From: Candidatus Omnitrophota bacterium
GTDB taxonomy: Bacteria > Omnitrophota > Gorgyraeia > JABMRN01 > RBG-13-46-9
Assembly: GCA_043817155.1 (NCBI GenBank)
Contig: JBDRHE010000059.1
Span: 65,540-129,539 of the forward strand
Length of the DNA stretch: 64,000 nt
Direction of reading: 5' to 3'
Part shown: positions 1 through 64,000 of the stretch, piece after piece
Layout of the letters: each line of letters starts with the position of its first letter
Numbering within the stretch: the stretch's first letter is position 1
Program-made: the position numbers and the translations under genes
The notes under the pieces: generated by a model
The model's input: the letters and a program-made list of their open reading frames with translations, nothing else
Told to the model about the DNA's origin: nothing
Database searches by the model: none

Positions 1-28
1 CCGGTGATCAAAACACTCTTTATCTCCT

Positions 29-1585
29 TCATTTCAATAGCCTCGTAATGAATTTCACAAGATCCACGTAACTGACCGGCTCCCTGTTGCATACAATGCG
101 AACCGCAAGTGAGCCCACCGCGTTCCCGATAAAAGATACAAGATCCTGGGGTAGCCCTTTCGCAAAACATGGCGCCACAAAAGAGAAGAACGCATCTCCG
201 GCCCCGATAGCATCGATAACCTGATAAGATAACGCAGGCGATTCATGGAATCCATCCGACCTGGAATAGGATAGTGAACCATGCGGCCCGCGGGTAGCGA
301 TGATATGTCCGCATCCCAACTGGTCATATATTCTCTTAGCAAGTGTACGCAAATTGCTCACCTTGTCGTGCGTAGCAAAGCGAAGTTCCATCTCGTCTAT
401 ACACACGCAGTTTGCGCGCGGATACTTCGTAACAAGATTAAACCCTATATTGGCGCTGTTCGTCTGTACATTTACAGCCAAATATTTAGCTTTTCGGCAG
501 ATGAGTTTTATGAGTTTTTTGGAAAGAAGCCCGTGCCCAAAATCCGAGACTACTATAAGATCATACCCCTTTAGGACCTTTTCCAAATACTGCCCTATCT
601 CAGTTTCAATATCTCGCTCGATAGTGTTATCGCCTATATGACAGATCTCGAATAGCTTCCTGTTGGTTCCTTCGTTAACGAACCTTCTCTTTACGACGGT
701 TTCCGCGTTAAGGCTTCGGAAGAATATCGGGTGGACGTTAGGCATCAACCTCTCCCGGATAAAATTCTCTACCGGGTCGTTCTCCCTGATCAAAGTCACG
801 AGATCAACATGATTACATACGCTTCCAACATTGTTTGCGGTGGCCAGGCTGCCGCCTGTAAATGATTCTTCCGATATGTAGCGGTTGGCGATAAGATGCT
901 CCTTGGAGGACTTCCCCATTGGCGAGCAATAATGGTACTGGTCTATTATGGCATCGCCGATCACCAGAGTCTTCATATTCCTAAGAGAGTTCAGACTATC
1001 CGTTACAGAACCTATGGTGTACCGCTTTCCGAGAGCTTTCAGATACTTTAAAGTTCTGGGAGGATATGGTTCCAGATAATCGCTTATCAGCTTTGATGAA
1101 CTGAATGTTATATCATCGGTAAACGCCATGCGTCCGCCTACCGATTTAACCGCCTCTTCCTCTTCATAGATCTTTCCGGTCACATCATCGGTCCTTCTTG
1201 AATACTCTGCTCCTTTAACATAAACATCGGGTTTCAGGAGCTTGATAGAATCGGTTGCCGTAGAAGAACCTGCTATCGCAACGAAGTCGGTAACGGCCAA
1301 AGATGCAAGTGTCTCCGCCCTTAAATGTTCGTTAAAGATCGGACGACCCGGCCCTCTCTTGACATGCTCGTCTCTTGTAATAGTAACCACGAGGACGTCT
1401 CCCTCTTTCTTCGCCAAATTGAAGTGTCGGATATGACCAAGATGAACAACGTCAAAGACACCGTGGCATTGGACTATCTTCTTTCCTCTCTTTTTGAAAT
1501 TTGCCACTATATCTGCGAGTGAATTTAAAGTCTTTATCTTCTTTGCGGTCTTATGATCCATATTAATCCTTTGCCAAATATGCAA
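29..1585 (-). CDS. Bifunctional sugar-phosphate nucleotidyltransferase / PfkB-family carbohydrate kinase, HldE/RfaE-like with swapped domain order (likely start near 1561, MDHKTAKK)
   Basis: N-terminal cytidylyltransferase-like HxGH motif (CHGVFDVVHLGHIRH) and block resembling HldE domain II; C-terminal PfkB kinase with DAIGAGDAF signature. This order is reversed relative to E. coli HldE. Confidence 0.6.
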   Translation of the reverse strand: MHIWQRINMDHKTAKKIKTLNSLADIVANFKKRGKKIVQCHGVFDVVHLGHIRHFNLAKKEGDVLVVTITRDEHVKRGPGRPIFNEHLRAETLASLAVTDFVAIAGSSTATDSIKLLKPDVYVKGAEYSRRTDDVTGKIYEEEEAVKSVGGRMAFTDDITFSSSKLISDYLEPYPPRTLKYLKALGKRYTIGSVTDSLNSLRNMKTLVIGDAIIDQYHYCSPMGKSSKEHLIANRYISEESFTGGSLATANNVGSVCNHVDLVTLIRENDPVENFIRERLMPNVHPIFFRSLNAETVVKRRFVNEGTNRKLFEICHIGDNTIERDIETEIGQYLEKVLKGYDLIVVSDFGHGLLSKKLIKLICRKAKYLAVNVQTNSANIGFNLVTKYPRANCVCIDEMELRFATHDKVSNLRTLAKRIYDQLGCGHIIATRGPHGSLSYSRSDGFHESPALSYQVIDAIGAGDAFFSFVAPCFAKGLPQDLVSFIGNAVGSLAVRIVCNREPVSYVDLVKFITRLLK

Positions 1586-2561
1586 ACCACTCCCGCGTGG
1601 CTTCCTTTATACTTTCTGGGTTCCACACTGGCGAACCTCGCCAATTATCTATATGACTTAACATAATCTCTACGCCCTCTTCAAAGCTGACTCGAGACTC
1701 CCATCCCAAAGCCTCTTTTACTTTCAGCGTATCAGCATGTGTGCATTCCGGTTCCCCGGGCCTTTTAGGGATGTGCGTACTTTTTCCGCCCAAAAGCTTC
1801 ACAAGAGAATTGATGCTTTGAGGGGTTCCCGAGCCTATATTAAATATTTCGTCCCTTATATTCGATCGCGCGGCACGTATAAATGCCTCTACCACGTCGT
1901 TAACAAACACAAAATCTCTTCTCTGCTCTCCGTCACCGACAATAGTAAATGAGGAACCGGCAAGCTTCTGTGCAAGAAAGACGCCGAATACCGCGCCGTA
2001 CGTTCCGGATGTCCTCGCCCGAGGACCGTAGACGTTGAATAGCCTTAACGAAACACACGGCATATCATATACTCTTCCCCAGTGCGTTACATATTGCTCA
2101 CCAACATACTTGGTAAGGGCATAGGGGTACATGGGCTTTATCGGAGCTGTCTCCCGCGTAGGCAATTCATCCGATATGCCATAACAAGAAGAGGATGCCG
2201 CGTATACAAATCGCCGAACGCCTGCCATTCGCGCTGCCTCCAGCACCGAAATAGTTCCGTCTACATTGGACCTGTGGTATTTTAATGGTTCCCGGATAGA
2301 AGGTACGATATCTGCAAGCGCGGCCAGGTGATATACCGAATGAACACCATGAAAATGATCCTTAATCTTATCGAAATCCGAAACGTCTACGTCGGAAATG
2401 GTTAGCCTGGAGTTGTCCGAAACGTTATCCAGGTTCTCTCTTTTGCCGTTTGAAAAATTATCAAGGACAATAACGTTCTCCCCATCACCGAGCAGGCGCT
2501 CAACCAGATGGCTACCTATAAAACCCGCGCCACCTGTAACAATTACCTTTTGACCGTTCAT
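1563..2561 (-). CDS. NAD-dependent sugar epimerase/dehydratase (extended SDR, UDP-sugar 4-epimerase-like)
   Basis: N-terminal [11 protein letters not shown] Rossmann motif; YxxxK catalytic motif (YALTKYVGE). Confidence 0.7.
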
Positions 2562-2570
2562 AAGATGTCC

Positions 2571-3761
2571 TTATTTATGCTTACCCACGCTATCCAATTT
2601 AAGGTCGAAGAAGGACTTCTTTGCGTTTGAGAGATCGGCCCTTTTCATTATGTCAACTATCCTCTTGGCGGCCCTTCCGTCACCGTACGGATTCTTCACA
2701 TTTCTGCAAATATTTCTAAAGTCAGCGGAATATGCGATTCTGAAAGCTCTCTTAATAGAGTTGAGACTGCCGTCAGCGTCAATGATCGATGCGGTCTTGA
2801 TCCTGCCAAGCTGCCTGGTCCCTACATTGACCGTTGGAATGCCGAAGGAAGGCGCCTCTATTATGCCGCTCGATGAATTACCCGCAACAACATCCATGTG
2901 CCGAAGGGCGCTTAAATATAGCGACCTCCCCATGGATGTGAAGCATGCAACCTTGTCTCTCCGATGAGAAACAAACCTGTCTATTAGAGCGTTTATCATC
3001 TTAGAATACATGTCGGGATTAGGCCGGGTAATTATTACCTTTGTATCCGCAAGCCCGCCCACAACCCCTAAGAGGTGTTTTAATTGTTCTTCCGAAACGG
3101 ATCTCTTTTCAGCCGTCATGGGGTTAAAGGTTATGATTATATTCCTCTTCCCAAGCTTAAACTTTATCTTCTTTTCAAATTCGTCTCTTTTAAATAATTC
3201 AGTATTTGCTATATTGTCCAGGCCCAAAGTACCGACATTGAATACACGCTCCGGCGCCTCACCCATCTGTATTACTCTATTTCTATAAGTATCTGTCGAT
3301 ACAAAATGCAAAAATGACATCTTTGTAATTGCATGCCTGAGGCTCTCATCGAGCGACCCTTCGGTCAATTCTCCACCGTTGATATGAGCGATCGGTATCT
3401 TCAGGAAGAGACATGCTACTCCTGCTGCCAGTGATTCAAACCGGTCACCCAATAAGAATACCGCGTCCGGCTTAAGAGCCCTTAATGCCTTCGTAAAGCC
3501 TGTAATGCCGGCGCTCACCGATCCGGCTATTGCGCCGGCGGTATCGCGGGAGAGCGGAAGCTTCACCTTGCGGTCTATTCTAAAACCGTCTCCTTCAATT
3601 TCTCTATAGGTTAAACCATATTCCGGTGAGAGATGCGCCCCTGTCGCCACAATCTGCAAAATATTGCGCCCCTTATTATTCTTTATCTCTGTAGCCAGGG
3701 GATAGAATAAGCCCCATTCGGCTCTCGTACCCGTCATAATGCAAAGTCTTCTCTTCTTCAT
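2571..3761 (-). CDS. UDP-N-acetylglucosamine 2-epimerase, hydrolysing type (NeuC/LegG-like)
   Basis: N-terminal CIMTGTRAEWGL motif typical of NeuC-type hydrolysing 2-epimerases; length 396 aa; directly downstream of a NeuB-family synthase. Confidence 0.7.
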   Translation of the reverse strand: MKKRRLCIMTGTRAEWGLFYPLATEIKNNKGRNILQIVATGAHLSPEYGLTYREIEGDGFRIDRKVKLPLSRDTAGAIAGSVSAGITGFTKALRALKPDAVFLLGDRFESLAAGVACLFLKIPIAHINGGELTEGSLDESLRHAITKMSFLHFVSTDTYRNRVIQMGEAPERVFNVGTLGLDNIANTELFKRDEFEKKIKFKLGKRNIIITFNPMTAEKRSVSEEQLKHLLGVVGGLADTKVIITRPNPDMYSKMINALIDRFVSHRRDKVACFTSMGRSLYLSALRHMDVVAGNSSSGIIEAPSFGIPTVNVGTRQLGRIKTASIIDADGSLNSIKRAFRIAYSADFRNICRNVKNPYGDGRAAKRIVDIMKRADLSNAKKSFFDLKLDSVGKHK

Positions 3762-5410
3762 AATTCTATAAACTCGTCTTTCTTAAAATCTCTTTTGGCG
3801 GCCCTTCCGAGCACATCATTCCATTCCATCGCGCTGATACCGGTGGCGGGTCTCTTCGTCGTCACATTCCCGGAAACGAATAGTTCCCCTCTTCTTATAG
3901 GCTTTGCCGCAATGATACTCTTGCGAACTATGGATCTATTTCTCATTTCTGAACCCGATACCCTTTTAACACCGTCACCCAGCGCTCTTTCGACATTCCT
4001 TATAGCGGATATCATCCTCTTTAGCTCCCCGGGTTCAACGGAAGCCTTATGGTCAGGACCTTTGGCATTCTTATTCAATGTAAAGTGTTTTTCTATTATC
4101 GAGGCTCCGAGGGCGACCGCTGCCACCGCTGCTTCTATGCCGGAAGTGTGGTCAGAATAACCTATCTTCACATTCAGTACGTCTTTAATCGTCAGCATAG
4201 CCTTTAAATTGGCATCCTCGTAAGGGGTCGGGTAGGCTGTGTTACAATGTAGAACTGTTATCTTCTCTTTTGACGTCCCTGATTCTACCAAAATATTCAC
4301 CGCGCTGTCGATGTCGCTTAGATTGGCCATTCCGGTCGATAGTATGATCTCCTTCCTTAAGCTTCCAACCTTCTTCAGGTACGGTAAGTTCGTAAGCTCT
4401 CCGGAAGGGATCTTTAATCTCTTGAGCTTAAGATCTTTGAGGAGCTCTACGCTCTCCAGATCAAATGGGCTCGACAGGAATTCTATTCCCCGCGCCTTGC
4501 AGTGCCCTATAAGCTCACGGTGCGTCTTAACGTCAAGCTCCAATCTCTTTAGCATATCGAGCTGCGATTCTTTGGCGCCGGATCTGCTCTTCTGGTACCG
4601 GGCTTTGGGCGCGGCGGCGCTTGCTACTCTCTCTGCTTTGAATGTCTGAAATTTGACAGCATCCGCGCCTGCTCTGGCCGCTACATCGACCATCCTCTTT
4701 GCCGTCTTCACGCTACCGTTGTGATTAACGCCGGCTTCAGCTATGATGAAGGTTTTTTTATTCTTGTCATCTGCATCACTATATTTAGGAAGAGATCTCC
4801 GGCCATCCTGTACATCATGTCGGACCGTCATACCGGTTCCAACCATGCACCTCTTGCCGATCTTTATACATTGGATAACATTTGCGCCGGTCCCTATATG
4901 GGCCTCCTCAGCGACCTTAACCCCTCCGCTCAATGTAGCCCTGGGCGCCACATGCACGAAATCCCCTATAATACAATCGTGATCTATTGAAGAGTACGTA
5001 TTGATAATAACATTCCTGCCTATCTTTGCGCCCGGGTTTATAACAGCAGCTGCCGCCACGAATGTTCCCTCTCTCATCTTAACATCCCCTGCCACCACCG
5101 CTTTCGGATGAACAATGACCGGCAACCTGAATCCCAGATCTGCCAGCTTCGAATAGAGCTTCTTCCTTGATCCGCAATTCCCGATCGAGCCGATCGAAAT
5201 AAAGGCATTCTTTACGCCATCCTTGCGCAGTTGTTTAAGCATATTATCGCTTCCCAAAACCTTGATTCCAAGAACGGTAGCGCCCTTTTTCAATTTTGGA
5301 TCAAGTATCCCACGGATATCAAATACGCCGGAACGCTTAATCGCGTCTATAACAACTTTGCAGTGTCCGCCGCCCCCAACAAGGATAATCTCTTCTGGCA
5401 CTCTTTTCAT
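3758..5410 (-). CDS. Fusion protein: N-terminal hexapeptide-repeat sugar N-acetyltransferase (NeuD/PglD-like) + C-terminal NeuB-family nonulosonic acid synthase with SAF domain
   Basis: Residues ~1-200 show a left-handed beta-helix acetyltransferase pattern with GGGGHCKVV N-terminus. Residues ~215-550 carry the NeuB block (IIAEAGVNHNGS, KFQTF) and a C-terminal SAF domain. Confidence 0.7.
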   Translation of the reverse strand: MKRVPEEIILVGGGGHCKVVIDAIKRSGVFDIRGILDPKLKKGATVLGIKVLGSDNMLKQLRKDGVKNAFISIGSIGNCGSRKKLYSKLADLGFRLPVIVHPKAVVAGDVKMREGTFVAAAAVINPGAKIGRNVIINTYSSIDHDCIIGDFVHVAPRATLSGGVKVAEEAHIGTGANVIQCIKIGKRCMVGTGMTVRHDVQDGRRSLPKYSDADDKNKKTFIIAEAGVNHNGSVKTAKRMVDVAARAGADAVKFQTFKAERVASAAAPKARYQKSRSGAKESQLDMLKRLELDVKTHRELIGHCKARGIEFLSSPFDLESVELLKDLKLKRLKIPSGELTNLPYLKKVGSLRKEIILSTGMANLSDIDSAVNILVESGTSKEKITVLHCNTAYPTPYEDANLKAMLTIKDVLNVKIGYSDHTSGIEAAVAAVALGASIIEKHFTLNKNAKGPDHKASVEPGELKRMISAIRNVERALGDGVKRVSGSEMRNRSIVRKSIIAAKPIRRGELFVSGNVTTKRPATGISAMEWNDVLGRAAKRDFKKDEFIEL

Positions 5411-6504
5411 CTTTTAATAACTTTCCTTATCACATCACAAATGTAGTGAATGTCCGCTTGCGAATTGAGTGTAGAACTGGGGAGACACAGGCCCTTATTG
5501 TGTATCTCCTGCGAATTAGCGCAAGTACCCTGTCTATACTTCCGATAAGGTGGAAAATCTTTTACCGGCGTAAAGACACGTCTTGTAACAATATCCCGCT
5601 TTCGTAACCCTAACTGTAGCCTGGGTATATTGCCCTCATATGTGATGCATGAAAGCCAATAGGCGCTTTCTGCGTTGGGATACTCTTCTTGAAAACGGAT
5701 ACTTTTAATACTCTTTAGTTCTTCGCGATAGATCCTATTAAACGTACGCTTCTTTTCCAAAAAGCCATCCAGTCTCTTAAGCTGGGCAAGCCCGAGTGCC
5801 GCTTCGATGTTCGTCATCCTCTCATTAAATCCTATTTCGCGGTGATAGTATTTGCCCGATTCATCCTTTGCCTGATTTGCCAGGAATTTGATGTGCTCAA
5901 GGACCCGGGTACGTTTTCCGACTATCATGCCGCCGCCGCCTGTTGTAATGGTCTTATTTCCATTAAAACTGAAACATCCGAAATCACCGAAAGTACCGGT
6001 ATGCCTTTTCTTAAATTTAGCGCCCAGGCTTGCGGCCGCGTCCTCAACAACATAAACACCATACTTCTTGGCAATGCCCATGATCTGGCTAATGTTGCAG
6101 GGGTTGCCGTAAAGGTGTACCGGTATTATAGCCTTTGTTCTCCTGGTTATATGCTTCCTTACTTTATGCGGATCGATGTTCCATGTGTCCGGATCTACAT
6201 CGACAAATACTGGGGTAGCGCCGACATATATTACCGGATTGACCGTAGCTACAAATGTAAGCGCCGGCACGATCACTTCGTCGCCGGCTCCTATGCCAAG
6301 CTCCCTTAACGCAATATGTATGGCCGTTGTTCCGCTCTGTGTGGAGACTGCCCTATTTGCTCCCAGATATTTCGCAAAGTTCTTTTCAAATTCCGAAACA
6401 AAGGGCCCAACGGTCGAAACATAGCCTTTATCGATAGCGCTGTTTAAATAGCTCTTTTCCAGGGCCCCGACATTTGGAGCATCCAAAAGGATCTTCTTAT
6501 ACAT
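5407..6504 (-). CDS. DegT/DnrJ/EryC1/StrS-family PLP-dependent sugar aminotransferase
   Basis: Typical DegT N-terminus (LLDAPNVGALEKSYLNSAIDKGYVS...GPFVSEFE); length 365 aa. Confidence 0.75.
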   Translation of the reverse strand: MYKKILLDAPNVGALEKSYLNSAIDKGYVSTVGPFVSEFEKNFAKYLGANRAVSTQSGTTAIHIALRELGIGAGDEVIVPALTFVATVNPVIYVGATPVFVDVDPDTWNIDPHKVRKHITRRTKAIIPVHLYGNPCNISQIMGIAKKYGVYVVEDAAASLGAKFKKRHTGTFGDFGCFSFNGNKTITTGGGGMIVGKRTRVLEHIKFLANQAKDESGKYYHREIGFNERMTNIEAALGLAQLKRLDGFLEKKRTFNRIYREELKSIKSIRFQEEYPNAESAYWLSCITYEGNIPRLQLGLRKRDIVTRRVFTPVKDFPPYRKYRQGTCANSQEIHNKGLCLPSSTLNSQADIHYICDVIRKVIKR

Positions 6505-7540
6505 TATAAATATCCGATTTATAAAGATTCAGGTTTTTCTTGTTCTTAAGCCATTTTATGGTCGCATCCAGACCCTGATCAAGTGAAAATTTTGGCCTCC
6601 AATCAGTTAACCTTGTGATCTTCTCATTGCACCCCATAAGACGCATAACTTCTGAACTCTTTGGCCTTACCCTCTTTCGATGCAGTACTATCCTGGCTTT
6701 TGGACTCACCTTGTTGATGATCTTCCTTGCCACATCCCCTATACTGATCTCTTGCCCGGAAGCTATGTTCAATTCCTGCCCGATCGTCTTTTGCGAACAC
6801 GCTATAGCGATAAATCCCCGGCAAACATCCTTTACGTAGTTGAAATCTCTTACCGGAGCAAGTGACCCGAGTTTAATCTTCGTCTCTCCCTTTAGAAGCT
6901 GTGTAATGATGGTAGGTATGATCGCTCTAGCCGACTGCCTGGGTCCATAAGTATTAAAAGGGCGCGCAATGGTAACCGGCGCGTTGAAAGACCTCATAAA
7001 CGATTCGGCAATCTTATCGGCCCCTATCTTGGAAGCGCTATATGGAGACTGCCCTTGCAAGGGATGCGCTTCATTTATGGGCACAGACCTTGCCGTCCCG
7101 TAAACTTCTGATGTAGACGTTACAATGATCCTCTTTACCTTCTGTTCCAATCCGGCCTTGAGAATATTAAGAGTTCCTTTTATGTTGGTATCAATGTAAG
7201 AATCCGGGGAGTAGTATGAAAATGGTATTCCTATTAGCGCGGCCAGATGAAATACAATGTCGATACCTTTCATGGCCCGTCTCACCCCACCGGGATCGCG
7301 CACATCACCTGTAAATATCTCGATCTTATCCACTCTCTTCTTATCAAAGCTATCGAGCCAGCCCCAGGAATTGAAGGAATTGTAAAAGACGAAGGCCCTG
7401 ACCTTACAGCCTTCATCAAGCAAGTGTTCTACAAGGTGGCTTCCTATAAAACCGTCGGCTCCTGTTACGAGGACTTTTCTATTTTTTAATTCCATCGCTC
7501 TCCTTCGTGCCAAACGGAATATTACTCCACAATCTCTCAT
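6497..7540 (-). CDS. NAD-dependent sugar 4,6-dehydratase/epimerase (extended SDR); likely start at internal MELKNRK (~7495)
   Basis: [18 protein letters not shown] Rossmann motif and YSASKIGADK YxxxK motif; position within a legionaminic/pseudaminic-like module. Confidence 0.7.
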   Translation of the reverse strand: MRDCGVIFRLARRRAMELKNRKVLVTGADGFIGSHLVEHLLDEGCKVRAFVFYNSFNSWGWLDSFDKKRVDKIEIFTGDVRDPGGVRRAMKGIDIVFHLAALIGIPFSYYSPDSYIDTNIKGTLNILKAGLEQKVKRIIVTSTSEVYGTARSVPINEAHPLQGQSPYSASKIGADKIAESFMRSFNAPVTIARPFNTYGPRQSARAIIPTIITQLLKGETKIKLGSLAPVRDFNYVKDVCRGFIAIACSQKTIGQELNIASGQEISIGDVARKIINKVSPKARIVLHRKRVRPKSSEVMRLMGCNEKITRLTDWRPKFSLDQGLDATIKWLKNKKNLNLYKSDIYNV

Positions 7541-7700
7541 GTAGATAATATAGCGCTGTTTTCAGTCCGTTTGCCGCTAGGGCTATAACTGTTGATTGCT
7601 TAACGTCTTTAGTAATGAAATAGACAACCACCCAGGTAATAGCCACAGCCATAAACCGCCACGTTATAGTCTTCGCCACTGTTCTCCTGTGTCGCTCCAT
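7479..7700 (-). CDS. Small membrane protein (DUF2061-like)
   Basis: 73 aa with two predicted TM helices (TITWRFMAVAITWVVVYFI); assignment by resemblance only. Confidence 0.35.
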   Translation of the reverse strand: MERHRRTVAKTITWRFMAVAITWVVVYFITKDVKQSTVIALAANGLKTALYYLHERLWSNIPFGTKESDGIKK

Positions 7701-7704
7701 AGCA

Positions 7705-8259
7705 TCACCTCGTTAATGCCATCTCTTTTTTACCATTTCTTTTAGGTTTGATCTTAAATATATTACTCAAGAGTGTTGAATTAACGAGATTGAATAAGGA
7801 TTGGGCCTTGCCATGCAGGCTATTCAATTCATCCAATCTTTGTTTGAACAACCTCATGGTCCCCTGATCTTCTTCACTCGCGGAATTGATCACATTCAAA
7901 GCCTGGTAAGAAGAATCGATCATCTCCTTGAATTCAAGCATCCTATGTTGCGTCATAGACCTTACCCTATCCATTATTACTTTGGATATATCCCCTTCTG
8001 CTTCGTAATAGTCTCTTCTCGATCCCTTTACCCAGATTTTATGCACAGCCCCATACCGTTCAAGGGCCCTCATGTTGATGCTCGCGCTTCCCTTACTTAT
8101 CTTAAGCTGCTCCACCATGTCATTAAGCGACAGTGGCTTGCTGCTTAAGTAAAGAAGCGCATAAAGCTGGGCCATAATATTATTGAGTCCGAATTTAGCG
8201 CATATCTGGTTAATCTTGTCAAGAAATAGATACTGTGCCTGAGCCAATTCTTCATTCAT
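7705..8259 (-). CDS. Winged-helix transcriptional regulator, GbsR/MarR-like
   Basis: HTH region LSLNDMVEQLKISKGSASINMRALERYGAV followed by WVKGSRRDYYEA, reminiscent of the GbsR/OpcR choline-responsive repressor family. Confidence 0.5.
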   Translation of the reverse strand: MNEELAQAQYLFLDKINQICAKFGLNNIMAQLYALLYLSSKPLSLNDMVEQLKISKGSASINMRALERYGAVHKIWVKGSRRDYYEAEGDISKVIMDRVRSMTQHRMLEFKEMIDSSYQALNVINSASEEDQGTMRLFKQRLDELNSLHGKAQSLFNLVNSTLLSNIFKIKPKRNGKKEMALTR

Positions 8260-8420
8260 AAGGAACCTCCTCGTATAGCTTTTAATACTTCATTACTATC
8301 GTTTAGAATGTATTAAACGTATTATACAGTAAATAGCTTTCTTTGCAATCATTTTCTTACGTATTTAATTAGATTTAAAGAGCTTCTCCACAGCTTTGTT
8401 TCTGCTACAAATGCCGCAAG
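8260..8420 (-). promoter_or_regulatory. AT-rich putative promoter region for the regulator gene at 7705-8259
   Basis: AT-rich stretch immediately 5' of the regulator start; no specific -10/-35 elements assigned. Confidence 0.2.
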
Positions 8421-8475
8421 AAAGCACTGTCTACGTTTTGTAAAAAGCCGCCTGGGTTGACAACGCTACAACAGA

Positions 8476-8748
8476 CCCAATGGCGCTGCCGGCAAATGGA
8501 GAGCATTCTGATAATAATCTGATAAGAAGAATTGCCCGCTCACGTTTTGAATTAATTCAAAAAAAATTCATTGCGGGACGGCATCTTCTTGCGGAGAGAA
8601 GAGGGCGCCTGCGGAACTCGGCCGCATGGAAGCGGCCTCATACATCCTCGGCGCTCTTTGCCTCAAAATTGTGGCAAAGAACCTCTTCTCTCCTTAAGAA
8701 GATACCTCAATTCTTAATGCTCTCCATTTGCCGACAGTGCCATTGGGC
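8476..8748 (+). repeat. Structured palindromic element, family C copy 1 (31-nt terminal inverted arms, nested 25-nt inner stem, conserved ~75-nt core)
   Basis: Arms 8476-8507 and 8716-8748 are reverse complements (30/32). The core is nearly identical to 60085-60210 in inverse orientation. Confidence 0.8.
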
Positions 8749-8759
8749 CTCTTCATGCA

Positions 8760-9062
8760 AAAGAAGAAAAACAGAATTCAAAGGAGCCCCATTGGAAAAT
8801 GTTAGCCTTTTATTGAGATGAGGAGAGGTTTCCTTTGTCAGAATATTTTCATACAAAAAAGGATACCACCTGTGTCTGAACCCTACACAATTTTGTCGCA
8901 GACAAAATTGCATTAGGACTGTCCTATAGAAATTCTGCTTTTCTATATTCTAGCAGAATTTCTATAGGGGCCCACACCTTTGGTGTGGGGTGAGTTGCGG
9001 CATCCCCTCTTCTCATTTCAATAAGAGGCATTACCTAATCAAGTAAGGTAAACATTTTCTGG
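8760..9062 (+). repeat. Structured palindromic element, family B copy 1 (19-nt terminal inverted repeat ttattgagatgagaagagg), carrying an inserted perfect 17-bp palindrome at 8923-8968
   Basis: Homologous in inverse orientation to 59398-59640. Internal stem ccacacctttggtgtgg corresponds to ccgcactttatgtgcgg in copy 2. Confidence 0.8.
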
Positions 9063-9118
9063 GAAATGAATTCTGTTTTTCTTCTTTTCTGTAGCTAGGT
9101 CTCGTAGATAATAGGCTT

Positions 9119-9321
9119 GGCAAAAGAGAAGGGGGCCTTCTTCAGGCGCATATTCTCTCTTTGTCTCTTTACAAGGTGAGAGTTGGTATTTTAGGTATAC
9201 GTGAATCTTGGATTACGGCATTTCCTCAATATCCAACGATCACCTTATAAAGAGGCAAGAAGAGAGAATCTTTGCATAATCTTTTATGCATAAGCCTGAA
9301 GAAGGCCCCTTCTCTTTTGCC
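9119..9321. repeat. ~200-bp near-perfect long hairpin (28-bp outer inverted repeat plus nested inner inverted repeats); possible terminator or MITE-like element
   Basis: ggcaaaagagaagggggccttcttcaggc at 9119-9147 versus gcctgaagaaggccccttctcttttgcc at 9294-9321. Lies immediately 3' of the CDS ending at 9383. Confidence 0.6.
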
Positions 9322-9382
9322 TTTAGGGATTCCCGTGGGGGATAGATATGTAACATCGTAAGTATTGTAATTCTCAGATGTT

Positions 9383-10093
9383 TTACCTTGGGTCAAACAG
9401 TGATTTGAACTCAAAAAGGGTTCGTTTTAAGGGAGATTGGATTGTCGACCTGCATAAGCCGGCCGATTTAATTGTAGGCAGAATTGTTATAAAATCGCCA
9501 TAATTGTGATCCGGTAGGGGCTCACCGCTAAGTGTCACCCCTTTCCAATTGCCGGCTTTTATATCATCAAGACTCGCGAACTCACCATGATCATTTACAA
9601 AGTAGACCCCATACTGGGCATCGAAGACAGACCATCTATTATCTAGCTTCACAAATGAGAGTAACGCCGTTCGCTTCTTACCCTCTGTCCCGACCAGTGA
9701 ATAGAACGCTTCGAGACCCGCATAATTGCAAAGTGTCGAGAAGACATCCTGGGATTGGTCATTGGTCCCGTAGCCCCTAACAATTATGTGCCAGACATGG
9801 TCGTCTATAACAGGATAACCATCTGGTACTCTCCTTATATTTCCGTTTATCCAGATAAGTATCTTCATAACCCTTTCCCTCTCGTTATCCGAAGGGGCTA
9901 CGATCTGTTTCACCAAAAGTTGATAATTATAATGCCTGTCGAAGAAATTCAATACTTTAAGGTATAGCGGTAATGTTATGGTATGTACCTTCTGGTTTAT
10001 GCCCTGGCGGGTAGAGACTTCAATATTAAGAGTGAAGATTGCAAAAAAGAACATGCCTATTAAAACTGAAAGGGATATGAGTCTCTTCTTCAT
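9383..10093 (-). CDS. Hypothetical exported/membrane-anchored protein (weak transglutaminase-like resemblance)
   Basis: N-terminal signal/TM segment (LISLSVLIGMFFFAIF). HVWH and RWSVFD motifs vaguely resemble a transglutaminase-like core, but the order is atypical. Confidence 0.3.
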   Translation of the reverse strand: MKKRLISLSVLIGMFFFAIFTLNIEVSTRQGINQKVHTITLPLYLKVLNFFDRHYNYQLLVKQIVAPSDNERERVMKILIWINGNIRRVPDGYPVIDDHVWHIIVRGYGTNDQSQDVFSTLCNYAGLEAFYSLVGTEGKKRTALLSFVKLDNRWSVFDAQYGVYFVNDHGEFASLDDIKAGNWKGVTLSGEPLPDHNYGDFITILPTIKSAGLCRSTIQSPLKRTLFEFKSLFDPR

Positions 10094-10120
10094 TTGATCA
10101 AGTTATCTTCCCCGTATATT

Positions 10121-11188
10121 CTAATCGATAAATCTCTCATGCCACATCTCAAGCATTAAAAGGGACCAGAGCTGGAACGTGTAGTCGCGGGTACCCGAAG
10201 TGTGCTCTTTTACCATTGAGCAAACGGTATCATGATTAAAATATCCTCTTTTCGTAGAGGGTCCCGAAAGTAATGTATCGTGCAAAAGATCCTTTAACTC
10301 ATTTCTGAACCACTTCCCAACCGGCACGCCAAAACCCATCTTACTCCTTACGATATTCTCTCTCGGAAGAAGGTCCTTGACCGCTCTTTTTAGAATGTAC
10401 TTCTTTACAAACCGGCGCATCTTATATTCAGCCGGAAGTTTTGCGACAAATTCCATCAGTTTATGGTCGAGAAACGGCGAACGCGCCTCAAGCGAACAGG
10501 CCATGCTGGCTATATCGACCTTTACAAGAAGATCATCCGGCAGATACGTATGTGTGTCCGTAGCCAGAAGCCTGTCAAGATGGCTTCCCTTCCGGCAATT
10601 GCCGATAAAAGGTTCTATGCGGCTCAATGGACTCTTCATGGTAGTGCGATTCTTAAAATCTTCTGAATATAGCTTCTCCTTTAAATCATTCTGCATTATA
10701 CCTACCCACCTTATGTATCTCTCCGCGAAAGGCAGATCAGCGCCATCAAAGAATCTCTTGATTCTACGCAATCTATTCTTTGAATCCATGGAGTCCGGTA
10801 ACGCGGCCGCAAAACCACTTACTATCCTCTTTAGTGGGGTAGGCATATTCTGATATATCTCCGAAGCGATCATCGCTTTATACCGATCATACCCGGCAAA
10901 CAATTCATCCCCGCCATCGCCGTTCAGCGCTACGGTTACGTAGCGACGCGTCTGGCTTGAAACATAGTAGGTGGGGATGCAGGAAGAATCAGCATATGGT
11001 TCTCCGTACCTCTCTACCAAAAGCGGCAAAATTTCAAGTGCGTTGGGTTTTACTATCAGTTCGTGGTGTATTGTGTTGAACCTCTTAGCCACCCTTCTTG
11101 CGTGTTCTAACTCGTCGTATGATCTCTCCTCAAATCCTATAGAGAATGTCTTAATACGATTTTCGGATAACTGGCTCATAAGGCCCAC
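10121..11188 (-). CDS. Asparagine synthetase-like amidotransferase (AsnB/PseA family), C-terminal synthetase half
   Basis: Asparagine-synthase domain. The PP-loop FLSGGIDSS is encoded just upstream, in frame, immediately after an in-frame TGA. Confidence 0.7.
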   Translation of the reverse strand: MGLMSQLSENRIKTFSIGFEERSYDELEHARRVAKRFNTIHHELIVKPNALEILPLLVERYGEPYADSSCIPTYYVSSQTRRYVTVALNGDGGDELFAGYDRYKAMIASEIYQNMPTPLKRIVSGFAAALPDSMDSKNRLRRIKRFFDGADLPFAERYIRWVGIMQNDLKEKLYSEDFKNRTTMKSPLSRIEPFIGNCRKGSHLDRLLATDTHTYLPDDLLVKVDIASMACSLEARSPFLDHKLMEFVAKLPAEYKMRRFVKKYILKRAVKDLLPRENIVRSKMGFGVPVGKWFRNELKDLLHDTLLSGPSTKRGYFNHDTVCSMVKEHTSGTRDYTFQLWSLLMLEMWHERFID

Positions 11189-11224
11189 GATTGTGCTCGA
11201 ATCTATGCCACCGCTTAAAAACGC

Positions 11225-12013
11225 TCAAAGCGGAACATCGCTGTATAATCTGATATTTACCGCATCCTTAAGGTATCTCATGACTTCCGTTGCAGCGTCT
11301 TCCTCGGATATTTTGATCTTCGCGGAATAGTCAAGGTTCCAGTATCGCCTCAAGGTAGCCTTTTCGTCTTCTAATGTTAGTGTATGGGCCGGCGGCAATT
11401 TGAAGATATCCTCGTATATGGTCAAAGGCGCCGGAATATACCCGAAGGTGAGATAATGGTGCATTGCCTCGTAGCTTATCTTTTTTTCTATGAGTCCGCT
11501 CTCTAAAATCGAAGTGAATTCCGAAGCGAAAACGAATCTCCGGTCCTTATGATAATAGAGCAATGGTTTTTGTCCCGCGCGATCCCTGGCGATAAAAAGC
11601 GTTCGCTTCTTCTGGTCCCATATCGCGAAGGCAAACATGCCACGTAAATACTTGACGCACTCTTCTTTGTGTTCTTCGTAAAGATGTACCGCTACCTCCG
11701 CATCCGTATTTGATCTGAATATATGACCCTTGTTTTTAAGCTCTTCCCTTAAAGTCTTATAATTGTAAATTTCGCCATTCAGCACAAGCCGGATACTTTC
11801 GTCCTCATTAGCCATAGGCTGCGTCCCCTGCGAACTTAAATCGATTATGCTAAGTCTCCTGTGACCCAGTCCGACTTTGGGCGACGATTCAAGGTTAATA
11901 TAAATTCCTCTGTTATCCGGCCCCCTATGCGTCATCTTGTCAGTCATAGCCTGGATCTTATCACGGCTTATAGCGCCGCTTGCATTGTCTATTAGCCCGC
12001 ATATTCCGCACAT
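11225..12013 (-). CDS. Asparagine synthetase-like amidotransferase, N-terminal class II glutamine amidotransferase half (same gene as 10121-11188, interrupted by an in-frame TGA at 11225-11227)
   Basis: MCGICG N-terminal nucleophile Cys; ends ...SDVPL then TGA, then AFLSGGIDSS in the same frame. Confidence 0.7.
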   Translation of the reverse strand: MCGICGLIDNASGAISRDKIQAMTDKMTHRGPDNRGIYINLESSPKVGLGHRRLSIIDLSSQGTQPMANEDESIRLVLNGEIYNYKTLREELKNKGHIFRSNTDAEVAVHLYEEHKEECVKYLRGMFAFAIWDQKKRTLFIARDRAGQKPLLYYHKDRRFVFASEFTSILESGLIEKKISYEAMHHYLTFGYIPAPLTIYEDIFKLPPAHTLTLEDEKATLRRYWNLDYSAKIKISEEDAATEVMRYLKDAVNIRLYSDVPL

Positions 12014-12019
12014 CGCCCG

Positions 12020-13060
12020 TCAAACCCCCTTTACGCAATTTTCTAAAATCTTTAGAAATTTAGGCGCGTTTACATTCAATGAATAGTTCCTCTCGGCTGT
12101 CCTTCTGCCTTCGGCGCCCAATCTTTGGCGTAAAGGCAACGATTCTATGAGCCGGGATAGTTTTTCGCACCACTCCTCAATTCCTGAGGCCAGAAATCCG
12201 TTTACGCCGTCCTGTATAACCTCCGCGTTCATCCCGACAGGAGATGCGACCGCCGGAATGCCGACCGCCATATACTGGATTATCTTAAACGCGCACTTTC
12301 CCCTTGTCCATTCATCGTCAGGCATCGGCATGAGCCCAATATCAAAGTGCTGCAGCTCCGTAACTTCCGAATTCAGTACCCAATCCTTATTCACTAAAGA
12401 GACATCCGCGCTCTTATCGAACCGTGCGCCGATAACGCGATATTCCACGTTATGATATTTTTGCGACAAGATCCTGAAAACTTCTTTGATCTCCGAAAGA
12501 TACTTTGCGGTTGTAGGCGAACCCATCCACCCGATCACAGTTTTTTTGTTATCTCTGAACCGTATAGCCGGTTTATATCTGTCTGTATCGATACATGTGT
12601 GGAGAACCTCCACATTTTTATTGAGCTTCAAGGCATACTCTTTTAAGAACCCGTTTCCCGCTATCACAAAATCCGATAAAGCTATGATCTTCTTTACCTT
12701 TGACGGTTTTGTAAGAAAGATGGAATCGTCAAAATCGTATATCAGTTTTTTTGACAACTTACCGAAAAGCCATTCAAAGATGCAATCATTTGTCGGGAAC
12801 GCTTCCCTGTGTATAAAAACGATCTCATAATTACGGCACTTGAATACATCCGCCAGTCTTAAGACGGTAAAAAAGACCAGGTACAGTATCTTTTGTAAAT
12901 ACCGGCCTTTCTTCAGGAGGATTTTCCTGAAATTACTACTGTAGAACGGCCGCACTGAAAAATTTATCCCTCTCTCCTTTAGCGTTGGCAGATATTGTTC
13001 AACCCGGAACCTGTTGCTTGGCCCTTCTGTCGGATACGGCACTATGAACAAAACTTTCAT
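12020..13060 (-). CDS. Glycosyltransferase family 4 (GT-B, GT1/GT4 type)
   Basis: C-terminal GIPAVASPVGMNAEVIQDGVNGFL motif typical of retaining GT4 enzymes. Confidence 0.7.
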   Translation of the reverse strand: MKVLFIVPYPTEGPSNRFRVEQYLPTLKERGINFSVRPFYSSNFRKILLKKGRYLQKILYLVFFTVLRLADVFKCRNYEIVFIHREAFPTNDCIFEWLFGKLSKKLIYDFDDSIFLTKPSKVKKIIALSDFVIAGNGFLKEYALKLNKNVEVLHTCIDTDRYKPAIRFRDNKKTVIGWMGSPTTAKYLSEIKEVFRILSQKYHNVEYRVIGARFDKSADVSLVNKDWVLNSEVTELQHFDIGLMPMPDDEWTRGKCAFKIIQYMAVGIPAVASPVGMNAEVIQDGVNGFLASGIEEWCEKLSRLIESLPLRQRLGAEGRRTAERNYSLNVNAPKFLKILENCVKGV

Positions 13061-13074
13061 AACAAACCCTGATT

Positions 13075-14292
13075 TTACATCATTAATTTACTATAGATCT
13101 CTTTATACTTCTCTACAGCGGCGTCTAAAGAAAATAGATCTTCCGCAATTTTGCGGCATCGCTTCTTAACAGCTTCCCTGTCCCCGATTAACGCCTTTAT
13201 TTTTTCATATGCCCGCTCATATTCCTCATGGGAGAATTCTTCAATCACGGCGCCAACATCATAATCCCTGATTATACGATCGCAGTCACCAATACCGGAA
13301 TTAATGACAACAGGTACCCCGCATGCCAGGCTTTCACCAAGTTTTATCGGCGAGCATCCGATCCCGGATAGCTTACGGTTATAAAATATCAATGAAAAAT
13401 TCGCGCGTGAAAAAGCTTCTGGCATATCTTTGTAATGGAGGGTATCCACACGGTAATCTGCCGCTCTTATGCCGAAAGAGAGCGCCTTTTTGCGAATTGC
13501 GTCCCTGGAATAGTTTGAAATGATCCAGAGAAAAGCTTCTTTTTTCCGTTCTTTCAAAAAACAGAAAAAATCAAGAATTCCGTTCAGGTTATAAAAACTT
13601 CCTAGATTCCCTGTATATAAAATTACCCATTTGTTCTCAATATCTCCGGCCATAGTCGTACCCTGCGTCTCTCCGGAAACGACGTCTGGTTTATCCGAAA
13701 ATACCTTCAAATCAACACCGCAGGGTATGACGGCAATATCGGATTTTACGTGAAAATGTCCGAGAATCGTTCTTTTTGCAGAGTCCGATAAAACAATTAT
13801 ATAATCCGCTTTTAAAAGAAGATAATTTTCCAATCTCTTGAATACAGAATAGAGGAGCCCTCCTTTTTCCCACGCTCCCGCGTCCACCTTTTCATCGGGC
13901 CAAAAGCCGCGCATATCAAATATGATCTTTATTTTAAGAAAGCGTTTCAGGATACACCCCATCAGCGCCGCTATATACCCTCTTGCATGAACTACGTCGA
14001 TCCCCTCTTTTTTAACAATATAAATTCCGGTAATAACACCCTGAAAAATATCGAAGAGAGTAGCCGGTACCGTAGGATGTTTATGATATCTTTTGCGTAC
14101 CCAGCTTATATGCTTATTCTCTAATGTTTTGCGGAGCTTACGATCCTTATCTCCGACGGGATCTCTCTCTTTTTCAAAACTAAGAAGCGTAATAAGGATC
14201 CCACTGCCTGAAAGCCGCTTAAGATACGGAACAATTTGCGATTCAGAAACGAAGTCCGATATTGCATCATAGGTAATATACAAGATTTTCAT
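13075..14292 (-). CDS. Glycosyltransferase family 4
   Basis: GVPVVINSGIGDCDRII C-terminal GT4 motif; 405 aa. Confidence 0.7.
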   Translation of the reverse strand: MKILYITYDAISDFVSESQIVPYLKRLSGSGILITLLSFEKERDPVGDKDRKLRKTLENKHISWVRKRYHKHPTVPATLFDIFQGVITGIYIVKKEGIDVVHARGYIAALMGCILKRFLKIKIIFDMRGFWPDEKVDAGAWEKGGLLYSVFKRLENYLLLKADYIIVLSDSAKRTILGHFHVKSDIAVIPCGVDLKVFSDKPDVVSGETQGTTMAGDIENKWVILYTGNLGSFYNLNGILDFFCFLKERKKEAFLWIISNYSRDAIRKKALSFGIRAADYRVDTLHYKDMPEAFSRANFSLIFYNRKLSGIGCSPIKLGESLACGVPVVINSGIGDCDRIIRDYDVGAVIEEFSHEEYERAYEKIKALIGDREAVKKRCRKIAEDLFSLDAAVEKYKEIYSKLMM

Positions 14293-15725
14293 TATTGGCG
14301 CAATAATTTATGAGTTTTTTCTTTACCAAGCATGATTACGCAAAATCCATAGCACGAATAAATAATTATAAATGGCATAAACATATCCCTGTGCCTAACC
14401 ACATTGCCGATAAGGCCTTCCGCCATGGCCTGGGGTATCATGAGTGTGGTTAAGACTAAGACTATCGCGGTAGAAATAAGGAAATCCCGACGCATGGAAA
14501 TCAAAATTCCTAAGAGCATAAATGGAAAGGTGAGGAACGTCAGGATTGCCTGGGGATAGAAAATCGCAAGCAAGGGGTGCCCGTATGGGATATCCCATAG
14601 AAATGGTGAATAAAGATAATAAGCCAAAGCTTTGAAGCATGAATAGGCAAGGCCAATGTCAAGGAAGTCATTCAAATCCATGCCTACGGAACCTTTCTCA
14701 TATACAGCTTCCTTATATATCCTAAAAGTTTCCGCTGAAGAAGAATTTTCAAACGAAATATGGTGATCGAACATAGCCGTTATTCCTTCCTTCAGAGAGC
14801 CGGCGATTGTCGGCAAACTGAACATAAGCCGATTTATTAAAACAGCATATAGCAATATTAATAATATTGATTTTGCTAAGTTTTTTCTATCCAGAAAATC
14901 CTTTAAACACTTTATCAGCAGCACAAGAATAAACCCTATCAGAAAGAGGATTGCTGCTTTTGTCTTTAATAAACTTAAAAAAAACAAAGAAATAATAGCG
15001 ATAAATAGTGAAGATTTTTTATTTTGTTTGAAATAGACCAGCACGAAGAGTATGTACACCAAAAATAAAAAATTAACTACCGTATCTTGCAGCAAAGTAA
15101 CAGACCAAAATATTATCGACGGAAAAAACATTACAATACCCGATGATACCTTTGCTGTTATTTCACTCTTGACCAATTTTCTTGCGATAAAGTAAACCAG
15201 TATCGCGCCTAAAGCGCCGAAAAGAGAGTTTAAAAGCTTCGCGGCTATGGGGGCGTAACCTATCCACGCATACAATACGCCTAGCAGGTTTACATAAATA
15301 CCGAATTGATATTCTCCGGGAAGCGGTATAACGCCTTTGTATATATCATATGACATCTTTAATTTGTCTGCCAGAAACGGATCCTTTATGAACTGGCTTA
15401 TAAAATTAGCTCCTTTTAGGACGCTTGCGATATAAAAGGCATTGCTGTTATAAATGATCGCGTCCGGCTGCGTATCAGCCGCCTGCCAGGCGCCTGTCAG
15501 GCCAAAATAATAATTTACTATCGCGAGTACTGCCCTTACTGCAAAGCCAAACACAAATAAGCGCGCCAGGAAATCGCCGGACCCTGTATGCGTATAGCGC
15601 TTTATACAATAAAAAGAGATTGAAAATAGCGCGCATATAAATAAGATGCCGGGAGAAAGGGTAAGCGCGATTCCCAATATCAACCCAAGCAGTAAGATAG
15701 CTATCTTCCTATTGTATCCGGTCAT
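14292..15725 (-). CDS. Polytopic membrane protein, putative GT-C-type glycosyltransferase or glycan polymerase
   Basis: More than 10 predicted TM helices and no soluble domains; located among glycosyltransferases. Confidence 0.4.
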   Translation of the reverse strand: MTGYNRKIAILLLGLILGIALTLSPGILFICALFSISFYCIKRYTHTGSGDFLARLFVFGFAVRAVLAIVNYYFGLTGAWQAADTQPDAIIYNSNAFYIASVLKGANFISQFIKDPFLADKLKMSYDIYKGVIPLPGEYQFGIYVNLLGVLYAWIGYAPIAAKLLNSLFGALGAILVYFIARKLVKSEITAKVSSGIVMFFPSIIFWSVTLLQDTVVNFLFLVYILFVLVYFKQNKKSSLFIAIISLFFLSLLKTKAAILFLIGFILVLLIKCLKDFLDRKNLAKSILLILLYAVLINRLMFSLPTIAGSLKEGITAMFDHHISFENSSSAETFRIYKEAVYEKGSVGMDLNDFLDIGLAYSCFKALAYYLYSPFLWDIPYGHPLLAIFYPQAILTFLTFPFMLLGILISMRRDFLISTAIVLVLTTLMIPQAMAEGLIGNVVRHRDMFMPFIIIYSCYGFCVIMLGKEKTHKLLRQ

Positions 15726-16312
15726 GTTGCGCTTCCCATTTTATCTCTGCTCAATTTGATCATATAAAAAATTTGATTGAACCCGAAAAGGAATCTATGG
15801 TAATCCTGTATCACAAAATCTTGCTTTACCAGATCTTCCATTTTCGGTAAATCGCAATAAAAGACATGATTAGTTTCAATTTCTTTGGCGTACATTTTCA
15901 TAAGACCTTCCGCGGTCTTTAATGGCGTGGTAATGATAAGTATCCCGTTAGGTTTCAAAACCCGCGCGATTTCCGAAATTAACTTTTGAGGCGAACCGAT
16001 ATGCTCTATAACCGCCAGAAGCGTGACATAATCAAAGTAATTATCAGAAAAATTCAATTTATCCTTGACCTCGTCCCCCCACAATCTGTCCAATCCAAAC
16101 CGTTCTTTACATTTTGAGCGTCTTAAGAAATAACCGTCTCCGCAGCCTATATCCAGATGCCTCCTGGCCGGTTTCATATATCTTTCCGCATTAATAGCGC
16201 GAAGCCAGCGCGTTAAAGGGATGATCAATGTACCAAGCAAACCTTTCGGTCTGGCATAAGAGAAAGACGGCACATTTGATTTCGCTGCTTCATCCCCGAC
16301 AATCCTCAACAT
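15722..16312 (-). CDS. Class I SAM-dependent methyltransferase
   Basis: Motif I HLDIGCGDGYF. Confidence 0.7.
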   Translation of the reverse strand: MLRIVGDEAAKSNVPSFSYARPKGLLGTLIIPLTRWLRAINAERYMKPARRHLDIGCGDGYFLRRSKCKERFGLDRLWGDEVKDKLNFSDNYFDYVTLLAVIEHIGSPQKLISEIARVLKPNGILIITTPLKTAEGLMKMYAKEIETNHVFYCDLPKMEDLVKQDFVIQDYHRFLFGFNQIFYMIKLSRDKMGSAT

Positions 16313-16313
16313 A

Positions 16314-17963
16314 CTACTTTTTCACTCCATATGAGATGACAATTTTCTGCGGTTCATGCCCCCCTAAATTTGGTCTCCAGAAAAAAGTTGTCTTACGGGC
16401 AAACTCCTTAATAACATTTTGGTATTTAATTTCTACACCGTAATTACGGATTTTCTCTCTTGTCTTCCAGAAAGAGATCCTATCGGGATGACTAAAAACG
16501 GGAAAGATAACATAATAAGCATGGCTGGTGTTCAATTCTTCAACGAGATCGCCCTCCTCCTCCTCACTCAAGGAATATTGCCTCCCCTTTACAAAGCGTA
16601 TGTTATCGCCGGTATTGAATGCGTCTTTTGCGTCATTCAATAAGAAGGTTATGTCGTAGTCTTTAAATAATTCGTTATGGATAACCCATCCCGGATCACC
16701 GATGATAACGATCTTTTGGCGCTGATCCACATTATTTTTTACCCATGCGCTGGCGTTATAACGGACATCCCCATAGGCATAGATATTGTCACACGCCCAT
16801 GTATAGGCTAAGGATAGCAGCCATATTAAAAAGATCGAAACAAATGCGTACTTTTTGAAAATTCCTTTCAGTTTAAAAATACCATCGGCAATGCTTGAAC
16901 TCAATATAAGCAAAAACGGAACAATCAGAATTATGTATTTCATTTCGAAAGTCACTGGACTTAAACAAGCGAATGCGAAAGATGGGACTACCGTGAGCAT
17001 TATAAGTTTAACCGGAGAAGAATAATTTTTTTTAAACAAGCTAAAAACGATCCCACAGACAACTAACAGAAAAAGCGCCACCCCGAATATATCTTTCAAA
17101 AGCAGAATATATCCCACTATTCCTGATAGGCAAAGATGAACTATAGAATCCCGGGATTGCGGCAGATAGTATGCTTTATAGAATCCCATAGCATTCAGAT
17201 AGGAGGAAAAATTATAGATGGCTCCGGGAAATCCTATGAAGAAGCCGCCCAAAAACGAAGCCCCTGCAAGTGGAATGTACTTTAGATCTCTTTTTGACAC
17301 CTTTATCAGCAAATAGCAAAGTGGAAAGATGACGATGCCGCCGTTATATTTTGTAGCAAGCGCAAGGCCCCCCAAAATAAAAGGAACCACATATCTCTTA
17401 ACCGTATTCTTTTCAAAATAATGGATACACGAAAAAACTGTCGCGAGCACAACAGAGATAAGCAAACTTGTGCTTTTAGCCGTGTGGGCTTCTGAAACAA
17501 AGCCCATCGTAACGCTCAAAAACAATGCGGTAAAAATACCCGCTCTTTTGGAAAAAGAGATCTTCGCGATACGATATGCCATATAGACTGTTAACACAGC
17601 AAAGATTGCCGAAGATAGTCTCGCTGTTATGTAGACGAGCGTAGAAAACATGGGATCTGTATTGGAAAGATGTATCCATGATACCGAAGCAGCCTGCTTA
17701 ACGGCAAGAAGCGGATACCCGACAATCTTTAAAAAGGAAAGTAGCGGCAAGAAAAATATAATGAGCACAAAATAATGAAATGTCGGATGAAAAGGGTCCG
17801 ATTGTGGCACAACGCTCTTTTCTGCGATCATGCGCAGGGCTCCTGCAACCGGCTCATCCGTACACCACCTTGAAGGCAATCCCCAACCTATGCCGTATAT
17901 GCACAGAAAAAAAACGGTGAGCAAGGCAAGAACTAGCAAGAGACCCCTGGCATCTTTTTGCAT
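16314..17963 (-). CDS. GT-C fold glycosyltransferase (ArnT/PMT, GT39/GT83-like)
   Basis: Polytopic protein with N-terminal loop DEP motif (WCTDEPVAGALRM) characteristic of ArnT/PMT-type transferases that use polyprenyl-phosphate sugars. Confidence 0.55.
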   Translation of the reverse strand: MQKDARGLLLVLALLTVFFLCIYGIGWGLPSRWCTDEPVAGALRMIAEKSVVPQSDPFHPTFHYFVLIIFFLPLLSFLKIVGYPLLAVKQAASVSWIHLSNTDPMFSTLVYITARLSSAIFAVLTVYMAYRIAKISFSKRAGIFTALFLSVTMGFVSEAHTAKSTSLLISVVLATVFSCIHYFEKNTVKRYVVPFILGGLALATKYNGGIVIFPLCYLLIKVSKRDLKYIPLAGASFLGGFFIGFPGAIYNFSSYLNAMGFYKAYYLPQSRDSIVHLCLSGIVGYILLLKDIFGVALFLLVVCGIVFSLFKKNYSSPVKLIMLTVVPSFAFACLSPVTFEMKYIILIVPFLLILSSSIADGIFKLKGIFKKYAFVSIFLIWLLSLAYTWACDNIYAYGDVRYNASAWVKNNVDQRQKIVIIGDPGWVIHNELFKDYDITFLLNDAKDAFNTGDNIRFVKGRQYSLSEEEEGDLVEELNTSHAYYVIFPVFSHPDRISFWKTREKIRNYGVEIKYQNVIKEFARKTTFFWRPNLGGHEPQKIVISYGVKK

Positions 17964-17965
17964 AT

Positions 17966-19501
17966 CTACGCCTTCAAAAGCTTAAGTCCCGCCTTTGCCT
18001 TTCTTTTAAATTCTTCGAATGTCCGTATCTTTAACATTCTGCTCATAATATAGGAAGGGCGGGTATAGAATTCTTTATAGGCATAATGCAAAAGCTCCTG
18101 GAGCTCCTTTTCGGACAATATCCCTTCCCAGTATTTTGTTCTGAAATCCTTACGCGGAGACTTCGCAAAATCCCTCCAATAATCCTGTTTGAATATTCCG
18201 CTTTTCAGCGCGTCTTCATAGGCCTCGGTGCCGGGAAATGGCGTAAATATGGTTATGTGGACGTAATCGGGGTCAAGTTTTTTGGCAAAATCTATCGTTT
18301 TCAATATATCATCTCTGGTCTCCTCCGGGGCCCCGATCATGAAATAAGCGAAAGTTGAGATACCAATATCTTTTGTAGCCTTGAATATCTTTATAGCCCT
18401 GTCCAGGTCTATGTCTTTCTTAAGAACCTTCAATATCTTTTCGGTGCCGGCTTCCACGCCATAGTGTATTCTCTGGCAATTTGATTTTTTTAGCGCCATG
18501 AGCATCTCGCGGTCGACATTGCTGACCCTTGTCCTTATGTCCCACCCTATTTTTAAACGCCGCCTGGCTATCTCTTCGCATACTTCCATTACCCTATTCC
18601 TCTGCACGGTAAACGTATCGTCATAAATGAATATCTCTTTTATGCCCATATTCTGACATTCTTCCATCTCGTCTACCACTTTTCCGGGCGAGATAGCCCG
18701 AAAGACCTTTCCCATGCTTGGCCTATAACAGAACGTACACCGATAAGGACAACCCCTGCTTGTAAACATCGTTGTTATGGGGCTTCGCCGCGCCAAAAGA
18801 GACGTATACTTGCCGTACGGCACGAGGCGGCGTGCGGGAGACGGTAGCTTTTCAAGATCTCTTATAAAATCGGGATTGCCTGTATTGACAACATTTCCGT
18901 TCTCCTTAAAGACTACGCCCTTAACCTTTTTAAGATCTTCTATATTATGCATGTTTGACAGAAGCTCTGTAAATACAATTTCGCCCTCACCAAGTACGAC
19001 ATAATCTATCCCATGTAGATCGATCGTCTCTTCCGGAAAAATACACACGTGCGGTCCTCCAAGGACTACCTTGGTATTCTGATTGATACTTTTTACAATA
19101 TCTACCGTCTTTAAAACGTCGATCATCGTAAATGTAAGCGCCGTGATACCTACTACATCCGGACCATATTCTCTTATGCGCCTTTCGAGCTGCGGATACC
19201 CTATCTCTTCTACCGGAACGTCAATTACGTTTATCTCGTGGTCGGAATGTTTCTCCAGATATGCCGCAACATACAGTATGCCGAGCGGCGGGTTGAACCC
19301 TCTCTCTTCATCGATAATCGGAGGATTACAGCTCAATATCTCGTTCTCTACCGAAGGGTTTATAAATAGGACCTTCACGTCTATCTCGTTCTCCTGTCGA
19401 TAAGGTCTGCCAAAAGTCCGATAACCAGCGTTTGAATACCGGCCATTGCCAAAATCATCGTAGTGGTATCCAGTATTTTCGGCAAACAGAACATGCTCCA
19501 A
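17966..19501 (-). CDS. B12-binding domain radical SAM protein (class B radical SAM, putative methyltransferase)
   Basis: N-terminal cobalamin-binding Rossmann region (VLGEGE) followed by the CxxxCxxC cluster RGCPYRCTFC. Confidence 0.8.
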   Translation of the reverse strand: MEHVLFAENTGYHYDDFGNGRYSNAGYRTFGRPYRQENEIDVKVLFINPSVENEILSCNPPIIDEERGFNPPLGILYVAAYLEKHSDHEINVIDVPVEEIGYPQLERRIREYGPDVVGITALTFTMIDVLKTVDIVKSINQNTKVVLGGPHVCIFPEETIDLHGIDYVVLGEGEIVFTELLSNMHNIEDLKKVKGVVFKENGNVVNTGNPDFIRDLEKLPSPARRLVPYGKYTSLLARRSPITTMFTSRGCPYRCTFCYRPSMGKVFRAISPGKVVDEMEECQNMGIKEIFIYDDTFTVQRNRVMEVCEEIARRRLKIGWDIRTRVSNVDREMLMALKKSNCQRIHYGVEAGTEKILKVLKKDIDLDRAIKIFKATKDIGISTFAYFMIGAPEETRDDILKTIDFAKKLDPDYVHITIFTPFPGTEAYEDALKSGIFKQDYWRDFAKSPRKDFRTKYWEGILSEKELQELLHYAYKEFYTRPSYIMSRMLKIRTFEEFKRKAKAGLKLLKA

Positions 19502-20265
19502 AAAAACACTATTGCGCCTGCGGCAATGAAAACAAAACCTAAGGGCACAAAAATTTTGAGCGGATTAAAGAAGAGGATTGTTCTTACGATTAAGGAGAGC
19601 ATGCTTGCCGTATCTTTTATAGGATGAAATTTAGACAGCCTTCCCCTGTGATCGTAGTCTATAGGCACGTATTTTACCGGACGGCCGCTGGTCAGGAAGG
19701 CAAGCGTTACTGTTGTCGTAAAGGAAAAACCGGAAGGTAGAATATTTAGAATCGACCTCACCTGATCTTTCTTCATTAGTCTAAAACCGGAATTCAGATC
19801 AGGTATCTTCTTCCCGCTTAAATAATTCGCCAGAGTCCTCAGTATATACTTCGCGATCTTCCTCAATATCGGTATATGGATATCTTTACCTGTTCTCGCT
19901 GCTACAACCATATCGTATTCGCGTCTATATTTTAGAAGTTCGGGTATCTTATTATTCGGATACGTGCCGTCAGCATCGATAATGATCAGGGTGTCGTACC
20001 GGGACCGGGCTATACCCTTTTTAAGAGATGCTCCATACCCCTCATTGCATTCGCTGCGCATAAAAACGATATCTTCCTTGCCGCCGACGATCTGTGGTGT
20101 AGCATCACTGGAACCGTCGTCAATTACAATAACTTCGTAATCGGACTGTAGCGAATCCAACACGTCTCTTATTTCGTCGATCACTCTGCCTACGGTCTTT
20201 TCCTCGTTATAGGCCGGAATTATAATGCTAACCCCGGCATCGTCGATATTTTCCATGGCCCCCAT
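19381..20265 (-). CDS. GT2 polyprenyl-phosphate sugar synthase (Dpm1/GtrB/ArnC-like) with C-terminal TM helices
   Basis: SIIIPAYNEE ... VIVIDDGSSD GT2 motifs; two C-terminal TM segments as in GtrB/ArnC. Confidence 0.75.
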   Translation of the reverse strand: MGAMENIDDAGVSIIIPAYNEEKTVGRVIDEIRDVLDSLQSDYEVIVIDDGSSDATPQIVGGKEDIVFMRSECNEGYGASLKKGIARSRYDTLIIIDADGTYPNNKIPELLKYRREYDMVVAARTGKDIHIPILRKIAKYILRTLANYLSGKKIPDLNSGFRLMKKDQVRSILNILPSGFSFTTTVTLAFLTSGRPVKYVPIDYDHRGRLSKFHPIKDTASMLSLIVRTILFFNPLKIFVPLGFVFIAAGAIVFFWSMFCLPKILDTTTMILAMAGIQTLVIGLLADLIDRRTR

Positions 20266-20367
20266 TAAACCCTCCTTCTAGTAAACAGATCGTGTCGATC
20301 TTCTGTCTGTGTAATCTCCTCTGCCTTCATAAGTAAAATCTGTATGATCACGATGAGTCTCTTTGCG

Positions 20368-21762
20368 CTAAAACTGAAAATATATAAACTGACTCGACAA
20401 ACTTGACTTATTAAAGAAGAGCAAGAATATACCTGTCGAATATGCGAAATATCTGACATAATACGGCAGCGACATGAAAACCTTATATACAGCGACACGC
20501 GCCCTTAGAATATGGATCGCAAAACAGGCAAGAAGCAACGTCAATGCCCCGGGCGTAAGAAAGACCGTACCCGTCTTTAGCGTAAGTATCGAGCGCGCGA
20601 TAGCGTATCCTTGCGAAAAATTCTCGGCTCTAAAAAATATCCACGCCAGCGAAATGAGCTGGAATGTAACGAATATCTTAAGGAAATTCGCGATAGGATT
20701 TTCCGGAAGCTTTATTTTTTTCTCTGTCAATTTCTCCATCACGAGATAAAAGCCGTGCAGTAGGCCCCATATAACAAACGTCCACCTGGCGCCGTGCCAC
20801 AAGCCGCCCAGAAACATGGTTATCATTACATTTACATATGTCCTTTCGAGACCCATTCGGTTCCCGCCGAGTGGAATATAGAGATAATCCTTAAGCCAGC
20901 TTGAAAGTGATATGTGCCACCGTTTCCAGAAATCGGAAAAACCGGAAGCTATATATGGTAGATTAAAGTTTTCCGGGATATCGTAGCCCATGATCTTCAT
21001 GCATCCTATGGCGATGTCACTGTATGCCGAAAAATCGCAGTATATTTGAAAGCCGAACGCGTATGCCGCCAGAAGCAGTGTAAGCCAATTATATTCCGCG
21101 TGCTGTGCGAAAGCATGATTCACGAAGATCGCCAGATTATCCGCTATAACCATCTTTTTGATCAGCCCCCAAAATATGCGGTGGCTTCCCAATACTAGAT
21201 TGTCAAACCGCAATAGCCTGGTTTTGCTGAATTGCGGAATTACCTGTGTAGCGCGTATGATCGGACCCGCTATTAGCTGCGGAAAAAAAGATATAAAAAG
21301 AGCCGTATCGATAAAGCTTGCGTGCCGGGTCCGGCGCCTGTATACGTCAATAACATAAGACATCGCCTGAAAAGTGAAAAATGATATGCCTATTGGAAGA
21401 ACTATGTTGACGGGCGTAATTGGGCCAATGTTAATAAGCGAGTCCAAAGAATTTATGTTATCAATAACAAAATTCGTGTATTTGAAGGTGCCCAGAAGAA
21501 GTAAGTTCCCTGCTATCGCGAAGGAGACCAGCAGTTTTCGCTTGCGCGCGTTCTGGCTCCTTGCAATGATCCCGGCGATGAAGTAATTAAAGAGTATCGA
21601 CCCTACTATAAGCCACCCATAACTTGCGTTCCAGTGCGCATAGAAAAAGAGGCTGGCCGCTACTAGAAACACCTTTTTGTATGTGTTCTTCTCCTGCAGC
21701 AAAAAGACTATGGCCAACACAACCGGAAAGAAAACAGCGAATGCTACCGAATTAAAAAGCAT
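20368..21762 (-). CDS. MBOAT-family membrane-bound O-acyltransferase (AlgI/DltB-like)
   Basis: Polytopic protein with conserved MBOAT histidine region (GGLWHGARWTFVIWGLLHG) and YIPLGGNR. Confidence 0.8.
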   Translation of the reverse strand: MLFNSVAFAVFFPVVLAIVFLLQEKNTYKKVFLVAASLFFYAHWNASYGWLIVGSILFNYFIAGIIARSQNARKRKLLVSFAIAGNLLLLGTFKYTNFVIDNINSLDSLINIGPITPVNIVLPIGISFFTFQAMSYVIDVYRRRTRHASFIDTALFISFFPQLIAGPIIRATQVIPQFSKTRLLRFDNLVLGSHRIFWGLIKKMVIADNLAIFVNHAFAQHAEYNWLTLLLAAYAFGFQIYCDFSAYSDIAIGCMKIMGYDIPENFNLPYIASGFSDFWKRWHISLSSWLKDYLYIPLGGNRMGLERTYVNVMITMFLGGLWHGARWTFVIWGLLHGFYLVMEKLTEKKIKLPENPIANFLKIFVTFQLISLAWIFFRAENFSQGYAIARSILTLKTGTVFLTPGALTLLLACFAIHILRARVAVYKVFMSLPYYVRYFAYSTGIFLLFFNKSSLSSQFIYFQF

Positions 21763-22650
21763 CTAAAGTCCTTTTTCCTTAATAAATTCCAGTATCTTGG
21801 CGGACATCCTTTCTCCGCCTGTGGGAGAGAGATGAAAATAGTCTGTAAAATCACTTTTTTCGACTTCCTCATTCATAAGATCGATGTACGGTATATCGTA
21901 TCTCTCTAGTATTTCAAGAATCGCATCGTACGCAGCCTTGACATATTTCAGATAAACCCTGCCACCCGCTGAATTCTGAATAAAAGCGTTGGGCGTTATT
22001 ACATAGATTACGTTTTTAAACTTATTTTCGTATATGCTCTTGCAGAACGGTTCTTCGCGTGATTTAAGTAATAGGAGATAGCCTTCAAGCATTTTGTCTG
22101 ATTTCATGGAAGTAAAATTTATATTCTCATCTATGTGCATGTAGAAAGCGAGATTATGGTATAGAAAATCATCTAACTTTGCGCCAAAAAACCTCTTCAG
22201 CACCCTTGCCTCCCTCTTAAGCGTATTATGTATATCAGGATATACGAGAAGTTCGTATAGGACTATATTATTGTTAGAAAATACTATCTCTTTATTCTCA
22301 TTAGGAAACCTGTCGATCCATTCAAGGTCAGGCCTATCTTTCACTATCTTCTCTAATTGCCTTCTTATCGAACGCAAAGCCGAACTCTCTACGGTCATGA
22401 TCTCTCTTGTCCCTTTTGGAGCTTCCTGCGTATAAACAAGCTTGTACGGCTTGAACATATTATCCTTATAATACTGTGGCAGATCTTCGCTTATCTCCTC
22501 CTCTGTCCTAAGCTTAAACTGATGATAAAGGAGCCATTCCGGGTTGCGATAGAGATACGCAAGCCTTACCCGAAGCCCTATCTCGCATGTAAAGACCAGG
22601 ATAAGAGACAGTACAAGCGCTCGTTTAATTATTTCCTTTTTCATACGCAA
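21763..22650 (-). CDS. AlgJ/AlgX/DltD-like partner protein of the MBOAT O-acyltransferase (SGNH-like)
   Basis: N-terminal signal anchor; DYFH(L)S motif resembling the AlgJ DTHW block; immediately downstream of the MBOAT. Confidence 0.4.
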   Translation of the reverse strand: MRMKKEIIKRALVLSLILVFTCEIGLRVRLAYLYRNPEWLLYHQFKLRTEEEISEDLPQYYKDNMFKPYKLVYTQEAPKGTREIMTVESSALRSIRRQLEKIVKDRPDLEWIDRFPNENKEIVFSNNNIVLYELLVYPDIHNTLKREARVLKRFFGAKLDDFLYHNLAFYMHIDENINFTSMKSDKMLEGYLLLLKSREEPFCKSIYENKFKNVIYVITPNAFIQNSAGGRVYLKYVKAAYDAILEILERYDIPYIDLMNEEVEKSDFTDYFHLSPTGGERMSAKILEFIKEKGL

Positions 22651-24154
22651 TGATATCTATATTCCTAAATGACTTTCTTTCAATTGGCCGATACCCTTCC
22701 CTACTAATCCAATCGACAATGGCCTGATTGGCTCCGAATACTTCAGCATTCCCGTAAACGCGGTAAAACCAAATCCTCCTGAAAGGTGATACTTTTCGCT
22801 TCAGTTGTTTCCAAACGTCGTTTGATGCGGCAACGTATTCGGTGCGGTTGTCATTTAGCTTAAAATATTTTCTTACTTCTACAAAGTTCGATACTTCATT
22901 AATTTCCGGAGCGGGATCAAAGGAAAGCAGACACTCGTCTTTGTCAATTGCCTGTGTCTGCAAAAATCTTACCGCAGATGCCGTCCCGAATTCTACGGAA
23001 ACGGCATGTGGAATTCTCATGGCGAAAACAATCAGCACGAACACTAAAAGCGTATTTCCTGCAAAGCGGTTTTTGGTCATTATCGTATGTATAAAAAAAG
23101 CTATCAATATTAGAAAGAGCGCGTGCAGCGCTGCGAGATATCGCGGAATTGGCGACAGTCCGATAAACGACGCCGAAAGCCATGAAATAAGAAGAGGCGC
23201 AACTGAAACAAAAGGTAAGAACCATACAAGATCCGCCTTCTGCGGAAAACGGGCCTTCAGTTTTGCCATTGTAAACAGAGAAAACAGACCGAAACTCACA
23301 AAGACCACAAGCGCAAGCATGCCCAGTACGCGCTTTGAAAAGTGGCCGGTTATCCCTCCGTGAAAGGTCATGAAATAGGGGTCAAAACCTGCAAGCGCCG
23401 CCATGTTACGCGCATAGATCCCAATTCGCAGCGCGCCCACATTAAACCCCTTATCCGCCCAATTGTAAGTGAAGCTCGAAGCATTGTCAAACTGACTAAC
23501 TGCATGAGGCAGCCATATGCAAAAAATGAGAGATGCGACGCAGATAGCTGACAACCATCTCAGTAGAAATCTCGGCTTCGTTCGTTTGAAGATAATAATA
23601 AAGAGCGTCTGCGCAAATAGGAGCGGCATTGCAAAGTAGAATGTAAGCATAGCGAGTACGGCCGAAAGCGCATAGCCAATCCAATATGGGAGATTCTCGC
23701 TACCCTTAATAATTTTAAGCATGAAAAACGTAGACAAGAGCATCCAGAATGCGGAATCTCCATAACTGCGCACATATTGAGAGGCAAATATAAGAAGCGG
23801 AGAGAACGTCGCCAATAATAGAGCTACCCTTGCTACTCCTTCGTTGAAGCACTCTTTCCCGATAAGATATATCAGCATACATACGCCGAGGCCGAACATA
23901 ACAAAATAGAGACGTATCCACCATATCGATTGGCTTAAACTCATCCAACCGGAAAGTAAAAAATACGTTAACGGCGGATATACGCTTCTGGCTTTAAGCA
24001 CGGAAACGATATTATTTAAACCCGACCCGGCAATAAGCATTGTCACTGTCTCATCGCCCGAATATTCCCTGGTCAGGTCGATAACTCTGAAAGAGAGACC
24101 GACGCCTAATAATATCAACACAACAAATAAAGGGTGACGGGTCAGTGCTTTCAA
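22625..24154 (-). CDS. GT-C fold membrane glycosyltransferase (GT39/ArnT-like)
   Basis: Polytopic protein; N-terminal loop GDE motif (EYSGDETVTM). Confidence 0.5.
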   Translation of the reverse strand: MKALTRHPLFVVLILLGVGLSFRVIDLTREYSGDETVTMLIAGSGLNNIVSVLKARSVYPPLTYFLLSGWMSLSQSIWWIRLYFVMFGLGVCMLIYLIGKECFNEGVARVALLLATFSPLLIFASQYVRSYGDSAFWMLLSTFFMLKIIKGSENLPYWIGYALSAVLAMLTFYFAMPLLFAQTLFIIIFKRTKPRFLLRWLSAICVASLIFCIWLPHAVSQFDNASSFTYNWADKGFNVGALRIGIYARNMAALAGFDPYFMTFHGGITGHFSKRVLGMLALVVFVSFGLFSLFTMAKLKARFPQKADLVWFLPFVSVAPLLISWLSASFIGLSPIPRYLAALHALFLILIAFFIHTIMTKNRFAGNTLLVFVLIVFAMRIPHAVSVEFGTASAVRFLQTQAIDKDECLLSFDPAPEINEVSNFVEVRKYFKLNDNRTEYVAASNDVWKQLKRKVSPFRRIWFYRVYGNAEVFGANQAIVDWISREGYRPIERKSFRNIDIIAYEKGNN

Positions 24155-24900
24155 GCTTTGCTCCTTGCGCTTTTACACTCTCTGGCTATCAGGCGCACAT
24201 ATGTGCCGACAGTCTTCCATTTATTCATCTTACTCTTTCCTTTTCTAAAGTCGCAGCGAAGAATCATCGGTACTTCGTCTATCCTTAAGCCCAATTTACT
24301 GAATTTGATGAGCATCTCTACCATACATACGAACCCGTTCTCCTCTATGAGGGAGCTCCCGTAAGCCCCAAAGGCCTTCCGTAAACTGGCCGTCCTATAG
24401 GCTCTGTAAAAAGAGCTATAAGTGTTGATCCCTTTGATCGGAAAGAGCAGTTTAAGCATTCCATTAGCAACGCTGCTTAAAAAAATACGGTCGATAGTCG
24501 TACCTACGATCTTTCCTTCGGGCGCATAGCAGGACGCTAGCACCACATCTGTGTGTGAATCGATCTTGTCCAGCATAGCATCCAGTATATCCAGATCGCT
24601 TGTATTGTCGGCTTCTTTTGTTACGATAATATCGTTATCCCCGGCTATCTCCAATGCGCGAGAAAAACCTGTTCTGAATGCCTGACCAACGCCTCTGTTC
24701 GTTTCATGGCTGATTACTTCCAGCGGGATCCTGTCTCTCGCGCTTAAGGCTTTCTCCTCCGTAGAATCCATGCTCCCATCGTTTATTAAGAGTATGCGAT
24801 AGTCCCCCCGATTCAATTCTTTCATCTTGCGACCAATATTATCCAAAAGCGCATCAATATTTTCCGCTTCATTGTACGCCGGAATAACAAACATTATCAT
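24151..24900 (-). CDS. GT2 glycosyltransferase, Dpm1-like polyprenyl-phosphate sugar synthase
   Basis: FVIPAYNE...LLINDGSMDST motifs; translationally coupled to the GT-C gene at 22625-24154. Confidence 0.7.
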   Translation of the reverse strand: MIMFVIPAYNEAENIDALLDNIGRKMKELNRGDYRILLINDGSMDSTEEKALSARDRIPLEVISHETNRGVGQAFRTGFSRALEIAGDNDIIVTKEADNTSDLDILDAMLDKIDSHTDVVLASCYAPEGKIVGTTIDRIFLSSVANGMLKLLFPIKGINTYSSFYRAYRTASLRKAFGAYGSSLIEENGFVCMVEMLIKFSKLGLRIDEVPMILRCDFRKGKSKMNKWKTVGTYVRLIARECKSARSKA

Positions 24901-25625
24901 GGTAACCCTTCACCTTCTTTCTGCTTCTCGTCATGCTTAATCGCGTATATCAGATATCGCCAGCAGAAGAGTCTTTGCATGTTAACTCTCCTAAGAACCG
25001 CATTGAGCCAATTGTCGAACGTTATGACCATCTTTTTAATAAAGCCGGCATTCGGTACTAGCTCTATCCCAACGTATCCACCACTTAACGGAAGGGCAAT
25101 AATATCGCGCCAGCTGTATTTTATAACTTTAAATCCGTTCTTCTCCAGCGCATCAACAACGTCATCCAGTTGCGCCTCCGGATCCTGATGCCTTATAATT
25201 TTTCGCGCCAATCTCACTATAAAATTCGGGTTTGGGTCAAATATAATAAGCTCTTTGGCGCATACCTCTTTTATCTTTTTCAATGCCGAGCTCATGCTCT
25301 CTTCGGTATCAAAATGATGAATTGTCTCTCTTAAAAGCACCGTATCAAAATGATCTTTCGGAAAATCCATATCGTGGACCGATACCTGCCCTACATTTAT
25401 GCCATATAGATCTTTCGCTATTTTAACCGCCTCGGGATCGGAGTCTATACCGGTTACCTGCGCATCGCGCCTGTTCTCTTTAATTTGCTTCATAAGGTTT
25501 CCGTAGCCGCATCCGATATCCAGGATCCTCCTGCCTGTTATTAGGCCTATAATGTCTCTATTTTGGACCCTGGCGACATCACCGTAGAATCTGTTCAGCC
25601 GGGCTTCTTTATTTGTAATATTCAT
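24897..25625 (-). CDS. Class I SAM-dependent methyltransferase
   Basis: Motif I ILDIGCGYGNL. Confidence 0.7.
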   Translation of the reverse strand: MNITNKEARLNRFYGDVARVQNRDIIGLITGRRILDIGCGYGNLMKQIKENRRDAQVTGIDSDPEAVKIAKDLYGINVGQVSVHDMDFPKDHFDTVLLRETIHHFDTEESMSSALKKIKEVCAKELIIFDPNPNFIVRLARKIIRHQDPEAQLDDVVDALEKNGFKVIKYSWRDIIALPLSGGYVGIELVPNAGFIKKMVITFDNWLNAVLRRVNMQRLFCWRYLIYAIKHDEKQKEGEGLP

Positions 25626-26608
25626 GGCTTACCGACTCTTTCCTGCAGATTCCCTTTACTGCGTTTAATTGTATTTGCAAATGTCTTTAACGTTACAAAA
25701 CTGTATCTCTTTTCTATTTTCCCCAAAATCCTGTGAAAAAGTCTTCTTTTCGTATCCAACGCTACACTCAACCCTGGTTGTTTAACGAAAATCTTATCGC
25801 GGACGGAATCTAACATGTCTGCGGGATGGAAGTTATAATTTAAATTCAGATCCCTTTTCCCTGTCATCCAAAATCCGAAATCGAAGAGTCTCGCCCCAAA
25901 TATGAAGAGAAACGTACTGTTGAACGGAAGATTAAAAAAAGGTATAACGCTGATCGGAATCTCAAGAATATCCCTCCCGTATCCCGCACGCCAAAACTTG
26001 CCTCTTTTCGGAAAATACGCCTTAAGGGGTGGTAACAGTGTTGGCAAAAATTCTGATGCTAAACCCTTCAAGGCATCGCGTTTTAAGATATGCCCGGATC
26101 TGATATAGCTGAACTTACGTAATGCGGGGTACGCGAAAAACTTATAAACCGAAGAATCATATAGATAACCGGCCCTATCGAGGATATCGATGGTAACTTC
26201 ATCTATATCGTATCCGGGAACCCTGAACCCCGAAGGTCTTTGCCCGCACGCCTCTTCTATTATTCTCGTAGATTCAAATATATCCTTCTCCTTCTCTTTT
26301 CTCGGCAGTAGCGAAAATCCGAACGCATGATTCAGACTGTGATTTGCGATCTCATGTCCTTCATCAATTACCCTCTGAAGCATAGTTTGCTTAGACGGAC
26401 TCGAACAATCGCTTGCTACTACAAAGAATGTGGCCTTGACACCATGTTCGCTAAAAAGTCGGAGGAATCTCGGCAAGACTTTCTCGTAGATAGGGTCGTT
26501 TGCGCGATAAGCGATAGATGGGCTTTGGCCATGAAATCTCAAGATAGAGTCCAGCGAGTCGACATCAACCGAAATGGTACAGTAGGGCTTTGATGATAAT
26601 GCGCTCAT
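25622..26608 (-). CDS. Polysaccharide deacetylase (CE4/NodB-like)
   Basis: ISVDVD ... ATFFVV ... HEIANHSLNH motifs of NodB homology domain. Confidence 0.6.
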   Translation of the reverse strand: MSALSSKPYCTISVDVDSLDSILRFHGQSPSIAYRANDPIYEKVLPRFLRLFSEHGVKATFFVVASDCSSPSKQTMLQRVIDEGHEIANHSLNHAFGFSLLPRKEKEKDIFESTRIIEEACGQRPSGFRVPGYDIDEVTIDILDRAGYLYDSSVYKFFAYPALRKFSYIRSGHILKRDALKGLASEFLPTLLPPLKAYFPKRGKFWRAGYGRDILEIPISVIPFFNLPFNSTFLFIFGARLFDFGFWMTGKRDLNLNYNFHPADMLDSVRDKIFVKQPGLSVALDTKRRLFHRILGKIEKRYSFVTLKTFANTIKRSKGNLQERVGKP

Positions 26609-27237
26609 ATGTCGGTCTTCTTCCTATCCTTCACTTCGAAATAATCTCCTATATCATCTATAAATTCTATGCCAAGCTTATCAAGCATTCTTAAAGATTT
26701 AATATTTTTCTTACATACGGCAGAAAAGGGGGTAAAACCCAAATTCCTGATCAAGGCCAGCTCTTTTTCTAACGCAGCCGTTCCGATACCTTTGCCCTGC
26801 CAATCCTGGGCAACAAATATCGCATATGACCCTTTTTTGGGAAAGAATAGTCTGATCAAAGCGTACCCGATTAAATCGCCGTTACAGAAGATTCCCAACG
26901 GGATATGTGAAGTCCTTTGAAAAATATCCGCTACTGATTTCATGTCGGTTTTATGCGGCATTGAAAAGATCGAAAGATCCACTTTAACCGAACGTTCGAA
27001 AAAAGTGTAGACATCTTTTATCGCCTCACGTGTCAATGTCTTCACTGTAAAACGCTCTCCTTTACAAGAAAAGTTATCCGAATAGTCTGCAATCGATACT
27101 TTTGGCTTGAAGAGCGAAAAATAACATTTAATGAATAGCTCATTGATCATAAGCATACATTTAAAGAGAATGCCCTGATTTGTCTGTAATCGCAACAGTA
27201 AATTGAAAATCTTTTTTTTCACGGTTAAGAATTTCAT
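26605..27237 (-). CDS. GNAT-family N-acetyltransferase
   Basis: Acetyl-CoA binding motif A QDWQGKGIGTAAL. Confidence 0.6.
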   Translation of the reverse strand: MKFLTVKKKIFNLLLRLQTNQGILFKCMLMINELFIKCYFSLFKPKVSIADYSDNFSCKGERFTVKTLTREAIKDVYTFFERSVKVDLSIFSMPHKTDMKSVADIFQRTSHIPLGIFCNGDLIGYALIRLFFPKKGSYAIFVAQDWQGKGIGTAALEKELALIRNLGFTPFSAVCKKNIKSLRMLDKLGIEFIDDIGDYFEVKDRKKTDI

Positions 27238-28214
27238 TCCGATTTTAACAATCTCTTCCTGTGATCAATAGTTCTTTTTATACCTTCCGTTAAGTCCACC
27301 ATTGCCTGGTATCCTAGTATCCGTTTAGATTTTTCCAGATCCGGCACACGCCTCATTACATCCCTGTATGTCCCGAATATGCGCTTATGCGGTGTACGTT
27401 TCAATTTTAGTCTGTTCTTAGTATTCGCGATTTTATGTATCAAATGCGCCGTATCGATTACGCTCAATTCTTCGTCGTTTCCGATATTGAAAATTTCACC
27501 GATCGCGCGTGGGTTTTCCAAAGCCAGAACTGTTCCTCTGACCAGATCATCCACGTATGCCATAGAACGGGTCTGCTTTCCGTCTCCGTGAATAACGACC
27601 TGCCTATTATTGAGGACAGCATCAATAAAAAGCGGCACATGTCCTCCGCTCCAGGTAAAGCTGGCCCGCGGGCTGAATCCACCGAAGTAGCGAATAACGA
27701 CTACCGGAACTTTGTGCTCTTTATAATAGGCAAATGCCAGCTGTTCGCCGTAAATTTTAGACACAGCATATGTCCACCTTTTTGCTGTCGGAGGCCCGAT
27801 AACCAGGCTTCCGTCTTCACTGAACGGTAATTCGCCTGATGTTCCGTAGACATCGGAAGTAGACGCAAAGATGACCTTTGCGCGTTTTTTTCTGGCCGCC
27901 TCGAAAATATTACGCGTTCCTTCAACGTTGACACGTAAAGTTCTGAACGCATCCCCTTTTTCATCGATCTTTTTGGAAGCCGCAAGGTGGATAATGATAT
28001 CGACACCTCTGGCGATCTGCTTTACTGCCTCAAGATCCAATATGTCAGCCTTTACAAACGTAAATCGCCTGTTTTTAAGATTATGTCGTATATTGACGAG
28101 TTTGCCGATCTTTAGATTATCTATGCCGACTACCCTATAGTTCCTTTTCAGAAGTTCATCCAAAAGATGCGAACCAATCAGCCCTGAGACACCGGTTATG
28201 AGGACTCTCTTCAT
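27234..28214 (-). CDS. NAD-dependent sugar epimerase/dehydratase (extended SDR)
   Basis: VLITGVSGLIGSHL Rossmann motif; YAVSKIYGE YxxxK. Confidence 0.7.
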   Translation of the reverse strand: MKRVLITGVSGLIGSHLLDELLKRNYRVVGIDNLKIGKLVNIRHNLKNRRFTFVKADILDLEAVKQIARGVDIIIHLAASKKIDEKGDAFRTLRVNVEGTRNIFEAARKKRAKVIFASTSDVYGTSGELPFSEDGSLVIGPPTAKRWTYAVSKIYGEQLAFAYYKEHKVPVVVIRYFGGFSPRASFTWSGGHVPLFIDAVLNNRQVVIHGDGKQTRSMAYVDDLVRGTVLALENPRAIGEIFNIGNDEELSVIDTAHLIHKIANTKNRLKLKRTPHKRIFGTYRDVMRRVPDLEKSKRILGYQAMVDLTEGIKRTIDHRKRLLKSE

Positions 28215-28215
28215 A

Positions 28216-29271
28216 TTATCCTTTCATTTTATTCGCTAAAATCTTCGCTATCCGTTCATGCGCTAAACCGTCCCCATAAAATCTTTCAGGGTCCATTATC
28301 TTGCGCAGCTTCGACATCTTCTTTACAGCCATAACTATCTTTTTGACATTCACTCCCGTTACACAATTGAGCCCGGCTTTCACCGTCTCCAGCCACTCGG
28401 TCTCGTTTCTGATTGTAACACACGGTGTGTTAAATATAAATGCTTCCTTCTGCACGCCGCCTGAATCAGTGACAATAACTTCGGCATTCTTCTCGAGATC
28501 CAGCATTTTTGAGTAGCTTACGGCTTTTGTAACTTTTATATTTCCGGCGATACGTATATTGTATCTCTTTATACATTTCGATGTCCGTGGATGAATCGGC
28601 AATATTACACATTTTTTTAACATGCCGAGTGCTTTAAATATATTCTTAATATTTTTTAAATTATCGGTATTTTCGGCTCTGTGTATCGTACAGAGTATAT
28701 ACTTCTCGGATTCCCCTTTCTTCTTTATTAGACTGCTGAATTTTTTTAAGCTATCATACATAACATCCCCGACAAGATGGACGCCTCGCGTCCTCCCTTC
28801 TCTTCTTAGATTGTCTACCGCTACCCTGGTAGGACAGAAGAGTACGCCGGAAATACTGTCCGTTACAACCCTATTGATCTCTTCCGGCATACTGCTATTG
28901 AAACTTCTAAGCCCCGCTTCCACATGCGCTATGCCAATATTGAGTTTTGAAGCGGCCAGCGCGCCTGCAAGGGTGGAGTTGGTATCCCCATAGACTAACA
29001 CCATATCCGGCTTTTCTTTAAGCAATACATCTTCTACCCCGATAAGCATCTTTGCGGTTTGCTTTGCGTGCGATCCGCAGCCCGCTCCAAGTTCATAGTC
29101 GGGCCTTCGTATATTAAGCTCACTAAAGAATACATCGGACATGTTTCTGTCATAATGTTGGCCCGTATGAATTACAACCTCTTTTATGTGTTGTGATTTA
29201 AGTGCCCTGGAGACTAATGCCATTTTAATGAACTGAGGCCTTGCGCCTATTATTGTCACTATCTTTTTCAT
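28216..29271 (-). CDS. UDP-N-acetylglucosamine 2-epimerase, non-hydrolysing (WecB-like)
   Basis: IIGARPQFIKMA...HTGQHYD motifs characteristic of WecB/MnaA. Confidence 0.8.
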   Translation of the reverse strand: MKKIVTIIGARPQFIKMALVSRALKSQHIKEVVIHTGQHYDRNMSDVFFSELNIRRPDYELGAGCGSHAKQTAKMLIGVEDVLLKEKPDMVLVYGDTNSTLAGALAASKLNIGIAHVEAGLRSFNSSMPEEINRVVTDSISGVLFCPTRVAVDNLRREGRTRGVHLVGDVMYDSLKKFSSLIKKKGESEKYILCTIHRAENTDNLKNIKNIFKALGMLKKCVILPIHPRTSKCIKRYNIRIAGNIKVTKAVSYSKMLDLEKNAEVIVTDSGGVQKEAFIFNTPCVTIRNETEWLETVKAGLNCVTGVNVKKIVMAVKKMSKLRKIMDPERFYGDGLAHERIAKILANKMKG

Positions 29272-30824
29272 CCTTTGACCCCTCTTGTCCGTTTCTCGCT
29301 TTCTCTTGTTCCGGAGTCAGAAAGCGTTTTCGTGTTATGAATATACTTTAAGTAGACATACCTTCGAAAACCGGTTAAAGCTCGGATTAACTTGGTATCC
29401 AGATTAAACAGTCGGATCCCGTGAACAAGACCGATAAATCTCAATTTGCAATACTGTCTACGAATGTTGTATAAAGAACGCATTGCTCTATTATTGCTGA
29501 TGGGGGCATTGATTGAAAATGCCGATATCCACCTGATCTCTTCTATATAGCTTTTGAAATTTTTACTAAACCAGGGCAGTCTCGAATTCTTGTACCAGAT
29601 ATAATTTTCCCAGCCTTCCAAGCGATCCGGCGGAATAAACCCTAATTCAATGCACCTGTCATATAAAGGTGTACCGGGATATGGGACATATATATTTGGC
29701 CCGTTAATGCTTGACTGTTTGTCTCTGGCCAAAATGCGGATTAATTTCATCGTTTCTTTTATGTCGTTTTTCGTCTCTTCGGGGAACCCTACCATAAAGT
29801 GATAATTTATTTTAAAATCAAACCTTTTCGCTTTCTCATGGGCGTTTATAACGGTCTCGTTTCTAATATCTTTATTAATCATTTTCAAGATCCTATCGGA
29901 ACCGCTCTCTATGCCGAAGGTCATGCTGACGCAACCGCTTCTCTTTATCAATTCAATAAGATCGTCCTCATAACTCAGAAAAGTATCGGCTCTTATGTCA
30001 GTATGCCATTCGATCTCGATCTTTCTATCAATTAAGCCCTTACAGATCTCATGAACACGCTTCTTATTCGCAAAAAAGTTATCCGACACGAAGGTGATCG
30101 CGTTTACGCTGTATTTTTTTGTCAGCGCTTCAATCATATTAAGTATCTTTTCCGAGGTCATCGAGCGCCACCGTCTTTTATTAAATCTTAGATTATAACA
30201 GAATGCGCACCTATTCGGACATCCTCTGTCAACATTCAGGTCGAGCCCCCTCTGCTTACTCTGAAAATACGGCCTCTTATGTGAGGCGTAATAATTAACA
30301 TCGACCAGATCGAAGCGAGGCGTAGATAAAGAGTTTAAATCGAGCAGGTTATCTTCCGGTTGGGAACGGTTTATCTTTCCGCTTCGCTTAAATAAGATAC
30401 CCTTTACGCTGTCCAGGCTCTTATGATTTCTGATACATTCAACCACGTCCAAGAACTTTTTTTCACCTTCACCCGTAACGACTATATCAACAAGATCATT
30501 TTTTATAGTTTGCTCGGGTAGAAAACTCGGATGTATGCCTCCCCACACAATGGGAATTTGTTTTATCTTTTTTACTGCCTTTGAAAAATCGAGGGCGGAT
30601 TTGATCGAACCGCCGGTCATAACGCTTACACCGGCGCAGATGGTCGATGAATCTATGGCATTTTCTACTTCAGTACGCCAATCCGGATAGGCCTCTCCGT
30701 CAACTATTTTAACCGTAAACCCTTTGTCGGCTAAAGGCGTAGCTATATAAATTACGCCCAAAGGATATGACCCGGAGATAACCGCTCTATCTGATTTTGG
30801 CCGAAACAAAACAATCTCTGCCAT
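29268..30824 (-). CDS. B12-binding domain radical SAM protein
   Basis: VTGEGE cobalamin-domain motif; DRGCPNRCAFC CxxxCxxC. Confidence 0.8.
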   Translation of the reverse strand: MAEIVLFRPKSDRAVISGSYPLGVIYIATPLADKGFTVKIVDGEAYPDWRTEVENAIDSSTICAGVSVMTGGSIKSALDFSKAVKKIKQIPIVWGGIHPSFLPEQTIKNDLVDIVVTGEGEKKFLDVVECIRNHKSLDSVKGILFKRSGKINRSQPEDNLLDLNSLSTPRFDLVDVNYYASHKRPYFQSKQRGLDLNVDRGCPNRCAFCYNLRFNKRRWRSMTSEKILNMIEALTKKYSVNAITFVSDNFFANKKRVHEICKGLIDRKIEIEWHTDIRADTFLSYEDDLIELIKRSGCVSMTFGIESGSDRILKMINKDIRNETVINAHEKAKRFDFKINYHFMVGFPEETKNDIKETMKLIRILARDKQSSINGPNIYVPYPGTPLYDRCIELGFIPPDRLEGWENYIWYKNSRLPWFSKNFKSYIEEIRWISAFSINAPISNNRAMRSLYNIRRQYCKLRFIGLVHGIRLFNLDTKLIRALTGFRRYVYLKYIHNTKTLSDSGTRESEKRTRGVKG

Positions 30825-31950
30825 TTTTCCCTTTCTTCATTTTTTTATCGATCAGATAAGTATATAAATTTTCTAAGCTCTTAACGTAATCCCCCGGAAG
30901 ATATCCTGAGGCTATCTTATCTCTGGCTTTTAAGCCCATGCTGTTTCGCAGCGCGGGATCTTTGTACAGGATACGAATTTTGTCTGTCATAGCAGCATGA
31001 TCTCCGGGTGGCACTAAGCAACCGTTTTCACCGTCTAATATGACCTCTGGAATACCGCTTATATTCGAAGCCACAACCGGAATTCCCGAATACATAGCCT
31101 CGATTAGAGTCCTGGGAAAACCCTCCTGCAAAGAAGGTAACGCGAATATATCTAGTAGCTTCATAAGCTCAGGCACATCCATTCGCGCTCCTAGAAATTG
31201 GACGTTTTCCTGAGATTTGTATAATCTTGCCAATTCTGTCAAATACCCCCTGCTCTCCCCTTCTCCGATCACTAACAACTTAAGCCCGGGAATATACTCA
31301 TTCAATTCAGATATAGCCTTAATAAGAAACCTGTGCCCCTTTTTAGGAATAAGGGATCCTACAGTTCCTATTATAAACTGGTCATTCGAAAACCCATATT
31401 CAGCCCTAAGTGCCTCTTTCGGCTTTGAAATGTTAAATCTTTCGGTATCAACTGCATTATAGATTAGACAGAATTTATCCCTATCTATGCCTTCCTGCCT
31501 GACTGTAAAATCCAATACCGAATTTGAGCAGACTATGATCTTGTCTGTAAAGACGCTCAATATTTTGTCAATAACAACATGATAGAATCTCTTTTCTGTA
31601 TACATACTTCTTTCTTCGATTATCACAACGCGCGGCCTAGCCAGCAGAGCCGCGCATCTTCCGAAGAAATTAGCGTAGAAAAGAGACGTATGCAATATAT
31701 CGGGTCTCTCTTCTTTCAAAATTTGTGTGATCTTCCATATCAAAAAAATATTAAAGAGACCCGCCTTGCTGTCTAAATAGATAACTTTAAAACCGAGCTT
31801 CCCTATCAAAGCGCCTACCGGGCCCTTTTTCTCTATACTTACTATAACGAAATTAAATTTGTCCCTATCGATGTTCTTCAAGGTTGTAAGTAGCCCCATT
31901 TCGGCTCCGCCATAGTTTAAATGCCGACAGAGGTATAATACTTTCTTCAT
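30787..31950 (-). CDS. Glycosyltransferase family 4
   Basis: EGFPRTLIEAMYSGIPVVASNISG GT4 motif. Confidence 0.75.
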   Translation of the reverse strand: MKKVLYLCRHLNYGGAEMGLLTTLKNIDRDKFNFVIVSIEKKGPVGALIGKLGFKVIYLDSKAGLFNIFLIWKITQILKEERPDILHTSLFYANFFGRCAALLARPRVVIIEERSMYTEKRFYHVVIDKILSVFTDKIIVCSNSVLDFTVRQEGIDRDKFCLIYNAVDTERFNISKPKEALRAEYGFSNDQFIIGTVGSLIPKKGHRFLIKAISELNEYIPGLKLLVIGEGESRGYLTELARLYKSQENVQFLGARMDVPELMKLLDIFALPSLQEGFPRTLIEAMYSGIPVVASNISGIPEVILDGENGCLVPPGDHAAMTDKIRILYKDPALRNSMGLKARDKIASGYLPGDYVKSLENLYTYLIDKKMKKGKNGRDCFVSAKIR

Positions 31951-32843
31951 CTCTTCTCCAATATAAGGCTAAACTGCGGAGCAGATTTCGGAAAGAATAA
32001 TCTGTTCAGTAAGCGCACTATCGCTTGAGTCCCCTCATAATGATATACAACCCGTGCTTTGTAATTCTGAAATATATTATTTGTAAGTTCAGCTACATCA
32101 AAACCTTTGGAATAATCTATCTTTTCACCCGCATTAGGAGAATGCGCGTCAACATGCTTTAGAATATCTGTCTTCGATAACGGCTCTGCAATTGCGTTCT
32201 CCCTGATCAAGCGCTCATTAACATTCTCGCAAATAGTTTCGTATCCTATCGCCACTTTATTGGAATTAAGACTAATTCTGGAGACCATCCGGTATAAAAA
32301 AGAGAGTGGTTTTGTGGTCCAGAATCTTCTGTTTGATTCGAAACCTATGATCAGCGTACCACCGGCAACCAGTACGCGATCCAGCTCCCGCGCAAATGCG
32401 CTAATCGAAGGAAAATGGTGCATCGCGGCATTGCACGTGATAATGTCAAAGGAGTCGCGCTTAAAAGGCATCTCTTCCGCGTCAGACACAGCGAATAGTG
32501 TTTCAGATTTTGAATTTGCGTCTGACCTAATTGCATTTAGCATCTCGTAGGAAATATCAACACATACAAAGTAGCAATCATATCCAGATATCGCTTTTGC
32601 GACCAGACCTGTTCCCGCTCCCACATCCAATATTCTGACAGGTTTATTTTTTCTGTCAAAATAATTTTTAAAAAAATCCCGGTATAGAATAAGTTCCTTC
32701 TTCATGCGCGTTTCGTGCCTGCCTTGAAACGAACGTGCTTCCTCATCGTGAAAATATCGGTTTATCTTTTTTACTAATGCCGCTTCCATCTTATAGCTCT
32801 TTCCCGAATACGCCACGCAACCAACGCAGCGTATTTCTGCCAA
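31947..32843 (-). CDS. Class I SAM-dependent methyltransferase
   Basis: Motif I ILDVGAGTG. Confidence 0.7.
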   Translation of the reverse strand: MAEIRCVGCVAYSGKSYKMEAALVKKINRYFHDEEARSFQGRHETRMKKELILYRDFFKNYFDRKNKPVRILDVGAGTGLVAKAISGYDCYFVCVDISYEMLNAIRSDANSKSETLFAVSDAEEMPFKRDSFDIITCNAAMHHFPSISAFARELDRVLVAGGTLIIGFESNRRFWTTKPLSFLYRMVSRISLNSNKVAIGYETICENVNERLIRENAIAEPLSKTDILKHVDAHSPNAGEKIDYSKGFDVAELTNNIFQNYKARVVYHYEGTQAIVRLLNRLFFPKSAPQFSLILEKR

Positions 32844-33849
32844 ACAATGTACCTATGCAATATAATAATGCGGACGCGTTATAGGGATTGGTTTTAAGAG
32901 ATTCGAAAAATTTCGATCGAGCGCGTGCCAGATTTCCCCTTTTAACGTATCCTGTCGCTATAATATGATTAAATTTCGACATTATCTTACCCAGATCTTC
33001 TGTCTTCCGCGGTTGAACGTCATTAAATCCTTTAAGAATTCTATCCACCGCGCTATCCGCGCACTCGAAATCAACGTCGCTTAACGCCGCGGGGTCATAA
33101 AAACAATCGCAGATCTTTTCCGAATCTTCGAGAGATATGTCGACTCCCGTCAAGGAAGAGACATTCCTCTTGATAATTCTCGAAGCTTCGACATTAAATC
33201 GATCGCGGCGCAACCTGTGAGTTAATGAATCGCTATGTATGCGCAAAAAGATTAGCGGTTCCTTGATATTAGTTATGCGATACCCCGATAGTACCATACG
33301 CGACCATAATTCATAGTCCTGACCCAGCAGAAACTCTTCATCGTAATGTCCGATATCTTTCAGCACATCTTTGCGGAAAATAATCGAAGAATGTAATATC
33401 GGATTGATAAACAGAAGCTCCAATTTTATCTCTTCGGTGTCTGTAGGGGAGGGGCGCAATCCTAACTTTTTACCGGAATTATCGATGACTACTCCGGAAG
33501 ATCCTATGCCAACGATATCCTCATGCTCTGATAAAAATTTTACCTGCTTTTCAAATCTGTTCTTAAACGATATGTCGTCTGTGTCCATTCTTGCGATTAA
33601 TTCGCCTTCTGCAAAGCCGATTGCTTTGTTAAGGGTTTTGGTCTGGCCGATGTTCCGCTCGTTTCGAAATAACCTGATCCTTGGATCTTTGTAACGCCTT
33701 ATTATATCCGGAGTATTATCGGAACTTCCGTCATCAACAATGATAAGTTCGAAATCAGCGTACGTCTGATTTAAGACACTTTCGATGCTATGGGCTATAT
33801 ATTTTCCGGCGTTATAGGCCGGGGTCAACACGCTGATCATTTTGTTCAT
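32791..33849 (-). CDS. Glycosyltransferase family 2
   Basis: SVLTPAYNAGKYI...LIIVDDGSSD motifs; RxxDxD. Confidence 0.75.
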   Translation of the reverse strand: MNKMISVLTPAYNAGKYIAHSIESVLNQTYADFELIIVDDGSSDNTPDIIRRYKDPRIRLFRNERNIGQTKTLNKAIGFAEGELIARMDTDDISFKNRFEKQVKFLSEHEDIVGIGSSGVVIDNSGKKLGLRPSPTDTEEIKLELLFINPILHSSIIFRKDVLKDIGHYDEEFLLGQDYELWSRMVLSGYRITNIKEPLIFLRIHSDSLTHRLRRDRFNVEASRIIKRNVSSLTGVDISLEDSEKICDCFYDPAALSDVDFECADSAVDRILKGFNDVQPRKTEDLGKIMSKFNHIIATGYVKRGNLARARSKFFESLKTNPYNASALLYCIGTLFGRNTLRWLRGVFGKEL

Positions 33850-33852
33850 AAT

Positions 33853-35316
33853 CTACCTGAAAACCTTTGTGATCGGAAACAGAAAGATCCTTTTAGCCAG
33901 TCTCCTTAGAAATAAGAGCGGATGTGTTTTATAGAAATGCATCTTGAGATAGTAATACCCCCTCTTGAAGGTCCTTCTAAGATCATCTCTTGTCCAATTT
34001 TCCGTTGATACGCTAAAACTTGATATGTATAAGTTTTCGAGTAGGCGTTCTGCATCAACATATTTATTTTCAGTGCATATCTTATAAAGCTCCGACCCCG
34101 GATATGGCGTTGCGACAGATACAAAAGCGTCATAAATTTTAACTTCCCTGGCGAAACGGTATGAGTCCCAGATCTGATCCAGTGTTTCGCCGGGCATCCC
34201 TATAATTAAAAAAATCCCGGTCTGGAGTCCTATGCTTCTGGCATACTTGATCAATCGTTTTACCTTTTCCAGATCCAGGGGTTTTTTTATGATATTCTTT
34301 AAAACATCTTTGTTGCCTGACTCAACGGCAATATTCAATTTATAGCAACCGGAATCTTTCATCTTCTTGATAAGCGCCTCATCGAGAGCGAATGCCGCGA
34401 CGCCATTAGGAGTATCCCATTTAAGGTTCAGGCGCTCTTCTATCATAAGATCGAAAATCCGTTCACCGCGCTTCACATCCAGGGTTACATTATCATCTTC
34501 AAAAAGAAGTTCTTCAATGTCGTATTTGTCTTTTAATTCTTTCATCTCCTTGATCACATTTTCAGGACTTCTCTTACGAAAATTCTTGCCCCATACGTGA
34601 TGGGCCGTACAGAAAGCGCATCCTATGGGGCAGCCCCTCGATGTCACAATGGGAGAAAACTTTTCGCACCTTCTTGAACCGTGTGAAGAAGATAATCCAA
34701 AATATTTCGTTATACCCAAAAGATGCCATGCGGGAAAAGGCAGGCTATCGAGGTCTTCTATAAAATATTTTTTGGGACACACCTTTATTTTGCCGTTCTC
34801 TCGAAAAGCAATGCCATCTAGCTTATCAAACGTCGCGCCGTTTTCCAGACAGTCTATTAAAGTTTTCAGGGTGTATTCGCCTTCGCCTATCACCACAAAA
34901 TCAACATTCCTGTCCTCCATTACGGCTTCAGGTAATACCGATGGGTGCGCTCCGCCCGCTATAACAACCATGCGGGAATCTATCTTTTTCGCCAATCGAT
35001 ATATTTCATGAGCGTTTTCAGATTGCCTGGAAAAGAGATTGCTTACGCCCAGTATATCCGGAGAGAACCTCTTTATCTCATCTTCGATCATCGCGAAAGG
35101 AGCGCCTATTCGTACGGTATCTTTATCTATATGTGTCCTGTTATGGAACCCTTCTATAAGCGAATCGAAGATCTTTACCTCTATTCCACGTTCTTCCAGC
35201 ACAGCGCCCAGATACCCCAGCCCCAGCGGAGGAATGGGGTTGATATCGGTCGCGTCCCTGGATGTAAACGCCGGAGGAGTCAGGAGCATTACCTTTTTTA
35301 TTTTTTTTGAGCTCAT
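33853..35316 (-). CDS. B12-binding domain radical SAM protein
   Basis: VIGEGE; SRGCPIGCAFC. Confidence 0.8.
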   Translation of the reverse strand: MSSKKIKKVMLLTPPAFTSRDATDINPIPPLGLGYLGAVLEERGIEVKIFDSLIEGFHNRTHIDKDTVRIGAPFAMIEDEIKRFSPDILGVSNLFSRQSENAHEIYRLAKKIDSRMVVIAGGAHPSVLPEAVMEDRNVDFVVIGEGEYTLKTLIDCLENGATFDKLDGIAFRENGKIKVCPKKYFIEDLDSLPFPAWHLLGITKYFGLSSSHGSRRCEKFSPIVTSRGCPIGCAFCTAHHVWGKNFRKRSPENVIKEMKELKDKYDIEELLFEDDNVTLDVKRGERIFDLMIEERLNLKWDTPNGVAAFALDEALIKKMKDSGCYKLNIAVESGNKDVLKNIIKKPLDLEKVKRLIKYARSIGLQTGIFLIIGMPGETLDQIWDSYRFAREVKIYDAFVSVATPYPGSELYKICTENKYVDAERLLENLYISSFSVSTENWTRDDLRRTFKRGYYYLKMHFYKTHPLLFLRRLAKRIFLFPITKVFR

Positions 35317-35320
35317 CTTC

Positions 35321-36295
35321 TTAATCTATTTCCCGTAAAGCCAGGTTAGCAAGTGTCTCTAAAAATTCCATCCTTTGCATGGGTATGCGCTTATGCCTTC
35401 CATAGCCATTCCGCATAACATCCACGGTATCCTTGACAGAAGCCAAATAAAAGAGCGATTTGTCAATACCCAATAAAAAACAATAATCCTCCAAATGATG
35501 ATTGACAAGCTCAAACGTTAACGAGTCCCTCTTGAAAAAATGATTAAAGTTTTCAATATGGTCGATCTTTGCGCCACAAAATAACCCTGCGTGAAACAGC
35601 AAAAATTCTATATCCAGAAACGGCAGCGCATTATCACAATAATCCTCCCAATCAGTTACACAGACCCTACCGTCATTCTGGATTAAGATGTTGTTAAAGC
35701 TAAAATCGCCCTGCAAAGAAGAAAGTGGGAGATCCTTTGGGCGGCGCCGTTCAACAGCATTTACTATGCGATCTAGTTTCCTTCTCAATCCATGATCCAA
35801 TTCCATTCCGGCAACGCTTTTGGTAAACTCATTCTTAAAAATGGACCACGGTAGCACGCTACCTTCCTTTCTCGTTACTAAATAGAAGTTCTTGATCCAG
35901 TCCATCGCCTTTGCCAGAAAGATCTTTAAATCATTATACTTATGTAATAACACGAATCTTCCATGTATGTATTCCTCAACAAGAATCATCGTAAAATCGT
36001 CAATGGACCCTAAAAAAACCGCTTTCGGTATGGTGCCCTTATAATCACCTCCGAGAAGCTGCCCTGCCCGCTCAAGAGCTGAAAATTCTTCCTTAAGCCG
36101 CGAGAGATCAACGGGTCTCCTATTCACCTTTACGAAATAACTGGGATGGGCATCGTTATTCTCAAAAAGGAGCAGATTCATGCAGGCTTCCGACGTCTCC
36201 TGACCACTCAGTTTTATTATGTTGAGGCGGTCCGGAATATCACGTTTGCGATTTACTGATCGCCAATTCTCTTTTATGTATTCTTCGATCATCAC
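35321..36295 (-). CDS. Aminoglycoside phosphotransferase / choline-ethanolamine kinase-like small-molecule kinase
   Basis: Brenner-like motif NILIQNDGRVCVTDWEDY (catalytic loop and DWE) typical of APH/LicA-type kinases. Confidence 0.5.
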   Translation of the reverse strand: MMIEEYIKENWRSVNRKRDIPDRLNIIKLSGQETSEACMNLLLFENNDAHPSYFVKVNRRPVDLSRLKEEFSALERAGQLLGGDYKGTIPKAVFLGSIDDFTMILVEEYIHGRFVLLHKYNDLKIFLAKAMDWIKNFYLVTRKEGSVLPWSIFKNEFTKSVAGMELDHGLRRKLDRIVNAVERRRPKDLPLSSLQGDFSFNNILIQNDGRVCVTDWEDYCDNALPFLDIEFLLFHAGLFCGAKIDHIENFNHFFKRDSLTFELVNHHLEDYCFLLGIDKSLFYLASVKDTVDVMRNGYGRHKRIPMQRMEFLETLANLALREID

Positions 36296-36300
36296 AAAGA

Positions 36301-37425
36301 TTATTTCTCAACTGTAATAAGGTAACTCGGGACAAAATGTTTCATAAGATTAAACCTGGTAAGGGCCAGGGGAATCAGTCTCTTTATGCCCCTTGCGCCT
36401 CGGAGCCCGTAGTGCCCGTAATAATATTTGATCTGTCTATCGCTATCCAGGGGGATAATAACATCTAATTCCCTGTATGAGGGCGATGCTGCGTAGAACG
36501 ACGACGATTTAAATCCGACTCTCTTTAAGATTTTCTTATATCCATTATATGAATGGGTATACTCAGAATAGTCTTGATTCTTAGTGATCCTCATATAAAT
36601 ATCTGCCATCCACCTGGGCATTATCGATGAAAAAGACATTGCCGTATGCGGATCCGGGAAACCGAAGAAGTGCTTATAGAAATATCTGTTTTCGATAGCT
36701 ATTAAAGCTGTCCCCCCTTCCTTTAAAACACGATGGATCTCTGAGAGCGCCTTCATCTGGAGCGATGTTGGACTATCAGGCCGCGGTGGCTTTGTCTCTC
36801 TCGCTTTTCCATAATGCTCCGTCAAAACAAAATCGGAGTCTGATCCCAACCACTCCAGAACTCCGATGAGTAGCACGATATCAAAAGAATTGTCGGAAAA
36901 CGGAAGTTTGTGGGCAGACCCCAGGGCTATCTTCATATTATCGATCTTATCCTGTTTTGTTCTGACTGACAGAAACTGAAGTGTTTCATATGTTGTATCC
37001 ATGGCGTAAACTTCCTTTGCGTACCTTGACAGGGGAGCCGCGACCCCGCCCCACATCGAACCTATATCAAGGACCTTCTTGTCCTTCAGGCAGGGAAGAA
37101 TATATCGAAAATCGATCCTTTTTTCGGAACCCACATGGTCTATCACGTTCCCTTTGAGATGTCTGCGAACAGCATCTTTCCAATTGCCACTTATAGCGTC
37201 GGCGTTTAACTCTTTCATTTTTTCTTTTGGGACATTACACCAATATCGTTCTTTTTCGGCAAATATGGGGATGCCATCTCTCACCTCAAATTGATGTTGG
37301 CAGTCTTCGCACACAAGACGGCTATCGCACATATGTAAATTTCCCAGACATTGGACGCAGCGATAGGCCTCCTCTAATACCGTCACTTTATCCATATAGC
37401 TTCCTTTGCAGATTCTCGCACTCAT
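36301..37425 (-). CDS. SAM-dependent methyltransferase with N-terminal zinc-ribbon (Trm112-like) domain
   Basis: N-terminal CxxC...CxxC ribbon; motif I LDIGSMWGG. Confidence 0.6.
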   Translation of the reverse strand: MSARICKGSYMDKVTVLEEAYRCVQCLGNLHMCDSRLVCEDCQHQFEVRDGIPIFAEKERYWCNVPKEKMKELNADAISGNWKDAVRRHLKGNVIDHVGSEKRIDFRYILPCLKDKKVLDIGSMWGGVAAPLSRYAKEVYAMDTTYETLQFLSVRTKQDKIDNMKIALGSAHKLPFSDNSFDIVLLIGVLEWLGSDSDFVLTEHYGKARETKPPRPDSPTSLQMKALSEIHRVLKEGGTALIAIENRYFYKHFFGFPDPHTAMSFSSIMPRWMADIYMRITKNQDYSEYTHSYNGYKKILKRVGFKSSSFYAASPSYRELDVIIPLDSDRQIKYYYGHYGLRGARGIKRLIPLALTRFNLMKHFVPSYLITVEK

Positions 37426-38218
37426 AATCCAATCGGTTTTTAAAAAGGGCGAGATATAGCCTCAACAAAAAAGTCACGCACATCCACACTAAAAACATGC
37501 AATAGTATATCCACAAAACGCGTATTGTAAAAAACGCCTCTATCAGGATAAAGAGACAGATTCCATCCACAACGCATGTATTGTGAGCAAACAATACCTT
37601 ATCTATCCAGTCTTTTATCTTTCGAGCACCCGGTTTCTCTAGCTTATCATTCGTCCGCTCAGTTTTGCCTTCACCTGTATTTGTCGACCTGGATCTGGCA
37701 AATGCGTAGATAAATCTCTCTTGAGCGCTCTTATATATATCAAGGGCAAAGACTGTTGGAATCACCGGAGCTAAATAAAAAAATATTGGACTCGTTGTAT
37801 TGCCCAAATATATACCCAGGCCGGCCCATAGAGTAATCCAATCGACAGACGCTGAGTAATAATCGAGTATATCTCCGCCTGCTGATTTTTTGTTTTTCAT
37901 ATGAGCAAGCGAACCATCCGCCCAATCCAAAGTGGGTTTTAGAAATAATAAAACGACGGCAACCAATACACATATCACAGGTGGAAGCGCCAATAGGATG
38001 CCTGCGCAAACACTTAGGGCAATGTAAACAACTGTAACGGTGTTTGGAGAAATGGGGGTCTTTAATAACGTAAATACAATAACGCTTGCGCACTCACTAT
38101 AAAAATTTCTTTTGAGCCTACGATATGAAAGACCCCACTTAAATACATCCGGATAGGATCCCATGTGACGTTCGTAGATCTTATGCCTTACTTCGGAATA
38201 TGTTAATGCCATTACCAC
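37388..38218 (-). CDS. CDP-alcohol phosphatidyltransferase-family membrane protein (putative phospho-alcohol/phosphonate headgroup transferase)
   Basis: Polytopic protein with DG..AH.......GG.ILD...D block (DWADGSLAHMKNKKSAGGDILDYYSASVD) approximating the CDP-OH phosphotransferase signature. Confidence 0.5.
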   Translation of the reverse strand: MVMALTYSEVRHKIYERHMGSYPDVFKWGLSYRRLKRNFYSECASVIVFTLLKTPISPNTVTVVYIALSVCAGILLALPPVICVLVAVVLLFLKPTLDWADGSLAHMKNKKSAGGDILDYYSASVDWITLWAGLGIYLGNTTSPIFFYLAPVIPTVFALDIYKSAQERFIYAFARSRSTNTGEGKTERTNDKLEKPGARKIKDWIDKVLFAHNTCVVDGICLFILIEAFFTIRVLWIYYCMFLVWMCVTFLLRLYLALFKNRLDYECENLQRKLYG

Positions 38219-39687
38219 CCCATTTTTTCGTAGTATTCCTCTTTCAGTCCTCTAAAACATTTATTGCCTTCTCGGTCCAAGCGCTCGGCTTTTCTGATAA
38301 TTGGATATCTTGACTTTGGAAGATGAGCATAGAGAGGCGCTGTTCTCCATAATCCTATAATGTCTTTTTCGCTAAAACCATTGTTGCGCAAAACGTACTT
38401 ATTCTGGAAATAATCCTCACCGATAAAGTCTCTGTCTATCATATCATTCTCTTCGCAAATGCGTCTGAGAACAGAGCCTTTGTACGGAGTAAAAAAGAAG
38501 GTGGTCACACCTTCCGGTTTTGATCTTCGCATCAATTCGATCCCGTCGAAAATCATCTTTCGCGTTTCAAATGGCAGGCCGATTATCAAGTTCATCGAAA
38601 AGCCGATCCCGTACTTATGCAATATGCGCGCTGCCTCCGTTACATGCTTATTGGAATATCCGCGATTGAGATATTTCTTTCTATACGCTTCGTTCCCGCT
38701 TTCGACGCCTACACTTACGCGGATACAATTCAACTCCGAAAGCATCTTTCCAGTCTCTTCATTTATTGTTTCGGGCCTTGTCTCCACCCAAAAAGGCAGA
38801 CGGTATCTCTTATATACAGCATAGTAGTCTTTCAATCTCGCCTTACTTACCGCCAAAAAAGATTCGGAGACCTTGAAAACGAACTCAGGTTTATACTTTT
38901 CCACTAATAGCGAATACTCTTCGTCTATTTTTGAAATGGACTTCAGTCTGTACCACCTACCTAATTGCCTGAATTGATCGGTAAGATAGGCATCTGCGCA
39001 ATATGTGCATTTATACGGGCATCCCCGCGATAACTCGATACTTACCGTTCGGCGGATCTTACCCATCATCGGTTTCATCAAAAAGCGATCTCCAAATGCA
39101 GAATAGTCAGGTACAGGCAAAGTATCTATGTTCACGAGGGAGACAGGCCTATTTTTGCGCCATTTTGTACCGACCCTAATCCAGAAACCGGGTTGATCTT
39201 TATAGCTTTTACCATCAGAGATACAGTTGCACAAATCGACAAATGTATTTTCGGCCTCGGATACCGATATAAAATCCACGCCCGTAAGCGCAGAGCAAGA
39301 TTCCGGCCAACATATCGCATGTACCCCACCTACGGCAACCTTAATTTGACTCGAACTGATAATATCGCATGCTGAATTTAGAAGTTTTTTAAAGATGTGG
39401 AAACTGGGTTCAACTACGGAAAACCCTATCACTTCAGGTGAAAAACTTTGGATTTTAGCGCGAAAATCCTCGCACATATCGCTTGAGTTGTATTGCAGGG
39501 TGCACGACTTAAACTGTAAGCCCTCAACCCTTAATTCAGTAGAGCTCTTATAGGCCTGGCGGTAAAATGTCGTATGGAACAATTCTACCTCATGGCCCGC
39601 TTTTTTAAGCGATGTGATTACGCGCGTAACCCCTATAGGCACGACATTGCCCTGCGGCATATCACAATAGACCATTAAGATCTTCAT
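38212..39687 (-). CDS. B12-binding domain radical SAM protein
   Basis: SRGCPYKCTYC; N-terminal cobalamin-binding domain. Confidence 0.8.
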   Translation of the reverse strand: MKILMVYCDMPQGNVVPIGVTRVITSLKKAGHEVELFHTTFYRQAYKSSTELRVEGLQFKSCTLQYNSSDMCEDFRAKIQSFSPEVIGFSVVEPSFHIFKKLLNSACDIISSSQIKVAVGGVHAICWPESCSALTGVDFISVSEAENTFVDLCNCISDGKSYKDQPGFWIRVGTKWRKNRPVSLVNIDTLPVPDYSAFGDRFLMKPMMGKIRRTVSIELSRGCPYKCTYCADAYLTDQFRQLGRWYRLKSISKIDEEYSLLVEKYKPEFVFKVSESFLAVSKARLKDYYAVYKRYRLPFWVETRPETINEETGKMLSELNCIRVSVGVESGNEAYRKKYLNRGYSNKHVTEAARILHKYGIGFSMNLIIGLPFETRKMIFDGIELMRRSKPEGVTTFFFTPYKGSVLRRICEENDMIDRDFIGEDYFQNKYVLRNNGFSEKDIIGLWRTAPLYAHLPKSRYPIIRKAERLDREGNKCFRGLKEEYYEKMGW

Positions 39688-39756
39688 ACAACCTGTTCTC
39701 CTGGATCTATCGTTTTTACCGCAGTTACTCTTACTTTGTTCATAAATAAGCTCGCG

Positions 39757-40461
39757 TTAATCTATGTTTAAACTCTTCGCTTTCTTCAAATCTTTAGGAA
39801 AATCGATCTCTACCCATTTTAAACCGTCTATCAGCTCATACGATATGGTCATGCTCTTAAAGAGATCCGGTATGATAAACTCATAACCGGCCTGCCTCTC
39901 TCCTGCAATAATTTTCTTCTCGAGCAATGCCTTCAATCTTCTTGAGCCAGGCAACGAGAATTTTGTAACGCCGGCCCATTCTCCCAGAATGCCATAATCC
40001 CCGCTCAGTCCTCTGGCCAGGCGAACGGCCCGGCCATTAGTGAATCCGACCCGCACCGCCTCGTCATCATTGCCCGATTTTTGGTCGATCAAAAAGAAGT
40101 TCTGTTTTTTCGATCTAAACACCGTTTCTATAACATCCCTTTCAAAGTACGTGTCCGAATCTATAAGCAACGTACTCCCATTCAAATGCTCTCTTGCCCT
40201 CCACAGAGAAAGGATGCTGCCTTCTCCAAAATCGTCATTGTTGATAAAGCTGACCTTTAGCCTGTGTTTTTTAACTTTATCAATTACTTTTTTTGCCTTG
40301 TATCCCACGACAATAACTATATTTCGCACACCGCATTCCTTGAGCATCTTTATCATTCGTACGATAAGCGCTTCTTTGTTTACCTCCGCGAGGCATTTCG
40401 GGTCATTCGTATAACCCCTGAGACGCTTTCCCTCCCCGGCAGCAAGTATGATGGCCTTCAT
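39757..40461 (-). CDS. LicC-like sugar/phospho-alcohol nucleotidyltransferase (putative CTP:phosphonate or phosphocholine cytidylyltransferase, PntC/LicC family)
   Basis: MKAIILAAGEGKRL NTP-transferase motif; ~234 aa; overall resemblance to LicC. Translationally coupled to PhnW. Confidence 0.65.
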   Translation of the reverse strand: MKAIILAAGEGKRLRGYTNDPKCLAEVNKEALIVRMIKMLKECGVRNIVIVVGYKAKKVIDKVKKHRLKVSFINNDDFGEGSILSLWRAREHLNGSTLLIDSDTYFERDVIETVFRSKKQNFFLIDQKSGNDDEAVRVGFTNGRAVRLARGLSGDYGILGEWAGVTKFSLPGSRRLKALLEKKIIAGERQAGYEFIIPDLFKSMTISYELIDGLKWVEIDFPKDLKKAKSLNID

Positions 40462-41522
40462 AATAGTTTCTTAAAAATAGCTAAAAACATATTTATATCT
40501 TTTTTTGAAATAACGCCGACAGTTCCAAGCCGAAAGGTCGTATCCTTAAGTTCTCCCGGTGAGGCGTATATAACAAATCCCCTCTTTTTGAATTCATCAT
40601 GAAGCCATGGATAACTCTTGCCTTTCGGCATATAGACTGCGGTCATTGTATTTGACATCAATCTTCCCGGCAGAAAAAAACGCATGCCGAGTTTTTTTAA
40701 GCCCCTTCGCAGATATCCGGTCGTATCTCTATATTTTTTTATTCTATTATGGACGCCTTCGCTCTTAAGCTCTTTTAACGCCTCATCGAATGCGTAAAAC
40801 GCCTGGACAGGAGGCGTAAAAGGCGTCTGGCCACCCCTCTCTGTATCAAGATGCCGGGAGAGGTTCGTATAAAAAGAATGTGACGTGCAATCCTCTATCG
40901 TCTTAAGAAAGCGTTTACTCGCTACCGCAAATGATATACCTGGAACTGCGCGGATACATTTATTTACTGACCCTATAACGACATCTATGCCCCAACCCTT
41001 AATGTCGATATTCTCGCTTGCGATGCTGCTTATGGCGTCGGTTAAAACAAGTCTCTTATATTTTTTTGCCACCAGAGATATCTCTTTTAGGGGGTTGACA
41101 AGGCCGGTTGTCGTTTCGTGATGCACAATATAGACAGCTCCGAAACGCGCCTGCCTCAATTTAGATCGTATGTGACCAAGATCCGGCAGACTGCCCCATT
41201 TGCACTTCATCTCTTCAATTTTTATATTGCATACTCGCGCGATATCCGCGGCGCGCTCTCCATAGATCCCGTTTGATACCACTAATATCTCTTTATCGTA
41301 CCCACCAAACGCCGCTATGACGCTCTCGATAGCCGCTGTACCCGAACCTCCCAGAAAGACGCTTTCGTATCCATCGCGCACACCCAAAATATCCATAAGA
41401 TTCGCCCTGGCACCGTTTAATAGGTCTGAAAATTCCGTATCCCGGTGGCTAATATCGGGTTTTAAAAGCGCCCTTCTTACTCTTTCGGATATGTTCGCCG
41501 GTCCCGGTGAAAATATTACCAT
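40458..41522 (-). CDS. phnW: 2-aminoethylphosphonate:pyruvate aminotransferase (PhnW-type class V aminotransferase)
   Basis: Class V AT N-terminus (IFSPGPANIS); PLP-lysine region SVNKCIRAVPGISF. Located directly downstream of PEP mutase and phosphonopyruvate decarboxylase. Confidence 0.7.
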   Translation of the reverse strand: MVIFSPGPANISERVRRALLKPDISHRDTEFSDLLNGARANLMDILGVRDGYESVFLGGSGTAAIESVIAAFGGYDKEILVVSNGIYGERAADIARVCNIKIEEMKCKWGSLPDLGHIRSKLRQARFGAVYIVHHETTTGLVNPLKEISLVAKKYKRLVLTDAISSIASENIDIKGWGIDVVIGSVNKCIRAVPGISFAVASKRFLKTIEDCTSHSFYTNLSRHLDTERGGQTPFTPPVQAFYAFDEALKELKSEGVHNRIKKYRDTTGYLRRGLKKLGMRFFLPGRLMSNTMTAVYMPKGKSYPWLHDEFKKRGFVIYASPGELKDTTFRLGTVGVISKKDINMFLAIFKKLL

Positions 41523-41550
41523 TATCCACCCCTTATCTGATAGGTCTCTT

Positions 41551-43056
41551 TTACATATATTCTTTCAAATATATCTCTTTCAATCGCTCAAATTGCTTAT
41601 CGCCTTCTGCGTCAAACTTTTCACACCTTTCGATTGCCGGCCACATCTCTTCGGGAAACTTCACGTACATAGAAAATGTCCTCTGGAGCCCTTTGATCTC
41701 ATGCGGCGGCAAATGGGGCATTCTTATGTCGGTATCCAATCTGTAATCTCCCGCTATTGCCTTTGGATCGAGGTATCCCTTATCGATAGATAGCTGCCGG
41801 AGCTTGGTACCCCTGTAAGGTGTGAATATATTCACGATGACATTATCGGCCTTGAGCTCTCTGTTCAGTCTTATCGTATCGAAAATAAGTTTTCGTGTCT
41901 CGGTAGGAAACCCGATTATGTTATTGGCGCATGTTCTTATTCCTGTTTTTTTTGCTATACGAAATGCTTTGGCAATCGTATCATTCTTTATCTTTTTGTT
42001 GAGTATGTCTGTGCGGAATTTGTCATTACCGTGCTCTACACCGATACTGATACCCTCGCAACCAACACCGCGCAATAACGAGATCCTATCTTCCATTACC
42101 GAATCGGGGCGCGTCTCAATCCAAAAAGGTAACCCTATTTTTTTGTAGTGTTCTATGAAAGATGCGAATCGTTCTTCGCTCATCATAAGAAAATTTTCGG
42201 CTATAATATATATGTATTGAAGCCCGTAACGCGAACGTTTCTTTTCTATCTCGTCCATTAAGATCTCTATGCTTTTTTCTCTGTAATAGCGTCCCTGGGT
42301 CTTATAGATATCCTGTAATTTTTTGTTGCAACAGAAGGCGCAGTCATAGGGGCATCCTCTATTCATTTCGAACGCGCCGGCTATGTAGATCTTGCCGCCC
42401 ATCGGCTTGTAGAAACGTTGTTTTTCGTATTCTTCCCAATCTTGATATGGCAGGTCATCCAAATTCACGAGTGCCCCTTGGGGGCTACTGTGAATCCTGC
42501 CATCTCTCTTTGTCCAGATATTAGGTATATCCTCATAAGCCTTACCATGCCGCAAACGCTCGGCGAGTTCCAACAGAGCCCTTTCTCCCTCACCCACGCA
42601 TATCATATCTACAGCTTCTTCCTTTATCACCTCATCGGGAGAAAACGTAACATGCACACCTCCCATAATTGTCGGGATACCGCATCCTTTTATGGCATCT
42701 AACAGTTGCAGCCCGATCAAGTAAGTAGATTCCACGACAGAAACGGCTATGAGATCCGGCTCAAATTCCCGTATAAGCTTCTTAAAATCGGAGGTGATCT
42801 CCGTCTCTTTGGGGAAAATTCCGAGCGCCGCAAAATCCGTATATTTCACCTGTAGTGTAGCTACACGGGCATCGTCACCTGTCCTTTCCCGCGTTTTGTA
42901 GAATGTCGTATCAAAGAGTCTAACTTCATGTCCTGCTTGTTTTAAACAACCCGCGAGAAGCGATATGCCAAGGGGTATGAGATTATCTAAAAAACTATTG
43001 GCCAGAACCAATAATACCTTTGTTCCGCGTTTTTTGTCTTTTGCGCCCTTTTGCAT
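41551..43056 (-). CDS. B12-binding domain radical SAM protein
   Basis: NRGCPYDCAFC; CVGEGE cobalamin-domain motif. Confidence 0.8.
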   Translation of the reverse strand: MQKGAKDKKRGTKVLLVLANSFLDNLIPLGISLLAGCLKQAGHEVRLFDTTFYKTRERTGDDARVATLQVKYTDFAALGIFPKETEITSDFKKLIREFEPDLIAVSVVESTYLIGLQLLDAIKGCGIPTIMGGVHVTFSPDEVIKEEAVDMICVGEGERALLELAERLRHGKAYEDIPNIWTKRDGRIHSSPQGALVNLDDLPYQDWEEYEKQRFYKPMGGKIYIAGAFEMNRGCPYDCAFCCNKKLQDIYKTQGRYYREKSIEILMDEIEKKRSRYGLQYIYIIAENFLMMSEERFASFIEHYKKIGLPFWIETRPDSVMEDRISLLRGVGCEGISIGVEHGNDKFRTDILNKKIKNDTIAKAFRIAKKTGIRTCANNIIGFPTETRKLIFDTIRLNRELKADNVIVNIFTPYRGTKLRQLSIDKGYLDPKAIAGDYRLDTDIRMPHLPPHEIKGLQRTFSMYVKFPEEMWPAIERCEKFDAEGDKQFERLKEIYLKEYM

Positions 43057-44516
43057 TAAGTGACCCTTCCCATGATCATTTCCGAAAGTTCAGGGTGTTT
43101 TATCAGAAATCCTTCAAACTTGTTTTCCCACGCCTTGGGATTCCTTCTTCTAGAAGCCTCGTTAAATTCTCTCGTTCTCCTCTCGACCATTTTTTCCAGC
43201 TTCTCGGGCTCTATGCCGTAATTATCCGGTGAATCTTTGGGAATACGTATCTTGACTTTTTTGAGATCCATCCCAAAATCTCCGCCGTATAGATAGCCCT
43301 TCTCCAGGCTGTAATCATATAACTCGGAACCCGGAAGAGGACTTGCTATAAAAAAAGAGATGCTATCCGCCTCTGTTTGTGAAGGAAAATCGAGCGTCTG
43401 ATAGATCTCTTCCTTTGTCTCTCCGGGAAGTCCGACCAAAAATAAGAGATGGACGCTTATTCCGTTCTCATGCGCCTTGCGAATGAGATGTTTCGACTTA
43501 TCCAAATCGACATTCTTGTGTACAATCTCCTTCAACACCCGGGGAGAAGCGCTCTCTATAGCCATGCTTATCTGGTAACAGCCGCTCTGGCCCATGACGC
43601 GCAGAAGTTCTTCGTCAACGGTATTTGTCATAAGGCCGTGGGGGGTACACCAGTGGATGTTGAGATGCTTCATCCTGCGAAAGAGTTCCTTTGCCCTTTT
43701 CGGATCAGCGGTAAGATTATCATCGATAAACTGAACCTCTCCGATATTATACCTTTCTTTGAGTAGCTCTATCTCTTCCATAATGTTATCAACGCTTCTC
43801 TTTCTGAATTTCCTTCCCCAGTAATTTACCGTAGAACAGAAATTGCACTTTCCGGGACATCCTCTCGATGTCAATATTTGAACAACCCTGTTACTCTTAA
43901 AAAAAGGCGCGTAGGGTACGGCAATATCGAAATAACGTTCTAAATCGACCAGATGCCTGGCGGGGAGAGGCAATGAGTCGAGGTCTTCGATCCGTGAGGT
44001 CGGCTGGTTTATTATTACACGACCTCCTTTTTTATAAGCTATTCCGTCTATATCGAGATCTCCCTCTAGGAGTTTCACGAGTCTCTCTTCCCCCTCTCTC
44101 ATAACGATATAATCGACATTGCGATCCGCCAAAATGTCCCGGGGGTAAAGAGACGGATGGAGCCCACCTACTATGACGGTAATGTCGCCCGCTTCTTTCG
44201 CCAGTTTACATATCTTAAGCGTCTCCTGTATGCGTGCGGAAAATAGGGAACTGACGCCTACTGCATCCGGCTGAAAAGTCTTTATTCTCTTTAGGATCTC
44301 TTGATCGCTTAAACCATAGTGAATGTACCCCCCTCCGAGATCCGTTATTTCGTTATAGCCCTCGGCGCTTGAATCCAATATATTTACCTTATAGCCGTGC
44401 TTTTCCAGGGACGAAGCAATGTACAGTAAACCTAAAGGCTCTCCGATTCTGCGGATACTGTCATTGGGCATAACCATGCCAGGTTCTATTAACATGATCT
44501 TATTAATTTTCTTCAT
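43056..44516 (-). CDS. B12-binding domain radical SAM protein (start placed at internal MKKINKIM, which gives an ATGA overlap with the upstream gene)
   Basis: SRGCPGKCNFC; MREGEE cobalamin-domain motif. The ORF track extends to 44648, but those 44 upstream codons overlap the preceding decarboxylase subunit. Confidence 0.75.
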   Translation of the reverse strand: MKKINKIMLIEPGMVMPNDSIRRIGEPLGLLYIASSLEKHGYKVNILDSSAEGYNEITDLGGGYIHYGLSDQEILKRIKTFQPDAVGVSSLFSARIQETLKICKLAKEAGDITVIVGGLHPSLYPRDILADRNVDYIVMREGEERLVKLLEGDLDIDGIAYKKGGRVIINQPTSRIEDLDSLPLPARHLVDLERYFDIAVPYAPFFKSNRVVQILTSRGCPGKCNFCSTVNYWGRKFRKRSVDNIMEEIELLKERYNIGEVQFIDDNLTADPKRAKELFRRMKHLNIHWCTPHGLMTNTVDEELLRVMGQSGCYQISMAIESASPRVLKEIVHKNVDLDKSKHLIRKAHENGISVHLLFLVGLPGETKEEIYQTLDFPSQTEADSISFFIASPLPGSELYDYSLEKGYLYGGDFGMDLKKVKIRIPKDSPDNYGIEPEKLEKMVERRTREFNEASRRRNPKAWENKFEGFLIKHPELSEMIMGRVT

Positions 44517-45088
44517 TCCAGCGCTACTCCTGCCATCTCTTGTTTGATTCTGGATGTAAGCTCCTCCGGAGAAACGGCAACTCTCTTGGATGCTCTTTCG
44601 GTTCCGGAGAGACTTATTTTCAATAAAATAAAGACTGGACCTTTGCAAGTCAAGATCTCGCCAATCGAATCCCTAAGAATCTTCAAGTTGCTGAGCTTAA
44701 AAACCTTTTTATACCCGGCTGATTTCGCTATCTTCGAAAGGTCGACACGCCTGGTAAGCGTTGGCTGTCCCCCCGTGGATTCGTAACTCTCATTATCCAA
44801 TACAATGTGCGCTAAGTTAGGAGGATTGTGGCTCGCGATCATACCAAGCGATCCCATATCCATCAGAACGCTGCCGTCACCATCGAATATAAAAACTTTT
44901 TTTTCTGTACTTAGCGCCATACCCAATCCTACAGAGGAGACTAAACCCATGGAGCCCACGATGTAAAAATTGCCAGGTCTGTCGCTCTTTGAAAATGCGT
45001 AACGGGAGATATAGCCTGTCGTAAAAAGAGCGATATCTTCGCTTCCCAGATGATTCAACATAATGGCCAAAGCTTCACGACTCTTCAT
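44513..45088 (-). CDS. Phosphonopyruvate decarboxylase, beta subunit (TPP-binding C-terminal domain; ComE-like)
   Basis: ThDP-binding GDG motif FDGDGS...NESYESTGGQ. Confidence 0.7.
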   Translation of the reverse strand: MKSREALAIMLNHLGSEDIALFTTGYISRYAFSKSDRPGNFYIVGSMGLVSSVGLGMALSTEKKVFIFDGDGSVLMDMGSLGMIASHNPPNLAHIVLDNESYESTGGQPTLTRRVDLSKIAKSAGYKKVFKLSNLKILRDSIGEILTCKGPVFILLKISLSGTERASKRVAVSPEELTSRIKQEMAGVALE

Positions 45089-45573
45089 CCAATTATTCCT
45101 TTTTTAACGATAAGAGCGCAGGGAACCGAATGCCGTCTCATTGTCTCAAGCGCCCAATCAACGTCTCTCTTATAATGCCCGCTTAAAACCCGATAAGGTA
45201 TCTCCAGACTTTCGAGGAGATCGGTTGTTATTTTACCCATAATGCTATGCTGCGGCGCATCTTTTCCCTGAAACCCGCGCCATGTAATAAACATAAGTAC
45301 GGGGATCTTGTAAATAAGGTTAAATGACGTGAGTGCATTTATTGTGTTGCCCAACCCTGAATTTTGCATTAGAATGCAAGACGGTTTCCCGGCCAAATAG
45401 GCTCCGCTTGCCACGCCCAAGGCAGCATTCTCTCTTACCGCCGACACGTATTTAACTTCACGGTCATTCAATATTACCTGAAGCATACCCTGAAGAATAG
45501 AGCAAGGTACTCCCGAATAGAATAGCAAACCGTTATTTTTTAAATAAGTAATAAGTCGTGACGCGTTTATCAT
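45085..45573 (-). CDS. Phosphonopyruvate decarboxylase, alpha subunit (TPP pyrimidine-binding N-terminal domain; ComD-like)
   Basis: YSGVPCS...ENAALGVASGAYLAG pattern of the sulfopyruvate/phosphonopyruvate decarboxylase family; ATGA overlap with the beta subunit. Confidence 0.7.
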   Translation of the reverse strand: MINASRLITYLKNNGLLFYSGVPCSILQGMLQVILNDREVKYVSAVRENAALGVASGAYLAGKPSCILMQNSGLGNTINALTSFNLIYKIPVLMFITWRGFQGKDAPQHSIMGKITTDLLESLEIPYRVLSGHYKRDVDWALETMRRHSVPCALIVKKGIIG

Positions 45574-47207
45574 ATAAACTTTTTTAGAAGAGAACAGGCC
45601 AGCTTATAGTCCTCCATGGAGTGAATCTCCATCCAACCTGAGTCCGCTTCCATACAGAAAACATCGAATCCTGAATCGACTACTTCACTCAGAAAGTCAG
45701 CCAGGCTTGCCTTCTTAAACCTCCTCCTATTCTTCTTATAGACCTCTTTGAAAATCTTTACGCCCTTTGGCGAGAGAAATGTCATCCCCGGGAATTCTCC
45801 GATTGCTTCTTCGCGATCTATCCTTGAGCCTATTCTTCTTACTAACTTCAAGGAGTCGGCAGAAAGGAGCCTTCTCGCCTTTCGCGATTTCCCGTCCGTA
45901 ACCACGAAATCGACCTTCTTCTCGGGTCCATAATCCTTGGAGTCCCATGTTTTGTCAAGTAGGATCGTTATATCCTTCCTGCTCTCCGCCATTCTCTGCA
46001 ATATAATGTGGTCAAATAAAACATCACCGTAAATAATAAACGCGCGCTGATTGACTTTATCCAGCGCCTCCATAATCGAATAGAGTACGCCGGTCTCTCT
46101 ATATAAGTCATTATTGATGACCTTTACGCCCGGAACGGTAATTTTATCCTGCTTATAGCCGGCAATAACGTTAACGTCATACACCCTGCAACGATTCAAT
46201 GTTTCAAGCTGCTTTTGAAGTAAGGGTTTTCCGTTTATATCGAGCATAGATATGGGAATGTCATTCGAAATATCCTTCATGGAATGCTCTTCAAGATGAT
46301 CGCCGGCAGCGGGAATTATCGCAACGATCCCATCTTTTGCGGATTCTGAAAAGATCTTCTCATCCTCTTTCATCTTATGCATACCCTGAATGTCAAAAAC
46401 CTCCTTCATCGAAGCGATATTATTTTCGACAATAGAGGTCGAGCCGTGCTTCATGATCTCCCTGAACGTCTTTTGCATTGACCGGATAGCCGCACGTATG
46501 CCATGATTTGCGTAAATGACCATTTTAACATTCATCTTCTCGAGCTGCCGCACGGTTACTCTAAAATACGTAGTGGGCACTACCACAAGCGGCGCCTTAT
46601 TTTTCCACCTCCTTATAAATTCCTTTATCTCCTTATCGGTATTGGATTTGCTGTGTATCAATATTGCATCGGCTCCTGCCTGGGCGTAGGCATTTGCCCT
46701 TTTCACAGCTTCGCTTACTCCCCATCCGGCTATTAATGCCTCGACCCTGGCAATAACCATAAAATCTTTTCCCGTCTGCGCGTTCTTTGCGGCGAGTATC
46801 TTTCCTACGAACTCGGATAACGGCGCCAGTTCCTGCCTGCCCGGTACAAAGCTATTGACTTTCGGAAAATGCTTGTCTTCGATCGATACAGCCGCTATTC
46901 CTGCGGCCTCGTACTTCTTAACCATATGAATCACATTGTTTGAGTTCCCGAAACCGGTATCACAATCCGCCACGATCGGTATAGAGACGCTCTCGTTCAT
47001 TGATATGGCGCAATTTAGAAAATCGGTCATGGTCAGTATATTCGCGTCGGGCACTCCAAAGCTTGTTGAGATCTCAAGCCCGCTTGACCACACACAGTCG
47101 AAACCCGCGTTTTCAGCCAGCTTCGCGCCCATTGCGCTATGAGCCCCCATAACACGAATAATGCCATTACGCCTGAATAGCTCTCTTAGCTTCTTTGCTT
47201 TATTCAT
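45570..47207 (-). CDS. pepM: Phosphoenolpyruvate phosphomutase fused to a C-terminal nucleotidyltransferase (cytidylyltransferase-like) domain
   Basis: N-terminal ~290 aa with PEP mutase/isocitrate-lyase superfamily blocks (VMGAHSAMGAKLAENAGFDCVW, PIVADCDTGFGN, SIEDKHFPKVNSF). C-terminal ~240 aa carries an NTP_transferase fold (IIPAAGDHLE...GKPLL). Confidence 0.8.
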   Translation of the reverse strand: MNKAKKLRELFRRNGIIRVMGAHSAMGAKLAENAGFDCVWSSGLEISTSFGVPDANILTMTDFLNCAISMNESVSIPIVADCDTGFGNSNNVIHMVKKYEAAGIAAVSIEDKHFPKVNSFVPGRQELAPLSEFVGKILAAKNAQTGKDFMVIARVEALIAGWGVSEAVKRANAYAQAGADAILIHSKSNTDKEIKEFIRRWKNKAPLVVVPTTYFRVTVRQLEKMNVKMVIYANHGIRAAIRSMQKTFREIMKHGSTSIVENNIASMKEVFDIQGMHKMKEDEKIFSESAKDGIVAIIPAAGDHLEEHSMKDISNDIPISMLDINGKPLLQKQLETLNRCRVYDVNVIAGYKQDKITVPGVKVINNDLYRETGVLYSIMEALDKVNQRAFIIYGDVLFDHIILQRMAESRKDITILLDKTWDSKDYGPEKKVDFVVTDGKSRKARRLLSADSLKLVRRIGSRIDREEAIGEFPGMTFLSPKGVKIFKEVYKKNRRRFKKASLADFLSEVVDSGFDVFCMEADSGWMEIHSMEDYKLACSLLKKFI

Positions 47208-47234
47208 GATCTTCTCTCTTTTTTATTTGCCCTC

Positions 47235-48815
47235 TTATCGATGGGCAAAGCCCAACTTCCCTTTTACCTTTTTAAAAATTAACCTTATTTCTTCTTTATC
47301 CGTACCCGCAATTTTGGGAAATAGATATACGAGTCCGGCAATAACCGCGAAATATATAACCATCTCCGTTACGAGCCTCGCAATAAGAAGGCTGGTTCCC
47401 CGGTCTTTTAAAAAAAACCCAACAATCGCTTTCAAAAGATACATAACAGAGGCTAAGATCGCCCCGCAATAGATCTGGTGCCACCAGAAATGCCCGGGTC
47501 GAATTTTAAAGAATCGACAATTATAAACAAGATAAACTTGAACAACAACAAATTGCCAGATTACAGTCTTAAGGGCAAGGCCCAGCGCGCCCAATTCTAA
47601 TCCGGGTATCGCGAAATTTTTTGGCGCGAGAAAATAATAGGTTAAAGGAATGCCTGAAATCATGGCAATTACGGATATGTTTCTAAGCTGTGCGGTTCTT
47701 TCCGTAGCGTAAAAAGCGGTCCCTCCTAACTGGCCGTATACCTGGTGGATAGGATAAAAAGCCATGATCACGACAACGGTCGTCGCCGGTAAAAATTTCG
47801 GGCCTGCGATCAGTCCCAGCAATTGTTTCGCGTGAAAAGCAAGAAATACGGCCAGTAACAAGGTAAGAAAGTACATTATTTTTAAAAAGCGTGAAAATAT
47901 GCTCGAGGCGCGCGCGGTGTCATGTTTACCGATCGAACTGGCCATTTCACGGTTATATATGGCCAGGATCGACGTAGTAAAAAGAGTGGCAAATGCCGCC
48001 CAGCTGGAGGCTATATGAAAGTACCCCTGATTTATCGATCCTGAGAATCTCTGCAGAATCATCCTGTCAAAATACTCAAATACAAGGCCCACCAGGAGAA
48101 TGGCAACAAGCGGTGAGCAAAACTTATAGAAATAATCAAAAAACTCTTTCAGTTTCCCTTTTACCCTGCCTTCCCAGTATAGGTTCCTGTTGGGAATTAT
48201 TATCCAGAATATAATAGAAAGAGAAATGGTCGCCGAGCAGATCGTCTGTATCGCTATATATCGTCCCAGGTTTAATAATCCGTTCAGAGCGAAATATACA
48301 AGTACCGCGATATTGAGAAGCCCTATACAAAGGCTGATGATCTGGGCGGGCCTGGTGAATCCCTTGCTATCACTCAATTGTTTAAGCGTGCTTACTGAAA
48401 AGAAGACCCAGTCAAAAACCAGTACCCAGATTATATATTTTAGCCCTTGCCCGGGCCAGATAAAGCTGGATATCCCTATCATCACCGCAAATCCTACCAG
48501 AGAGAGCGTAATCAAAAGCTGTCCTACTAACCATACGGAATAGGCCTTGACGAGGGGACCGGTCTTTTCATGCTTTGAATTATAGTTAAAGAACGCGCTT
48601 GAGGTGCCAAGGTTTAAAAAATTCCTGAGCGCGGTACTCACCTTCATCAGGAAGCTAAAGTCCCCCAGCTGCTTCGGCCCCAGCGCCCTGGGGACAATGC
48701 CCGCAGTAACAAGGCTTACGAAGAAAAAGACTGCGTTACTAAATAACGTTACAAAGTATCTCTTGCCTACAGAGTCTACAGCACGCGGTTTTGTGTCATC
48801 TTTAACAATACTCAT
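47235..48815 (-). CDS. Wzx-like oligosaccharide flippase (MOP superfamily polysaccharide biosynthesis protein)
   Basis: 526 aa, ~12-14 TM helices; N-terminal region typical of RfbX/Wzx. Confidence 0.65.
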   Translation of the reverse strand: MSIVKDDTKPRAVDSVGKRYFVTLFSNAVFFFVSLVTAGIVPRALGPKQLGDFSFLMKVSTALRNFLNLGTSSAFFNYNSKHEKTGPLVKAYSVWLVGQLLITLSLVGFAVMIGISSFIWPGQGLKYIIWVLVFDWVFFSVSTLKQLSDSKGFTRPAQIISLCIGLLNIAVLVYFALNGLLNLGRYIAIQTICSATISLSIIFWIIIPNRNLYWEGRVKGKLKEFFDYFYKFCSPLVAILLVGLVFEYFDRMILQRFSGSINQGYFHIASSWAAFATLFTTSILAIYNREMASSIGKHDTARASSIFSRFLKIMYFLTLLLAVFLAFHAKQLLGLIAGPKFLPATTVVVIMAFYPIHQVYGQLGGTAFYATERTAQLRNISVIAMISGIPLTYYFLAPKNFAIPGLELGALGLALKTVIWQFVVVQVYLVYNCRFFKIRPGHFWWHQIYCGAILASVMYLLKAIVGFFLKDRGTSLLIARLVTEMVIYFAVIAGLVYLFPKIAGTDKEEIRLIFKKVKGKLGFAHR

Positions 48816-48819
48816 ACTT

Positions 48820-50694
48820 TTACCTAAGCGCTTTTACAACCGTAGAAACCGTCTTCTCGGCAGCGTCAAAATCTCCGTAGCCGATTCCGTAGGCCTTCCA
48901 AAACGCATCGTCATTTATATCCGCATCATATCTGCCGCGAACAATAAAATCTTCTACCTTCCCCATTAATGCTTCCGGCTCCTGGCAGCATACTGTTCTT
49001 TTTGTTAGCATCTCTTTTGCTTCATCGAAGTAGAGAACGTGCTTGGTTACAATAAACACCGGGATCTTCCCGGCCACGGCCTGGAGGCATGTCGTGGAGG
49101 GAGCATCGATAACTATGAAATCCGCGATATCCAGCAAGTCTATGCACTGCGCTTCATCCTGTACAACAAAGATATTTTCCGAATCGGTTTCCACGAGAGG
49201 AGGTCTGCCCCATTCGCGCAGGGGATGAAGCTTCCACACCAGCAATGTATCGTCCCTTTTCTTAAAGAAGTCGATTATTGCGCTTTGCGTTTTAAAAAAT
49301 ATCCTGTCAGACCACGCCGGGCGAAAATAGTAATACAGGGTACGCCCAAGATATAGTGTCGTCACATATACGCATACCTTCTTCTTGCCATCAATATTTT
49401 TTTCTTTCAGCCACTTTTTTAAATTTGCCGGCACTTTTCCTCTTCGGGTTTTAAGACGTTCGAGCTTAGGTGAGCCTGTAGAGACAACTGTCATGTTACT
49501 TAAACCGGCTTCGCCTAATCCCTTATAAAGTTTTACGGCTTTATCGGTGTTTGCCAGGTAATAATCGGCGTACAAGAGTTCGTTGTCTAATACTTTTATC
49601 ATCTCAAAAGACCCGGTCGCCCCGTGAGATTTGCAAAAAGCGGGGATCTCTTGTTGAGCGAAAGCTTCACCGGCGCTTCTCCATTCAGGGGTTCCCAGCG
49701 AACTGAATAGTAATGCCCTGGGATTCTCTCTGGCAATATAGTCTTTGGTGGTATCGAATGCTTCAACACAACGTTTCGCGCCCTCTTTAAAAATAAAGAG
49801 TAGACGCGGTAATATCAAATCGGAAATATTCAAGCCATCAAGATCTAGTATGTCGCTTAATTCGCGCGATATCTCCTTCTCAACTTCGGTATCTCCTACG
49901 GGAATACCATCATTAGCGTACTTTATATCGAGCTTTTTGAGATTTATGCCGCTGGCATTAAAAAAGTCTTCGCATTCCCCCCACTCATATTCTCCGCCCA
50001 ATAGAACGCAAGTAGTTTTTTTCTTGAATACCATTGATAATCTTCTCAGTAAAGCTGATATGCCGTTTTTCTTAATTTCATATATTATCGAAAAATGTTT
50101 TTTGATGTAATTCTTTGCTCTAATTGACGCATCCGAAAGAATCACGCTGGGACGAGGCTCCGGACCGTCTTTCGCCTTGTATCCAAAAGATTCCAAAAAA
50201 TGGATCTCTTCCTGCCAGTTGCAGTCTTCCAGAATTCTCGAGTATATAAATTCGCGCTTATCGAACCCTATGCCGCGCCAGGAAAAGGGAAATATTCCTG
50301 ATCTGTAACAGAATACCCTGCCGGGCTTGTGACTCCTGAAAATTGATTTTAATTGGAATACCCTGCCGAGTATGCTATCAAGTACTACGCACAGCGACAC
50401 GTTAAAATTAGTGTACAATTTAATATTCCTCTTCTTCAGTTCTTCGGATCTTGAAAACGCAAAAGCATCCAGTCTCAGACATATTTTTTTAACTATGTCG
50501 AAAGATCGTAGGCCAACCTGCCACAGCTCTTCCTCCGTATAGAATTCTTCGGGCAGGTGGTATTTGACATCTCTTTTATCGAGCGCGTGCATCGCATGCG
50601 GAGTAAGCGCGATCAGTATACCATGCTCACCTTTCTGCTTGTCCAATACATCTTCAACGTGTTCTTCTGTTTCAACTAAATAGATATCTTTCAT
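48820..50694 (-). CDS. Large hypothetical protein, possibly a TagF/KpsS-like polymer phosphotransferase or capsule biosynthesis protein
   Basis: 624 aa soluble protein. The C-terminal region has a KLHP histidine motif and general resemblance to CDP-glycerol glycerophosphotransferase/capsule-synthesis families. The match is weak. Confidence 0.3.
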   Translation of the reverse strand: MKDIYLVETEEHVEDVLDKQKGEHGILIALTPHAMHALDKRDVKYHLPEEFYTEEELWQVGLRSFDIVKKICLRLDAFAFSRSEELKKRNIKLYTNFNVSLCVVLDSILGRVFQLKSIFRSHKPGRVFCYRSGIFPFSWRGIGFDKREFIYSRILEDCNWQEEIHFLESFGYKAKDGPEPRPSVILSDASIRAKNYIKKHFSIIYEIKKNGISALLRRLSMVFKKKTTCVLLGGEYEWGECEDFFNASGINLKKLDIKYANDGIPVGDTEVEKEISRELSDILDLDGLNISDLILPRLLFIFKEGAKRCVEAFDTTKDYIARENPRALLFSSLGTPEWRSAGEAFAQQEIPAFCKSHGATGSFEMIKVLDNELLYADYYLANTDKAVKLYKGLGEAGLSNMTVVSTGSPKLERLKTRRGKVPANLKKWLKEKNIDGKKKVCVYVTTLYLGRTLYYYFRPAWSDRIFFKTQSAIIDFFKKRDDTLLVWKLHPLREWGRPPLVETDSENIFVVQDEAQCIDLLDIADFIVIDAPSTTCLQAVAGKIPVFIVTKHVLYFDEAKEMLTKRTVCCQEPEALMGKVEDFIVRGRYDADINDDAFWKAYGIGYGDFDAAEKTVSTVVKALR

Positions 50695-50711
50695 AGTGTT
50701 ATAGTCTTTAT

Positions 50712-51713
50712 TTACGAAAACACGGAGTGGTAAACCTTGCTCGCGATCTTGTCAAAATGGAAACGCGAGAGAAACTTTTTCGTGTAATGTTTGATCATCA
50801 TATTTCTCAAATAGCTCGATACCTCCTCTGAATGATTTGCGAGATCCTGTCCGTCACAACTGCCGGCAGATATCTCAAAAATAGAGAACATATGTATTGT
50901 TTGGGCCGGACCATGCGTCAGACGCCGCAAGCCTGCTAAAGAGCAATAGTGGTTAAGTGTCTCCGGATCAAAATAGTATGTATGGGCATTCTGAAGTTGC
51001 CCCATGCAAAAATTCATGATATTTGGAACTGCTATGTATAAGAGACCACCGGTTTTAAGATGCAATATGATCTTTTTGAGCGAATCCACCGGATCAAGAA
51101 AGTGCTCCAGTGCGTGGTTTATTATTATAACGTCATGATCTCCTTTTATGCGCTCAACATCCCCTTGTGACATATCGATTCCGTGTTCTCTTCCTAAGGA
51201 TACGAGACTCGGACTGTGATCTATGCCGGCAACGCCGGCGCCCTTTTCCAGGAACGGTATGAGGTTCCACCCTCCTCCTGCCGCGCATTCCAGAACAGAT
51301 ACTTCCGGACCTATCTTCTTGACCTTACTTATCTCGTCAAATATATGCTGACCTGTTCGATTGGTATATTTCTGCTCATATCTAGATAAGTAATTATCCG
51401 AGTCGTAGCATCTTCTGTAGAAATCGGATGAGTAGAATCGAGCGTACTCTCCTGGGGTCATCCGCGGGTTTGACTGCATAAGTCCGCACTTTCGGCATAA
51501 TACGGTCTTTTGAAGCATCAGATGTCTTTCCACCGATGCCACGAGCTCAAACTCTTCTGAACCACAAAGGCAGGGAACGTATTCAAGTCGCACATCGCCA
51601 CGCAACACTTCTTCATTAAAATTCTTTACGAGATCACCCTGCCCCTTATCAAGGCACATATAGGAAGCCTGGCGCGTTGAATGAAACTCTTTATAGGGTA
51701 ATATCTTCTTCAT
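50712..51713 (-). CDS. Class I SAM-dependent methyltransferase with N-terminal zinc-ribbon
   Basis: CxCG...CxxCG ribbon; motif I VLECAAGGG. Confidence 0.6.
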   Translation of the reverse strand: MKKILPYKEFHSTRQASYMCLDKGQGDLVKNFNEEVLRGDVRLEYVPCLCGSEEFELVASVERHLMLQKTVLCRKCGLMQSNPRMTPGEYARFYSSDFYRRCYDSDNYLSRYEQKYTNRTGQHIFDEISKVKKIGPEVSVLECAAGGGWNLIPFLEKGAGVAGIDHSPSLVSLGREHGIDMSQGDVERIKGDHDVIIINHALEHFLDPVDSLKKIILHLKTGGLLYIAVPNIMNFCMGQLQNAHTYYFDPETLNHYCSLAGLRRLTHGPAQTIHMFSIFEISAGSCDGQDLANHSEEVSSYLRNMMIKHYTKKFLSRFHFDKIASKVYHSVFS

Positions 51714-53098
51714 GTCTGTCTGAAACCGCGGAATGCCGCATTCTTCTTCACGTAGAGTTCCTCACATTGCCTGCGGCTTGCCAAAAGCTTCTTATTATAA
51801 TAATTATCGAGCAACCTCTCGTTGGCGTCCTTAAGACACATGTGAAACTCATCATCGCTTAACTCGGTAAAATTTACCGCCGGCAGGTCTGAATTCATAT
51901 GCTTATTTTCGTAAAAATCTTTTACATCTTTGAGAAGGCCTTTTTCGATAGCGTAATAGTAGAGCGGCGAGCCGGGGTACGGTGTTACGGGACGCAGAGT
52001 TCTTAGCTGCGCCCCGTCATCGTACTTGATCAGAAAGTCCACGGCTTTCTTAAGTGTCCGGTTTGTATCGCCTATGTTGCCGAATAACAGGTTAAGGCCG
52101 GGAGTTATGCCTGCGCTTATGGTGCCTTCTACGCCTTTTATAATAATATCGACCGTCAAAGCCTTCTTCATATTTTTCAATACTTCATTATCCATGGCCT
52201 CAATACCATAATTGATGAACACGCATCCGGATTCCTTCATCAACTTTAATACATCTTTTTTGGCGTAGTTCAATCTGCCGTTACACTTCCACCTTATGTT
52301 CAGCCCGGCCCTGATAAAACTTTCGCATAATGAAACAGTCCTCTCTTCTGAGGACATCAGAAGTTCATCGGTAAAATCGATATAATTTATGTCGTATTGA
52401 GTCTTTAAAAGCTCGATCTCTTCGATAATGCTCTTCTCGCTTCTGGGCCTGAACCCCTCATCCATTCTGTAACAGAAATTACAGTTAAAGGTGCATCCCC
52501 TTCCCGATAAAATAGGCATCATAAAATCACTCTTTCCCATGGTGATGTCTCTAAATAGCCTGTAATAATCTATGGGAAAGAGCCCATATGCAGGAAACGG
52601 TATTGAATCTATATCTTTTATGAGACCTCGTCGTTTATTGATTACTACCTTCTTTCCATCGAGATATGCTATACCATCGATCTTCGTAAGTGGTTTACGA
52701 TTAGCGACGCTTTCGATGAGTTCTATTACAGTCTCTTCCCCTTCTCCGATTATAGCCGCATCGGCGCCACTCTTCTTTAGAAAGTACTCCGGTTCGGGAG
52801 AAGGGCCGTGGCCGCCAATCATATAAAATGGCCTTTGTCTCGATCTGTTTATCGCATCCGATATTTTTAATAACTTTCTATATTGATAGTATCCCCCTAT
52901 AACACCCAACCCGACAAAATCGAATCTATTGTTATCCAGGTATCGCGTGAGATGTTCTTCGGAGTAGTGGAACTTGTCTTGGTTATAAAGCTCCACATCA
53001 TGGCCCTGCTTCAACAGCACAGAAGCTATATAGGCTATGCCTTGCGGAAATATGTGAATGTATGAACCGTTATCGTAAGCTATCAATAGGATTCTCAT
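51710..53098 (-). CDS. B12-binding domain radical SAM protein
   Basis: IGEGEE; GRGCTFNCNFC. Confidence 0.8.
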   Translation of the reverse strand: MRILLIAYDNGSYIHIFPQGIAYIASVLLKQGHDVELYNQDKFHYSEEHLTRYLDNNRFDFVGLGVIGGYYQYRKLLKISDAINRSRQRPFYMIGGHGPSPEPEYFLKKSGADAAIIGEGEETVIELIESVANRKPLTKIDGIAYLDGKKVVINKRRGLIKDIDSIPFPAYGLFPIDYYRLFRDITMGKSDFMMPILSGRGCTFNCNFCYRMDEGFRPRSEKSIIEEIELLKTQYDINYIDFTDELLMSSEERTVSLCESFIRAGLNIRWKCNGRLNYAKKDVLKLMKESGCVFINYGIEAMDNEVLKNMKKALTVDIIIKGVEGTISAGITPGLNLLFGNIGDTNRTLKKAVDFLIKYDDGAQLRTLRPVTPYPGSPLYYYAIEKGLLKDVKDFYENKHMNSDLPAVNFTELSDDEFHMCLKDANERLLDNYYNKKLLASRRQCEELYVKKNAAFRGFRQT

Positions 53099-53240
53099 AC
53101 TTCTGTTCCTTTTATACCTTATACTTCGCTTTTAAAATGCAGAAACGCCACGTAAGGAGCGAGAAGAACTCTCTCTACTCTCTACTTGCTACTCGCTACT
53201 TAAGAAAATCTGTGCCTATCTGTCCTCTGTAGCCTTGGCT

Positions 53241-53403
53241 ATTCAAGTCCCGGGCTTTCTAGGTAAACCATCTTTATCAAGCCCGGGACTTGAATACAAT
53301 CTCCTTGACTGCATCCCAGGACTTCAAATTCCGGTAATAAGCCTGCGTTCAGGTCCCGGGCTTGATAAAAGAGGTTGTCATAGAAAGCCCGGGACCTGAA
53401 CGC
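53241..53403. repeat. Two tandem hairpin repeats with a tcccgggc core (stems 53241-53257/53279-53295 and 53345-53363/53385-53403); REP-like intergenic palindromes
   Basis: Perfect 17-19-bp stems. The second loop is roughly the reverse complement of the first. Confidence 0.6.
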
Positions 53404-53429
53404 ACCCAAAAGGCTGCGCCTATATAACA

Positions 53430-54119
53430 TTAGCGTTTCTTACCGTACCCCAATACCATCAGCTCCACCGACCATCTGAAAAACTTAATTCCGGTTGCCC
53501 TCGTGATCTTTCTGGCCAGGGGTGTCGATATTAAAGACCTTATTACGAAACTTAGCATTCTGAGCGCCGGAAAACGCCAGATAGCGGGCAATTGATAAAA
53601 TAGCTCGGCGCCTTCTTCTTTGAACCCATATATCTTTAAAGCATCCTCAAGGGCTCTTGCGTCATAAGGCTTCTCGTGCGTGATATCCTCAAAGAAGACC
53701 TTCATCTGGCTTCCCCAGTCAGGCGTAAGTATGATGACCATGCCCCCTGGTTTAAGAACCCTGTACGTCTCCTTCATAAGGCGTTCGGGAGACCGCAAAT
53801 GCTCGATAAGCGACTTGTGATAAACATAATCGAAGCTATTGTCGACAAAGGGGAGAGATTCCTTAGTTATGTCAACGCATGTAAAGGTATCGGCCCCGCC
53901 ATCTTTAACACAGTGATCGCTTAAATCCACTCCCTTGCAATCCAGTTTCAATTCCTGAAAAGCCTTCAAGAACTCTCCCCTTCCGCATCCTACCTCAAGA
54001 AGCCTCTGGCCCTCTTTCATATTGAATCTATCAAAGAGATATCCTGTAAGCCTCCTTGGGTAATCGGTCTTTGGAGCTCTCTTTTCACTATAAACGACCG
54101 ATAAGTAATCCCTCTTCAT
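53430..54119 (-). CDS. Class I SAM-dependent methyltransferase
   Basis: Motif I LLEVGCGRGEF. Confidence 0.65.
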   Translation of the reverse strand: MKRDYLSVVYSEKRAPKTDYPRRLTGYLFDRFNMKEGQRLLEVGCGRGEFLKAFQELKLDCKGVDLSDHCVKDGGADTFTCVDITKESLPFVDNSFDYVYHKSLIEHLRSPERLMKETYRVLKPGGMVIILTPDWGSQMKVFFEDITHEKPYDARALEDALKIYGFKEEGAELFYQLPAIWRFPALRMLSFVIRSLISTPLARKITRATGIKFFRWSVELMVLGYGKKR

Positions 54120-54553
54120 TTCTTAGTAATCTCCTCCACCAATTCTACGAGGTTCCCTTCAGGATCCCTGCAGAATGCGACTTTCGCAAAACCACCTGTT
54201 GATAACATGGGCTCTGAATTAAAACACACCCCTTTTACCCTTAATCTATTGTAGACTGAATTAAGATCGGAGACGGTAAACGCGATATGCGATAAGCCCG
54301 GATCATAAGGAGCGCTTTGATCTTCTCTCTTTGTCAGATGCGATCCAAACCATAGAAGTTCTAAAAGCCCCCCTGTGTCCGCTTCCATTTTGATCGTTCT
54401 GACCCTAGTGCCTTTAGTATCTAAAACCGCGTCTATGTACGGCCCTGTCTCTACCTCATCCTTTACTATCCTTAGACCCAGCAGATCGCGGTAGAAATGG
54501 AGCTCCTTATCCAGATCGAATATTACTATGCCTGTATGTCTAAAGGCTTTCAT
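54116..54553 (-). CDS. VOC-family (glyoxalase/bleomycin-resistance/dioxygenase fold) protein
   Basis: HTGIVIFDLDKELHFYRDLLGL N-terminal VOC motif; 145 aa. Confidence 0.6.
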   Translation of the reverse strand: MKAFRHTGIVIFDLDKELHFYRDLLGLRIVKDEVETGPYIDAVLDTKGTRVRTIKMEADTGGLLELLWFGSHLTKREDQSAPYDPGLSHIAFTVSDLNSVYNRLRVKGVCFNSEPMLSTGGFAKVAFCRDPEGNLVELVEEITKK

Positions 54554-55944
54554 CTTCTTGTCTTGTCTGCCTCCAATATCGCTTCTTCAAACACATCAAG
54601 TCCCTCAATAAGCGCGGAGTCCGGAATTGTTAAAGGGGGACCGATCTTAACGGACTCCCTTCCGGTATGCACGAGAAGCAACCCTTTCTGCATAGCTTTT
54701 TCGCAGACCCTATTTGAAAAGTCTACATCCGGCTTACCTGTTACAGGATCTTTAAATATGATCGCCGCAATAAGTCCGTTACTGAAATAGTATGCTATTC
54801 TGTTTGAAAACCTCTCTTTTAGTTCAGCAAGCCTGGCTCTTAATATATTACCCTTCCTTGCGGATTCTCCGACTAAATCACCCTCTTCAATAACTTCCAG
54901 ATTGGCAAGTCCCGCCGTACAGCATAACGGATTTGCAGAATGTGTGCTGCTCATCGACCCGACTCCGGGTAGATCCATTATCCCTCTCGAGCCCAGAACG
55001 GCCGAGAGCGGCAGGGACCCGCTCAGGGCTTTCCCTATGCATAAGATATCGGGCTTTACACCATAATGCTGGTACGCGAATAACTTCCCGCTTCTTCCAA
55101 AGCCTCCTTGTATATCATCGAATATTAACAGGCTCTTGTTTTTTTTAGCAAAATTATTAAGCGCTTTAATGTAGTCTTTTGGATAGAAGTATGCTGCCCA
55201 ACCCACGTAAGATTCTATGAAGAAACCGGCTATATTCTTTGGCTTCAATCCTCTTTTCTGTAGCGCTTTGATGTCGCGGGTAAAACGCTTCCCCCAATCG
55301 GGCTTACCGCTTTCACCATCACTCATGGTCCATGGATATGGAATCTGCAGATGGTATATGTGAGGGTCTCTATGACCTATCCACGCTGACGAAGCCGGAT
55401 CGCCTTTTAACATCTCGGCTCCCATGGTTCGGCCGTGCATGCTTCCCTTAAATGAAATTATGACTCTCTTTGACGGTCTTATGGTCTGACCGTAAAGCCT
55501 GGCAAGCTTTAAAGCGCACTCGGTCGCCTCTGTACCCGAGGATAGCAAGAAGGCTTTTTGAAACTGGCGCGGCGTAATAGCGATCAACTTCCTTAAGAAC
55601 TTTACCCGTGATTCATTAGCAAAGGTGTACGAATGGAGAAGATCCTGATCGAGCGCCTTCTTAAGCGCCGAAACGATTTTAGGATTTGCGTGCCCGGAGT
55701 TTGTAACAAATATAGTTGAAGTGAAGTCGATCCAGCAATTACCGTACCTGTCAAATACCTTATAATCCTTCGCTCTATTCCAGACGACCGGCAGCTGACC
55801 GTGCATGGACCTGGACTCCACCCGTTCCAGTTCTTTAAGAATGGCTATTGAAGCCGGCACCGGGATCTTCGTCTTGATTCTCCTGTTCCTGGTATGCACG
55901 AGCCTCACGCTCTTTGGCGCTTTTGTGAATTTGTAACCGCTCAT
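54550..55944 (-). CDS. Class III PLP-dependent aminotransferase
   Basis: SGTEATECALKLAR; PLP lysine region DILCIGKALSG; D-I-Q..FGR motif. Confidence 0.7.
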   Translation of the reverse strand: MSGYKFTKAPKSVRLVHTRNRRIKTKIPVPASIAILKELERVESRSMHGQLPVVWNRAKDYKVFDRYGNCWIDFTSTIFVTNSGHANPKIVSALKKALDQDLLHSYTFANESRVKFLRKLIAITPRQFQKAFLLSSGTEATECALKLARLYGQTIRPSKRVIISFKGSMHGRTMGAEMLKGDPASSAWIGHRDPHIYHLQIPYPWTMSDGESGKPDWGKRFTRDIKALQKRGLKPKNIAGFFIESYVGWAAYFYPKDYIKALNNFAKKNKSLLIFDDIQGGFGRSGKLFAYQHYGVKPDILCIGKALSGSLPLSAVLGSRGIMDLPGVGSMSSTHSANPLCCTAGLANLEVIEEGDLVGESARKGNILRARLAELKERFSNRIAYYFSNGLIAAIIFKDPVTGKPDVDFSNRVCEKAMQKGLLLVHTGRESVKIGPPLTIPDSALIEGLDVFEEAILEADKTRR

Positions 55945-56702
55945 ACTTTTACTCGTTTTGAATAATTATCTCTTAAATGATCGTAAATAGGATTTCCATA
56001 TTTTTCGAGCTGATACTCAAGATAGCCGAAGTCCTCCGGAAGGTCAACCTCGGTTGTAACGGGAGTAACGAATCCAAGCATAGCTGTCCCGTATAAAGAT
56101 CCGGTCTCTTCTACAAAGGATCTCTTTACTATATCAACATACCCGTTTGCGTGATAGGCTTTTGGGAAGAGTTGTCTTGGAAGATTGTAATACTCGGGCC
56201 TCTTGTCTCCGGGGAAGAAACCCTTAAAGAATCCTTTCTCATCAAGCTGGAATTCCTTTTGTGGAGGCTCTGCAAGTTCGTGCGCCGACCGCAGTGACGT
56301 AGAATCCGCCTTCTCTCCGATAAGCGCGACAGCCCGATCTATCACTTCTGCGTCTCTTAGCGGTGTAGTAGGCCGGAGGTGCACCAAGAGACCGGCAGCT
56401 CCATTCTCATTTTCCTTAAACCAGGAGATGGCATGCTGAAATAATTCAAGATCTGTAGATCTATCTTGCGATATCTCCGCCGGCCGCAAAAATGGTACCT
56501 CTGCTCCAAATGCCTTTGAGATATCTGCGATCTGGTCAGAATCGGTCGATACAATTACCCGCTCTATCTTCTTAGAGAGCGACGCTGCCAATATTGAGTA
56601 AGCGATCAAGGGATACCCGCCAAGGAGTTTAATATTCTTACCCGGCACGCCTTTCGAACCGCCCCTTGCGGGTATCAGGGCTATTATATCGGCTCTCTTC
56701 AT
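55941..56702 (-). CDS. Acylneuraminate cytidylyltransferase (CMP-nonulosonic acid synthetase, NeuA/LegF/PseF family)
   Basis: N-terminal IALIPARGGSKGVPGKNIK motif diagnostic of CMP-NeuAc/CMP-Kdo synthetase family. Confidence 0.75.
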   Translation of the reverse strand: MKRADIIALIPARGGSKGVPGKNIKLLGGYPLIAYSILAASLSKKIERVIVSTDSDQIADISKAFGAEVPFLRPAEISQDRSTDLELFQHAISWFKENENGAAGLLVHLRPTTPLRDAEVIDRAVALIGEKADSTSLRSAHELAEPPQKEFQLDEKGFFKGFFPGDKRPEYYNLPRQLFPKAYHANGYVDIVKRSFVEETGSLYGTAMLGFVTPVTTEVDLPEDFGYLEYQLEKYGNPIYDHLRDNYSKRVKV

Positions 56703-56705
56703 CTT

Positions 56706-57551
56706 CTATCCTTCTTTCATCGCGCCATCATTTACACAAGGGTCCTCGATATCGTAATCATGCGCCGTAGGAACACCCCAGAAATGGCAATACGAACAGA
56801 GCGGTATCTTATTCCTGCTCCCTCTTTTATGCAACTCCATCCACTCGGCCCTTCTCTTACCGTTCCATATCTCATCTAAAGAATCTCTCTTCGCATCCCC
56901 GATCACTCCAAGGCCTTTCGGATCAAAGCGGACGCATATAGAGACCTTGCCGCAGATGTTAACGCAAAGATGGTGGAGAAAATCCCAGCATATTCCGATC
57001 TCCGGTATAGTCGGGTTCTTCTTCCTGTAGTTGAAGCTGCCCATCTTGGCATGTAGTACCCTTCTTATAATAAGAGATCCCAGCTCCTGGTACCTTGCAG
57101 GATCCACATCCCCAATGAGCCGTAGACTGGTAAAAGGCTTTCTCGCGCCTTTAAGCTTAAGAAATCTCTTTATGAGCTTATATTGCTCATCCGCCTCTGT
57201 ATCACCTTCAAATACGGATACAGAGATGGTGTCCAGATTGTCGATGATCTCTTCGGACTTCTCAAGTAAGAGCTTGCCGTTAGTGACTATATTCTTTATC
57301 TGCTTTGAGAATAATTTAACCGCATCACCAAAACGCGGATAGAGGAGCGCCTCTCCATCCCTATGAAACTGGACAACTATATTCTCCGGCAGCTGCGAAG
57401 CCAGCCTTCCGACAAGTTCAAAATCCATGTCACCGTACTTGAGAGCAAGTTCCGGATGATCCCTGTCTACCTTACGCCTGCCGCACATCCAGCAGGCCTT
57501 GTTACACCTGGAGGTAAGCTCAATGTTGATGCATGCAAGTCCGCTTAGCAT
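56706..57551 (-). CDS. Radical SAM protein (non-B12), with C-terminal Cys-rich SPASM/twitch-like region
   Basis: CNKACWMC CxxxCxxC near N-terminus; additional Cys clusters CVNICGKVSIC and CSYCHFWG. Confidence 0.6.
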   Translation of the reverse strand: MLSGLACINIELTSRCNKACWMCGRRKVDRDHPELALKYGDMDFELVGRLASQLPENIVVQFHRDGEALLYPRFGDAVKLFSKQIKNIVTNGKLLLEKSEEIIDNLDTISVSVFEGDTEADEQYKLIKRFLKLKGARKPFTSLRLIGDVDPARYQELGSLIIRRVLHAKMGSFNYRKKNPTIPEIGICWDFLHHLCVNICGKVSICVRFDPKGLGVIGDAKRDSLDEIWNGKRRAEWMELHKRGSRNKIPLCSYCHFWGVPTAHDYDIEDPCVNDGAMKEG

Positions 57552-57610
57552 TGTATTGCCTCTGTCATCTTAACAAAATTCGTTATCCTTCGAATCGTCC
57601 GTATTCCGTC

Positions 57611-57905
57611 ATCTCTCTTCTGTCTTTGCGAGGCACATTGTCATTCGAAGCGTGCCGAAGCCTGCCTGCCGGCAGGCAGGCAGGCAATCTCGCTTTCCTT
57701 CGTCTTTGCGAGGCACCGGAATATTCGAGCGTGCCGAAGCAATCTCTGCTTACCTCGTCTTTGCGAGGCACCGTAAAATTCGAGCGTGCCGAAGCAATCT
57801 CATTCGAGCTAGTTTGAGATTGCTTCGGTGCGCTAACCTATTTACGGCACCTCGCAAAGACGGGTAAAACATTGCTTCGGTGCGCTAGCTCTTTACGGCA
57901 CCTCG
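57611..57905. repeat. BIME/REP-like array: three direct ~46-bp units (gtctttgcgaggcac-N7-ttcgagcgtgccgaagcaatctc) followed by two inverted units; first unit carries an inserted ctgcctgccggcaggcagg palindrome
   Basis: Direct reading of repeats in the 408-bp intergenic region. Related partial unit at 59757-59830; related gc-palindrome at 59526-59547. Confidence 0.75.
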
Positions 57906-57959
57906 CAAAGACGAGTAAATAATCGTCCTACGTCCTACGTCCATCGTAGCGTAAAATTG

Positions 57960-58841
57960 TCATATATGCGATCCCATGCGCCTTAGTTTCTTAATAATAG
58001 GTATCTCGCTATCATATATCTTTATATCGCCGTCACCTTTTGCCGTTTCCCAGTTTCTTATATCGGTAACTAGTCTAACCAAACCCTGCGGCTCAACGGA
58101 CGCTGCTTGATCACTCCCCCACATGGACCTATCTAATGTTATATGCCTTTCAACGCAAGATGCCCCAAGCACAGCAGCTGCAAAAGTTGTATATAATCCA
58201 ACCTCGTGGCCTGAATAGCCGATTGGCACATCATATTCTTCTCTCAAAGTTACAATACCTCTTAAGTTTAACTCCTCAGACTTCGAAGGATATGTGCTTG
58301 TACAATGCATTATGATCAAATTATCCGTTCCAAGTATATTTACCGCGCGTTCGATCATCTTCGCGTCGCTCATGCCTGTAGACAGGATCATGGGCTTCCC
58401 TTTCTCTTTATGATACCGTAACAGGCTCTCGTCGGTAAGGGTAGCTGACGCGATCTTGTAGCACGGAGGATCGAACTGGCTGATAAAATCTACGGAAGCC
58501 TCATCCCACGAGGAGGCGAACCAATCGATACCCCTCTCTTTGCAGTACCTGTCGATCTCTTTATATTTTTTGAGATCGAACTCAAGCCCTCTTTTCAAAT
58601 CTCCGTTAGTAGGGCCGAATGGATTCTCCCTCGGCTTTGAAAGCTCCTCCTGGCTGTAAACTGTTTCGACTGTTCTCTTTTGAAATTTAACTGCATCGCA
58701 ACCCGAGTTCAGGGCAACATCGATCAGTTTCTTTGCGATATCCACACTCCCGTTGTGGTTGATCCCGATCTCAGCTATTACGTAGCAAGAATGCTCGTCT
58801 CCGATCACCTTATCTCCTATTCTTACTGTCTTCCTTGCCAT
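57960..58841 (-). CDS. NeuB-family nonulosonic acid synthase lacking the C-terminal SAF domain
   Basis: VIAEIGINHNGS and KFQK blocks of NeuB/PseI/LegI; 293 aa, so the ~60-aa SAF domain is absent. Confidence 0.7.
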   Translation of the reverse strand: MARKTVRIGDKVIGDEHSCYVIAEIGINHNGSVDIAKKLIDVALNSGCDAVKFQKRTVETVYSQEELSKPRENPFGPTNGDLKRGLEFDLKKYKEIDRYCKERGIDWFASSWDEASVDFISQFDPPCYKIASATLTDESLLRYHKEKGKPMILSTGMSDAKMIERAVNILGTDNLIIMHCTSTYPSKSEELNLRGIVTLREEYDVPIGYSGHEVGLYTTFAAAVLGASCVERHITLDRSMWGSDQAASVEPQGLVRLVTDIRNWETAKGDGDIKIYDSEIPIIKKLRRMGSHI

Positions 58842-58866
58842 AATAAAACCCCCCTTCTTTAATGAT

Positions 58867-59235
58867 CTAAACCTTGATCTCCTTCTTAAAATTCTCGATC
58901 TCGAGCTTTAGCCTCGCATATTGTTGGGTCTTCCAGGTTAAGAATTCGCGTGCCAGGCGTATCTTCGTCTTAATACCGTATGGCGTGAGCAAATACATGT
59001 AAGCAAGTTTTCTCTTTGAATTCTTAAAATTCTGTATCTTTATAACGCCTTTATCCACAAGGGCGTTGATAAGAAAGTTTATCTTCCCTAGGCTAACTGT
59101 CATCTTTTCGGCAAGATAGCGCTGGGTAGCCTGCGGGTTCTTCTCTATCTCCCTTATCAGATGGTAGGCCTCTTCAGATTCAAAAATATCAACAACCTTG
59201 CCGTTTGTTATCTTCTTCTGGTTACCGTTCTTCAT
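58867..59235 (-). CDS. MarR-family winged-helix regulator (EPS-locus-associated type); start placed at internal MKNGNQK
   Basis: wHTH region QRYLAEKMTVSLGKINFLINALVDKGVI; ~120 aa from the internal Met. The ORF track extends to 59397. Confidence 0.5.
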   Translation of the reverse strand: MKNGNQKKITNGKVVDIFESEEAYHLIREIEKNPQATQRYLAEKMTVSLGKINFLINALVDKGVIKIQNFKNSKRKLAYMYLLTPYGIKTKIRLAREFLTWKTQQYARLKLEIENFKKEIKV

Positions 59236-59397
59236 GTGTTCAACCTCTGAACATATAGTATCAAAATAGACCATTTTAGTCAAGCCTATATGCCAAATAA
59301 TATTACATTTAGCACCCCACCTCTCAACCGGAGTATGCCAGCAGCCTGGGGCGCATGAGAGCATTCTGCGCATAGCAGAAAGAAGAAGAGAATTCAT

Positions 59398-59640
59398 TCC
59401 CCAGAAAATGTTTACCTCCGCTTATTAGGTAACGCCTTTTATTGAGATGAGAAGAGGGGATGCCGAACTCACCCCGCACATAAAGTGCGGGGTTCAAACA
59501 TTGCGTCATCCTTTTTGTATGAAAATCCCTGCCTGCCGGCAGTGCAGGTTCTTACAAAGAAAACCTCTTCTCATCTCAATAAAAGGCTAACATTTTCCAA
59601 TGGGGCCCCTTTGAATTCTCTTCTTCTTCTCTCTTAGAGG
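59398..59640 (-). repeat. Structured palindromic element family B copy 2 (inverse orientation to 8760-9062), with inserted gc-palindrome
   Basis: Terminal inverted repeat ttattgagatgagaagagg / cctcttctcatctcaataa. Flanks (ggtaaacattttctgg; aaaggggccccattggaaaatgttagcc) match copy 1 as reverse complement. Confidence 0.8.
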
Positions 59641-59719
59641 ACTGTTGTTAATACTCACTAATTGTGCCCCATTTTTAATGTGTAATATCGGTCTAATTAT
59701 TGATAAAGTTCTTTCATCC

Positions 59720-59848
59720 CCGCGAAAGAGGCTGTATCGCAATACCGTTTTAGGCCTCAAAACATCGTCTTTGCGAGGAGGCGCGAAGCGCCAACGTAGC
59801 AATCTCCGACGAGACACAGGTGAGATTGCTACACAGCCTCGAAAGCGG
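59720..59848. other. Compact structured element (candidate small RNA or REP unit): outer stem ccccgc...gcgggg enclosing hairpins ggcgc-gaa-gcgcc and gtagcaatctc/gagattgctac
   Basis: Nested stems read directly; contains a family-A-like cgtctttgcgagg motif. Confidence 0.3.
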
Positions 59849-60049
59849 GGATCCATAAGTGTACTCTTTCTAATGCATTGGGGCTAGACTGGATTCCCGC
59901 TGTAGTTTAGACCTCGGCAGCGGTCCGGGAATAACAGAGTGTTGAGCAAGCTTATTAAGAGCTCCAAAAGGTTAACGACTTATTGAGCTTGTACAACTGT
60001 CCCCATACGAAGTCTATCCCTTTCTTTAAAGAGAGGCCACAGGGTTTGA

Positions 60050-60301
60050 GCCGGTAAACGAAGAGCGTTAAAAATTGAGGTATCTTCTGAAGGAGAGAAG
60101 AGGTTATCTGCCACAATATTTTGAGGCAAAGAGCGCCGAGGATGTTCGAGGCCGCTTCCATGCGGCCGAGTTCCCGAAGGCGCCCTCTTCTCTCCTTCAG
60201 AAGATACCGTACCGTAGGGGGTATATCCCGGATTAGCTAAAGGCATAGGAGGGCAATTTTTCTTATCAGATTATTATCAGAACGCTCTTCGTTTACCGGC
60301 T
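60050..60301 (-). repeat. Structured palindromic element family C copy 2 (31-nt perfect terminal inverted arms, 25-nt perfect inner stem, conserved core)
   Basis: Arms 60050-60080 / 60271-60301 are perfect reverse complements; the core matches 8590-8715 in reverse complement with few mismatches. Confidence 0.8.
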
Positions 60302-60402
60302 CAAACCCTGTAGCCCGTGGTTTTCATGTGAGATGGGCCCAGTCTCCGTATCGGCGACAGGTCCCTTTGCTGACAGAATCTCTGCCCAACTTTCTTGCAG
60401 TC

Positions 60403-61590
60403 TTATTTAAGGAAGGATTTTATGGAGTCGGCTATGCGGGAGATCTCGTCCTCTTTAAGTCCCGGGTAGACAGGCACCGCAAGAGTGGTCCTTGCGGCCT
60501 CTTCGGCATGCGGGAAATCGCCTTCTTTGCCGTTTAGGGATTTATAGCATTCCTGGAGATGGAGCGGTATAGGATAATAGACTCTGCTTGCAACACCAAG
60601 ATTTTCCAGATGCTGGGCGAGAGAGTCCCTTTTTGAATCTTTTACACGAATTATATACTGGTGATATACGTGTACATTATGACCCGGTACGTATGGCGTT
60701 GTGACGCCGCTATTCTTAAAACATTCATTGTAAAGCAGGGCGTTCTTCCTCCTGGACTCTGCCCAGGAATCGAGAACCTTTAACTTGACCCTGAGAATTG
60801 CTGCTTGAAGATTATCTAAACGCGAATTCGTTCCAACTATGGAATGGACGTATTTCTTGGAGCTACCGTGCTCTCTCATTAGCTTCAATTTCGAGGCCAG
60901 GTCTTTATTGTTTGTGACGACCATACCCCCATCGCCAAAAGCTCCCAGATTCTTGCTCGGAAAGAAACTTATGGCGCCTGCCTGGCCCATCGATCCTGCT
61001 TTTCGCCCCTTGTAGGTAGCCCCGATAGCCTGGGCGCAATCCTCTATAACAGTAAGTTTGTTAGCCCTTCCAACCTCCAGGATCTTATCCATGTCAGCAC
61101 ATTGACCATAGAGGTGAACAGGAATGATGGCCCTGGTTCTATCCGACATGCGTCGTTTGATCTCCTCCGGATCTATATTGTACGTCTCCGGATCTATATC
61201 GCAGAATACCGGGGTTCCTCCGCTATTTGTAATAGCGCCGGCGGTCGCCATAAATGTAAAAGGCGTTGTTATAACCTCTTCTCCCTGTTTAATATCGATT
61301 GCCTTAAGCGACAAAATAAGCGCATCGGTCCCTGAAGATACTCCGATAGCAAAGTTCGCGTCACAAAATTTGGCCATCTCCTCCTCGAAAAGCTTGACCT
61401 CCCTACCCATTATGAACTCTTGGGCATCGATCACTCCCTTTATTGCGCTATCTATCTCTTCTTTAATAGATCTGTATTGCTGTTTCAGATCGATGAGCGG
61501 TATGCGCCTGCCCATATTCTTTATCTGCGTCTTCATTGCTCCGTTACGCCTCTTTTTCCTTTCAAGAATCTTCGCTCGCAGCCGAAACAC
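60403..61590 (-). CDS. DegT/DnrJ/EryC1-family sugar aminotransferase (WbpE-like); true start probably at an internal Met near 61515-61536
   Basis: IPLIDLKQQYRSIKEEIDSAI...FIMGREVKLFEEE N-terminal DegT pattern. Confidence 0.75.
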   Translation of the reverse strand: MFRLRAKILERKKRRNGAMKTQIKNMGRRIPLIDLKQQYRSIKEEIDSAIKGVIDAQEFIMGREVKLFEEEMAKFCDANFAIGVSSGTDALILSLKAIDIKQGEEVITTPFTFMATAGAITNSGGTPVFCDIDPETYNIDPEEIKRRMSDRTRAIIPVHLYGQCADMDKILEVGRANKLTVIEDCAQAIGATYKGRKAGSMGQAGAISFFPSKNLGAFGDGGMVVTNNKDLASKLKLMREHGSSKKYVHSIVGTNSRLDNLQAAILRVKLKVLDSWAESRRKNALLYNECFKNSGVTTPYVPGHNVHVYHQYIIRVKDSKRDSLAQHLENLGVASRVYYPIPLHLQECYKSLNGKEGDFPHAEEAARTTLAVPVYPGLKEDEISRIADSIKSFLK

Positions 61591-62117
61591 TTGCTCTCTC
61601 TTTTCCTAAATTTAAGTTTCTCGCCGCAAACACAGATCCATCCCTTCAGCCTGGCGGGGTTACCATAGACCAGGCCAAAATCCGGTACATTCCTTGTAAC
61701 TACCGCGCCCGCGCCTACGAACGCATGCCGTCCGAGCGTGATCCCGCAAACTATAGTGGCATTCGCACCGATCGATGCGCCCTCTTTTATATGGGTTATC
61801 TTGTAAAAATTACTATTATTCCGCGGATAGAGAGAGCGCGGGTTTATAACGTTTGTAAAGACGCTCGACGGCCCGCAAAAGACATTGTCCTCCAATATGA
61901 CGCCTTCATATAGAGCTACGTTATTCTGGATCTTGACGTTATTTCCTATGGTAACATTCGGCGCAATAAAAACATTCTGCCCTATCCTGCAATTCATCCC
62001 GATCTTTGCTCTTTTGCAAACATGCGAAAAATGCCATATCGTAGTGCCCTTCCCTACGCTGGACCCCTTATCAACGCATGATGTTCTGTGAATTGAGATC
62101 GCGGCTTTACTCTTCAC
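61533..62117 (-). CDS. Hexapeptide-repeat sugar N-acetyltransferase (WbpD/WlbB-like)
   Basis: Left-handed beta-helix repeats; N-terminal IHRTSCVDKGSSVGKGTTIWHFSHV resembles WlbB/WbpD. Confidence 0.65.
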   Translation of the reverse strand: MKSKAAISIHRTSCVDKGSSVGKGTTIWHFSHVCKRAKIGMNCRIGQNVFIAPNVTIGNNVKIQNNVALYEGVILEDNVFCGPSSVFTNVINPRSLYPRNNSNFYKITHIKEGASIGANATIVCGITLGRHAFVGAGAVVTRNVPDFGLVYGNPARLKGWICVCGEKLKFRKRESKCFGCERRFLKGKRGVTEQ

Positions 62118-63173
62118 TCATCGCCCTACCTTCCTTACCTTCACGGCCCTTCCTGAAAGCTTGAGGGATCTTTCGGCGGCATCAAGTACGCTAAGAACCT
62201 CGACGCCATTTCTCCCATCGGTAAAGGGCCTTCGTCTTCCCGATACCGAATCTACAAAGTGCTGGCACTCCAGTTTCAGGGGCTCCCGCAGCTTCACCTT
62301 TGGAATGTGGACATCGCCATGCCTTAAGGTAAAGAACGACTGATAGTTATACTCGCCCGTTCTTTCAACGCCCTTATCATATATCTTTACCTTGTCAACC
62401 GGTTCCATATCATCGAAAACGGCCATCTTCCTTGAGCCTACTATCGTAAATTTCCTGATCTTATGCGGGTCGAGCCAGCTTACATGAATGTTTGAAAACC
62501 TTCTCTTCCCGAACTTGAGTGACATGAAGATAACGTCCTCGATTCCTTTTTGCAGATAGGCCTCTCCCCTGGCCATTACTTCGGTAGGCGTCTGGCCCAG
62601 CAGGTACATGGCAACCGAAACGTCGTGAGGGGCAAGGCTCCACATTGCATTCTCTTCCAGGCGTACCTGCCCGAGGTTAACCCTCGTGGAGTACATATAC
62701 AAAACCTTACCGAGCTCCCCTTGATCTATTATTCTTTTAAGGAGCCTGACTGCAGGATGGTAGAGCAGAAGGTGCCCGACCATCAGCACAAGGCCGGAAC
62801 TTTCCGCCATCCTTAAGATCCTCAGCGCATCTTTCATCTTAAGGGCTATAGGCTTTTCAACGAACACATGCTTTCTATTCTTCAAGCTAAGCTCTGCCAA
62901 TTTGCCGTGTGTCGAAGGCGGCGTGGCAATGATTATCGCGTCAAGCTCATGTTTCTCAAATAGGTCCTGCACTCTCGTCGTGGTTGCCATCCCGGGATAA
63001 AGACCCTGGACATCTCTCAGCTTCCCTTTGTCCTTATCGCAACATGCTACGACTCTTGCATTCCTTACCGCCGCAAAATTGCGTAAAAGATTACTGCCCC
63101 ATATACCTACCCCTATCTGCCCAAGCCTTAGCATGTGACCATTATCTCCCGGATTTATCTTTGAAGTATTCAA
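62118..63173 (-). CDS. Gfo/Idh/MocA-family NAD-dependent oxidoreductase (WbpB-like UDP-sugar 3-dehydrogenase); likely start at MLRLGQIG (~63134)
   Basis: N-terminal [17 protein letters not shown] Rossmann motif; EKP motif (VFVEKPIA). Confidence 0.65.
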
Positions 63174-63990
63174 TCGTAGCCTTTAAACCATCTGTAAGCC
63201 TTACCCTCGGCTCCCACTTGAGGATCTTCCTTGCAAGCTTTACATTCGGTTTTCTGACTTTGGGGTCGTCTGTCGGTAGCTTTTTGAAAGCGATCCTGCC
63301 CTTGCCACCCGTCATCCGGGTTAGTATCCTCGCAAGCTCAAGAACCGTTATCTCATGCGGGTTTCCGATATTAACGGGATAATTGACGCGCGATCTGAGC
63401 AACCTGTATATGCCGTTAACCATGTCCGATACGTAGCAGAAGCTGCGCGTCTGTTTACCGTTGCCATAGACAGTCAGCGCCTGGCCATTAAGCCTCTGAT
63501 CGATGAAGTTGGGTATCACACGACCGTCGCGCTCGCGCATCCTTTCGCCGTAAGTATTGAAGATGCGTACGATCTTTGCATCGACACCGTGGGCCCGGTG
63601 ATAAGCCATAGTGATCGCTTCGGCAAAACGCTTCGCTTCATCGTAAACTCCGCGCGGCCCCACGCAATTGACATTTCCCCAATATGATTCAGGCTGCGGA
63701 TTCACAAGAGGGTCGCCATATACTTCTGAGGTCGAAGCGAGTAAAAATTTAGCTTTGTGTTTCTTCGCGACACCGAGGGCATTGTGCGTGCCGAGCGATC
63801 CAACCTTTAATGTCTTTATGGGGTACTTTAAATAATCGATCGGGCTCGCGGGCGAAGCAAAATGCAGCACGTAATCGATCCGTCCTTCAGTCTTTATAAA
63901 TTTGCTTACGTCATGTTTCACGAACCGGAAGCGCCTCTCCTTTAAGATATGCTTTATATTTTCTAGCGAACCTGTTATAAGATTATCCAT
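63142..63990 (-). CDS. UDP-glucuronate decarboxylase-like extended SDR (UXS/ArnA-decarboxylase type), 5' end beyond window
   Basis: DNLITGS...HFASPASP...YDEAKRFAE...NIGNP blocks typical of the UXS family. The N-terminal Rossmann motif is missing, so the gene continues past position 64000. Confidence 0.7.
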
Positions 63991-64000
63991 GCATATAACG

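What the first reader, a model, noticed from the sequence alone, without database searches (positions are those of the whole stretch)
1563..7540. Compact legionaminic/pseudaminic-type nonulosonic acid module with an acetyltransferase-NeuB fusion protein
The gene order SDR dehydratase (6497-7540) - DegT aminotransferase (5407-6504) - [hexapeptide acetyltransferase::NeuB synthase] (3758-5410) - hydrolysing 2-epimerase (2571-3761) matches the PglF/LegB -> LegC -> LegH -> LegI -> LegG logic for 5,7-diacetamido nonulosonic acids. The N-acetyltransferase and the synthase are fused into one 550-aa polypeptide. The activating CMP-synthetase (55941-56702) is ~50 kb away and is paired with a second, SAF-less NeuB homologue (57960-58841). 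This suggests two different nonulosonic acids, or a nonulosonic plus an octulosonic sugar.
Basis: partly seen in the sequence, partly recalled or inferred. Interest (0 to 1): 0.6.

Follow-up and report, generated by a model that had tools for sequence, protein, structure and literature searches.

The report
Legionaminic acid genes with fused enzyme
This is an ordinary four-gene core set for making the bacterial sialic-acid-like sugar legionaminic acid, from an uncultured Omnitrophota bacterium. Two of its enzymes (the acetyltransferase and the sugar-acid synthase) are joined into one protein, a rare arrangement already present in public metagenome data.

Summary
All pass curated HMM cut-offs.

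The fusion is very probably real. Thirty independent metagenome protein clusters (45-62% identical) share the same colinear architecture and a linker of similar length. Catalytic residues of both halves are invariant among them.

The NeuB half is LegI-type: 57% identical to the Campylobacter Leg-locus synthase, against 36% to the other NeuB in that locus.

Three points need correcting:
- The SDR at 1563-2561 is not part of the module. It forms a conserved pair with the reversed HldE-like gene at 29-1585.
- The CMP-synthetase at 55941-56702 is not the module's activator. It belongs to a separately conserved cassette, in the same order elsewhere: SAF-less NeuB, BtrN-like radical-SAM, NeuA-like synthetase, class-III aminotransferase, VOC, methyltransferase.
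- A true LegF orthologue (MFH1593938.1) lies on the same 137-kb contig, about 17 genes beyond the window's left edge.

Two different CMP-activated ulosonic acids are therefore likely. Verdict: new member of a known kind, low to moderate interest.

The parts
7705..8259 (-). Winged-helix (MarR/TrmB-like) regulator gene directly upstream of legB. It is the likely first gene of the unit.
   Evidence: Weak MarR_2/TrmB Pfam hits. It is 58% identical to the gene in the same position upstream of legB in related locus L002. The best promoter-like site lies at 8348-8321 and a terminator-like site at 8464-8447 upstream, but promoter-like sites are no more frequent than in shuffled sequence (20 vs 17.2 +/- 4.1).
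6497..7540 (-). legB: NAD-dependent NDP-GlcNAc 4,6-dehydratase (step 1).
   Evidence: TIGR04180 LegB 493.8 bits against a cut-off of 475; PseB only 88 bits. It is 55% identical to the LegB of the Campylobacter volucris Leg locus.
5407..6504 (-). legC: PLP-dependent 4-aminotransferase (step 2).
   Evidence: TIGR04181 LegC 421.8 bits against a cut-off of 420; PseC 258.8, below its cut-off of 423.5. DegT Pfam E=4e-110.
4802..5410 (-). N-terminal domain of the fusion (res 1-203): PglD/PerB-like left-handed beta-helix N-acetyltransferase, assigned as LegH (step 3).
   Evidence: PglD_N + Hexapep; TIGR03570 204.6 > 160.8. Best solved relatives are 4-amino-sugar-nucleotide N-acetyltransferases: PerB (named 'Perosamine N-acetyltransferase' in the table; its GDP-linked substrate is from my own knowledge) 4ea7 E=3.5e-35, then PglB-ATD, VioB and PglD. 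GGGGH 12-16 and H144-D145 are invariant in 29 fused homologues.
4754..4801 (-). Inter-domain linker (res ~204-219), Lys/Asp-rich, containing an A7 run.
   Evidence: AF2 pLDDT is below 50 at residues 210-214, with both flanking domains confident. Linkers in the 30 fused homologues vary in sequence but are similar in length and end in K/R-rich ...KK(V/T)FIIAEAG.
3758..4753 (-). C-terminal NeuB + SAF part of the fusion (res 220-550, plus stop): legionaminic acid synthase LegI (step 5).
   Evidence: TIGR03569 497.5 > 399.65; PseI 287.7 < 340.25. It is 57% identical to the Campylobacter Leg-locus synthase against 36% to the second NeuB of that locus. E225, K253, Q255, H421, H442 and R520 are invariant.
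2571..3761 (-). legG: hydrolysing NDP-sugar 2-epimerase (step 4). Its start overlaps the stop of the fusion gene.
   Evidence: TIGR03568 NeuC_NnaA 427.5 > 235.9; the non-hydrolysing WecB model scores only 75 bits. It is 65% identical to the L002 gene in the same position.
1563..2561 (-). SDR nucleotide-sugar epimerase/dehydratase.
   Evidence: No equivalog cut-off is reached. It sits directly upstream of an HldE-like gene at 55-68% identity in about 50 of 80 metagenome loci, only one of which (L116) also has a Leg-type synthase-epimerase-ptm block close by.
29..1585 (-). Reversed-order HldE-like bifunctional protein (nucleotidyltransferase at the N-terminus, PfkB kinase at the C-terminus). It is the partner of the SDR and not part of the Leg module.
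   Evidence: CTP_transf_like 41-165 + PfkB 361-496; rfaE domain II and I hits below cut-off; full-length homologues at 48-72% identity in 80 loci.
53430..58841 (-). Separate conserved cassette: SAF-less NeuB (57960-58841), BtrN-like radical-SAM/SPASM (56706-57551), NeuA-like CMP-synthetase (55941-56702), class-III aminotransferase (54550-55944), VOC/glyoxalase-fold protein (54116-54553), methyltransferase (53430-54119).
   Evidence: Domains. The same six genes occur in the same order at 50-76% identity in L083/L084. The only PDB hit of the rSAM protein is BtrN, E=5.5e-9. The synthetase matches NeuA (1e-29) far better than KdsB.

Best explanation
The region 2571-8259 is a regulator-led operon from a Candidatus Omnitrophota MAG. 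It encodes the five core activities of the Campylobacter-type legionaminic acid pathway in four genes.

The proposed steps are:
1. LegB dehydrates NDP-GlcNAc (GDP-GlcNAc in the characterised system) at C4/C6.
2. LegC aminates C4.
3. The N-terminal PglD/PerB-like domain of the 550-aa protein N-acetylates that amine (LegH activity).
4. LegG removes the nucleotide and epimerises C2.
5. The C-terminal NeuB+SAF part of the same 550-aa protein condenses the resulting 2,4-diacetamido-2,4,6-trideoxymannose with PEP to give Leg5Ac7Ac (LegI activity).

The fusion arose from adjacent, overlapping legH and legI genes. It tethers two independently folding domains through a ~16-residue flexible linker, so steps 3 and 5 are co-expressed 1:1 and co-localised.

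Precursor supply (PtmE/PtmF/PtmA-type genes) is not in the window. The CMP-Leg synthetase is not in the window either: a LegF orthologue lies about 17 genes further along the same contig. The CMP-synthetase at 55941 instead serves a second, independently conserved cassette built around a SAF-less NeuB.

Shown here: gene content, domain content, orthology, conservation of the fusion and of the cassette. Inferred: substrate identities, the nucleotide carrier, and any channelling benefit.
For: - Exact ORFs and a continuous 550-aa frame.
- Curated HMM cut-offs passed for LegB, LegC, NeuC/LegG, NeuB/LegI and the NeuD/PglB/VioB family; Pse models are below cut-off.
- 55% (LegB) and 57% (LegI) identity to the Campylobacter volucris legB...legI-legG-ptmE-ptmF-legF-ptmA locus, against 36% to that locus's other NeuB.
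- 30 protein clusters from ENA, JGI and Logan assemblies have the same colinear fusion at 45-62% identity and 96-100% coverage. Both inspected relatives (L001, L002) are true single ORFs preceded by legB-legC.
- The linker is similar in length (within a few residues) across the fused proteins and has shared end motifs.
- Catalytic motifs of both halves are invariant.
- The AF2 model has pLDDT 89, with only the linker disordered.
- The N-domain's nearest solved relatives are NDP-4-amino-sugar N-acetyltransferases.
- The window CTP_transf_3 is 23% identical to L002 LegF, while LegG is 65% identical.
- The cassette is syntenic in L083/L084.
- The LegF orthologue P0495 = MFH1593938.1 is on the same 137,462-bp contig and absent from the window. 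The source contig is identified by P0021/P0121.
Against: - No reads are available, so a 1-nt assembly error at the junction cannot be formally excluded. The junction carries an A7 run, and an out-of-frame ATG-CAG-ATG lies 1 nt off the NeuB frame.
- An Omnitrophota genome representative (L003, 63% identical) has separate overlapping legH/legI genes.
- NCBI's own annotation calls only a 329-aa NeuB from an ATC start.
- LegC passes its cut-off by only 1.8 bits.
- The HMM family of the N-domain also covers NeuD O-acetyltransferases.
- No PtmE/PtmF/PtmA homologue is in the window, so the nucleotide carrier is unknown.
- The placement of LegF on the same contig rests on contig length, source and accession order, not on sequence I could read.
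Confidence: 0.8

Rival explanations
1. The fusion in this window is an assembly or sequencing artefact. The organism really has two overlapping genes (legH stop inside the legI start region), and a 1-nt indel error merged the frames.
For: The junction contains an A7 homopolymer and an out-of-frame ATGCAGATG 1 nt away from the NeuB frame. Relative L003 has exactly such an overlapping two-gene arrangement. In GTDB representative genomes, all 18 apparent full-length matches turned out to be two adjacent genes.
Against: Thirty independently assembled fused homologues exist. The window's in-frame linker resembles theirs in length and end motifs (RHD..DG..S... and ...KNKK(V/T)F). The out-of-frame ATGs are simply what GAT-GCA-GAT-GAC (Asp-Ala-Asp-Asp) codons produce. 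No other sign of indel errors was seen in 64 kb of tightly packed ORFs; the one interrupted gene is a substitution to TGA.
Confidence: 0.08
2. The N-terminal domain is a NeuD-type protein (a nonulosonate O-acetyltransferase and/or stabiliser of the synthase) rather than the pathway's 4-N-acetyltransferase LegH, and the real LegH is elsewhere.
For: TIGR03570 is a subfamily model that covers NeuD as well as PglB/VioB. In E. coli K1, NeuD interacts with NeuB in a two-hybrid assay and is thought to stabilise or activate it (cited in PMC2408645), so a NeuD::NeuB fusion would make sense. Halorubrum has both legH and neuD (PMC6137143).
Against: No other PglD-like gene lies in or next to the module. 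The only other hexapeptide acetyltransferase (61533-62117) sits in a WbpB/E/D-like trio 55 kb away. The domain follows legB-legC in pathway order here and in L001/L002. Its best solved relatives are all N-acetyltransferases of NDP-4-amino-4,6-dideoxy sugars, and the catalytic His-Asp is invariant.
Confidence: 0.12
3. One reading: the CMP-synthetase at 55941-56702 is the activating enzyme for the Leg made by this module, possibly serving both NeuB products.
For: It is the only CTP_transf_3 gene inside the 64-kb window. It is NeuA-like rather than KdsB-like. Its identity to Leg-linked synthetases in other loci is 32-39%, so cross-activity is not impossible.
Against: It is 23% identical to L002 LegF, while neighbouring orthologues are 58-65% identical. 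It is embedded in a six-gene cassette conserved in order elsewhere without Leg genes. A 55%-identical LegF orthologue exists on the same contig outside the window.
Confidence: 0.1
4. The module is a decaying or incomplete remnant. Relative to L002 and L116 it has lost the ptmE-ptmF-legF-ptmA block and no longer makes CMP-Leg.
For: In L002 and L116 those genes lie directly after legG. In the window, legG is followed at once by the SDR/HldE-like pair, and no PtmE/PtmA homologue is present. One nearby gene (the AsnB-like amidotransferase) carries an in-frame stop.
Against: All four genes are intact, with invariant catalytic residues and translationally coupled overlaps. A LegF orthologue is retained on the contig. 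Precursor genes may lie in the unseen 73 kb of the contig or elsewhere in the genome.
Confidence: 0.08

Closest known systems
Campylobacter jejuni CMP-legionaminic acid pathway (LegB, LegC, LegH, LegG, LegI, LegF with PtmE/PtmF/PtmA; pathway as summarised in PMC6137143 and PMC5378307)
   Same: The same five core enzyme families. LegB and LegC pass the equivalog HMMs built for this pathway. Identity to the Campylobacter volucris Leg-locus LegB and LegI is 55% and 57%. The legI-legG adjacency is shared.
   Different: LegH and LegI are one polypeptide here, whereas in C. jejuni legH (Cj1298; gene number from my own knowledge, not checked here) is a separate, unlinked gene. The ptmE/ptmF/ptmA genes are absent from the window, and legF is about 17 genes away rather than adjacent.
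Uncharacterised PglD_N-Hexapep-NeuB-SAF proteins in public metagenomes (e.g. P0001 on ERZ24794666 NODE_7818; P0029 on JGI 3300045917, which JGI names 'N,N'-diacetyllegionaminate synthase')
   Same: Same colinear four-domain architecture, ~545-555 aa, 45-62% identity, preceded by legB-legC and (in L002) followed by legG.
   Different: The window protein is at most 62% identical to any of them. L002 also carries ptmE, legF, ptmF and ptmA directly downstream.
E. coli K1 / group B Streptococcus NeuD-NeuB pair
   Same: An acetyltransferase of the same HMM subfamily is encoded next to, and reported to bind, the NeuB synthase (PMC2408645). The fusion is a covalent version of such a pairing.
   Different: NeuD is described as a sialic acid O-acetyltransferase/stabiliser in a Neu5Ac pathway. 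Here the context (LegB, LegC) and the nearest structures (PerB, PglB, VioB, PglD) point to N-acetylation of a nucleotide-linked 4-amino sugar.
Other nonulosonate-pathway gene fusions: Leptospira NeuB::phosphatase and mammalian epimerase::kinase GNE (PMC3438082); CTP_transf_3::NeuB, Epimerase_2::NeuB and CBS::NeuB proteins in the database
   Same: NeuB is joined to another enzyme of the same pathway in one ORF.
   Different: The partner domain differs, and here the fused steps (3 and 5) are not consecutive.

Membership tests
Campylobacter-type legionaminic acid biosynthesis | LegB-type NAD-dependent 4,6-dehydratase | tested here: met
   TIGR04180 493.8 bits > cut-off 475; 55% identity to Campylobacter Leg-locus LegB.
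Campylobacter-type legionaminic acid biosynthesis | LegC-type aminotransferase | tested here: met
   TIGR04181 421.8 bits > cut-off 420, a narrow margin; PseC model below its cut-off.
Campylobacter-type legionaminic acid biosynthesis | 4-N-acetyltransferase (LegH) | tested here: inconclusive
   PglD-like domain present, subfamily HMM passed, catalytic His-Asp invariant, nearest structures are NDP-4-amino-sugar N-acetyltransferases. The HMM does not separate LegH from NeuD, and activity was not testable.
Campylobacter-type legionaminic acid biosynthesis | Hydrolysing 2-epimerase (LegG/NeuC type) | tested here: met
   TIGR03568 427.5 > 235.9; WecB model 75 bits.
Campylobacter-type legionaminic acid biosynthesis | LegI-type synthase (as opposed to NeuB or PseI) | tested here: met
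   NeuB_NnaB equivalog passed and PseI below cut-off. 57% identity to the Leg-locus synthase against 36% to the other NeuB in Campylobacter volucris. Homologues are named N,N'-diacetyllegionaminate synthase by JGI.
Campylobacter-type legionaminic acid biosynthesis | Dedicated CMP-Leg synthetase (LegF) | tested here: met
   Not in the window. An orthologue (P0495 = MFH1593938.1, 55% identical to L002 LegF) is on the same 137,462-bp contig, 21 accession numbers below the NeuB entry.
Campylobacter-type legionaminic acid biosynthesis | GDP-GlcNAc supply genes (PtmE guanylyltransferase with CBS domain, PtmF, PtmA) | tested here: not met
   tblastn of L002 and L116 PtmE/PtmF/PtmA against the window finds nothing significant except a weak GFO-fold hit. 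The rest of the genome could not be examined.
NeuB family nonulosonate synthases (PF03102 + SAF) | TIM-barrel NeuB domain with metal-binding His pair, catalytic Glu and SAF-domain Arg | tested here: met
   Pfam NeuB E=4e-98 and SAF E=4e-8. E225, H421, H442 and R520 are invariant in the fused family. Residue roles are taken from N. meningitidis NeuB as summarised in PMC8208679.
Pseudaminic acid pathway | PseB/PseC/PseI equivalogs | tested here: not met
   PseB 88 bits (cut-off 407.75), PseC 258.8 (423.5), PseI 287.7 (340.25).
   Both proteins hit only the NeuB family in Pfam, NCBIfam and PDB. No KdsA/DAHP model appears.

The most novel reading that the evidence does not exclude
It makes a second CMP-activated nonulosonate by a different logic. 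A SAF-less NeuB would build the keto-acid backbone first. A BtrN-like radical-SAM dehydrogenase and a class-III aminotransferase would then install an amino group after condensation and without oxygen, followed by methylation. This contrasts with the classical route, where amino groups are introduced on the nucleotide-hexose before condensation. The organism would then decorate its surface with Leg plus a new amino-ulosonic acid. Separately, the LegH::LegI fusion would be covalent ('Rosetta-stone') evidence that PglD/NeuD-type acetyltransferases and NeuB synthases work as a physical complex.
Probability: 0.25. Interest if true: 0.6.

Novelty: new member of a known kind. Interest (0 to 1): 0.25.

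Why it matters
It extends Campylobacter-type legionaminic acid biosynthesis to Omnitrophota, a phylum without cultured model organisms. I found no paper in the searchable library that mentions both Omnitrophota and nonulosonic acids.

It documents a natural LegH::LegI fusion that could be a convenient two-in-one enzyme for chemo-enzymatic Leg synthesis. The fusion also supports, by gene fusion, the reported NeuD-NeuB interaction.

The practical lesson for annotation is that NCBI's record trims this protein to a 329-aa NeuB. The nearest CMP-synthetase in a window is also not necessarily the pathway's own.

None of this changes the understanding of the pathway itself.

Tried and rejected
- Recovering the contig beyond the window's left edge. 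Exact-product look-ups for four window or NCBI proteins found nothing on record. The genome contigs and metagenome-contig scans did not contain the source genome (best 63% and 72% identity). The indirect route via contig length and accession order worked instead.
- Taking the 18 'full-length' tblastn matches in GTDB genomes (Campylobacter, Bacillus, Chitinophaga, Geobacteraceae and others) as fusions. An ORF check showed all are two adjacent genes, in either order. I therefore rejected the idea that the fusion is common in cultured bacteria.
- Testing whether the fusion arose once. A neighbour-joining tree of the NeuB domain showed fused and unfused proteins interspersed, with all about 57-66% identical. 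It is unresolved and I draw no conclusion.
- Treating the SDR at 1563-2561 and the HldE-like gene as Leg accessory genes (for example precursor activation). I rejected this because they form a conserved pair in ~50 loci that lack a Leg-type synthase/ptm block.
- Assuming that L116 ORF 206-877 was LegH. It matches a methyltransferase instead.
- Literature searches for a described LegH-LegI or NeuD-NeuB fusion, and for NeuB combined with radical SAM. No relevant paper was found.
- Promoter and terminator scans. Counts are no higher than in shuffled sequence, so they give only a weak hint of the operon start.

Full report
**Source and observation**

The window comes from a Candidatus Omnitrophota MAG. 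Two of its proteins are 100% identical to NCBI entries MFH1593959.1 and MFH1594007.1, both on a 137,462-bp contig. The whole 64 kb is one minus-strand glycan-biosynthesis region.

Scores against curated models, with cut-offs in brackets:

| Coordinates | Assignment | Model | Bits (cut-off) |
|---|---|---|---|
| 6497-7540 | LegB | TIGR04180 | 493.8 (475) |
| 5407-6504 | LegC | TIGR04181 | 421.8 (420) |
| 2571-3761 | hydrolysing 2-epimerase NeuC/LegG | TIGR03568 | 427.5 (235.9) |
| 3758-5410, res 8-203 | NeuD/PglB/VioB acetyltransferase | TIGR03570 | 204.6 (160.8) |
| 3758-5410, res 220-548 | NeuB | TIGR03569 | 497.5 (399.65) |

The 3758-5410 ORF is an uninterrupted 550-codon frame. Its Pfam domains are PglD_N, Hexapep, NeuB and SAF. 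The pseudaminic acid models (PseB, PseC, PseI) all fall below their cut-offs. Successive genes overlap by 4-8 nt, as expected for one translationally coupled operon.

**Is the fusion real?**

A search of 5.8 billion proteins found 30 clusters with the same colinear architecture. They are 480-767 aa long (most ~545-555 aa), 45-62% identical and cover 96-100% of the query. They come from ENA, JGI and Logan assemblies.

In the two relatives I inspected (L001, L002) the fusion is a single ORF preceded by legB and legC. Linkers differ in sequence but are similar in length (within a few residues). Many share the motifs seen in the window: RH(D/N)..DG..S at the start and a basic ...KK(V/T)F just before IIAEAGVNH.

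In an alignment of 29 fused proteins the key residues of both halves are invariant:
- N-domain: GGGGH 12-16 and H144-D145.
- NeuB half: E225, K253, Q255, H421, H442 and the SAF-domain R520.

An AlphaFold2 model has mean pLDDT 89, with only residues 210-214 below 50. This indicates two folded domains on a flexible tether.

There are caveats:
- The junction carries an A7 run and an out-of-frame ATGCAGATG.
- An Omnitrophota genome representative (L003) has overlapping but separate genes.
- Every apparent full-length match in GTDB representative genomes proved to be two adjacent genes.
- NCBI annotated only a 329-aa NeuB from an ATC start.

I put the probability that the fusion is genuine at about 0.9.

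**How rare is it?**

Against 1.84 billion 50%-identity representatives, about seven clusters are full-length colinear fusions, out of 5,944 hits with E<=1e-30. The same list contains CTP_transf_3::NeuB, Epimerase_2::NeuB and CBS::NeuB proteins. One relative (P0018) carries an additional formyltransferase domain. NeuB is therefore often fused to pathway partners, and this partner is one of the rarer ones. A crude tree did not resolve whether the fusion arose once.

**Which sugar?**

The Campylobacter volucris locus L004 has the order neuB-neuC-neuA-like, legB, acetyltransferase, legI, legG, ptmE, ptmF, legF, ptmA. The window's LegB is 55% identical and its NeuB half 57% identical to the Leg-locus proteins. 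Identity to the other NeuB of that locus is only 36%.

The N-domain's nearest solved structures are N-acetyltransferases of nucleotide-linked 4-amino-4,6-dideoxy sugars:
- PerB (perosamine N-acetyltransferase; its GDP-linked substrate is from my own knowledge), E=3.5e-35
- Neisseria PglB acetyltransferase domain
- VioB
- PglD

The domain follows legB-legC in pathway order, and no other PglD-like gene is nearby. Together these support the LegB -> LegC -> LegH domain -> LegG -> LegI domain route to Leg5Ac7Ac (pathway as summarised in PMC6137143 and PMC5378307).

Steps 3 and 5 are fused while step 4 is the next gene. A plausible benefit is stoichiometric co-expression and co-localisation. A physical NeuD-NeuB interaction was reported in E. 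coli K1 (PMC2408645). Any channelling is inference.

**Boundaries**

A winged-helix regulator gene (7705-8259) precedes legB here and, at 58% identity, in L002.

On the other side, the SDR at 1563-2561 and the reversed-order HldE-like gene at 29-1585 form a pair. That pair is found together in about 50 of 80 metagenome loci, and only L116 has a Leg-type synthase-epimerase-ptm block close by. They are a separate unit, probably for nucleotide-heptose synthesis (inference from the weak rfaE/heptose-epimerase hits). The module proper is therefore 2571-7540, plus the regulator.

**What is missing, and the CMP-synthetase question**

In L002 and L116, legG is followed by ptmE, ptmF, legF and ptmA. 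The window has none of these.

- It is only 23% identical to L002 LegF, whereas LegG and the regulator are 65% and 58% identical.
- It lies inside a cassette found in the same order at 50-76% identity in L083/L084, where no Leg genes are nearby. The order is SAF-less NeuB, radical-SAM/SPASM, CTP_transf_3, class-III aminotransferase, VOC, methyltransferase.
- A search with L002 LegF found P0495 (240 aa, 55% identical). NCBI lists it as MFH1593938.1 on a 137,462-bp Omnitrophota contig. That is 21 accession numbers below the NeuB entry, and it is not encoded in the window.

Accession numbers rise with window coordinate. The LegF orthologue should therefore lie about 17 coding sequences beyond the window's left edge. 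Its assignment to the Leg module is not supported.

**The second cassette**

The SAF-less NeuB belongs to a tightly conserved family (69-80% identity) found in Omnitrophota, Chloroflexi, Nitrospirae, Peptococcaceae and an archaeon. All members are ~290-300 aa. A 290-aa solved relative exists (6NCS). SAF-less synthases are already known to make up about 30% of UniProt nonulosonate synthases (PMC8208679).

The partner synthetase resembles NeuA (E=1e-29) far more than KdsB (5e-8). This favours a nine-carbon-type product over Kdo.

The only solved relative of the small radical-SAM protein is BtrN (E=5.5e-9). BtrN is known to me as the radical-SAM alcohol dehydrogenase of butirosin biosynthesis. 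Next to a class-III aminotransferase, this suggests an OH -> C=O -> NH2 conversion. That is speculative. It is the most novel reading left open.

**Verdict**

This is a correctly spotted, ordinary Leg core module with a rare but already-sequenced LegH::LegI fusion, in a phylum where it has not been discussed. It is a new member of a known kind, with interest of about 0.25.

Noticed in passing
window 53430-58841 (minus strand): A conserved cassette: SAF-less NeuB, BtrN-like radical-SAM/SPASM protein, NeuA-like CMP-synthetase, class-III aminotransferase, VOC/glyoxalase-fold protein and methyltransferase. The same order occurs at 50-76% identity in L083/L084. It probably makes a second, uncharacterised CMP-activated ulosonic acid.
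   Followed up: partly
window 39757-47207 (minus strand): Phosphonate biosynthesis genes: a PEP mutase fused to an NTP_transf_3 nucleotidyltransferase (45570-47207), a two-subunit TPP decarboxylase (45085-45573 and 44513-45088), a class-V aminotransferase (40458-41522) and a second NTP_transf_3 (39757-40461). This suggests a nucleotide-activated aminoethylphosphonate-type decoration of the glycan.
   Followed up: no
window 17966-19501, 29268-30824, 33853-35316, 38212-39687, 41551-43056, 43056-44648, 51710-53098: Seven B12-binding radical-SAM genes lie in one 64-kb glycan locus, several next to the phosphonate genes, plus many class-I methyltransferases. That is an unusually high density and hints at extensive C- or P-methylation.
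   Followed up: no
window 10121-12013, stop at about 11222-11224: An XrtA/PEP-CTERM-type asparagine-synthase-like amidotransferase is split by a single in-frame TGA. The stop falls where the conserved Gly of the SDVP-G-xFLSGGxDSS motif is expected (...YSDVPL*AFLSGGIDSS...). It is a point-mutation pseudogene or a base error, not an indel.
   Followed up: partly
window 29-2561 (minus strand): An SDR epimerase and a reversed-domain-order HldE-like protein (nucleotidyltransferase N-terminal, PfkB kinase C-terminal) form a gene pair conserved at 48-72% identity in dozens of metagenome contigs. It is possibly an NDP-heptose module with a domain order opposite to E. coli HldE.
   Followed up: partly
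window 60403-63990 (minus strand): A GFO/IDH/MocA oxidoreductase (UDP-GlcNAc 3-dehydrogenase-like), a DegT aminotransferase and a hexapeptide acetyltransferase form a WbpB/WbpE/WbpD-like trio for a 2,3-diacetamido sugar. An SDR gene flanks them, and a MarR_EPS regulator lies at 58867-59397.
   Followed up: no
window 3758-4747 / NCBI MFH1593959.1: The public annotation of this genome calls only a 329-aa 'N-acetylneuraminate synthase' starting at an ATC codon (MIAEAG...). It ignores the in-frame 221 upstream codons that encode the acetyltransferase domain.
   Followed up: yes
proteins P0018, P0259, P0283, P0296, P0302, P0328: Other NeuB fusion architectures exist in public data: formyltransferase::PglD-like::NeuB (767 aa), CBS::NeuB, CTP_transf_3::NeuB and Epimerase_2::NeuB.
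   Followed up: partly
L085/L086 (Peptococcaceae-type contigs): A 72%-identical SAF-less NeuB sits in a quite different context: a SIS + HAD-phosphatase fusion, a class-IV aminotransferase, an AP_endonuc_2-fold protein, two short-chain dehydrogenases and a CTP_transf_3. The same synthase subfamily therefore seems to feed differently tailored products, possibly via a phosphorylated intermediate.
   Followed up: no
window 16314-17963, 20368-21762, 22625-24154: Two PMT_2-type (dolichyl-phosphate-mannose-like) membrane glycosyltransferases and an MBOAT O-acyltransferase lie within the same locus. Five ORFs of 276-624 aa (14292-15725, 21763-22650, 35321-36295, 37388-38218, 48820-50694) have no Pfam match.
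   Followed up: no

Follow-up and report, generated by a model that had tools for sequence, protein, structure and literature searches.

Gene context and layout of the repeat blocks

The window, a stretch of 64,000 nucleotides from a Candidatus Omnitrophota bacterium, carries two genes for winged-helix regulators, each with a block of palindromic repeats upstream. The gene downstream of block 1 (7705-8259, minus strand) was assigned to the GbsR/MarR family; its Pfam matches to MarR_2/TrmB were weak, its 381 homologues are named GbsR/MarR by the sources, and it matches a Candidatus Omnitrophota MAG protein with 100%. The gene downstream of block 2 (58867-59235, minus strand) encodes an HTH_24/MarR-like regulator (Pfam HTH_24, E 1e-7, residues 80-120 of the long reading frame). 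Translation of the latter probably starts at 59235 and not at 59397, where the mechanical reading frame extends into the arm of a repeat element; a promoter-like site lies inside this long frame at 59327-59300, and a GAGG motif can be read some 9 nt ahead of the ATG located at 59235. The two regulators show no mutual homology, and the blocks are thus not part of a duplicated regulator cassette. On the other side, both blocks are bordered by the stop of a biosynthetic gene, as the initial annotation had described.

Block 1 consists of a family C palindromic element of 284 bp (C1, 8470-8753, plus strand in the reference orientation of the family) and, after a gap of 5 bp, a family B element of 330 bp (B1, 8759-9088, minus strand in the reference orientation), arranged tail-to-tail. 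In block 2 a family B element of 251 bp (B2, 59380-59630, plus) and a family C element of 281 bp (C2, 60035-60315, minus), again tail-to-tail, are separated by a spacer (59631-60034). The elements were delimited by their terminal arms, in family C also by the inner stem, and by searches with family profiles (C profile: C1, nhmmer E 3.5e-64; C2, E 2.3e-64; B profile: B1, minus strand, E 4e-73; B2, E 9e-78). The claim that the block recurs as its own reverse complement held, with C1 and B1 (8470-9088) returning as B2 and C2 (59380-60315); the insertion of about 400 bp reported between B2 and C2 appeared in the alignment with an exact length of 404 bp. Long inverted repeats with a span above 50 kb are confined in the window to five collinear segments between the blocks (8488-9083 versus 59380-60300); these measure 127, 82, 86, 69 and 57 nt and match at 76%, 93%, 87%, 87% and 96%, respectively.

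Palindromic elements fill every long spacer of the window. The B2-C2 spacer contains an imperfect palindrome of its own (59716-59852, inverted repeat 59716-59743 / 59825-59852) and had no match elsewhere. In the gap that separates B1 from the upstream gene's stop lies an imperfect palindrome of about 200 bp (9119-9321), detected as a BLAST match to its own reverse complement, with nested inverted repeats at 9119-9147 / 9294-9321 and 9154-9195 / 9224-9265; it showed no similarity to B or C and represents a different family. Unrelated families are also found at 53242-53400 (an intergenic palindromic element of 159 bp) and at 57684-57915 (an intergenic cluster of palindromic and tandem repeats with a 55-nt direct repeat and inverted arms).

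The block-1 regulator gene is preceded by a promoter-like site (TTGCAA-16-TATAAT at 8348-8321, 10/12 consensus positions) and a palindromic operator-like site, both within 8300-8348 on the minus strand. This segment lies outside the repeat elements and is orthologous to the entire short spacer of related genomes. Four orthologous loci (L035-L038), in which the GbsR regulator heads nonulosonic-acid/glycan clusters, carry neither B nor C; their spacers of 84-259 bp all contain TTGACA-N17-TAxxxT followed by a TTTAGAAC..GTTCTAAA-like sequence. The corresponding spacer in the window measures 1124 bp, with the orthologous promoter and operator retained and about 900 bp of palindromic elements added upstream. 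The comparison shows that the promoter and operator of the regulators are their own and ancestral, as far as these are predicted from sequence. A terminator-like hairpin with a T run (8447-8464, minus strand) directly downstream of C1 on the coding strand is a pattern match from the consensus scan.

Architecture of the elements and kinship of families B and C

Judged by sequence comparison, B and C are two subfamilies of one superfamily. Profile searches connect them in both directions (E 1e-4 to 1e-6), the C profile matching B1 at 8784-8859 on the minus strand and B2 on the plus strand (E 5.6e-6), and family B has the same architecture as family C. A unit of 215-350 bp (measured 214-348 bp), with terminal arms of 20-38 bp, forms a long imperfect palindrome composed of a closing stem (20-35 bp), nested helices, an apex and one or two side hairpins whose sequence varies. 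The apex consists of GAACTC, a hairpin and TCAAACAT; its approximately 32 nt are invariant in all family C copies, even across genomes whose arms have completely diverged, and in C1 it reads GGAACTCGGCCGCATGGAAGCGGCCTC at 8613-8639. The termini follow the pattern AG(A/C)CC(T/C)AA... This distribution of conservation, an invariant apex and variable termini, is the reverse of that in a classical MITE.

Optional helices are inserted at fixed sites, and long-form C copies carry insertions at the ATG region of the apex. B1 shares a consensus fold with B2 and with the copy in the MAG L006, and it contains a lineage-specific insertion of about 110 bp including a perfect 17-bp hairpin (8923-8968). In B2 a 21-bp mini-palindrome is inserted at about 59519-59541, and the same mini-palindrome occurs in L006 at 7370-7405.

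Three possible functions of apex motifs were considered. The apex ATG was rejected as the start of a small open reading frame: the frame differs between C1 and C2, so that the short frame across C1 is not conserved in a reading of the two sequences, and it is this region that receives the insertions in long-form copies. A resemblance of ATCCTC, located after the apex hairpin, to IncP-type nic sites was dropped, as family B lacks the motif. A K-turn at the apex on the reverse strand is hinted at by a possible tandem G·A geometry, while the adjoining stem is non-canonical.

In light of this kinship the description of an inverted composite block needs to be modified. The two blocks are indeed mutually reversed, but each is described better as two related elements that are paired tail-to-tail and may face either direction; they look mutually inverted because each is such a B/C pair. 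The best reading of the apparent inverted brackets is that they reflect which subfamily happens to face the gene.

Compensated changes in arms and stems

Each family was said to have terminal inverted arms of its own, which in family C differ in sequence between copies and remain nearly perfectly complementary. Such terminal arms, differing between copies, were found in every unit, together with nested arms. The terminal arms of C1 (8470-8507 / 8716-8753, 38 nt) are 89% complementary and those of C2 (60035-60069 / 60281-60315, 35 nt) 97%, with inner stems of 88% (8580-8604 / 8682-8706) and 100% (60079-60103 / 60184-60208), respectively. In family B the arms of B1 (8759-8780 / 9067-9088, 22 nt) and of B2 (59380-59396 / 59612-59628) pair to 100%; a second pair occurs at 8805-8828 / 9006-9029 in B1 and, with 24 nt and 100%, at 59434-59457 / 59564-59587 in B2.

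The 5' arms of C1 and C2 differ at 12 of 31 aligned positions, and essentially every change can be read as mirrored in the partner arm. Four of the differences are compensated transitions within the clearly homologous inner part (CCGGCAAATGGAGAGCATT versus CCGGTAAACGAAGAGCGTT). A pre-existing host palindrome whose halves became the arms upon insertion of the interior was rejected on account of this homology and these transitions. A solo arm adjoins other repeats in the loci L027 and L034.

Maintenance of pairing by compensatory mutations was borne out between the two window copies and across genomes. Double changes were present in 33 of the 64 predicted pairs. Pairing was observed in 90.2% of the cells versus 76.9% in shuffles, none of the 500 reaching the observed value, and in 38-55% of the cells in slid controls. 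In 9 of 13 copies, covarying pairs of a side hairpin enclose a T·T mismatch that is conserved, and the central hairpin of family B also covaries.

Complementarity within a copy might arise as a mutational by-product, either by template-switch "correction" of quasipalindromes or by gene conversion between arms, leaving inert relics that are not under structural selection. In bacteria, template switching is established as a way in which quasipalindromes mutate, and the near absence of G·U pairs as well as the perfect Watson-Crick arms (31/31 in C2) would agree with it. However, the imperfections are conserved and have not been corrected away, which applies to the T·T mismatch, the internal loops and an asymmetric module on the 3' side; furthermore, the 32-nt apex is invariant across divergent genomes and the arms lie more than 200 bp apart. 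We consider such an origin of the complementarity very unlikely.

Proposed inversion of the elements or of the 50-kb segment

The initial annotation proposed the blocks as substrates for an inversion or excision of the intervening 50 kb. This is unsupported: the longest identical tracts between the blocks are short (37, 28 and 27 bp), all genes within and beyond the 50 kb share one orientation, and no recombinase or transposase was found among the 40 of about 52 window genes scanned. A wider version of the proposal regards the elements themselves as invertible DNA switches with arms serving as recombinase sites, or the blocks as a means of phase variation of the glycan segment. Inverted arms of 20-35 bp that flank about 210 bp match the geometry of invertons, the elements lie upstream of regulators heading surface-glycan operons, the orientation of the interior varies between loci, and the two blocks are mutually inverted. 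An invertible promoter was not found, though: scans for canonical sigma-70-like promoters detected none inside any of 16 copies on either strand, and the promoter-like sites of the regulators lie outside the elements in sequence orthologous to element-free spacers. The arms differ between copies in one genome, and a single invertase would therefore not recognise both copies. The whole interior is itself palindromic, and most copies flank housekeeping genes. Together with the limits of identity and gene orientation given above, these observations leave hardly any probability for a DNA switch.

Distribution and gene neighbourhood

In addition to the two C and two B copies in this window, family C copies were found in five or more further genomes or metagenome populations of Omnitrophota. 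Genuine genome matches to the C core were restricted to Omnitrophota-type MAGs (L006, L010, L013, L017). The metagenome scan added 12 further loci, one of which duplicates L013 and many of which lie at contig ends. The complete genome CP070780.1 contained one exact match to the C core, and scans of viral contigs for the C core and a B motif yielded 0 matches. Sample Ga0315294 alone harbours at least eight distinct loci with near-identical arms, and mosaic variants of the multi-copy element occur within one population. A full-text literature search retrieved no description of an interspersed repeat family in Omnitrophota.

The genes next to family C copies are housekeeping genes unrelated to one another, coding for RecG, a PfkB kinase, YchF, QueA, FtsH, Fmt, Mfd, an ABC ATPase, an RlmI-like protein, and NUDIX, HAD and ThiC proteins. 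The view that the elements form part of the glycan locus or mark its limits was thus not supported, with copies adjoining recG, mfd, ftsH, ychF, queA and fmt in other Omnitrophota. Because the family sits between ordinary genes in many Omnitrophota genomes, it is not a device specific to the sugar-coat cluster. Scattered copies unlinked to this locus, which the initial annotation had named as evidence against its own reading, are in essence what the other genomes and the element-free GbsR loci present.

Evidence for and against a structured RNA

The initial annotation interpreted the covariation as a sign of a structured RNA or a cruciform. Conservation of pairing by covariation stands, but a discrete structured RNA is not favoured. 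Among the pairs counted, 383 were Watson-Crick, 11 G·U and 9 A·C, so that G·U is no commoner than A·C. The copies face the flanking transcription in both orientations (9 versus 7). No Rfam 15 family matched in the window at the gathering score; with E values up to 10 or 5, only chance-level matches overlapped the blocks or four other element-bearing loci. The sole significant Rfam match in those loci was an unrelated tRNA gene in L030. The tRNA/tmRNA search found none, and consensus scans revealed no conserved promoter or terminator for the elements.

Weak asymmetries between the strands were noted, however. In 6 of 7 copies the fold of the reverse strand is the more stable one by 10-24 kcal/mol, conserved mismatches on this strand would be G·A instead of C·U, and its unpaired G exceeds unpaired C. 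Such differences are a hint that one of the single strands is preferred, as would suit an RNA role. A dedicated cis-acting RNA module may be envisaged, a rod with a protein-binding invariant apex in neighbouring mRNAs that is selected for a specific task at the boundaries of operons, for instance processing, insulation or stabilisation, mobility being secondary or absent. Besides the stability of the reverse strand, it draws on the strong covariation, including that around the T·T mismatch of the side hairpin, on the optional helices at fixed sites, on the constancy of the apex despite wholly diverged arms, and on the tandem G·A pairs that would flank the apex hairpin on the reverse strand. 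Moreover, several loci have 13-58 nt between the end of the element and the start codon, too little to accommodate a separate promoter. Against it stand the G·U and A·C counts, the nearly equal orientations, the lack of Rfam matches and of conserved promoters or terminators in the scans, the absence of elements at orthologous positions, and the multi-copy mosaic variants in one population. Pairing of the variable loops with the downstream translation start was also rejected; predicted energies were -32.1 kcal/mol with the own start and -31.9 kcal/mol with the others. We regard the dedicated RNA module as rather unlikely.

Possible mobility and proposed explanation

Four copies are interrupted by an IS-like element with terminal repeats of about 20 bp, which in each case occupies the same internal site; L034 contains a right-end junction that matches. 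IS110-family elements target REPs (PMC12288879), and compensatory changes are documented in the hairpins of mobile REPINs (PMC3116915). The B/C elements share with MITEs the terminal inverted repeats, the small size (below about 500 bp), the absence of coding capacity, multiple copies (at least eight loci in Ga0315294) and presence or absence between related genomes. A target-site duplication is lacking: the flanks of 13 copies showed no direct repeat at the boundaries. Features of REPs and REPINs were also missing, with no GTAG or CGTC tag in units of about 215-350 bp and no RAYT gene among the 40 of about 52 window genes scanned. Neither a transposase, a RAYT nor a parent IS with the same ends was present in the approximately 330 kb examined. 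C1 and C2 are not recent transpositions, since their arms have strongly diverged.

We favour as the probable explanation that B and C form a new superfamily of interspersed, probably non-autonomous palindromic repeats in Candidatus Omnitrophota, resembling MITE, REPIN, ERIC and Correia elements and characterised by an invariant apex and covarying stems. The units would behave as non-autonomous mobile or amplifiable DNA, as suggested by their multiple copies, presence or absence per locus, intergenic position near gene boundaries, either orientation and clustering with other palindromes. In the window, two tail-to-tail B/C pairs would have come to fill the two spacers between operons, upstream of the promoters that belong to the regulators. 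The selected form may be a folded single strand, either DNA during replication or mobilisation or RNA when co-transcribed, and such selection would explain the compensated stem changes. The invariant apex might then be the recognition site of a putative trans-acting protein. In other bacteria, Correia and REP elements at the ends of operons determine stability or processing of the RNase III type, and by analogy the transcribed rods of the Omnitrophota elements would probably have this role.

More tentatively, and with a probability clearly below that of the preferred repeat superfamily, the elements may constitute a phylum-wide structured nucleic-acid module whose apex (GAACUC-hairpin-UCAAACAU) docks a dedicated Omnitrophota protein. 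It could be a new hairpin-recognising mobilisation system that does not duplicate its target and in which copying maintains the complementarity of the stems, or a rod-shaped RNA of a new class, acting in cis to punctuate operons in very small genomes.

Omnitrophota are uncultivated, often ultra-small bacteria with compact genomes. For the locus, our results dispose of the attractive but unsupported picture in which structured RNAs bracket a 50-kb glycan segment subject to phase variation. Three traits of the elements are unusual, namely about 32 nt that do not vary between divergent genomes, extensive compensation of changes in the stems and a specific IS insertion site. These traits make the elements usable as a marker in strain typing and in the diagnosis of assembly breaks, and a tractable case for how palindromic repeats persist and what recognises them.

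Comparison with known repeat systems

Invertons, e.g. in Bacteroides capsule loci, likewise comprise about 200 bp between inverted repeats and precede the first (regulatory) gene in operons for surface glycans. In contrast to these, no internal promoter or recombinase was found for the Omnitrophota elements, their arms are not common to the copies, and most members lie beside housekeeping genes.

The Correia elements of Neisseria (NEMIS/CREE) are similar in size class, in their terminal inverted repeats of about 25-35 bp, in their intergenic location near gene starts and ends and in their presence/absence polymorphism between related genomes, and co-transcription is expected to give long hairpins in both. 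In Neisseria the Correia hairpins are cut by RNase III. Whereas Correia elements have a TA target-site duplication, the Omnitrophota elements have no duplication and no parent IS was found; their termini are less conserved than the centre, and the whole element is palindromic with side hairpins.

With the ERIC/IRU sequences of enterobacteria and vibrios they share an imperfect palindrome that spans genera and occupies transcribed intergenic regions in either orientation, as well as longer variants by insertion at fixed internal sites, here the long-form C copies and B1/B2. ERIC sequences are about 127 bp in length and confined to Gammaproteobacteria; the Omnitrophota elements have no sequence similarity to them, are 2-3 times longer and possess an invariant apex.

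REPs are 20-40 nt and REPINs about 100 nt in length with conserved ends, unlike the Omnitrophota units of 215-350 bp with their invariant centre and variable ends, which also lack the GTAG/CGTC tag and a visible RAYT gene and have an apparently far lower copy number. Nevertheless, the RAYT-mobilised REPIN/REP-BIME elements of Pseudomonas and E. coli are likewise interspersed extragenic palindromes that form long hairpins in single-stranded DNA or mRNA. The tail-to-tail B/C pairs recall their mosaics of units in alternating orientation, and further common features are the compensatory hairpin changes (PMC3116915) and the role of specific IS insertion targets (PMC12288879).

Inverted composite blocks and base pairing

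The initial annotation described a composite repeat block that reappears inverted at the far end of the glycan locus, placed both times in the spacer that separates the stop of a biosynthetic gene from the gene for a winged-helix regulator. The position was confirmed for both blocks. Five collinear inverted segments of 57-127 nt (76-96% identity) connect 8488-9083 to 59380-60300, and the window has no other long-range inverted repeats. Aligned to the reverse complement of block 2 (B2 and C2), block 1 (C1 and B1) reads family C then family B, with ~400 extra bases between the units in block 2. The units are closed by terminal inverted arms of 38 nt in C1 (8470-8507/8716-8753, 89% match), 35 nt in C2 (60035-60069/60281-60315, 97%), 22 nt in B1 (8759-8780/9067-9088, 100%) and 17 nt in B2 (59380-59396/59612-59628, 100%), and all four contain nested inner stems. 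As had been noted, the arms differ between copies yet remain complementary within each: over 31 aligned positions C1 and C2 have 12 differences in their 5' arms, and, read from the sequence, essentially all have a matching change in the 3' arm. Compensated transitions account for four, all in the clearly homologous inner part.

The loop of the B2 3'-side hairpin contains a 21-22-bp GC-rich mini-palindrome (CCTGCCTGCCGGCAGGCAGG type, 59519-59541). The same type is present in a second Omnitrophota genome, in an unrelated spacer (L006, 7370-7405), where it adjoins sequence found without it elsewhere in that locus. It may be a tiny REP-like insert.

RNAalifold was applied to seven short-form C copies, drawn from five genomes or populations. 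Of the 64 predicted pairs, 33 keep pairing through two-sided changes, and 90.2% of cells pair, compared with 76.9 ± 1.2% in column shuffles (0/500 reached the observed value). When partners were slid by 1-3 columns, 38-55% of cells paired and 6-10 pairs were doubly changed. In long-form copies additional hairpins occur at fixed sites, with conserved stems and loops that vary by copy, and these variants are spread as a mosaic among copies from one sample. A small 5'-side hairpin retains a T·T mismatch in 9 of 13 copies, flanked by covarying pairs, and the apex GGAACTCGGCCGCATGGAAGCGGCCTC, the central hairpin segment, is identical in all C copies despite arms diverged past recognition. Selection for pairing, or a mechanism that corrects it, is therefore real, as the initial annotation had argued.

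The maintained pairing thus stood, but a discrete, strand-specific RNA, as one form of the structure proposed on its basis, is not favoured. Compensatory changes alone cannot separate RNA from mobile DNA, since they are also reported in mobile REPIN hairpins (PMC3116915). In six of seven copies the reverse strand of the reference orientation gives a fold more stable by 10-24 kcal/mol, its conserved mismatches would read G·A instead of C·U, and its unpaired bases contain more G than C, all of which would suit an RNA. However, the paired cells comprise 383 Watson-Crick, 11 G·U and 9 A·C combinations, so that G·U is about as rare as A·C, and copies lie in either orientation. Neither a conserved sigma-70-like promoter nor a conserved terminator was found in or beside the elements, and they match no Rfam family. 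An RNA role of the elements, kept alive by the strand asymmetries, is regarded as unlikely.

The further proposal that the blocks could serve to invert the intervening 50-kb segment was unsupported. The longest identical tracts between the blocks measure 37, 28 and 27 bp, close to the shortest length at which RecA-dependent exchange occurs. Within the segment and beyond it the genes share one orientation, the minus strand carrying all genes of the window, and no recombinase or transposase was encoded among the 40 of ~52 window genes scanned.

Relationship of families B and C

The families cross-detect each other: a profile built from seven C copies recovers the B copies and one built from three B copies recovers C copies (E 1e-4 to 1e-6), with relative orientation always consistent. 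Both consensus folds have one architecture, from a closing stem and a GAAAATGTT/AACATTTTC-type helix through a hairpin on the 5' side and a long inner helix to a central hairpin flanked by GAACTC and TCAAACAT, plus an optional module on the 3' side. The two families form a single superfamily. When all copies are given in the shared reference orientation, C1 reads +, B1 -, B2 + and C2 -; each block is therefore a tail-to-tail pair, and the composite looks inverted because C faces the regulator in block 1 and B in block 2. Pairing of B with C is not obligatory, as same-orientation B and C copies flank mfd in L006. At loci elsewhere different palindromic families adjoin C, and the long spacers of the window (8260-9382, 53099-53429, 57552-57959 and 59238-60402) are all filled by imperfect palindromes; these genomes thus generally cluster palindromic elements in their spacers.

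Another two palindromic repeat families recur at different loci, directly beside family C copies: L025 (1687-1889) with L031 (1379-1483), and L010 (752-1000) with L027 (~2460-2340). One has inner arms CTGTGATAAAATTTTGAT/ATCAAAATTTTATAACAG, the other arms GTGTGCAAGGATTTACGTC/GACGTAAACCGTAGCACAC. A highly self-complementary repeat of ~430 nt adjoins solo C-type arms in opposite orientations in L027 (~2944-2500, minus) and L034 (~5700-5300, minus), and also forms the left flank of the L034 C copy; a search at E up to 5, covering all of L027, gave no Rfam match.

Distribution and insertion sites

The C apex 20-mer was scanned against one genome per species. Real extended matches were confined to Omnitrophota-type MAGs (L006, L010, L013 and L017), and the remaining hits were bare 20-mers in GC-rich genomes. 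A metagenome scan with a 25-mer yielded 12 loci (L029 being identical to L013), many at contig ends, as expected of assembly-breaking repeats. Sample Ga0315294 contains at least eight distinct family C loci with nearly identical arms. The neighbours are unrelated housekeeping genes, including recG, a pfkB kinase gene, ychF, queA, ftsH, fmt, mfd, thiC and genes for an ABC ATPase, an RlmI-like methyltransferase, NUDIX and HAD proteins. The elements are not specific to the glycan locus. By hand tally, orientation relative to flanking transcription is about equal (9 vs 7).

A family C copy lies 13 nt upstream of recG in L013 and another 160 nt upstream of mfd in L006, a different genome; RecG and Mfd are a branched-DNA and a stalled-complex translocase. 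Given the other neighbours, this is probably coincidence.

None of four orthologous GbsR-regulator loci (L035-L038) contains a B or C element. Their spacers measure 84-259 bp and that of the window 1124 bp, a surplus of ~900 bp which corresponds to C1, B1 and a third palindrome (9119-9321). In L038 the upstream transglutaminase-like gene is syntenic too. Together this is an empty-site/filled-site comparison.

Regulators and glycan genes

The two regulators beside the blocks show no sequence relationship to each other. The block 1 regulator matches a Candidatus Omnitrophota MAG protein at 100% identity. It is a member of a GbsR/MarR-type family that numbers hundreds of homologues, and in four other genomes this regulator heads nonulosonic-acid/glycan clusters. 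In each L035-L038 spacer a palindromic operator-like sequence follows a TTGACA-type promoter; in the window the orthologous promoter/operator lies at 8348-8300 (minus strand). Lying shortly after the -10, the palindrome (TTTAGAAC..GTTCTAAA type) is conserved in five genomes (window 8300-8318, minus; L035 ~9950-9975; L036 ~9930-9955; L037 ~5955-5980; L038 ~5960-5985) and is probably the autoregulatory operator of the regulator.

The mechanical ORF of the second regulator (58867-59397, minus) begins within the B2 arm. A promoter-like site at 59327-59300 and a GAGG before the ATG at 59235 point to a probable shorter gene, encoding 122 aa. In B1 the same ATGAATTC... arm sequence gives only a 10-codon ORF (9064-9096, + strand).

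The 40 scanned genes encode glycosyltransferases, sugar epimerases, aminotransferases, NeuB, cytidylyltransferases, many methyltransferases and at least six B12-binding radical SAM enzymes. The paralogous B12-binding radical SAM set is unusually large, with at least five confirmed members (29268-30824, 33853-35316, 38212-39687, 43056-44648 and 51710-53098, all minus) and more candidates in unscanned ORFs. A SPASM-type radical SAM gene (56706-57551), many SAM methyltransferases and two PMT_2 (ArnT-like) transferases also belong to the locus, and this gene content suggests a heavily methylated or modified glycan. An asparagine-synthase-like gene is apparently split into two minus-strand ORFs (10121-11188 and 11225-12013) separated by 36 bp, one a GATase_7-domain ORF of 262 aa and the other an Asn_synthase-domain ORF of 355 aa; this could be a frameshift/pseudogene, an assembly error or a genuine two-gene arrangement.

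Nature of the elements

We consider the elements to be non-autonomous, amplifiable palindromic repeats. They form multi-copy families with shared arms within one population, are intergenic, clustered and near gene boundaries, and are present or absent at orthologous loci. The folded single strand would be the selected state and the invariant apex a protein recognition site. Relative to the regulators' promoter-like sites the blocks are upstream, and a terminator-like hairpin follows C1; the blocks would therefore form part of the 3' ends of the upstream transcripts. Once co-transcribed, the rods may affect mRNA processing or stability at operon ends.

Four family C copies are interrupted by an IS-like element at one identical internal site, the 3' closing arm being replaced by GTTATGTAAAGTGTCAAGCC right after AAATATT (L024 5877-5896, L026 2675-2694, L028 2914-2933, L032 1650-1669). 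The contigs of these copies end inside the IS-like element. A matching right-end junction occurs in L034 (5780-5800), where GGCTTGACACTTTAACATATC, the inverted counterpart of GTTATGTAAAGTGTCAAGCC, abuts a C-type 3' arm. The two look like IS ends with ~20-bp terminal repeats that would target a specific site of the elements, possibly with a 3-bp duplication (ATT).

In the literature searched we found neither interspersed repeats nor this motif described for Omnitrophota. The repeat family is moderately interesting in itself, far less than an invertible glycan island bracketed by structured RNAs would be. Unlike classical MITEs, the elements show no target-site duplication, no parent IS was found for them in about 330 kb of sequence, and they conserve their centre, not their termini. 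The family is best filed with the bacterial interspersed palindromic repeats (REP/REPIN, ERIC, Correia/MITE), among which it is unusual in its length, its invariant apex and its variable, covarying termini.

Follow-up and report, generated by a model that had tools for sequence, protein, structure and literature searches.

The locus studied here raises the question of why a gene of the asparagine synthase (AsnB) family, in the genome of a Candidatus Omnitrophota bacterium, is cut in two by a TGA codon exactly where its relatives carry a glycine. Three kinds of answer have to be weighed: a genuine nonsense mutation in a gene that until recently was functional, an error in the determined sequence, or a stop codon which the cell in some way translates or circumvents. 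We addressed this question in a 64-kb window, i.e. the whole stretch of DNA that was analysed, by combining direct reading of the sequence, comparison with homologues, and a survey of the remaining genes in the same stretch.

A gene in two pieces

Direct reading of the minus strand places the codon in the context TAC AGC GAT GTT CCG CTT TGA GCG TTT TTA AGC GGT GGC ATA GAT TCG AGC, which is translated across the junction as YSDVPL*AFLSGGIDSS. Two ORFs of this strand, 11225-12013 (262 aa, starting with MCGICG) and 10121-11188, share a common frame. No stop occurs in it from 11224 to the terminal TAG at 10121-10123, leaving the TGA as the sole interruption (Table 1). When translated through the TGA, the conceptual protein of 630 residues aligns with 100% coverage to hundreds of proteins about 630 aa long (best E ~ 1e-289), and each of the best 120 homologues is one chain of this length (~ 630 aa) with 60-67% identity. 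Because the match extends from end to end, the two ORFs represent one broken gene, and a chance juxtaposition of unrelated sequences is ruled out.

Each piece carries a well-defined domain. The N-terminal one matches the Pfam families GATase_7 (E 7.5e-46) and GATase_6 (E 5.4e-43), and its nucleophile Cys, invariant in the homologue alignment, comes right after the initiator Met (MCGICG, from 12013 downwards). The C-terminal one corresponds to profile positions 22-354 of the 354 in Asn_synthase (E 5.5e-97). The PP-loop SGGIDS, likewise invariant in the alignment and matching SGGLDS of E. coli AsnB (1ct9), lies 3' of the stop and 5' of every possible restart codon; reading of the minus strand from the TGA to the GTG at residue 276 disclosed no ATG, GTG or TTG in between.

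Table 1. Positions of the interrupted gene, its parts and its immediate neighbours in the 64-kb window.
Feature	Position	Strand	Basis or remark
Whole AsnB-family (WbpS-like) glutamine amidotransferase gene	10121-12013	-	630 sense codons, TGA counted as codon 263; plus terminal TAG (10121-10123)
N-terminal piece, 262 aa, class-II (Ntn) glutaminase domain, catalytic Cys2 (MCGICG)	11228-12013	-	GATase_7, GATase_6
In-frame TGA, codon 263, in place of invariant Gly	11225-11227	-	Direct reading and homologue alignment
PP-loop SGGIDS, residues 267-272, ATP pyrophosphatase motif	11198-11215	-	Translation, alignment
First in-frame start-type codon after the stop, GTG, residue 276	11186-11188	-	ORF 10121-11188 begins here
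C-terminal piece, 367 codons, synthetase / ATP-pyrophosphatase domain, intact	10121-11224	-	Asn_synthase PF00733
Two GT4-type glycosyltransferase genes, immediately upstream of asnB	12020-14292	-	Pfam Glycos_transf_1, Glyco_transf_4
236-aa gene with weak transglutaminase-core match, starting 28 nt after the asnB stop	9383-10093	-	Pfam

All 22 aligned homologues (61-67% identity) have Gly in the column occupied by the stop. This residue stands two positions before the PP-loop, and is found at the same place in the solved structures 1ct9 (sdvpyGvllsggldss), 6gq3 (tdrriGcllsggldss) and 7ylz (advplGlllsggldss). In the nearest orthologues the codon at the site is GGC or GGA, and GGA accounts for 382 of the 1388 Gly codons in the window (27%). 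Given that GGA is common and that orthologues use GGC or GGA, a single G to T change (GGA to TGA; C to A on the plus strand at 11227) accounts for the stop. The original prediction, made from the letters alone, had proposed one AsnB-type gene interrupted once, by an in-frame TGA that takes the place of the invariant Gly preceding the PP-loop, had considered one substitution from GGA sufficient, and had suggested a comparison with orthologues; the open frame, the codon usage and the uniform Gly column agree with it in all these points.

In the public record, the N-terminal piece is an exact match to a separate GenBank protein, MFH1593965.1 (P0121), from a Candidatus Omnitrophota MAG, labelled “asparagine synthase”. 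The flanking proteins, MFH1593964.1 and MFH1593966.1, have consecutive accessions and are located on the same 137,462-bp contig. For the C-terminal piece, the source annotation lists no protein, and the exact 355-aa ORF is absent from the protein collection. In terms of annotation, both pieces belong together as one pseudogene or disrupted gene, or as a corrected gene should the reads contradict the TGA. A tblastn search revealed no second asnB copy able to compensate within the 64-kb window.

Enzyme family and genomic setting

To the TIGR01536 model of glutamine-hydrolysing asparagine synthase, the read-through protein aligns over its full length with 496.6 bits, above the cutoff of 267.1. 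It has the glutaminase and PP-loop synthetase domains characteristic of these enzymes, although the chain that should hold both of them is interrupted by the TGA at codon 263. The best curated model is TIGR03108, eps_aminotran_1 (XrtA/PEP-CTERM system amidotransferase), which is matched over positions 1-623 of 628 with 643.8 bits, a score below the cutoff of 816.9 for equivalog membership. The location in a surface-glycan cluster is shared with the eps_aminotran_1 group, which includes WbpS and WbqG. The window showed no exosortase/PEP-CTERM partner.

The uronamide-forming WbpS of P. aeruginosa and WbqG of E. coli O121 are members of the TIGR03108 family, and they are the closest relatives of P. 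gingivalis PGN_1234, whose deletion removes the uronamide form of a Wbp-pathway sugar; conversion of uronic acid to uronamide is known for WbqG and PGN_1234 (PMC7468200). With the WbpS/WbqG family, the interrupted gene shares the two-domain AsnB-type architecture, the surface-glycan cluster, and the position directly after two glycosyltransferases, while it differs in the score under the model cutoff and in being cut by a stop codon. On these grounds of analogy, the gene likely encodes a WbpS-like glycan amidotransferase with a WbpS-like mode of working, and the enzyme would act on a uronic acid in a surface glycan, turning it into the uronamide.

Similarity to the housekeeping enzymes E. coli AsnB (1ct9) and human ASNS (6gq3) includes Cys2, the glutaminase domain, the PP-loop, and the motif SDVPxG-xxLSGGxDSS together with the lost glycine. 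However, these proteins are 553-561 aa long compared to ~ 630 aa here, and the alignment with them is partial. The glycan-cluster setting speaks against an involvement in supplying asparagine. The label “PseA-like”, given to the enzyme as plausible in the original prediction, is not supported, as the protein is of the two-domain AsnB type, its best model is TIGR03108, and no PseA/WbpG-type model is found among the 11 matched NCBIfam families. Enzymes of the PseA/WbpG type, involved in acetamidino modification of pseudaminic acid, are likewise amidotransferases of nonulosonic-acid or glycan clusters, but PseA-type enzymes are PP-loop proteins not known to carry the N-terminal class-II glutaminase domain which is present here.

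The window constitutes one long glycan-biosynthesis region on the minus strand, with many glycosyltransferases, sugar epimerases and dehydratases, and a flippase-like gene. It also includes a WbpB/WbpD/WbpE-like trio at 60403-63173, two NeuB genes, and a CMP-sugar synthetase-like gene. The local order of two GT4 genes, asnB and a gene for a small protein (~ 236 aa) recurs, with asnB intact, in two Omnitrophota-like loci (L028 and L029); in L028, the gene following asnB encodes 238 aa.

Origin and decoding of the in-frame TGA

The age of the change was approached by comparing the two halves of the protein with the 22 homologues. At otherwise invariant columns, the query has two private deviations, the stop itself and one K to R replacement, compared to 0-7 in intact homologues. 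When the protein is split at the stop, deviations are seen at 0 of 81 such columns in the N-terminal and 1 of 110 in the C-terminal half. Mean identity of the query to the homologues is 63.6% in the N-terminal and 65.0% in the C-terminal half, and the values among intact homologues are 64.0% and 63.8%, respectively. The untranslated half is thus without measurable drift. Since conservation is no lower after the stop than before it, the change is either very recent or not real.

Between these two, we consider it probable that the TGA is a real, recent nonsense allele in a surface-glycan amidotransferase gene of a standard-code Candidatus Omnitrophota. A real null allele is favoured, and a consensus error is less likely; we infer both that the T is real in the population and that the stop is not read through. 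The minus strand is tiled by 56 further long ORFs, most of them with full-length Pfam matches and a few with weak ones or none, and no disruption could be detected in any of them along the 64 kb, in agreement with the original prediction, according to which the window contains no second broken gene. So many undisturbed ORFs indicate a low rate of assembly errors and thereby speak for a real variant. Pseudogenes are usually frequent enough in bacteria to account for one disrupted gene in 57. Furthermore, it can be estimated that ~ 4-5% of random substitutions yield stop codons, and a true pseudogene is therefore a priori more common than an error that happens to create a nonsense codon.

The low error rate and the rarity of nonsense substitutions weigh against a base-call, consensus or assembly error, in which case the true gene would read GGA and be intact, and the T would be an artefact or an allele of a minority strain. 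We regard such an error as unlikely, although it is the alternative to be taken most seriously. The gene is otherwise free of defects, and the missing decay is predicted equally well by a sequencing error; one base is enough to restore a perfect family consensus, and the MAG from which the sequence comes is a consensus of a population. In addition, the change falls on the boundary of a T-run and a G-run (CTT/GGA to CTTT/GA), and base miscalls may occur at such run boundaries on some sequencing platforms. These points are set against the 56 ORFs in 64 kb in which neither a frameshift nor a stop was found, and against the small fraction of substitutions with a nonsense outcome.

Sister strains in which the codon could be compared were sought in several collections. 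In genome and metagenome protein collections, the nearest homologue of the read-through protein has 67% identity, while the best identity in a scan of genome contigs is 57%. Half-protein search retrieved the record of the source MAG itself and otherwise matches of up to 64% identity. No match in metagenome contigs was obtained with a 38-mer in which the variable base was set to N, and the protein clusters of the source MAG have one member each.

How TGA is used in the rest of the window bears on all readings that invoke its decoding. TGA is the commonest stop codon of the 56 other long ORFs (24, compared to 22 TAA and 10 TAG), and none of these ORFs contains an in-frame TGA that would require read-through. 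A pair of ORFs apparently split by TGA, 62118-63173 and 61533-62117, turned out to be two different genes, and the TGA at 62118-62120 parts a GFO/IDH/MocA oxidoreductase from an unrelated hexapeptide acetyltransferase. A break was also rejected for a seemingly split TPP enzyme (45085-45573 and 44513-45088). These two ORFs carry the N- and C-terminal TPP-enzyme domains, respectively, are located beside a PEP mutase gene, and are read, on the basis of domain content and gene order, as a putative normal two-subunit phosphonopyruvate decarboxylase.

Functional read-through or recoding, in which a suppressor or near-cognate tRNA would decode some of the UGA codons and perhaps keep expression low, is very improbable in our estimate. 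It agrees with the wholly intact and conserved 367 codons downstream, and UGA is generally the leakiest of stop codons; yet neither a stimulatory structure, nor an Rfam element, nor a tRNA was detected in the window. A segment of 101 nt surrounding and following the TGA folds less stably than shuffled controls (z = + 1.24). Rfam gave no match when the whole window was scanned with gathering thresholds, and locally one snoRNA match at chance level; tRNA genes are absent from the 64 kb. All homologues found have Gly codons at the site, whereas near-cognate insertion would bring in Trp, Cys or Arg instead of the invariant Gly, and the 24 neighbouring genes ending in TGA are terminated normally.

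Recurrence of the TGA was sought with a degenerate DNA pattern for DVPL-x-AFLSGGID. Locally, the pattern was validated, its TGA form finding the window and its GGN form finding four fetched loci. In metagenome contigs, a collection with no positive control inside it, the TGA form had 0 matches, a null result that is only suggestive. Literature on stop-codon recoding in Omnitrophota yielded nothing relevant, and we know of no such recoding event in this phylum. The shortlist proposed originally, i.e. recent nonsense mutation, sequencing error or read-through, comprised the right candidates, but read-through among them is left unsupported by structure, Rfam match, tRNA or recurrence of the TGA. 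A slightly smaller chance still is assigned to the specific case of a real UGA with low and possibly regulated read-through, or with a suppressor tRNA encoded elsewhere, by which some full-length amidotransferase would be made. If this were true, amidation of the surface glycan, and with it the charge, would be tuned by termination efficiency, and recoding would take place at a strictly conserved glycine.

The hexanucleotide CUU UGA at the junction is also that of the programmed + 1 frameshift site of prfB (RF2). The hexamer is common to both sites, but in the gene studied here the downstream domain continues in the zero frame, and the likeness is coincidental. A + 1 frameshift was rejected, as the two halves share their frame and the + 1 frame reaches a TAA after three codons.

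It is highly improbable that the gene is functionally split, with glutaminase and synthetase made as two polypeptides that assemble. Such an arrangement could be suspected from the strong domain matches in both halves and from the listing of the N-terminal half as a protein of its own in GenBank, but there is no start codon between the TGA and the PP-loop, and a product initiated from the GTG at 11188 leaves out SGGIDS. Every top-scoring homologue is one chain of ~ 630 aa, and shorter look-alikes are fragments at contig ends. As an illustration, the 262-aa homologue P0127, which apparently ends at the same place, is an artefact of a palindrome at a contig end.

Genome-wide reading of TGA as glycine and selenocysteine at codon 263 have a practically negligible probability. 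Code 25, in which UGA specifies Gly, is used by Gracilibacteria and Absconditabacteria, and in such genomes UGA aligns with glycine of relatives as it does here; however, full-length genes of the window truly end with TGA more often than with any other stop, TGA also parts distinct genes, and it has no other in-frame occurrence, which excludes code 25 for the window and agrees with the misfit of this code noted in the original prediction. Selenocysteine was rejected by the lack of a SECIS-like hairpin (z = + 1.24 for the fold around and after the TGA) and of an Rfam match, and by homologues that have Gly rather than Cys.

Predicted consequences and hairpin elements in the window

According to the favoured reading, that of a real nonsense allele, a G to T transversion would have turned Gly codon 263 (GGA) of the WbpS-like gene into a genuine stop. 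Translation would cease after the 262-residue glutaminase domain, and the synthetase domain of 367 codons would not be made, because the first restart codon (GTG, residue 276) follows the ATP-binding PP-loop. As no C-terminal product would include the PP-loop, canonical ATP binding would be lost, making a working two-piece enzyme unlikely. The amidation step, by analogy the conversion of a uronic acid to the uronamide in a surface glycan, would be lost, and the outcome would be a very recent null allele, i.e. an incipient pseudogene. About 1.1 kb of untranslated mRNA may in addition exert polarity on the 236-aa gene located 28 nt downstream.

If the allele is real, one residue of the surface glycan is predicted to lack its amide in this population and to be more acidic. 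Variants of this kind, in which function is lost at a surface polysaccharide locus, are often tied to interactions with phages or hosts. In itself, the finding is accurate but ordinary; its main value is in annotation hygiene, and it has no bearing on the evolution of the genetic code.

More unusual than the broken asnB is a pair of non-coding elements in the same window. Two inverted copies of a composite long-hairpin element of ~ 900 nt are located in the large non-coding gaps 8260-9382 and 59398-60402, each of them upstream of a small HTH-regulator gene. The element is made of very long, nearly perfect hairpins. Neither a matching Rfam family nor similar DNA in the fetched loci could be found for it. 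The copies are 82-93% identical over domains A and B. In domain A, comparison of one copy with the other shows 16 base pairs altered on both sides and still pairing, and 8 pairs broken.

The predicted folds are stable on both strands. On the minus strand, region 8440-9340 folds to - 432.7 kcal/mol, compared to - 240 ± 10 for shuffles (z = - 19), and its plus strand reaches - 424.8 kcal/mol (z = - 26). The values for region 59380-60320 are - 417 and - 409 kcal/mol, one per strand. A third gap, 57620-57920, contains repeat units of 51-55 nt, present in both orientations.

TGA at the asnB start and in the source annotation

The original prediction held that a recoded genome, in which TGA would be read as glycine (genetic code 25), does not fit the amidotransferase gene asnB (10121-12013, minus strand), which is split by an in-frame TGA at 11225-11227. 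The start of the same gene supports this view. The upstream glycosyltransferase gene ends with a TGA at 12020-12022, in the same frame as the asnB ATG and 6 nt away from it. Reading this codon as glycine would fuse the glycosyltransferase to AsnB and bury the catalytic N-terminal Cys, which is a further argument for TGA being a true stop here.

In the protein set of the source MAG, 10121-12013 is not shown as a single disrupted gene. The N-terminal fragment (MFH1593965.1, 262 aa) is labelled as an ordinary "asparagine synthase (glutamine-hydrolyzing)", and this set contains no entry for the C-terminal 355-367 codons. A stop near the same site seemed to recur in a short asnB homologue on the fetched ENA contig k141_262884 (L030), cut off at ...SDEP. 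This is mimicry only, as the contig terminates in a perfect fold-back palindrome (1900-1986) which truncates the homologue and represents an assembly artefact.

Composite long-hairpin element and short repeats

A composite element built of very long, near-perfect hairpins is present in two inverted copies, separated by about 51 kb. Copy 1 has three domains, each about 200-340 nt long, and its minimum free energy is -432.7 kcal/mol for the minus strand (z = -19 relative to shuffled sequence) and -424.8 kcal/mol for the plus strand (z = -26). Both copies contain domains A and B, which share 82-93% identity. Between copies, domain A shows compensatory double changes at 16 pairs, against 8 broken pairs. 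Neither copy matched any Rfam family, and a small HTH/MarR-like regulator gene is located directly downstream of each. It may represent a mobile element of the foldback or MITE-like kind or a large RNA, structured or double-stranded; alternatively, the copies could serve as recombination sites on either side of the glycan cluster.

Shorter repeats fill the 408-nt gap that follows the short NeuB gene. These units, 51-55 nt long (57620-57920), share the core GTCTTTGCGAGGCACC; about three of them point one way and two the opposite way. A related core, GTCTTTGCGAGG, was found in the intergenic region around 59800.

Sugar-pathway, phosphonate and methylation genes

The legionaminic- or pseudaminic-type gene set includes one 550-aa ORF (3758-5410) in which a PglD-like N-acetyltransferase (PglD_N and hexapeptide repeats) is fused to a SAF-domain-containing NeuB synthase. 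A second composite ORF (29-1585, 518 aa) has an N-terminal cytidylyltransferase-like domain followed by a C-terminal PfkB kinase domain; HldE-type heptose kinase/adenylyltransferases have the opposite domain order.

Coordinates of elements and genes (window positions)
Feature	Position	Remark
Composite element, copy 1	8440-9340	
Composite element, second copy	59380-60320	
Regulator, copy 1	7705-8259	
Regulator, second copy	58867-59397	
Short NeuB	57960-58841	293 aa, without SAF domain
2-epimerase	2571-3761	legionaminic-/pseudaminic-type set
DegT aminotransferase	5407-6504	legionaminic-/pseudaminic-type set
Dehydratase	6497-7540	legionaminic-/pseudaminic-type set
PEP mutase fused to nucleotidyltransferase domain	45570-47207	phosphonate module
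TPP decarboxylase, two subunits	45085-45573, 44513-45088	phosphonate module
Class-V aminotransferase	40458-41522	phosphonate module
B12-binding radical-SAM genes	17966-19501, 29268-30824, 33853-35316, 38212-39687, 41551-43056, 43056-44648, 51710-53098	

Inside the glycan cluster there is also a phosphonate module of the 2-aminoethylphosphonate type (40458-47207). Seven B12-binding radical-SAM genes and at least seven SAM methyltransferase genes occur in one glycan locus (17966-53098), which suggests sugars or phosphonates with heavy C- or P-methylation.
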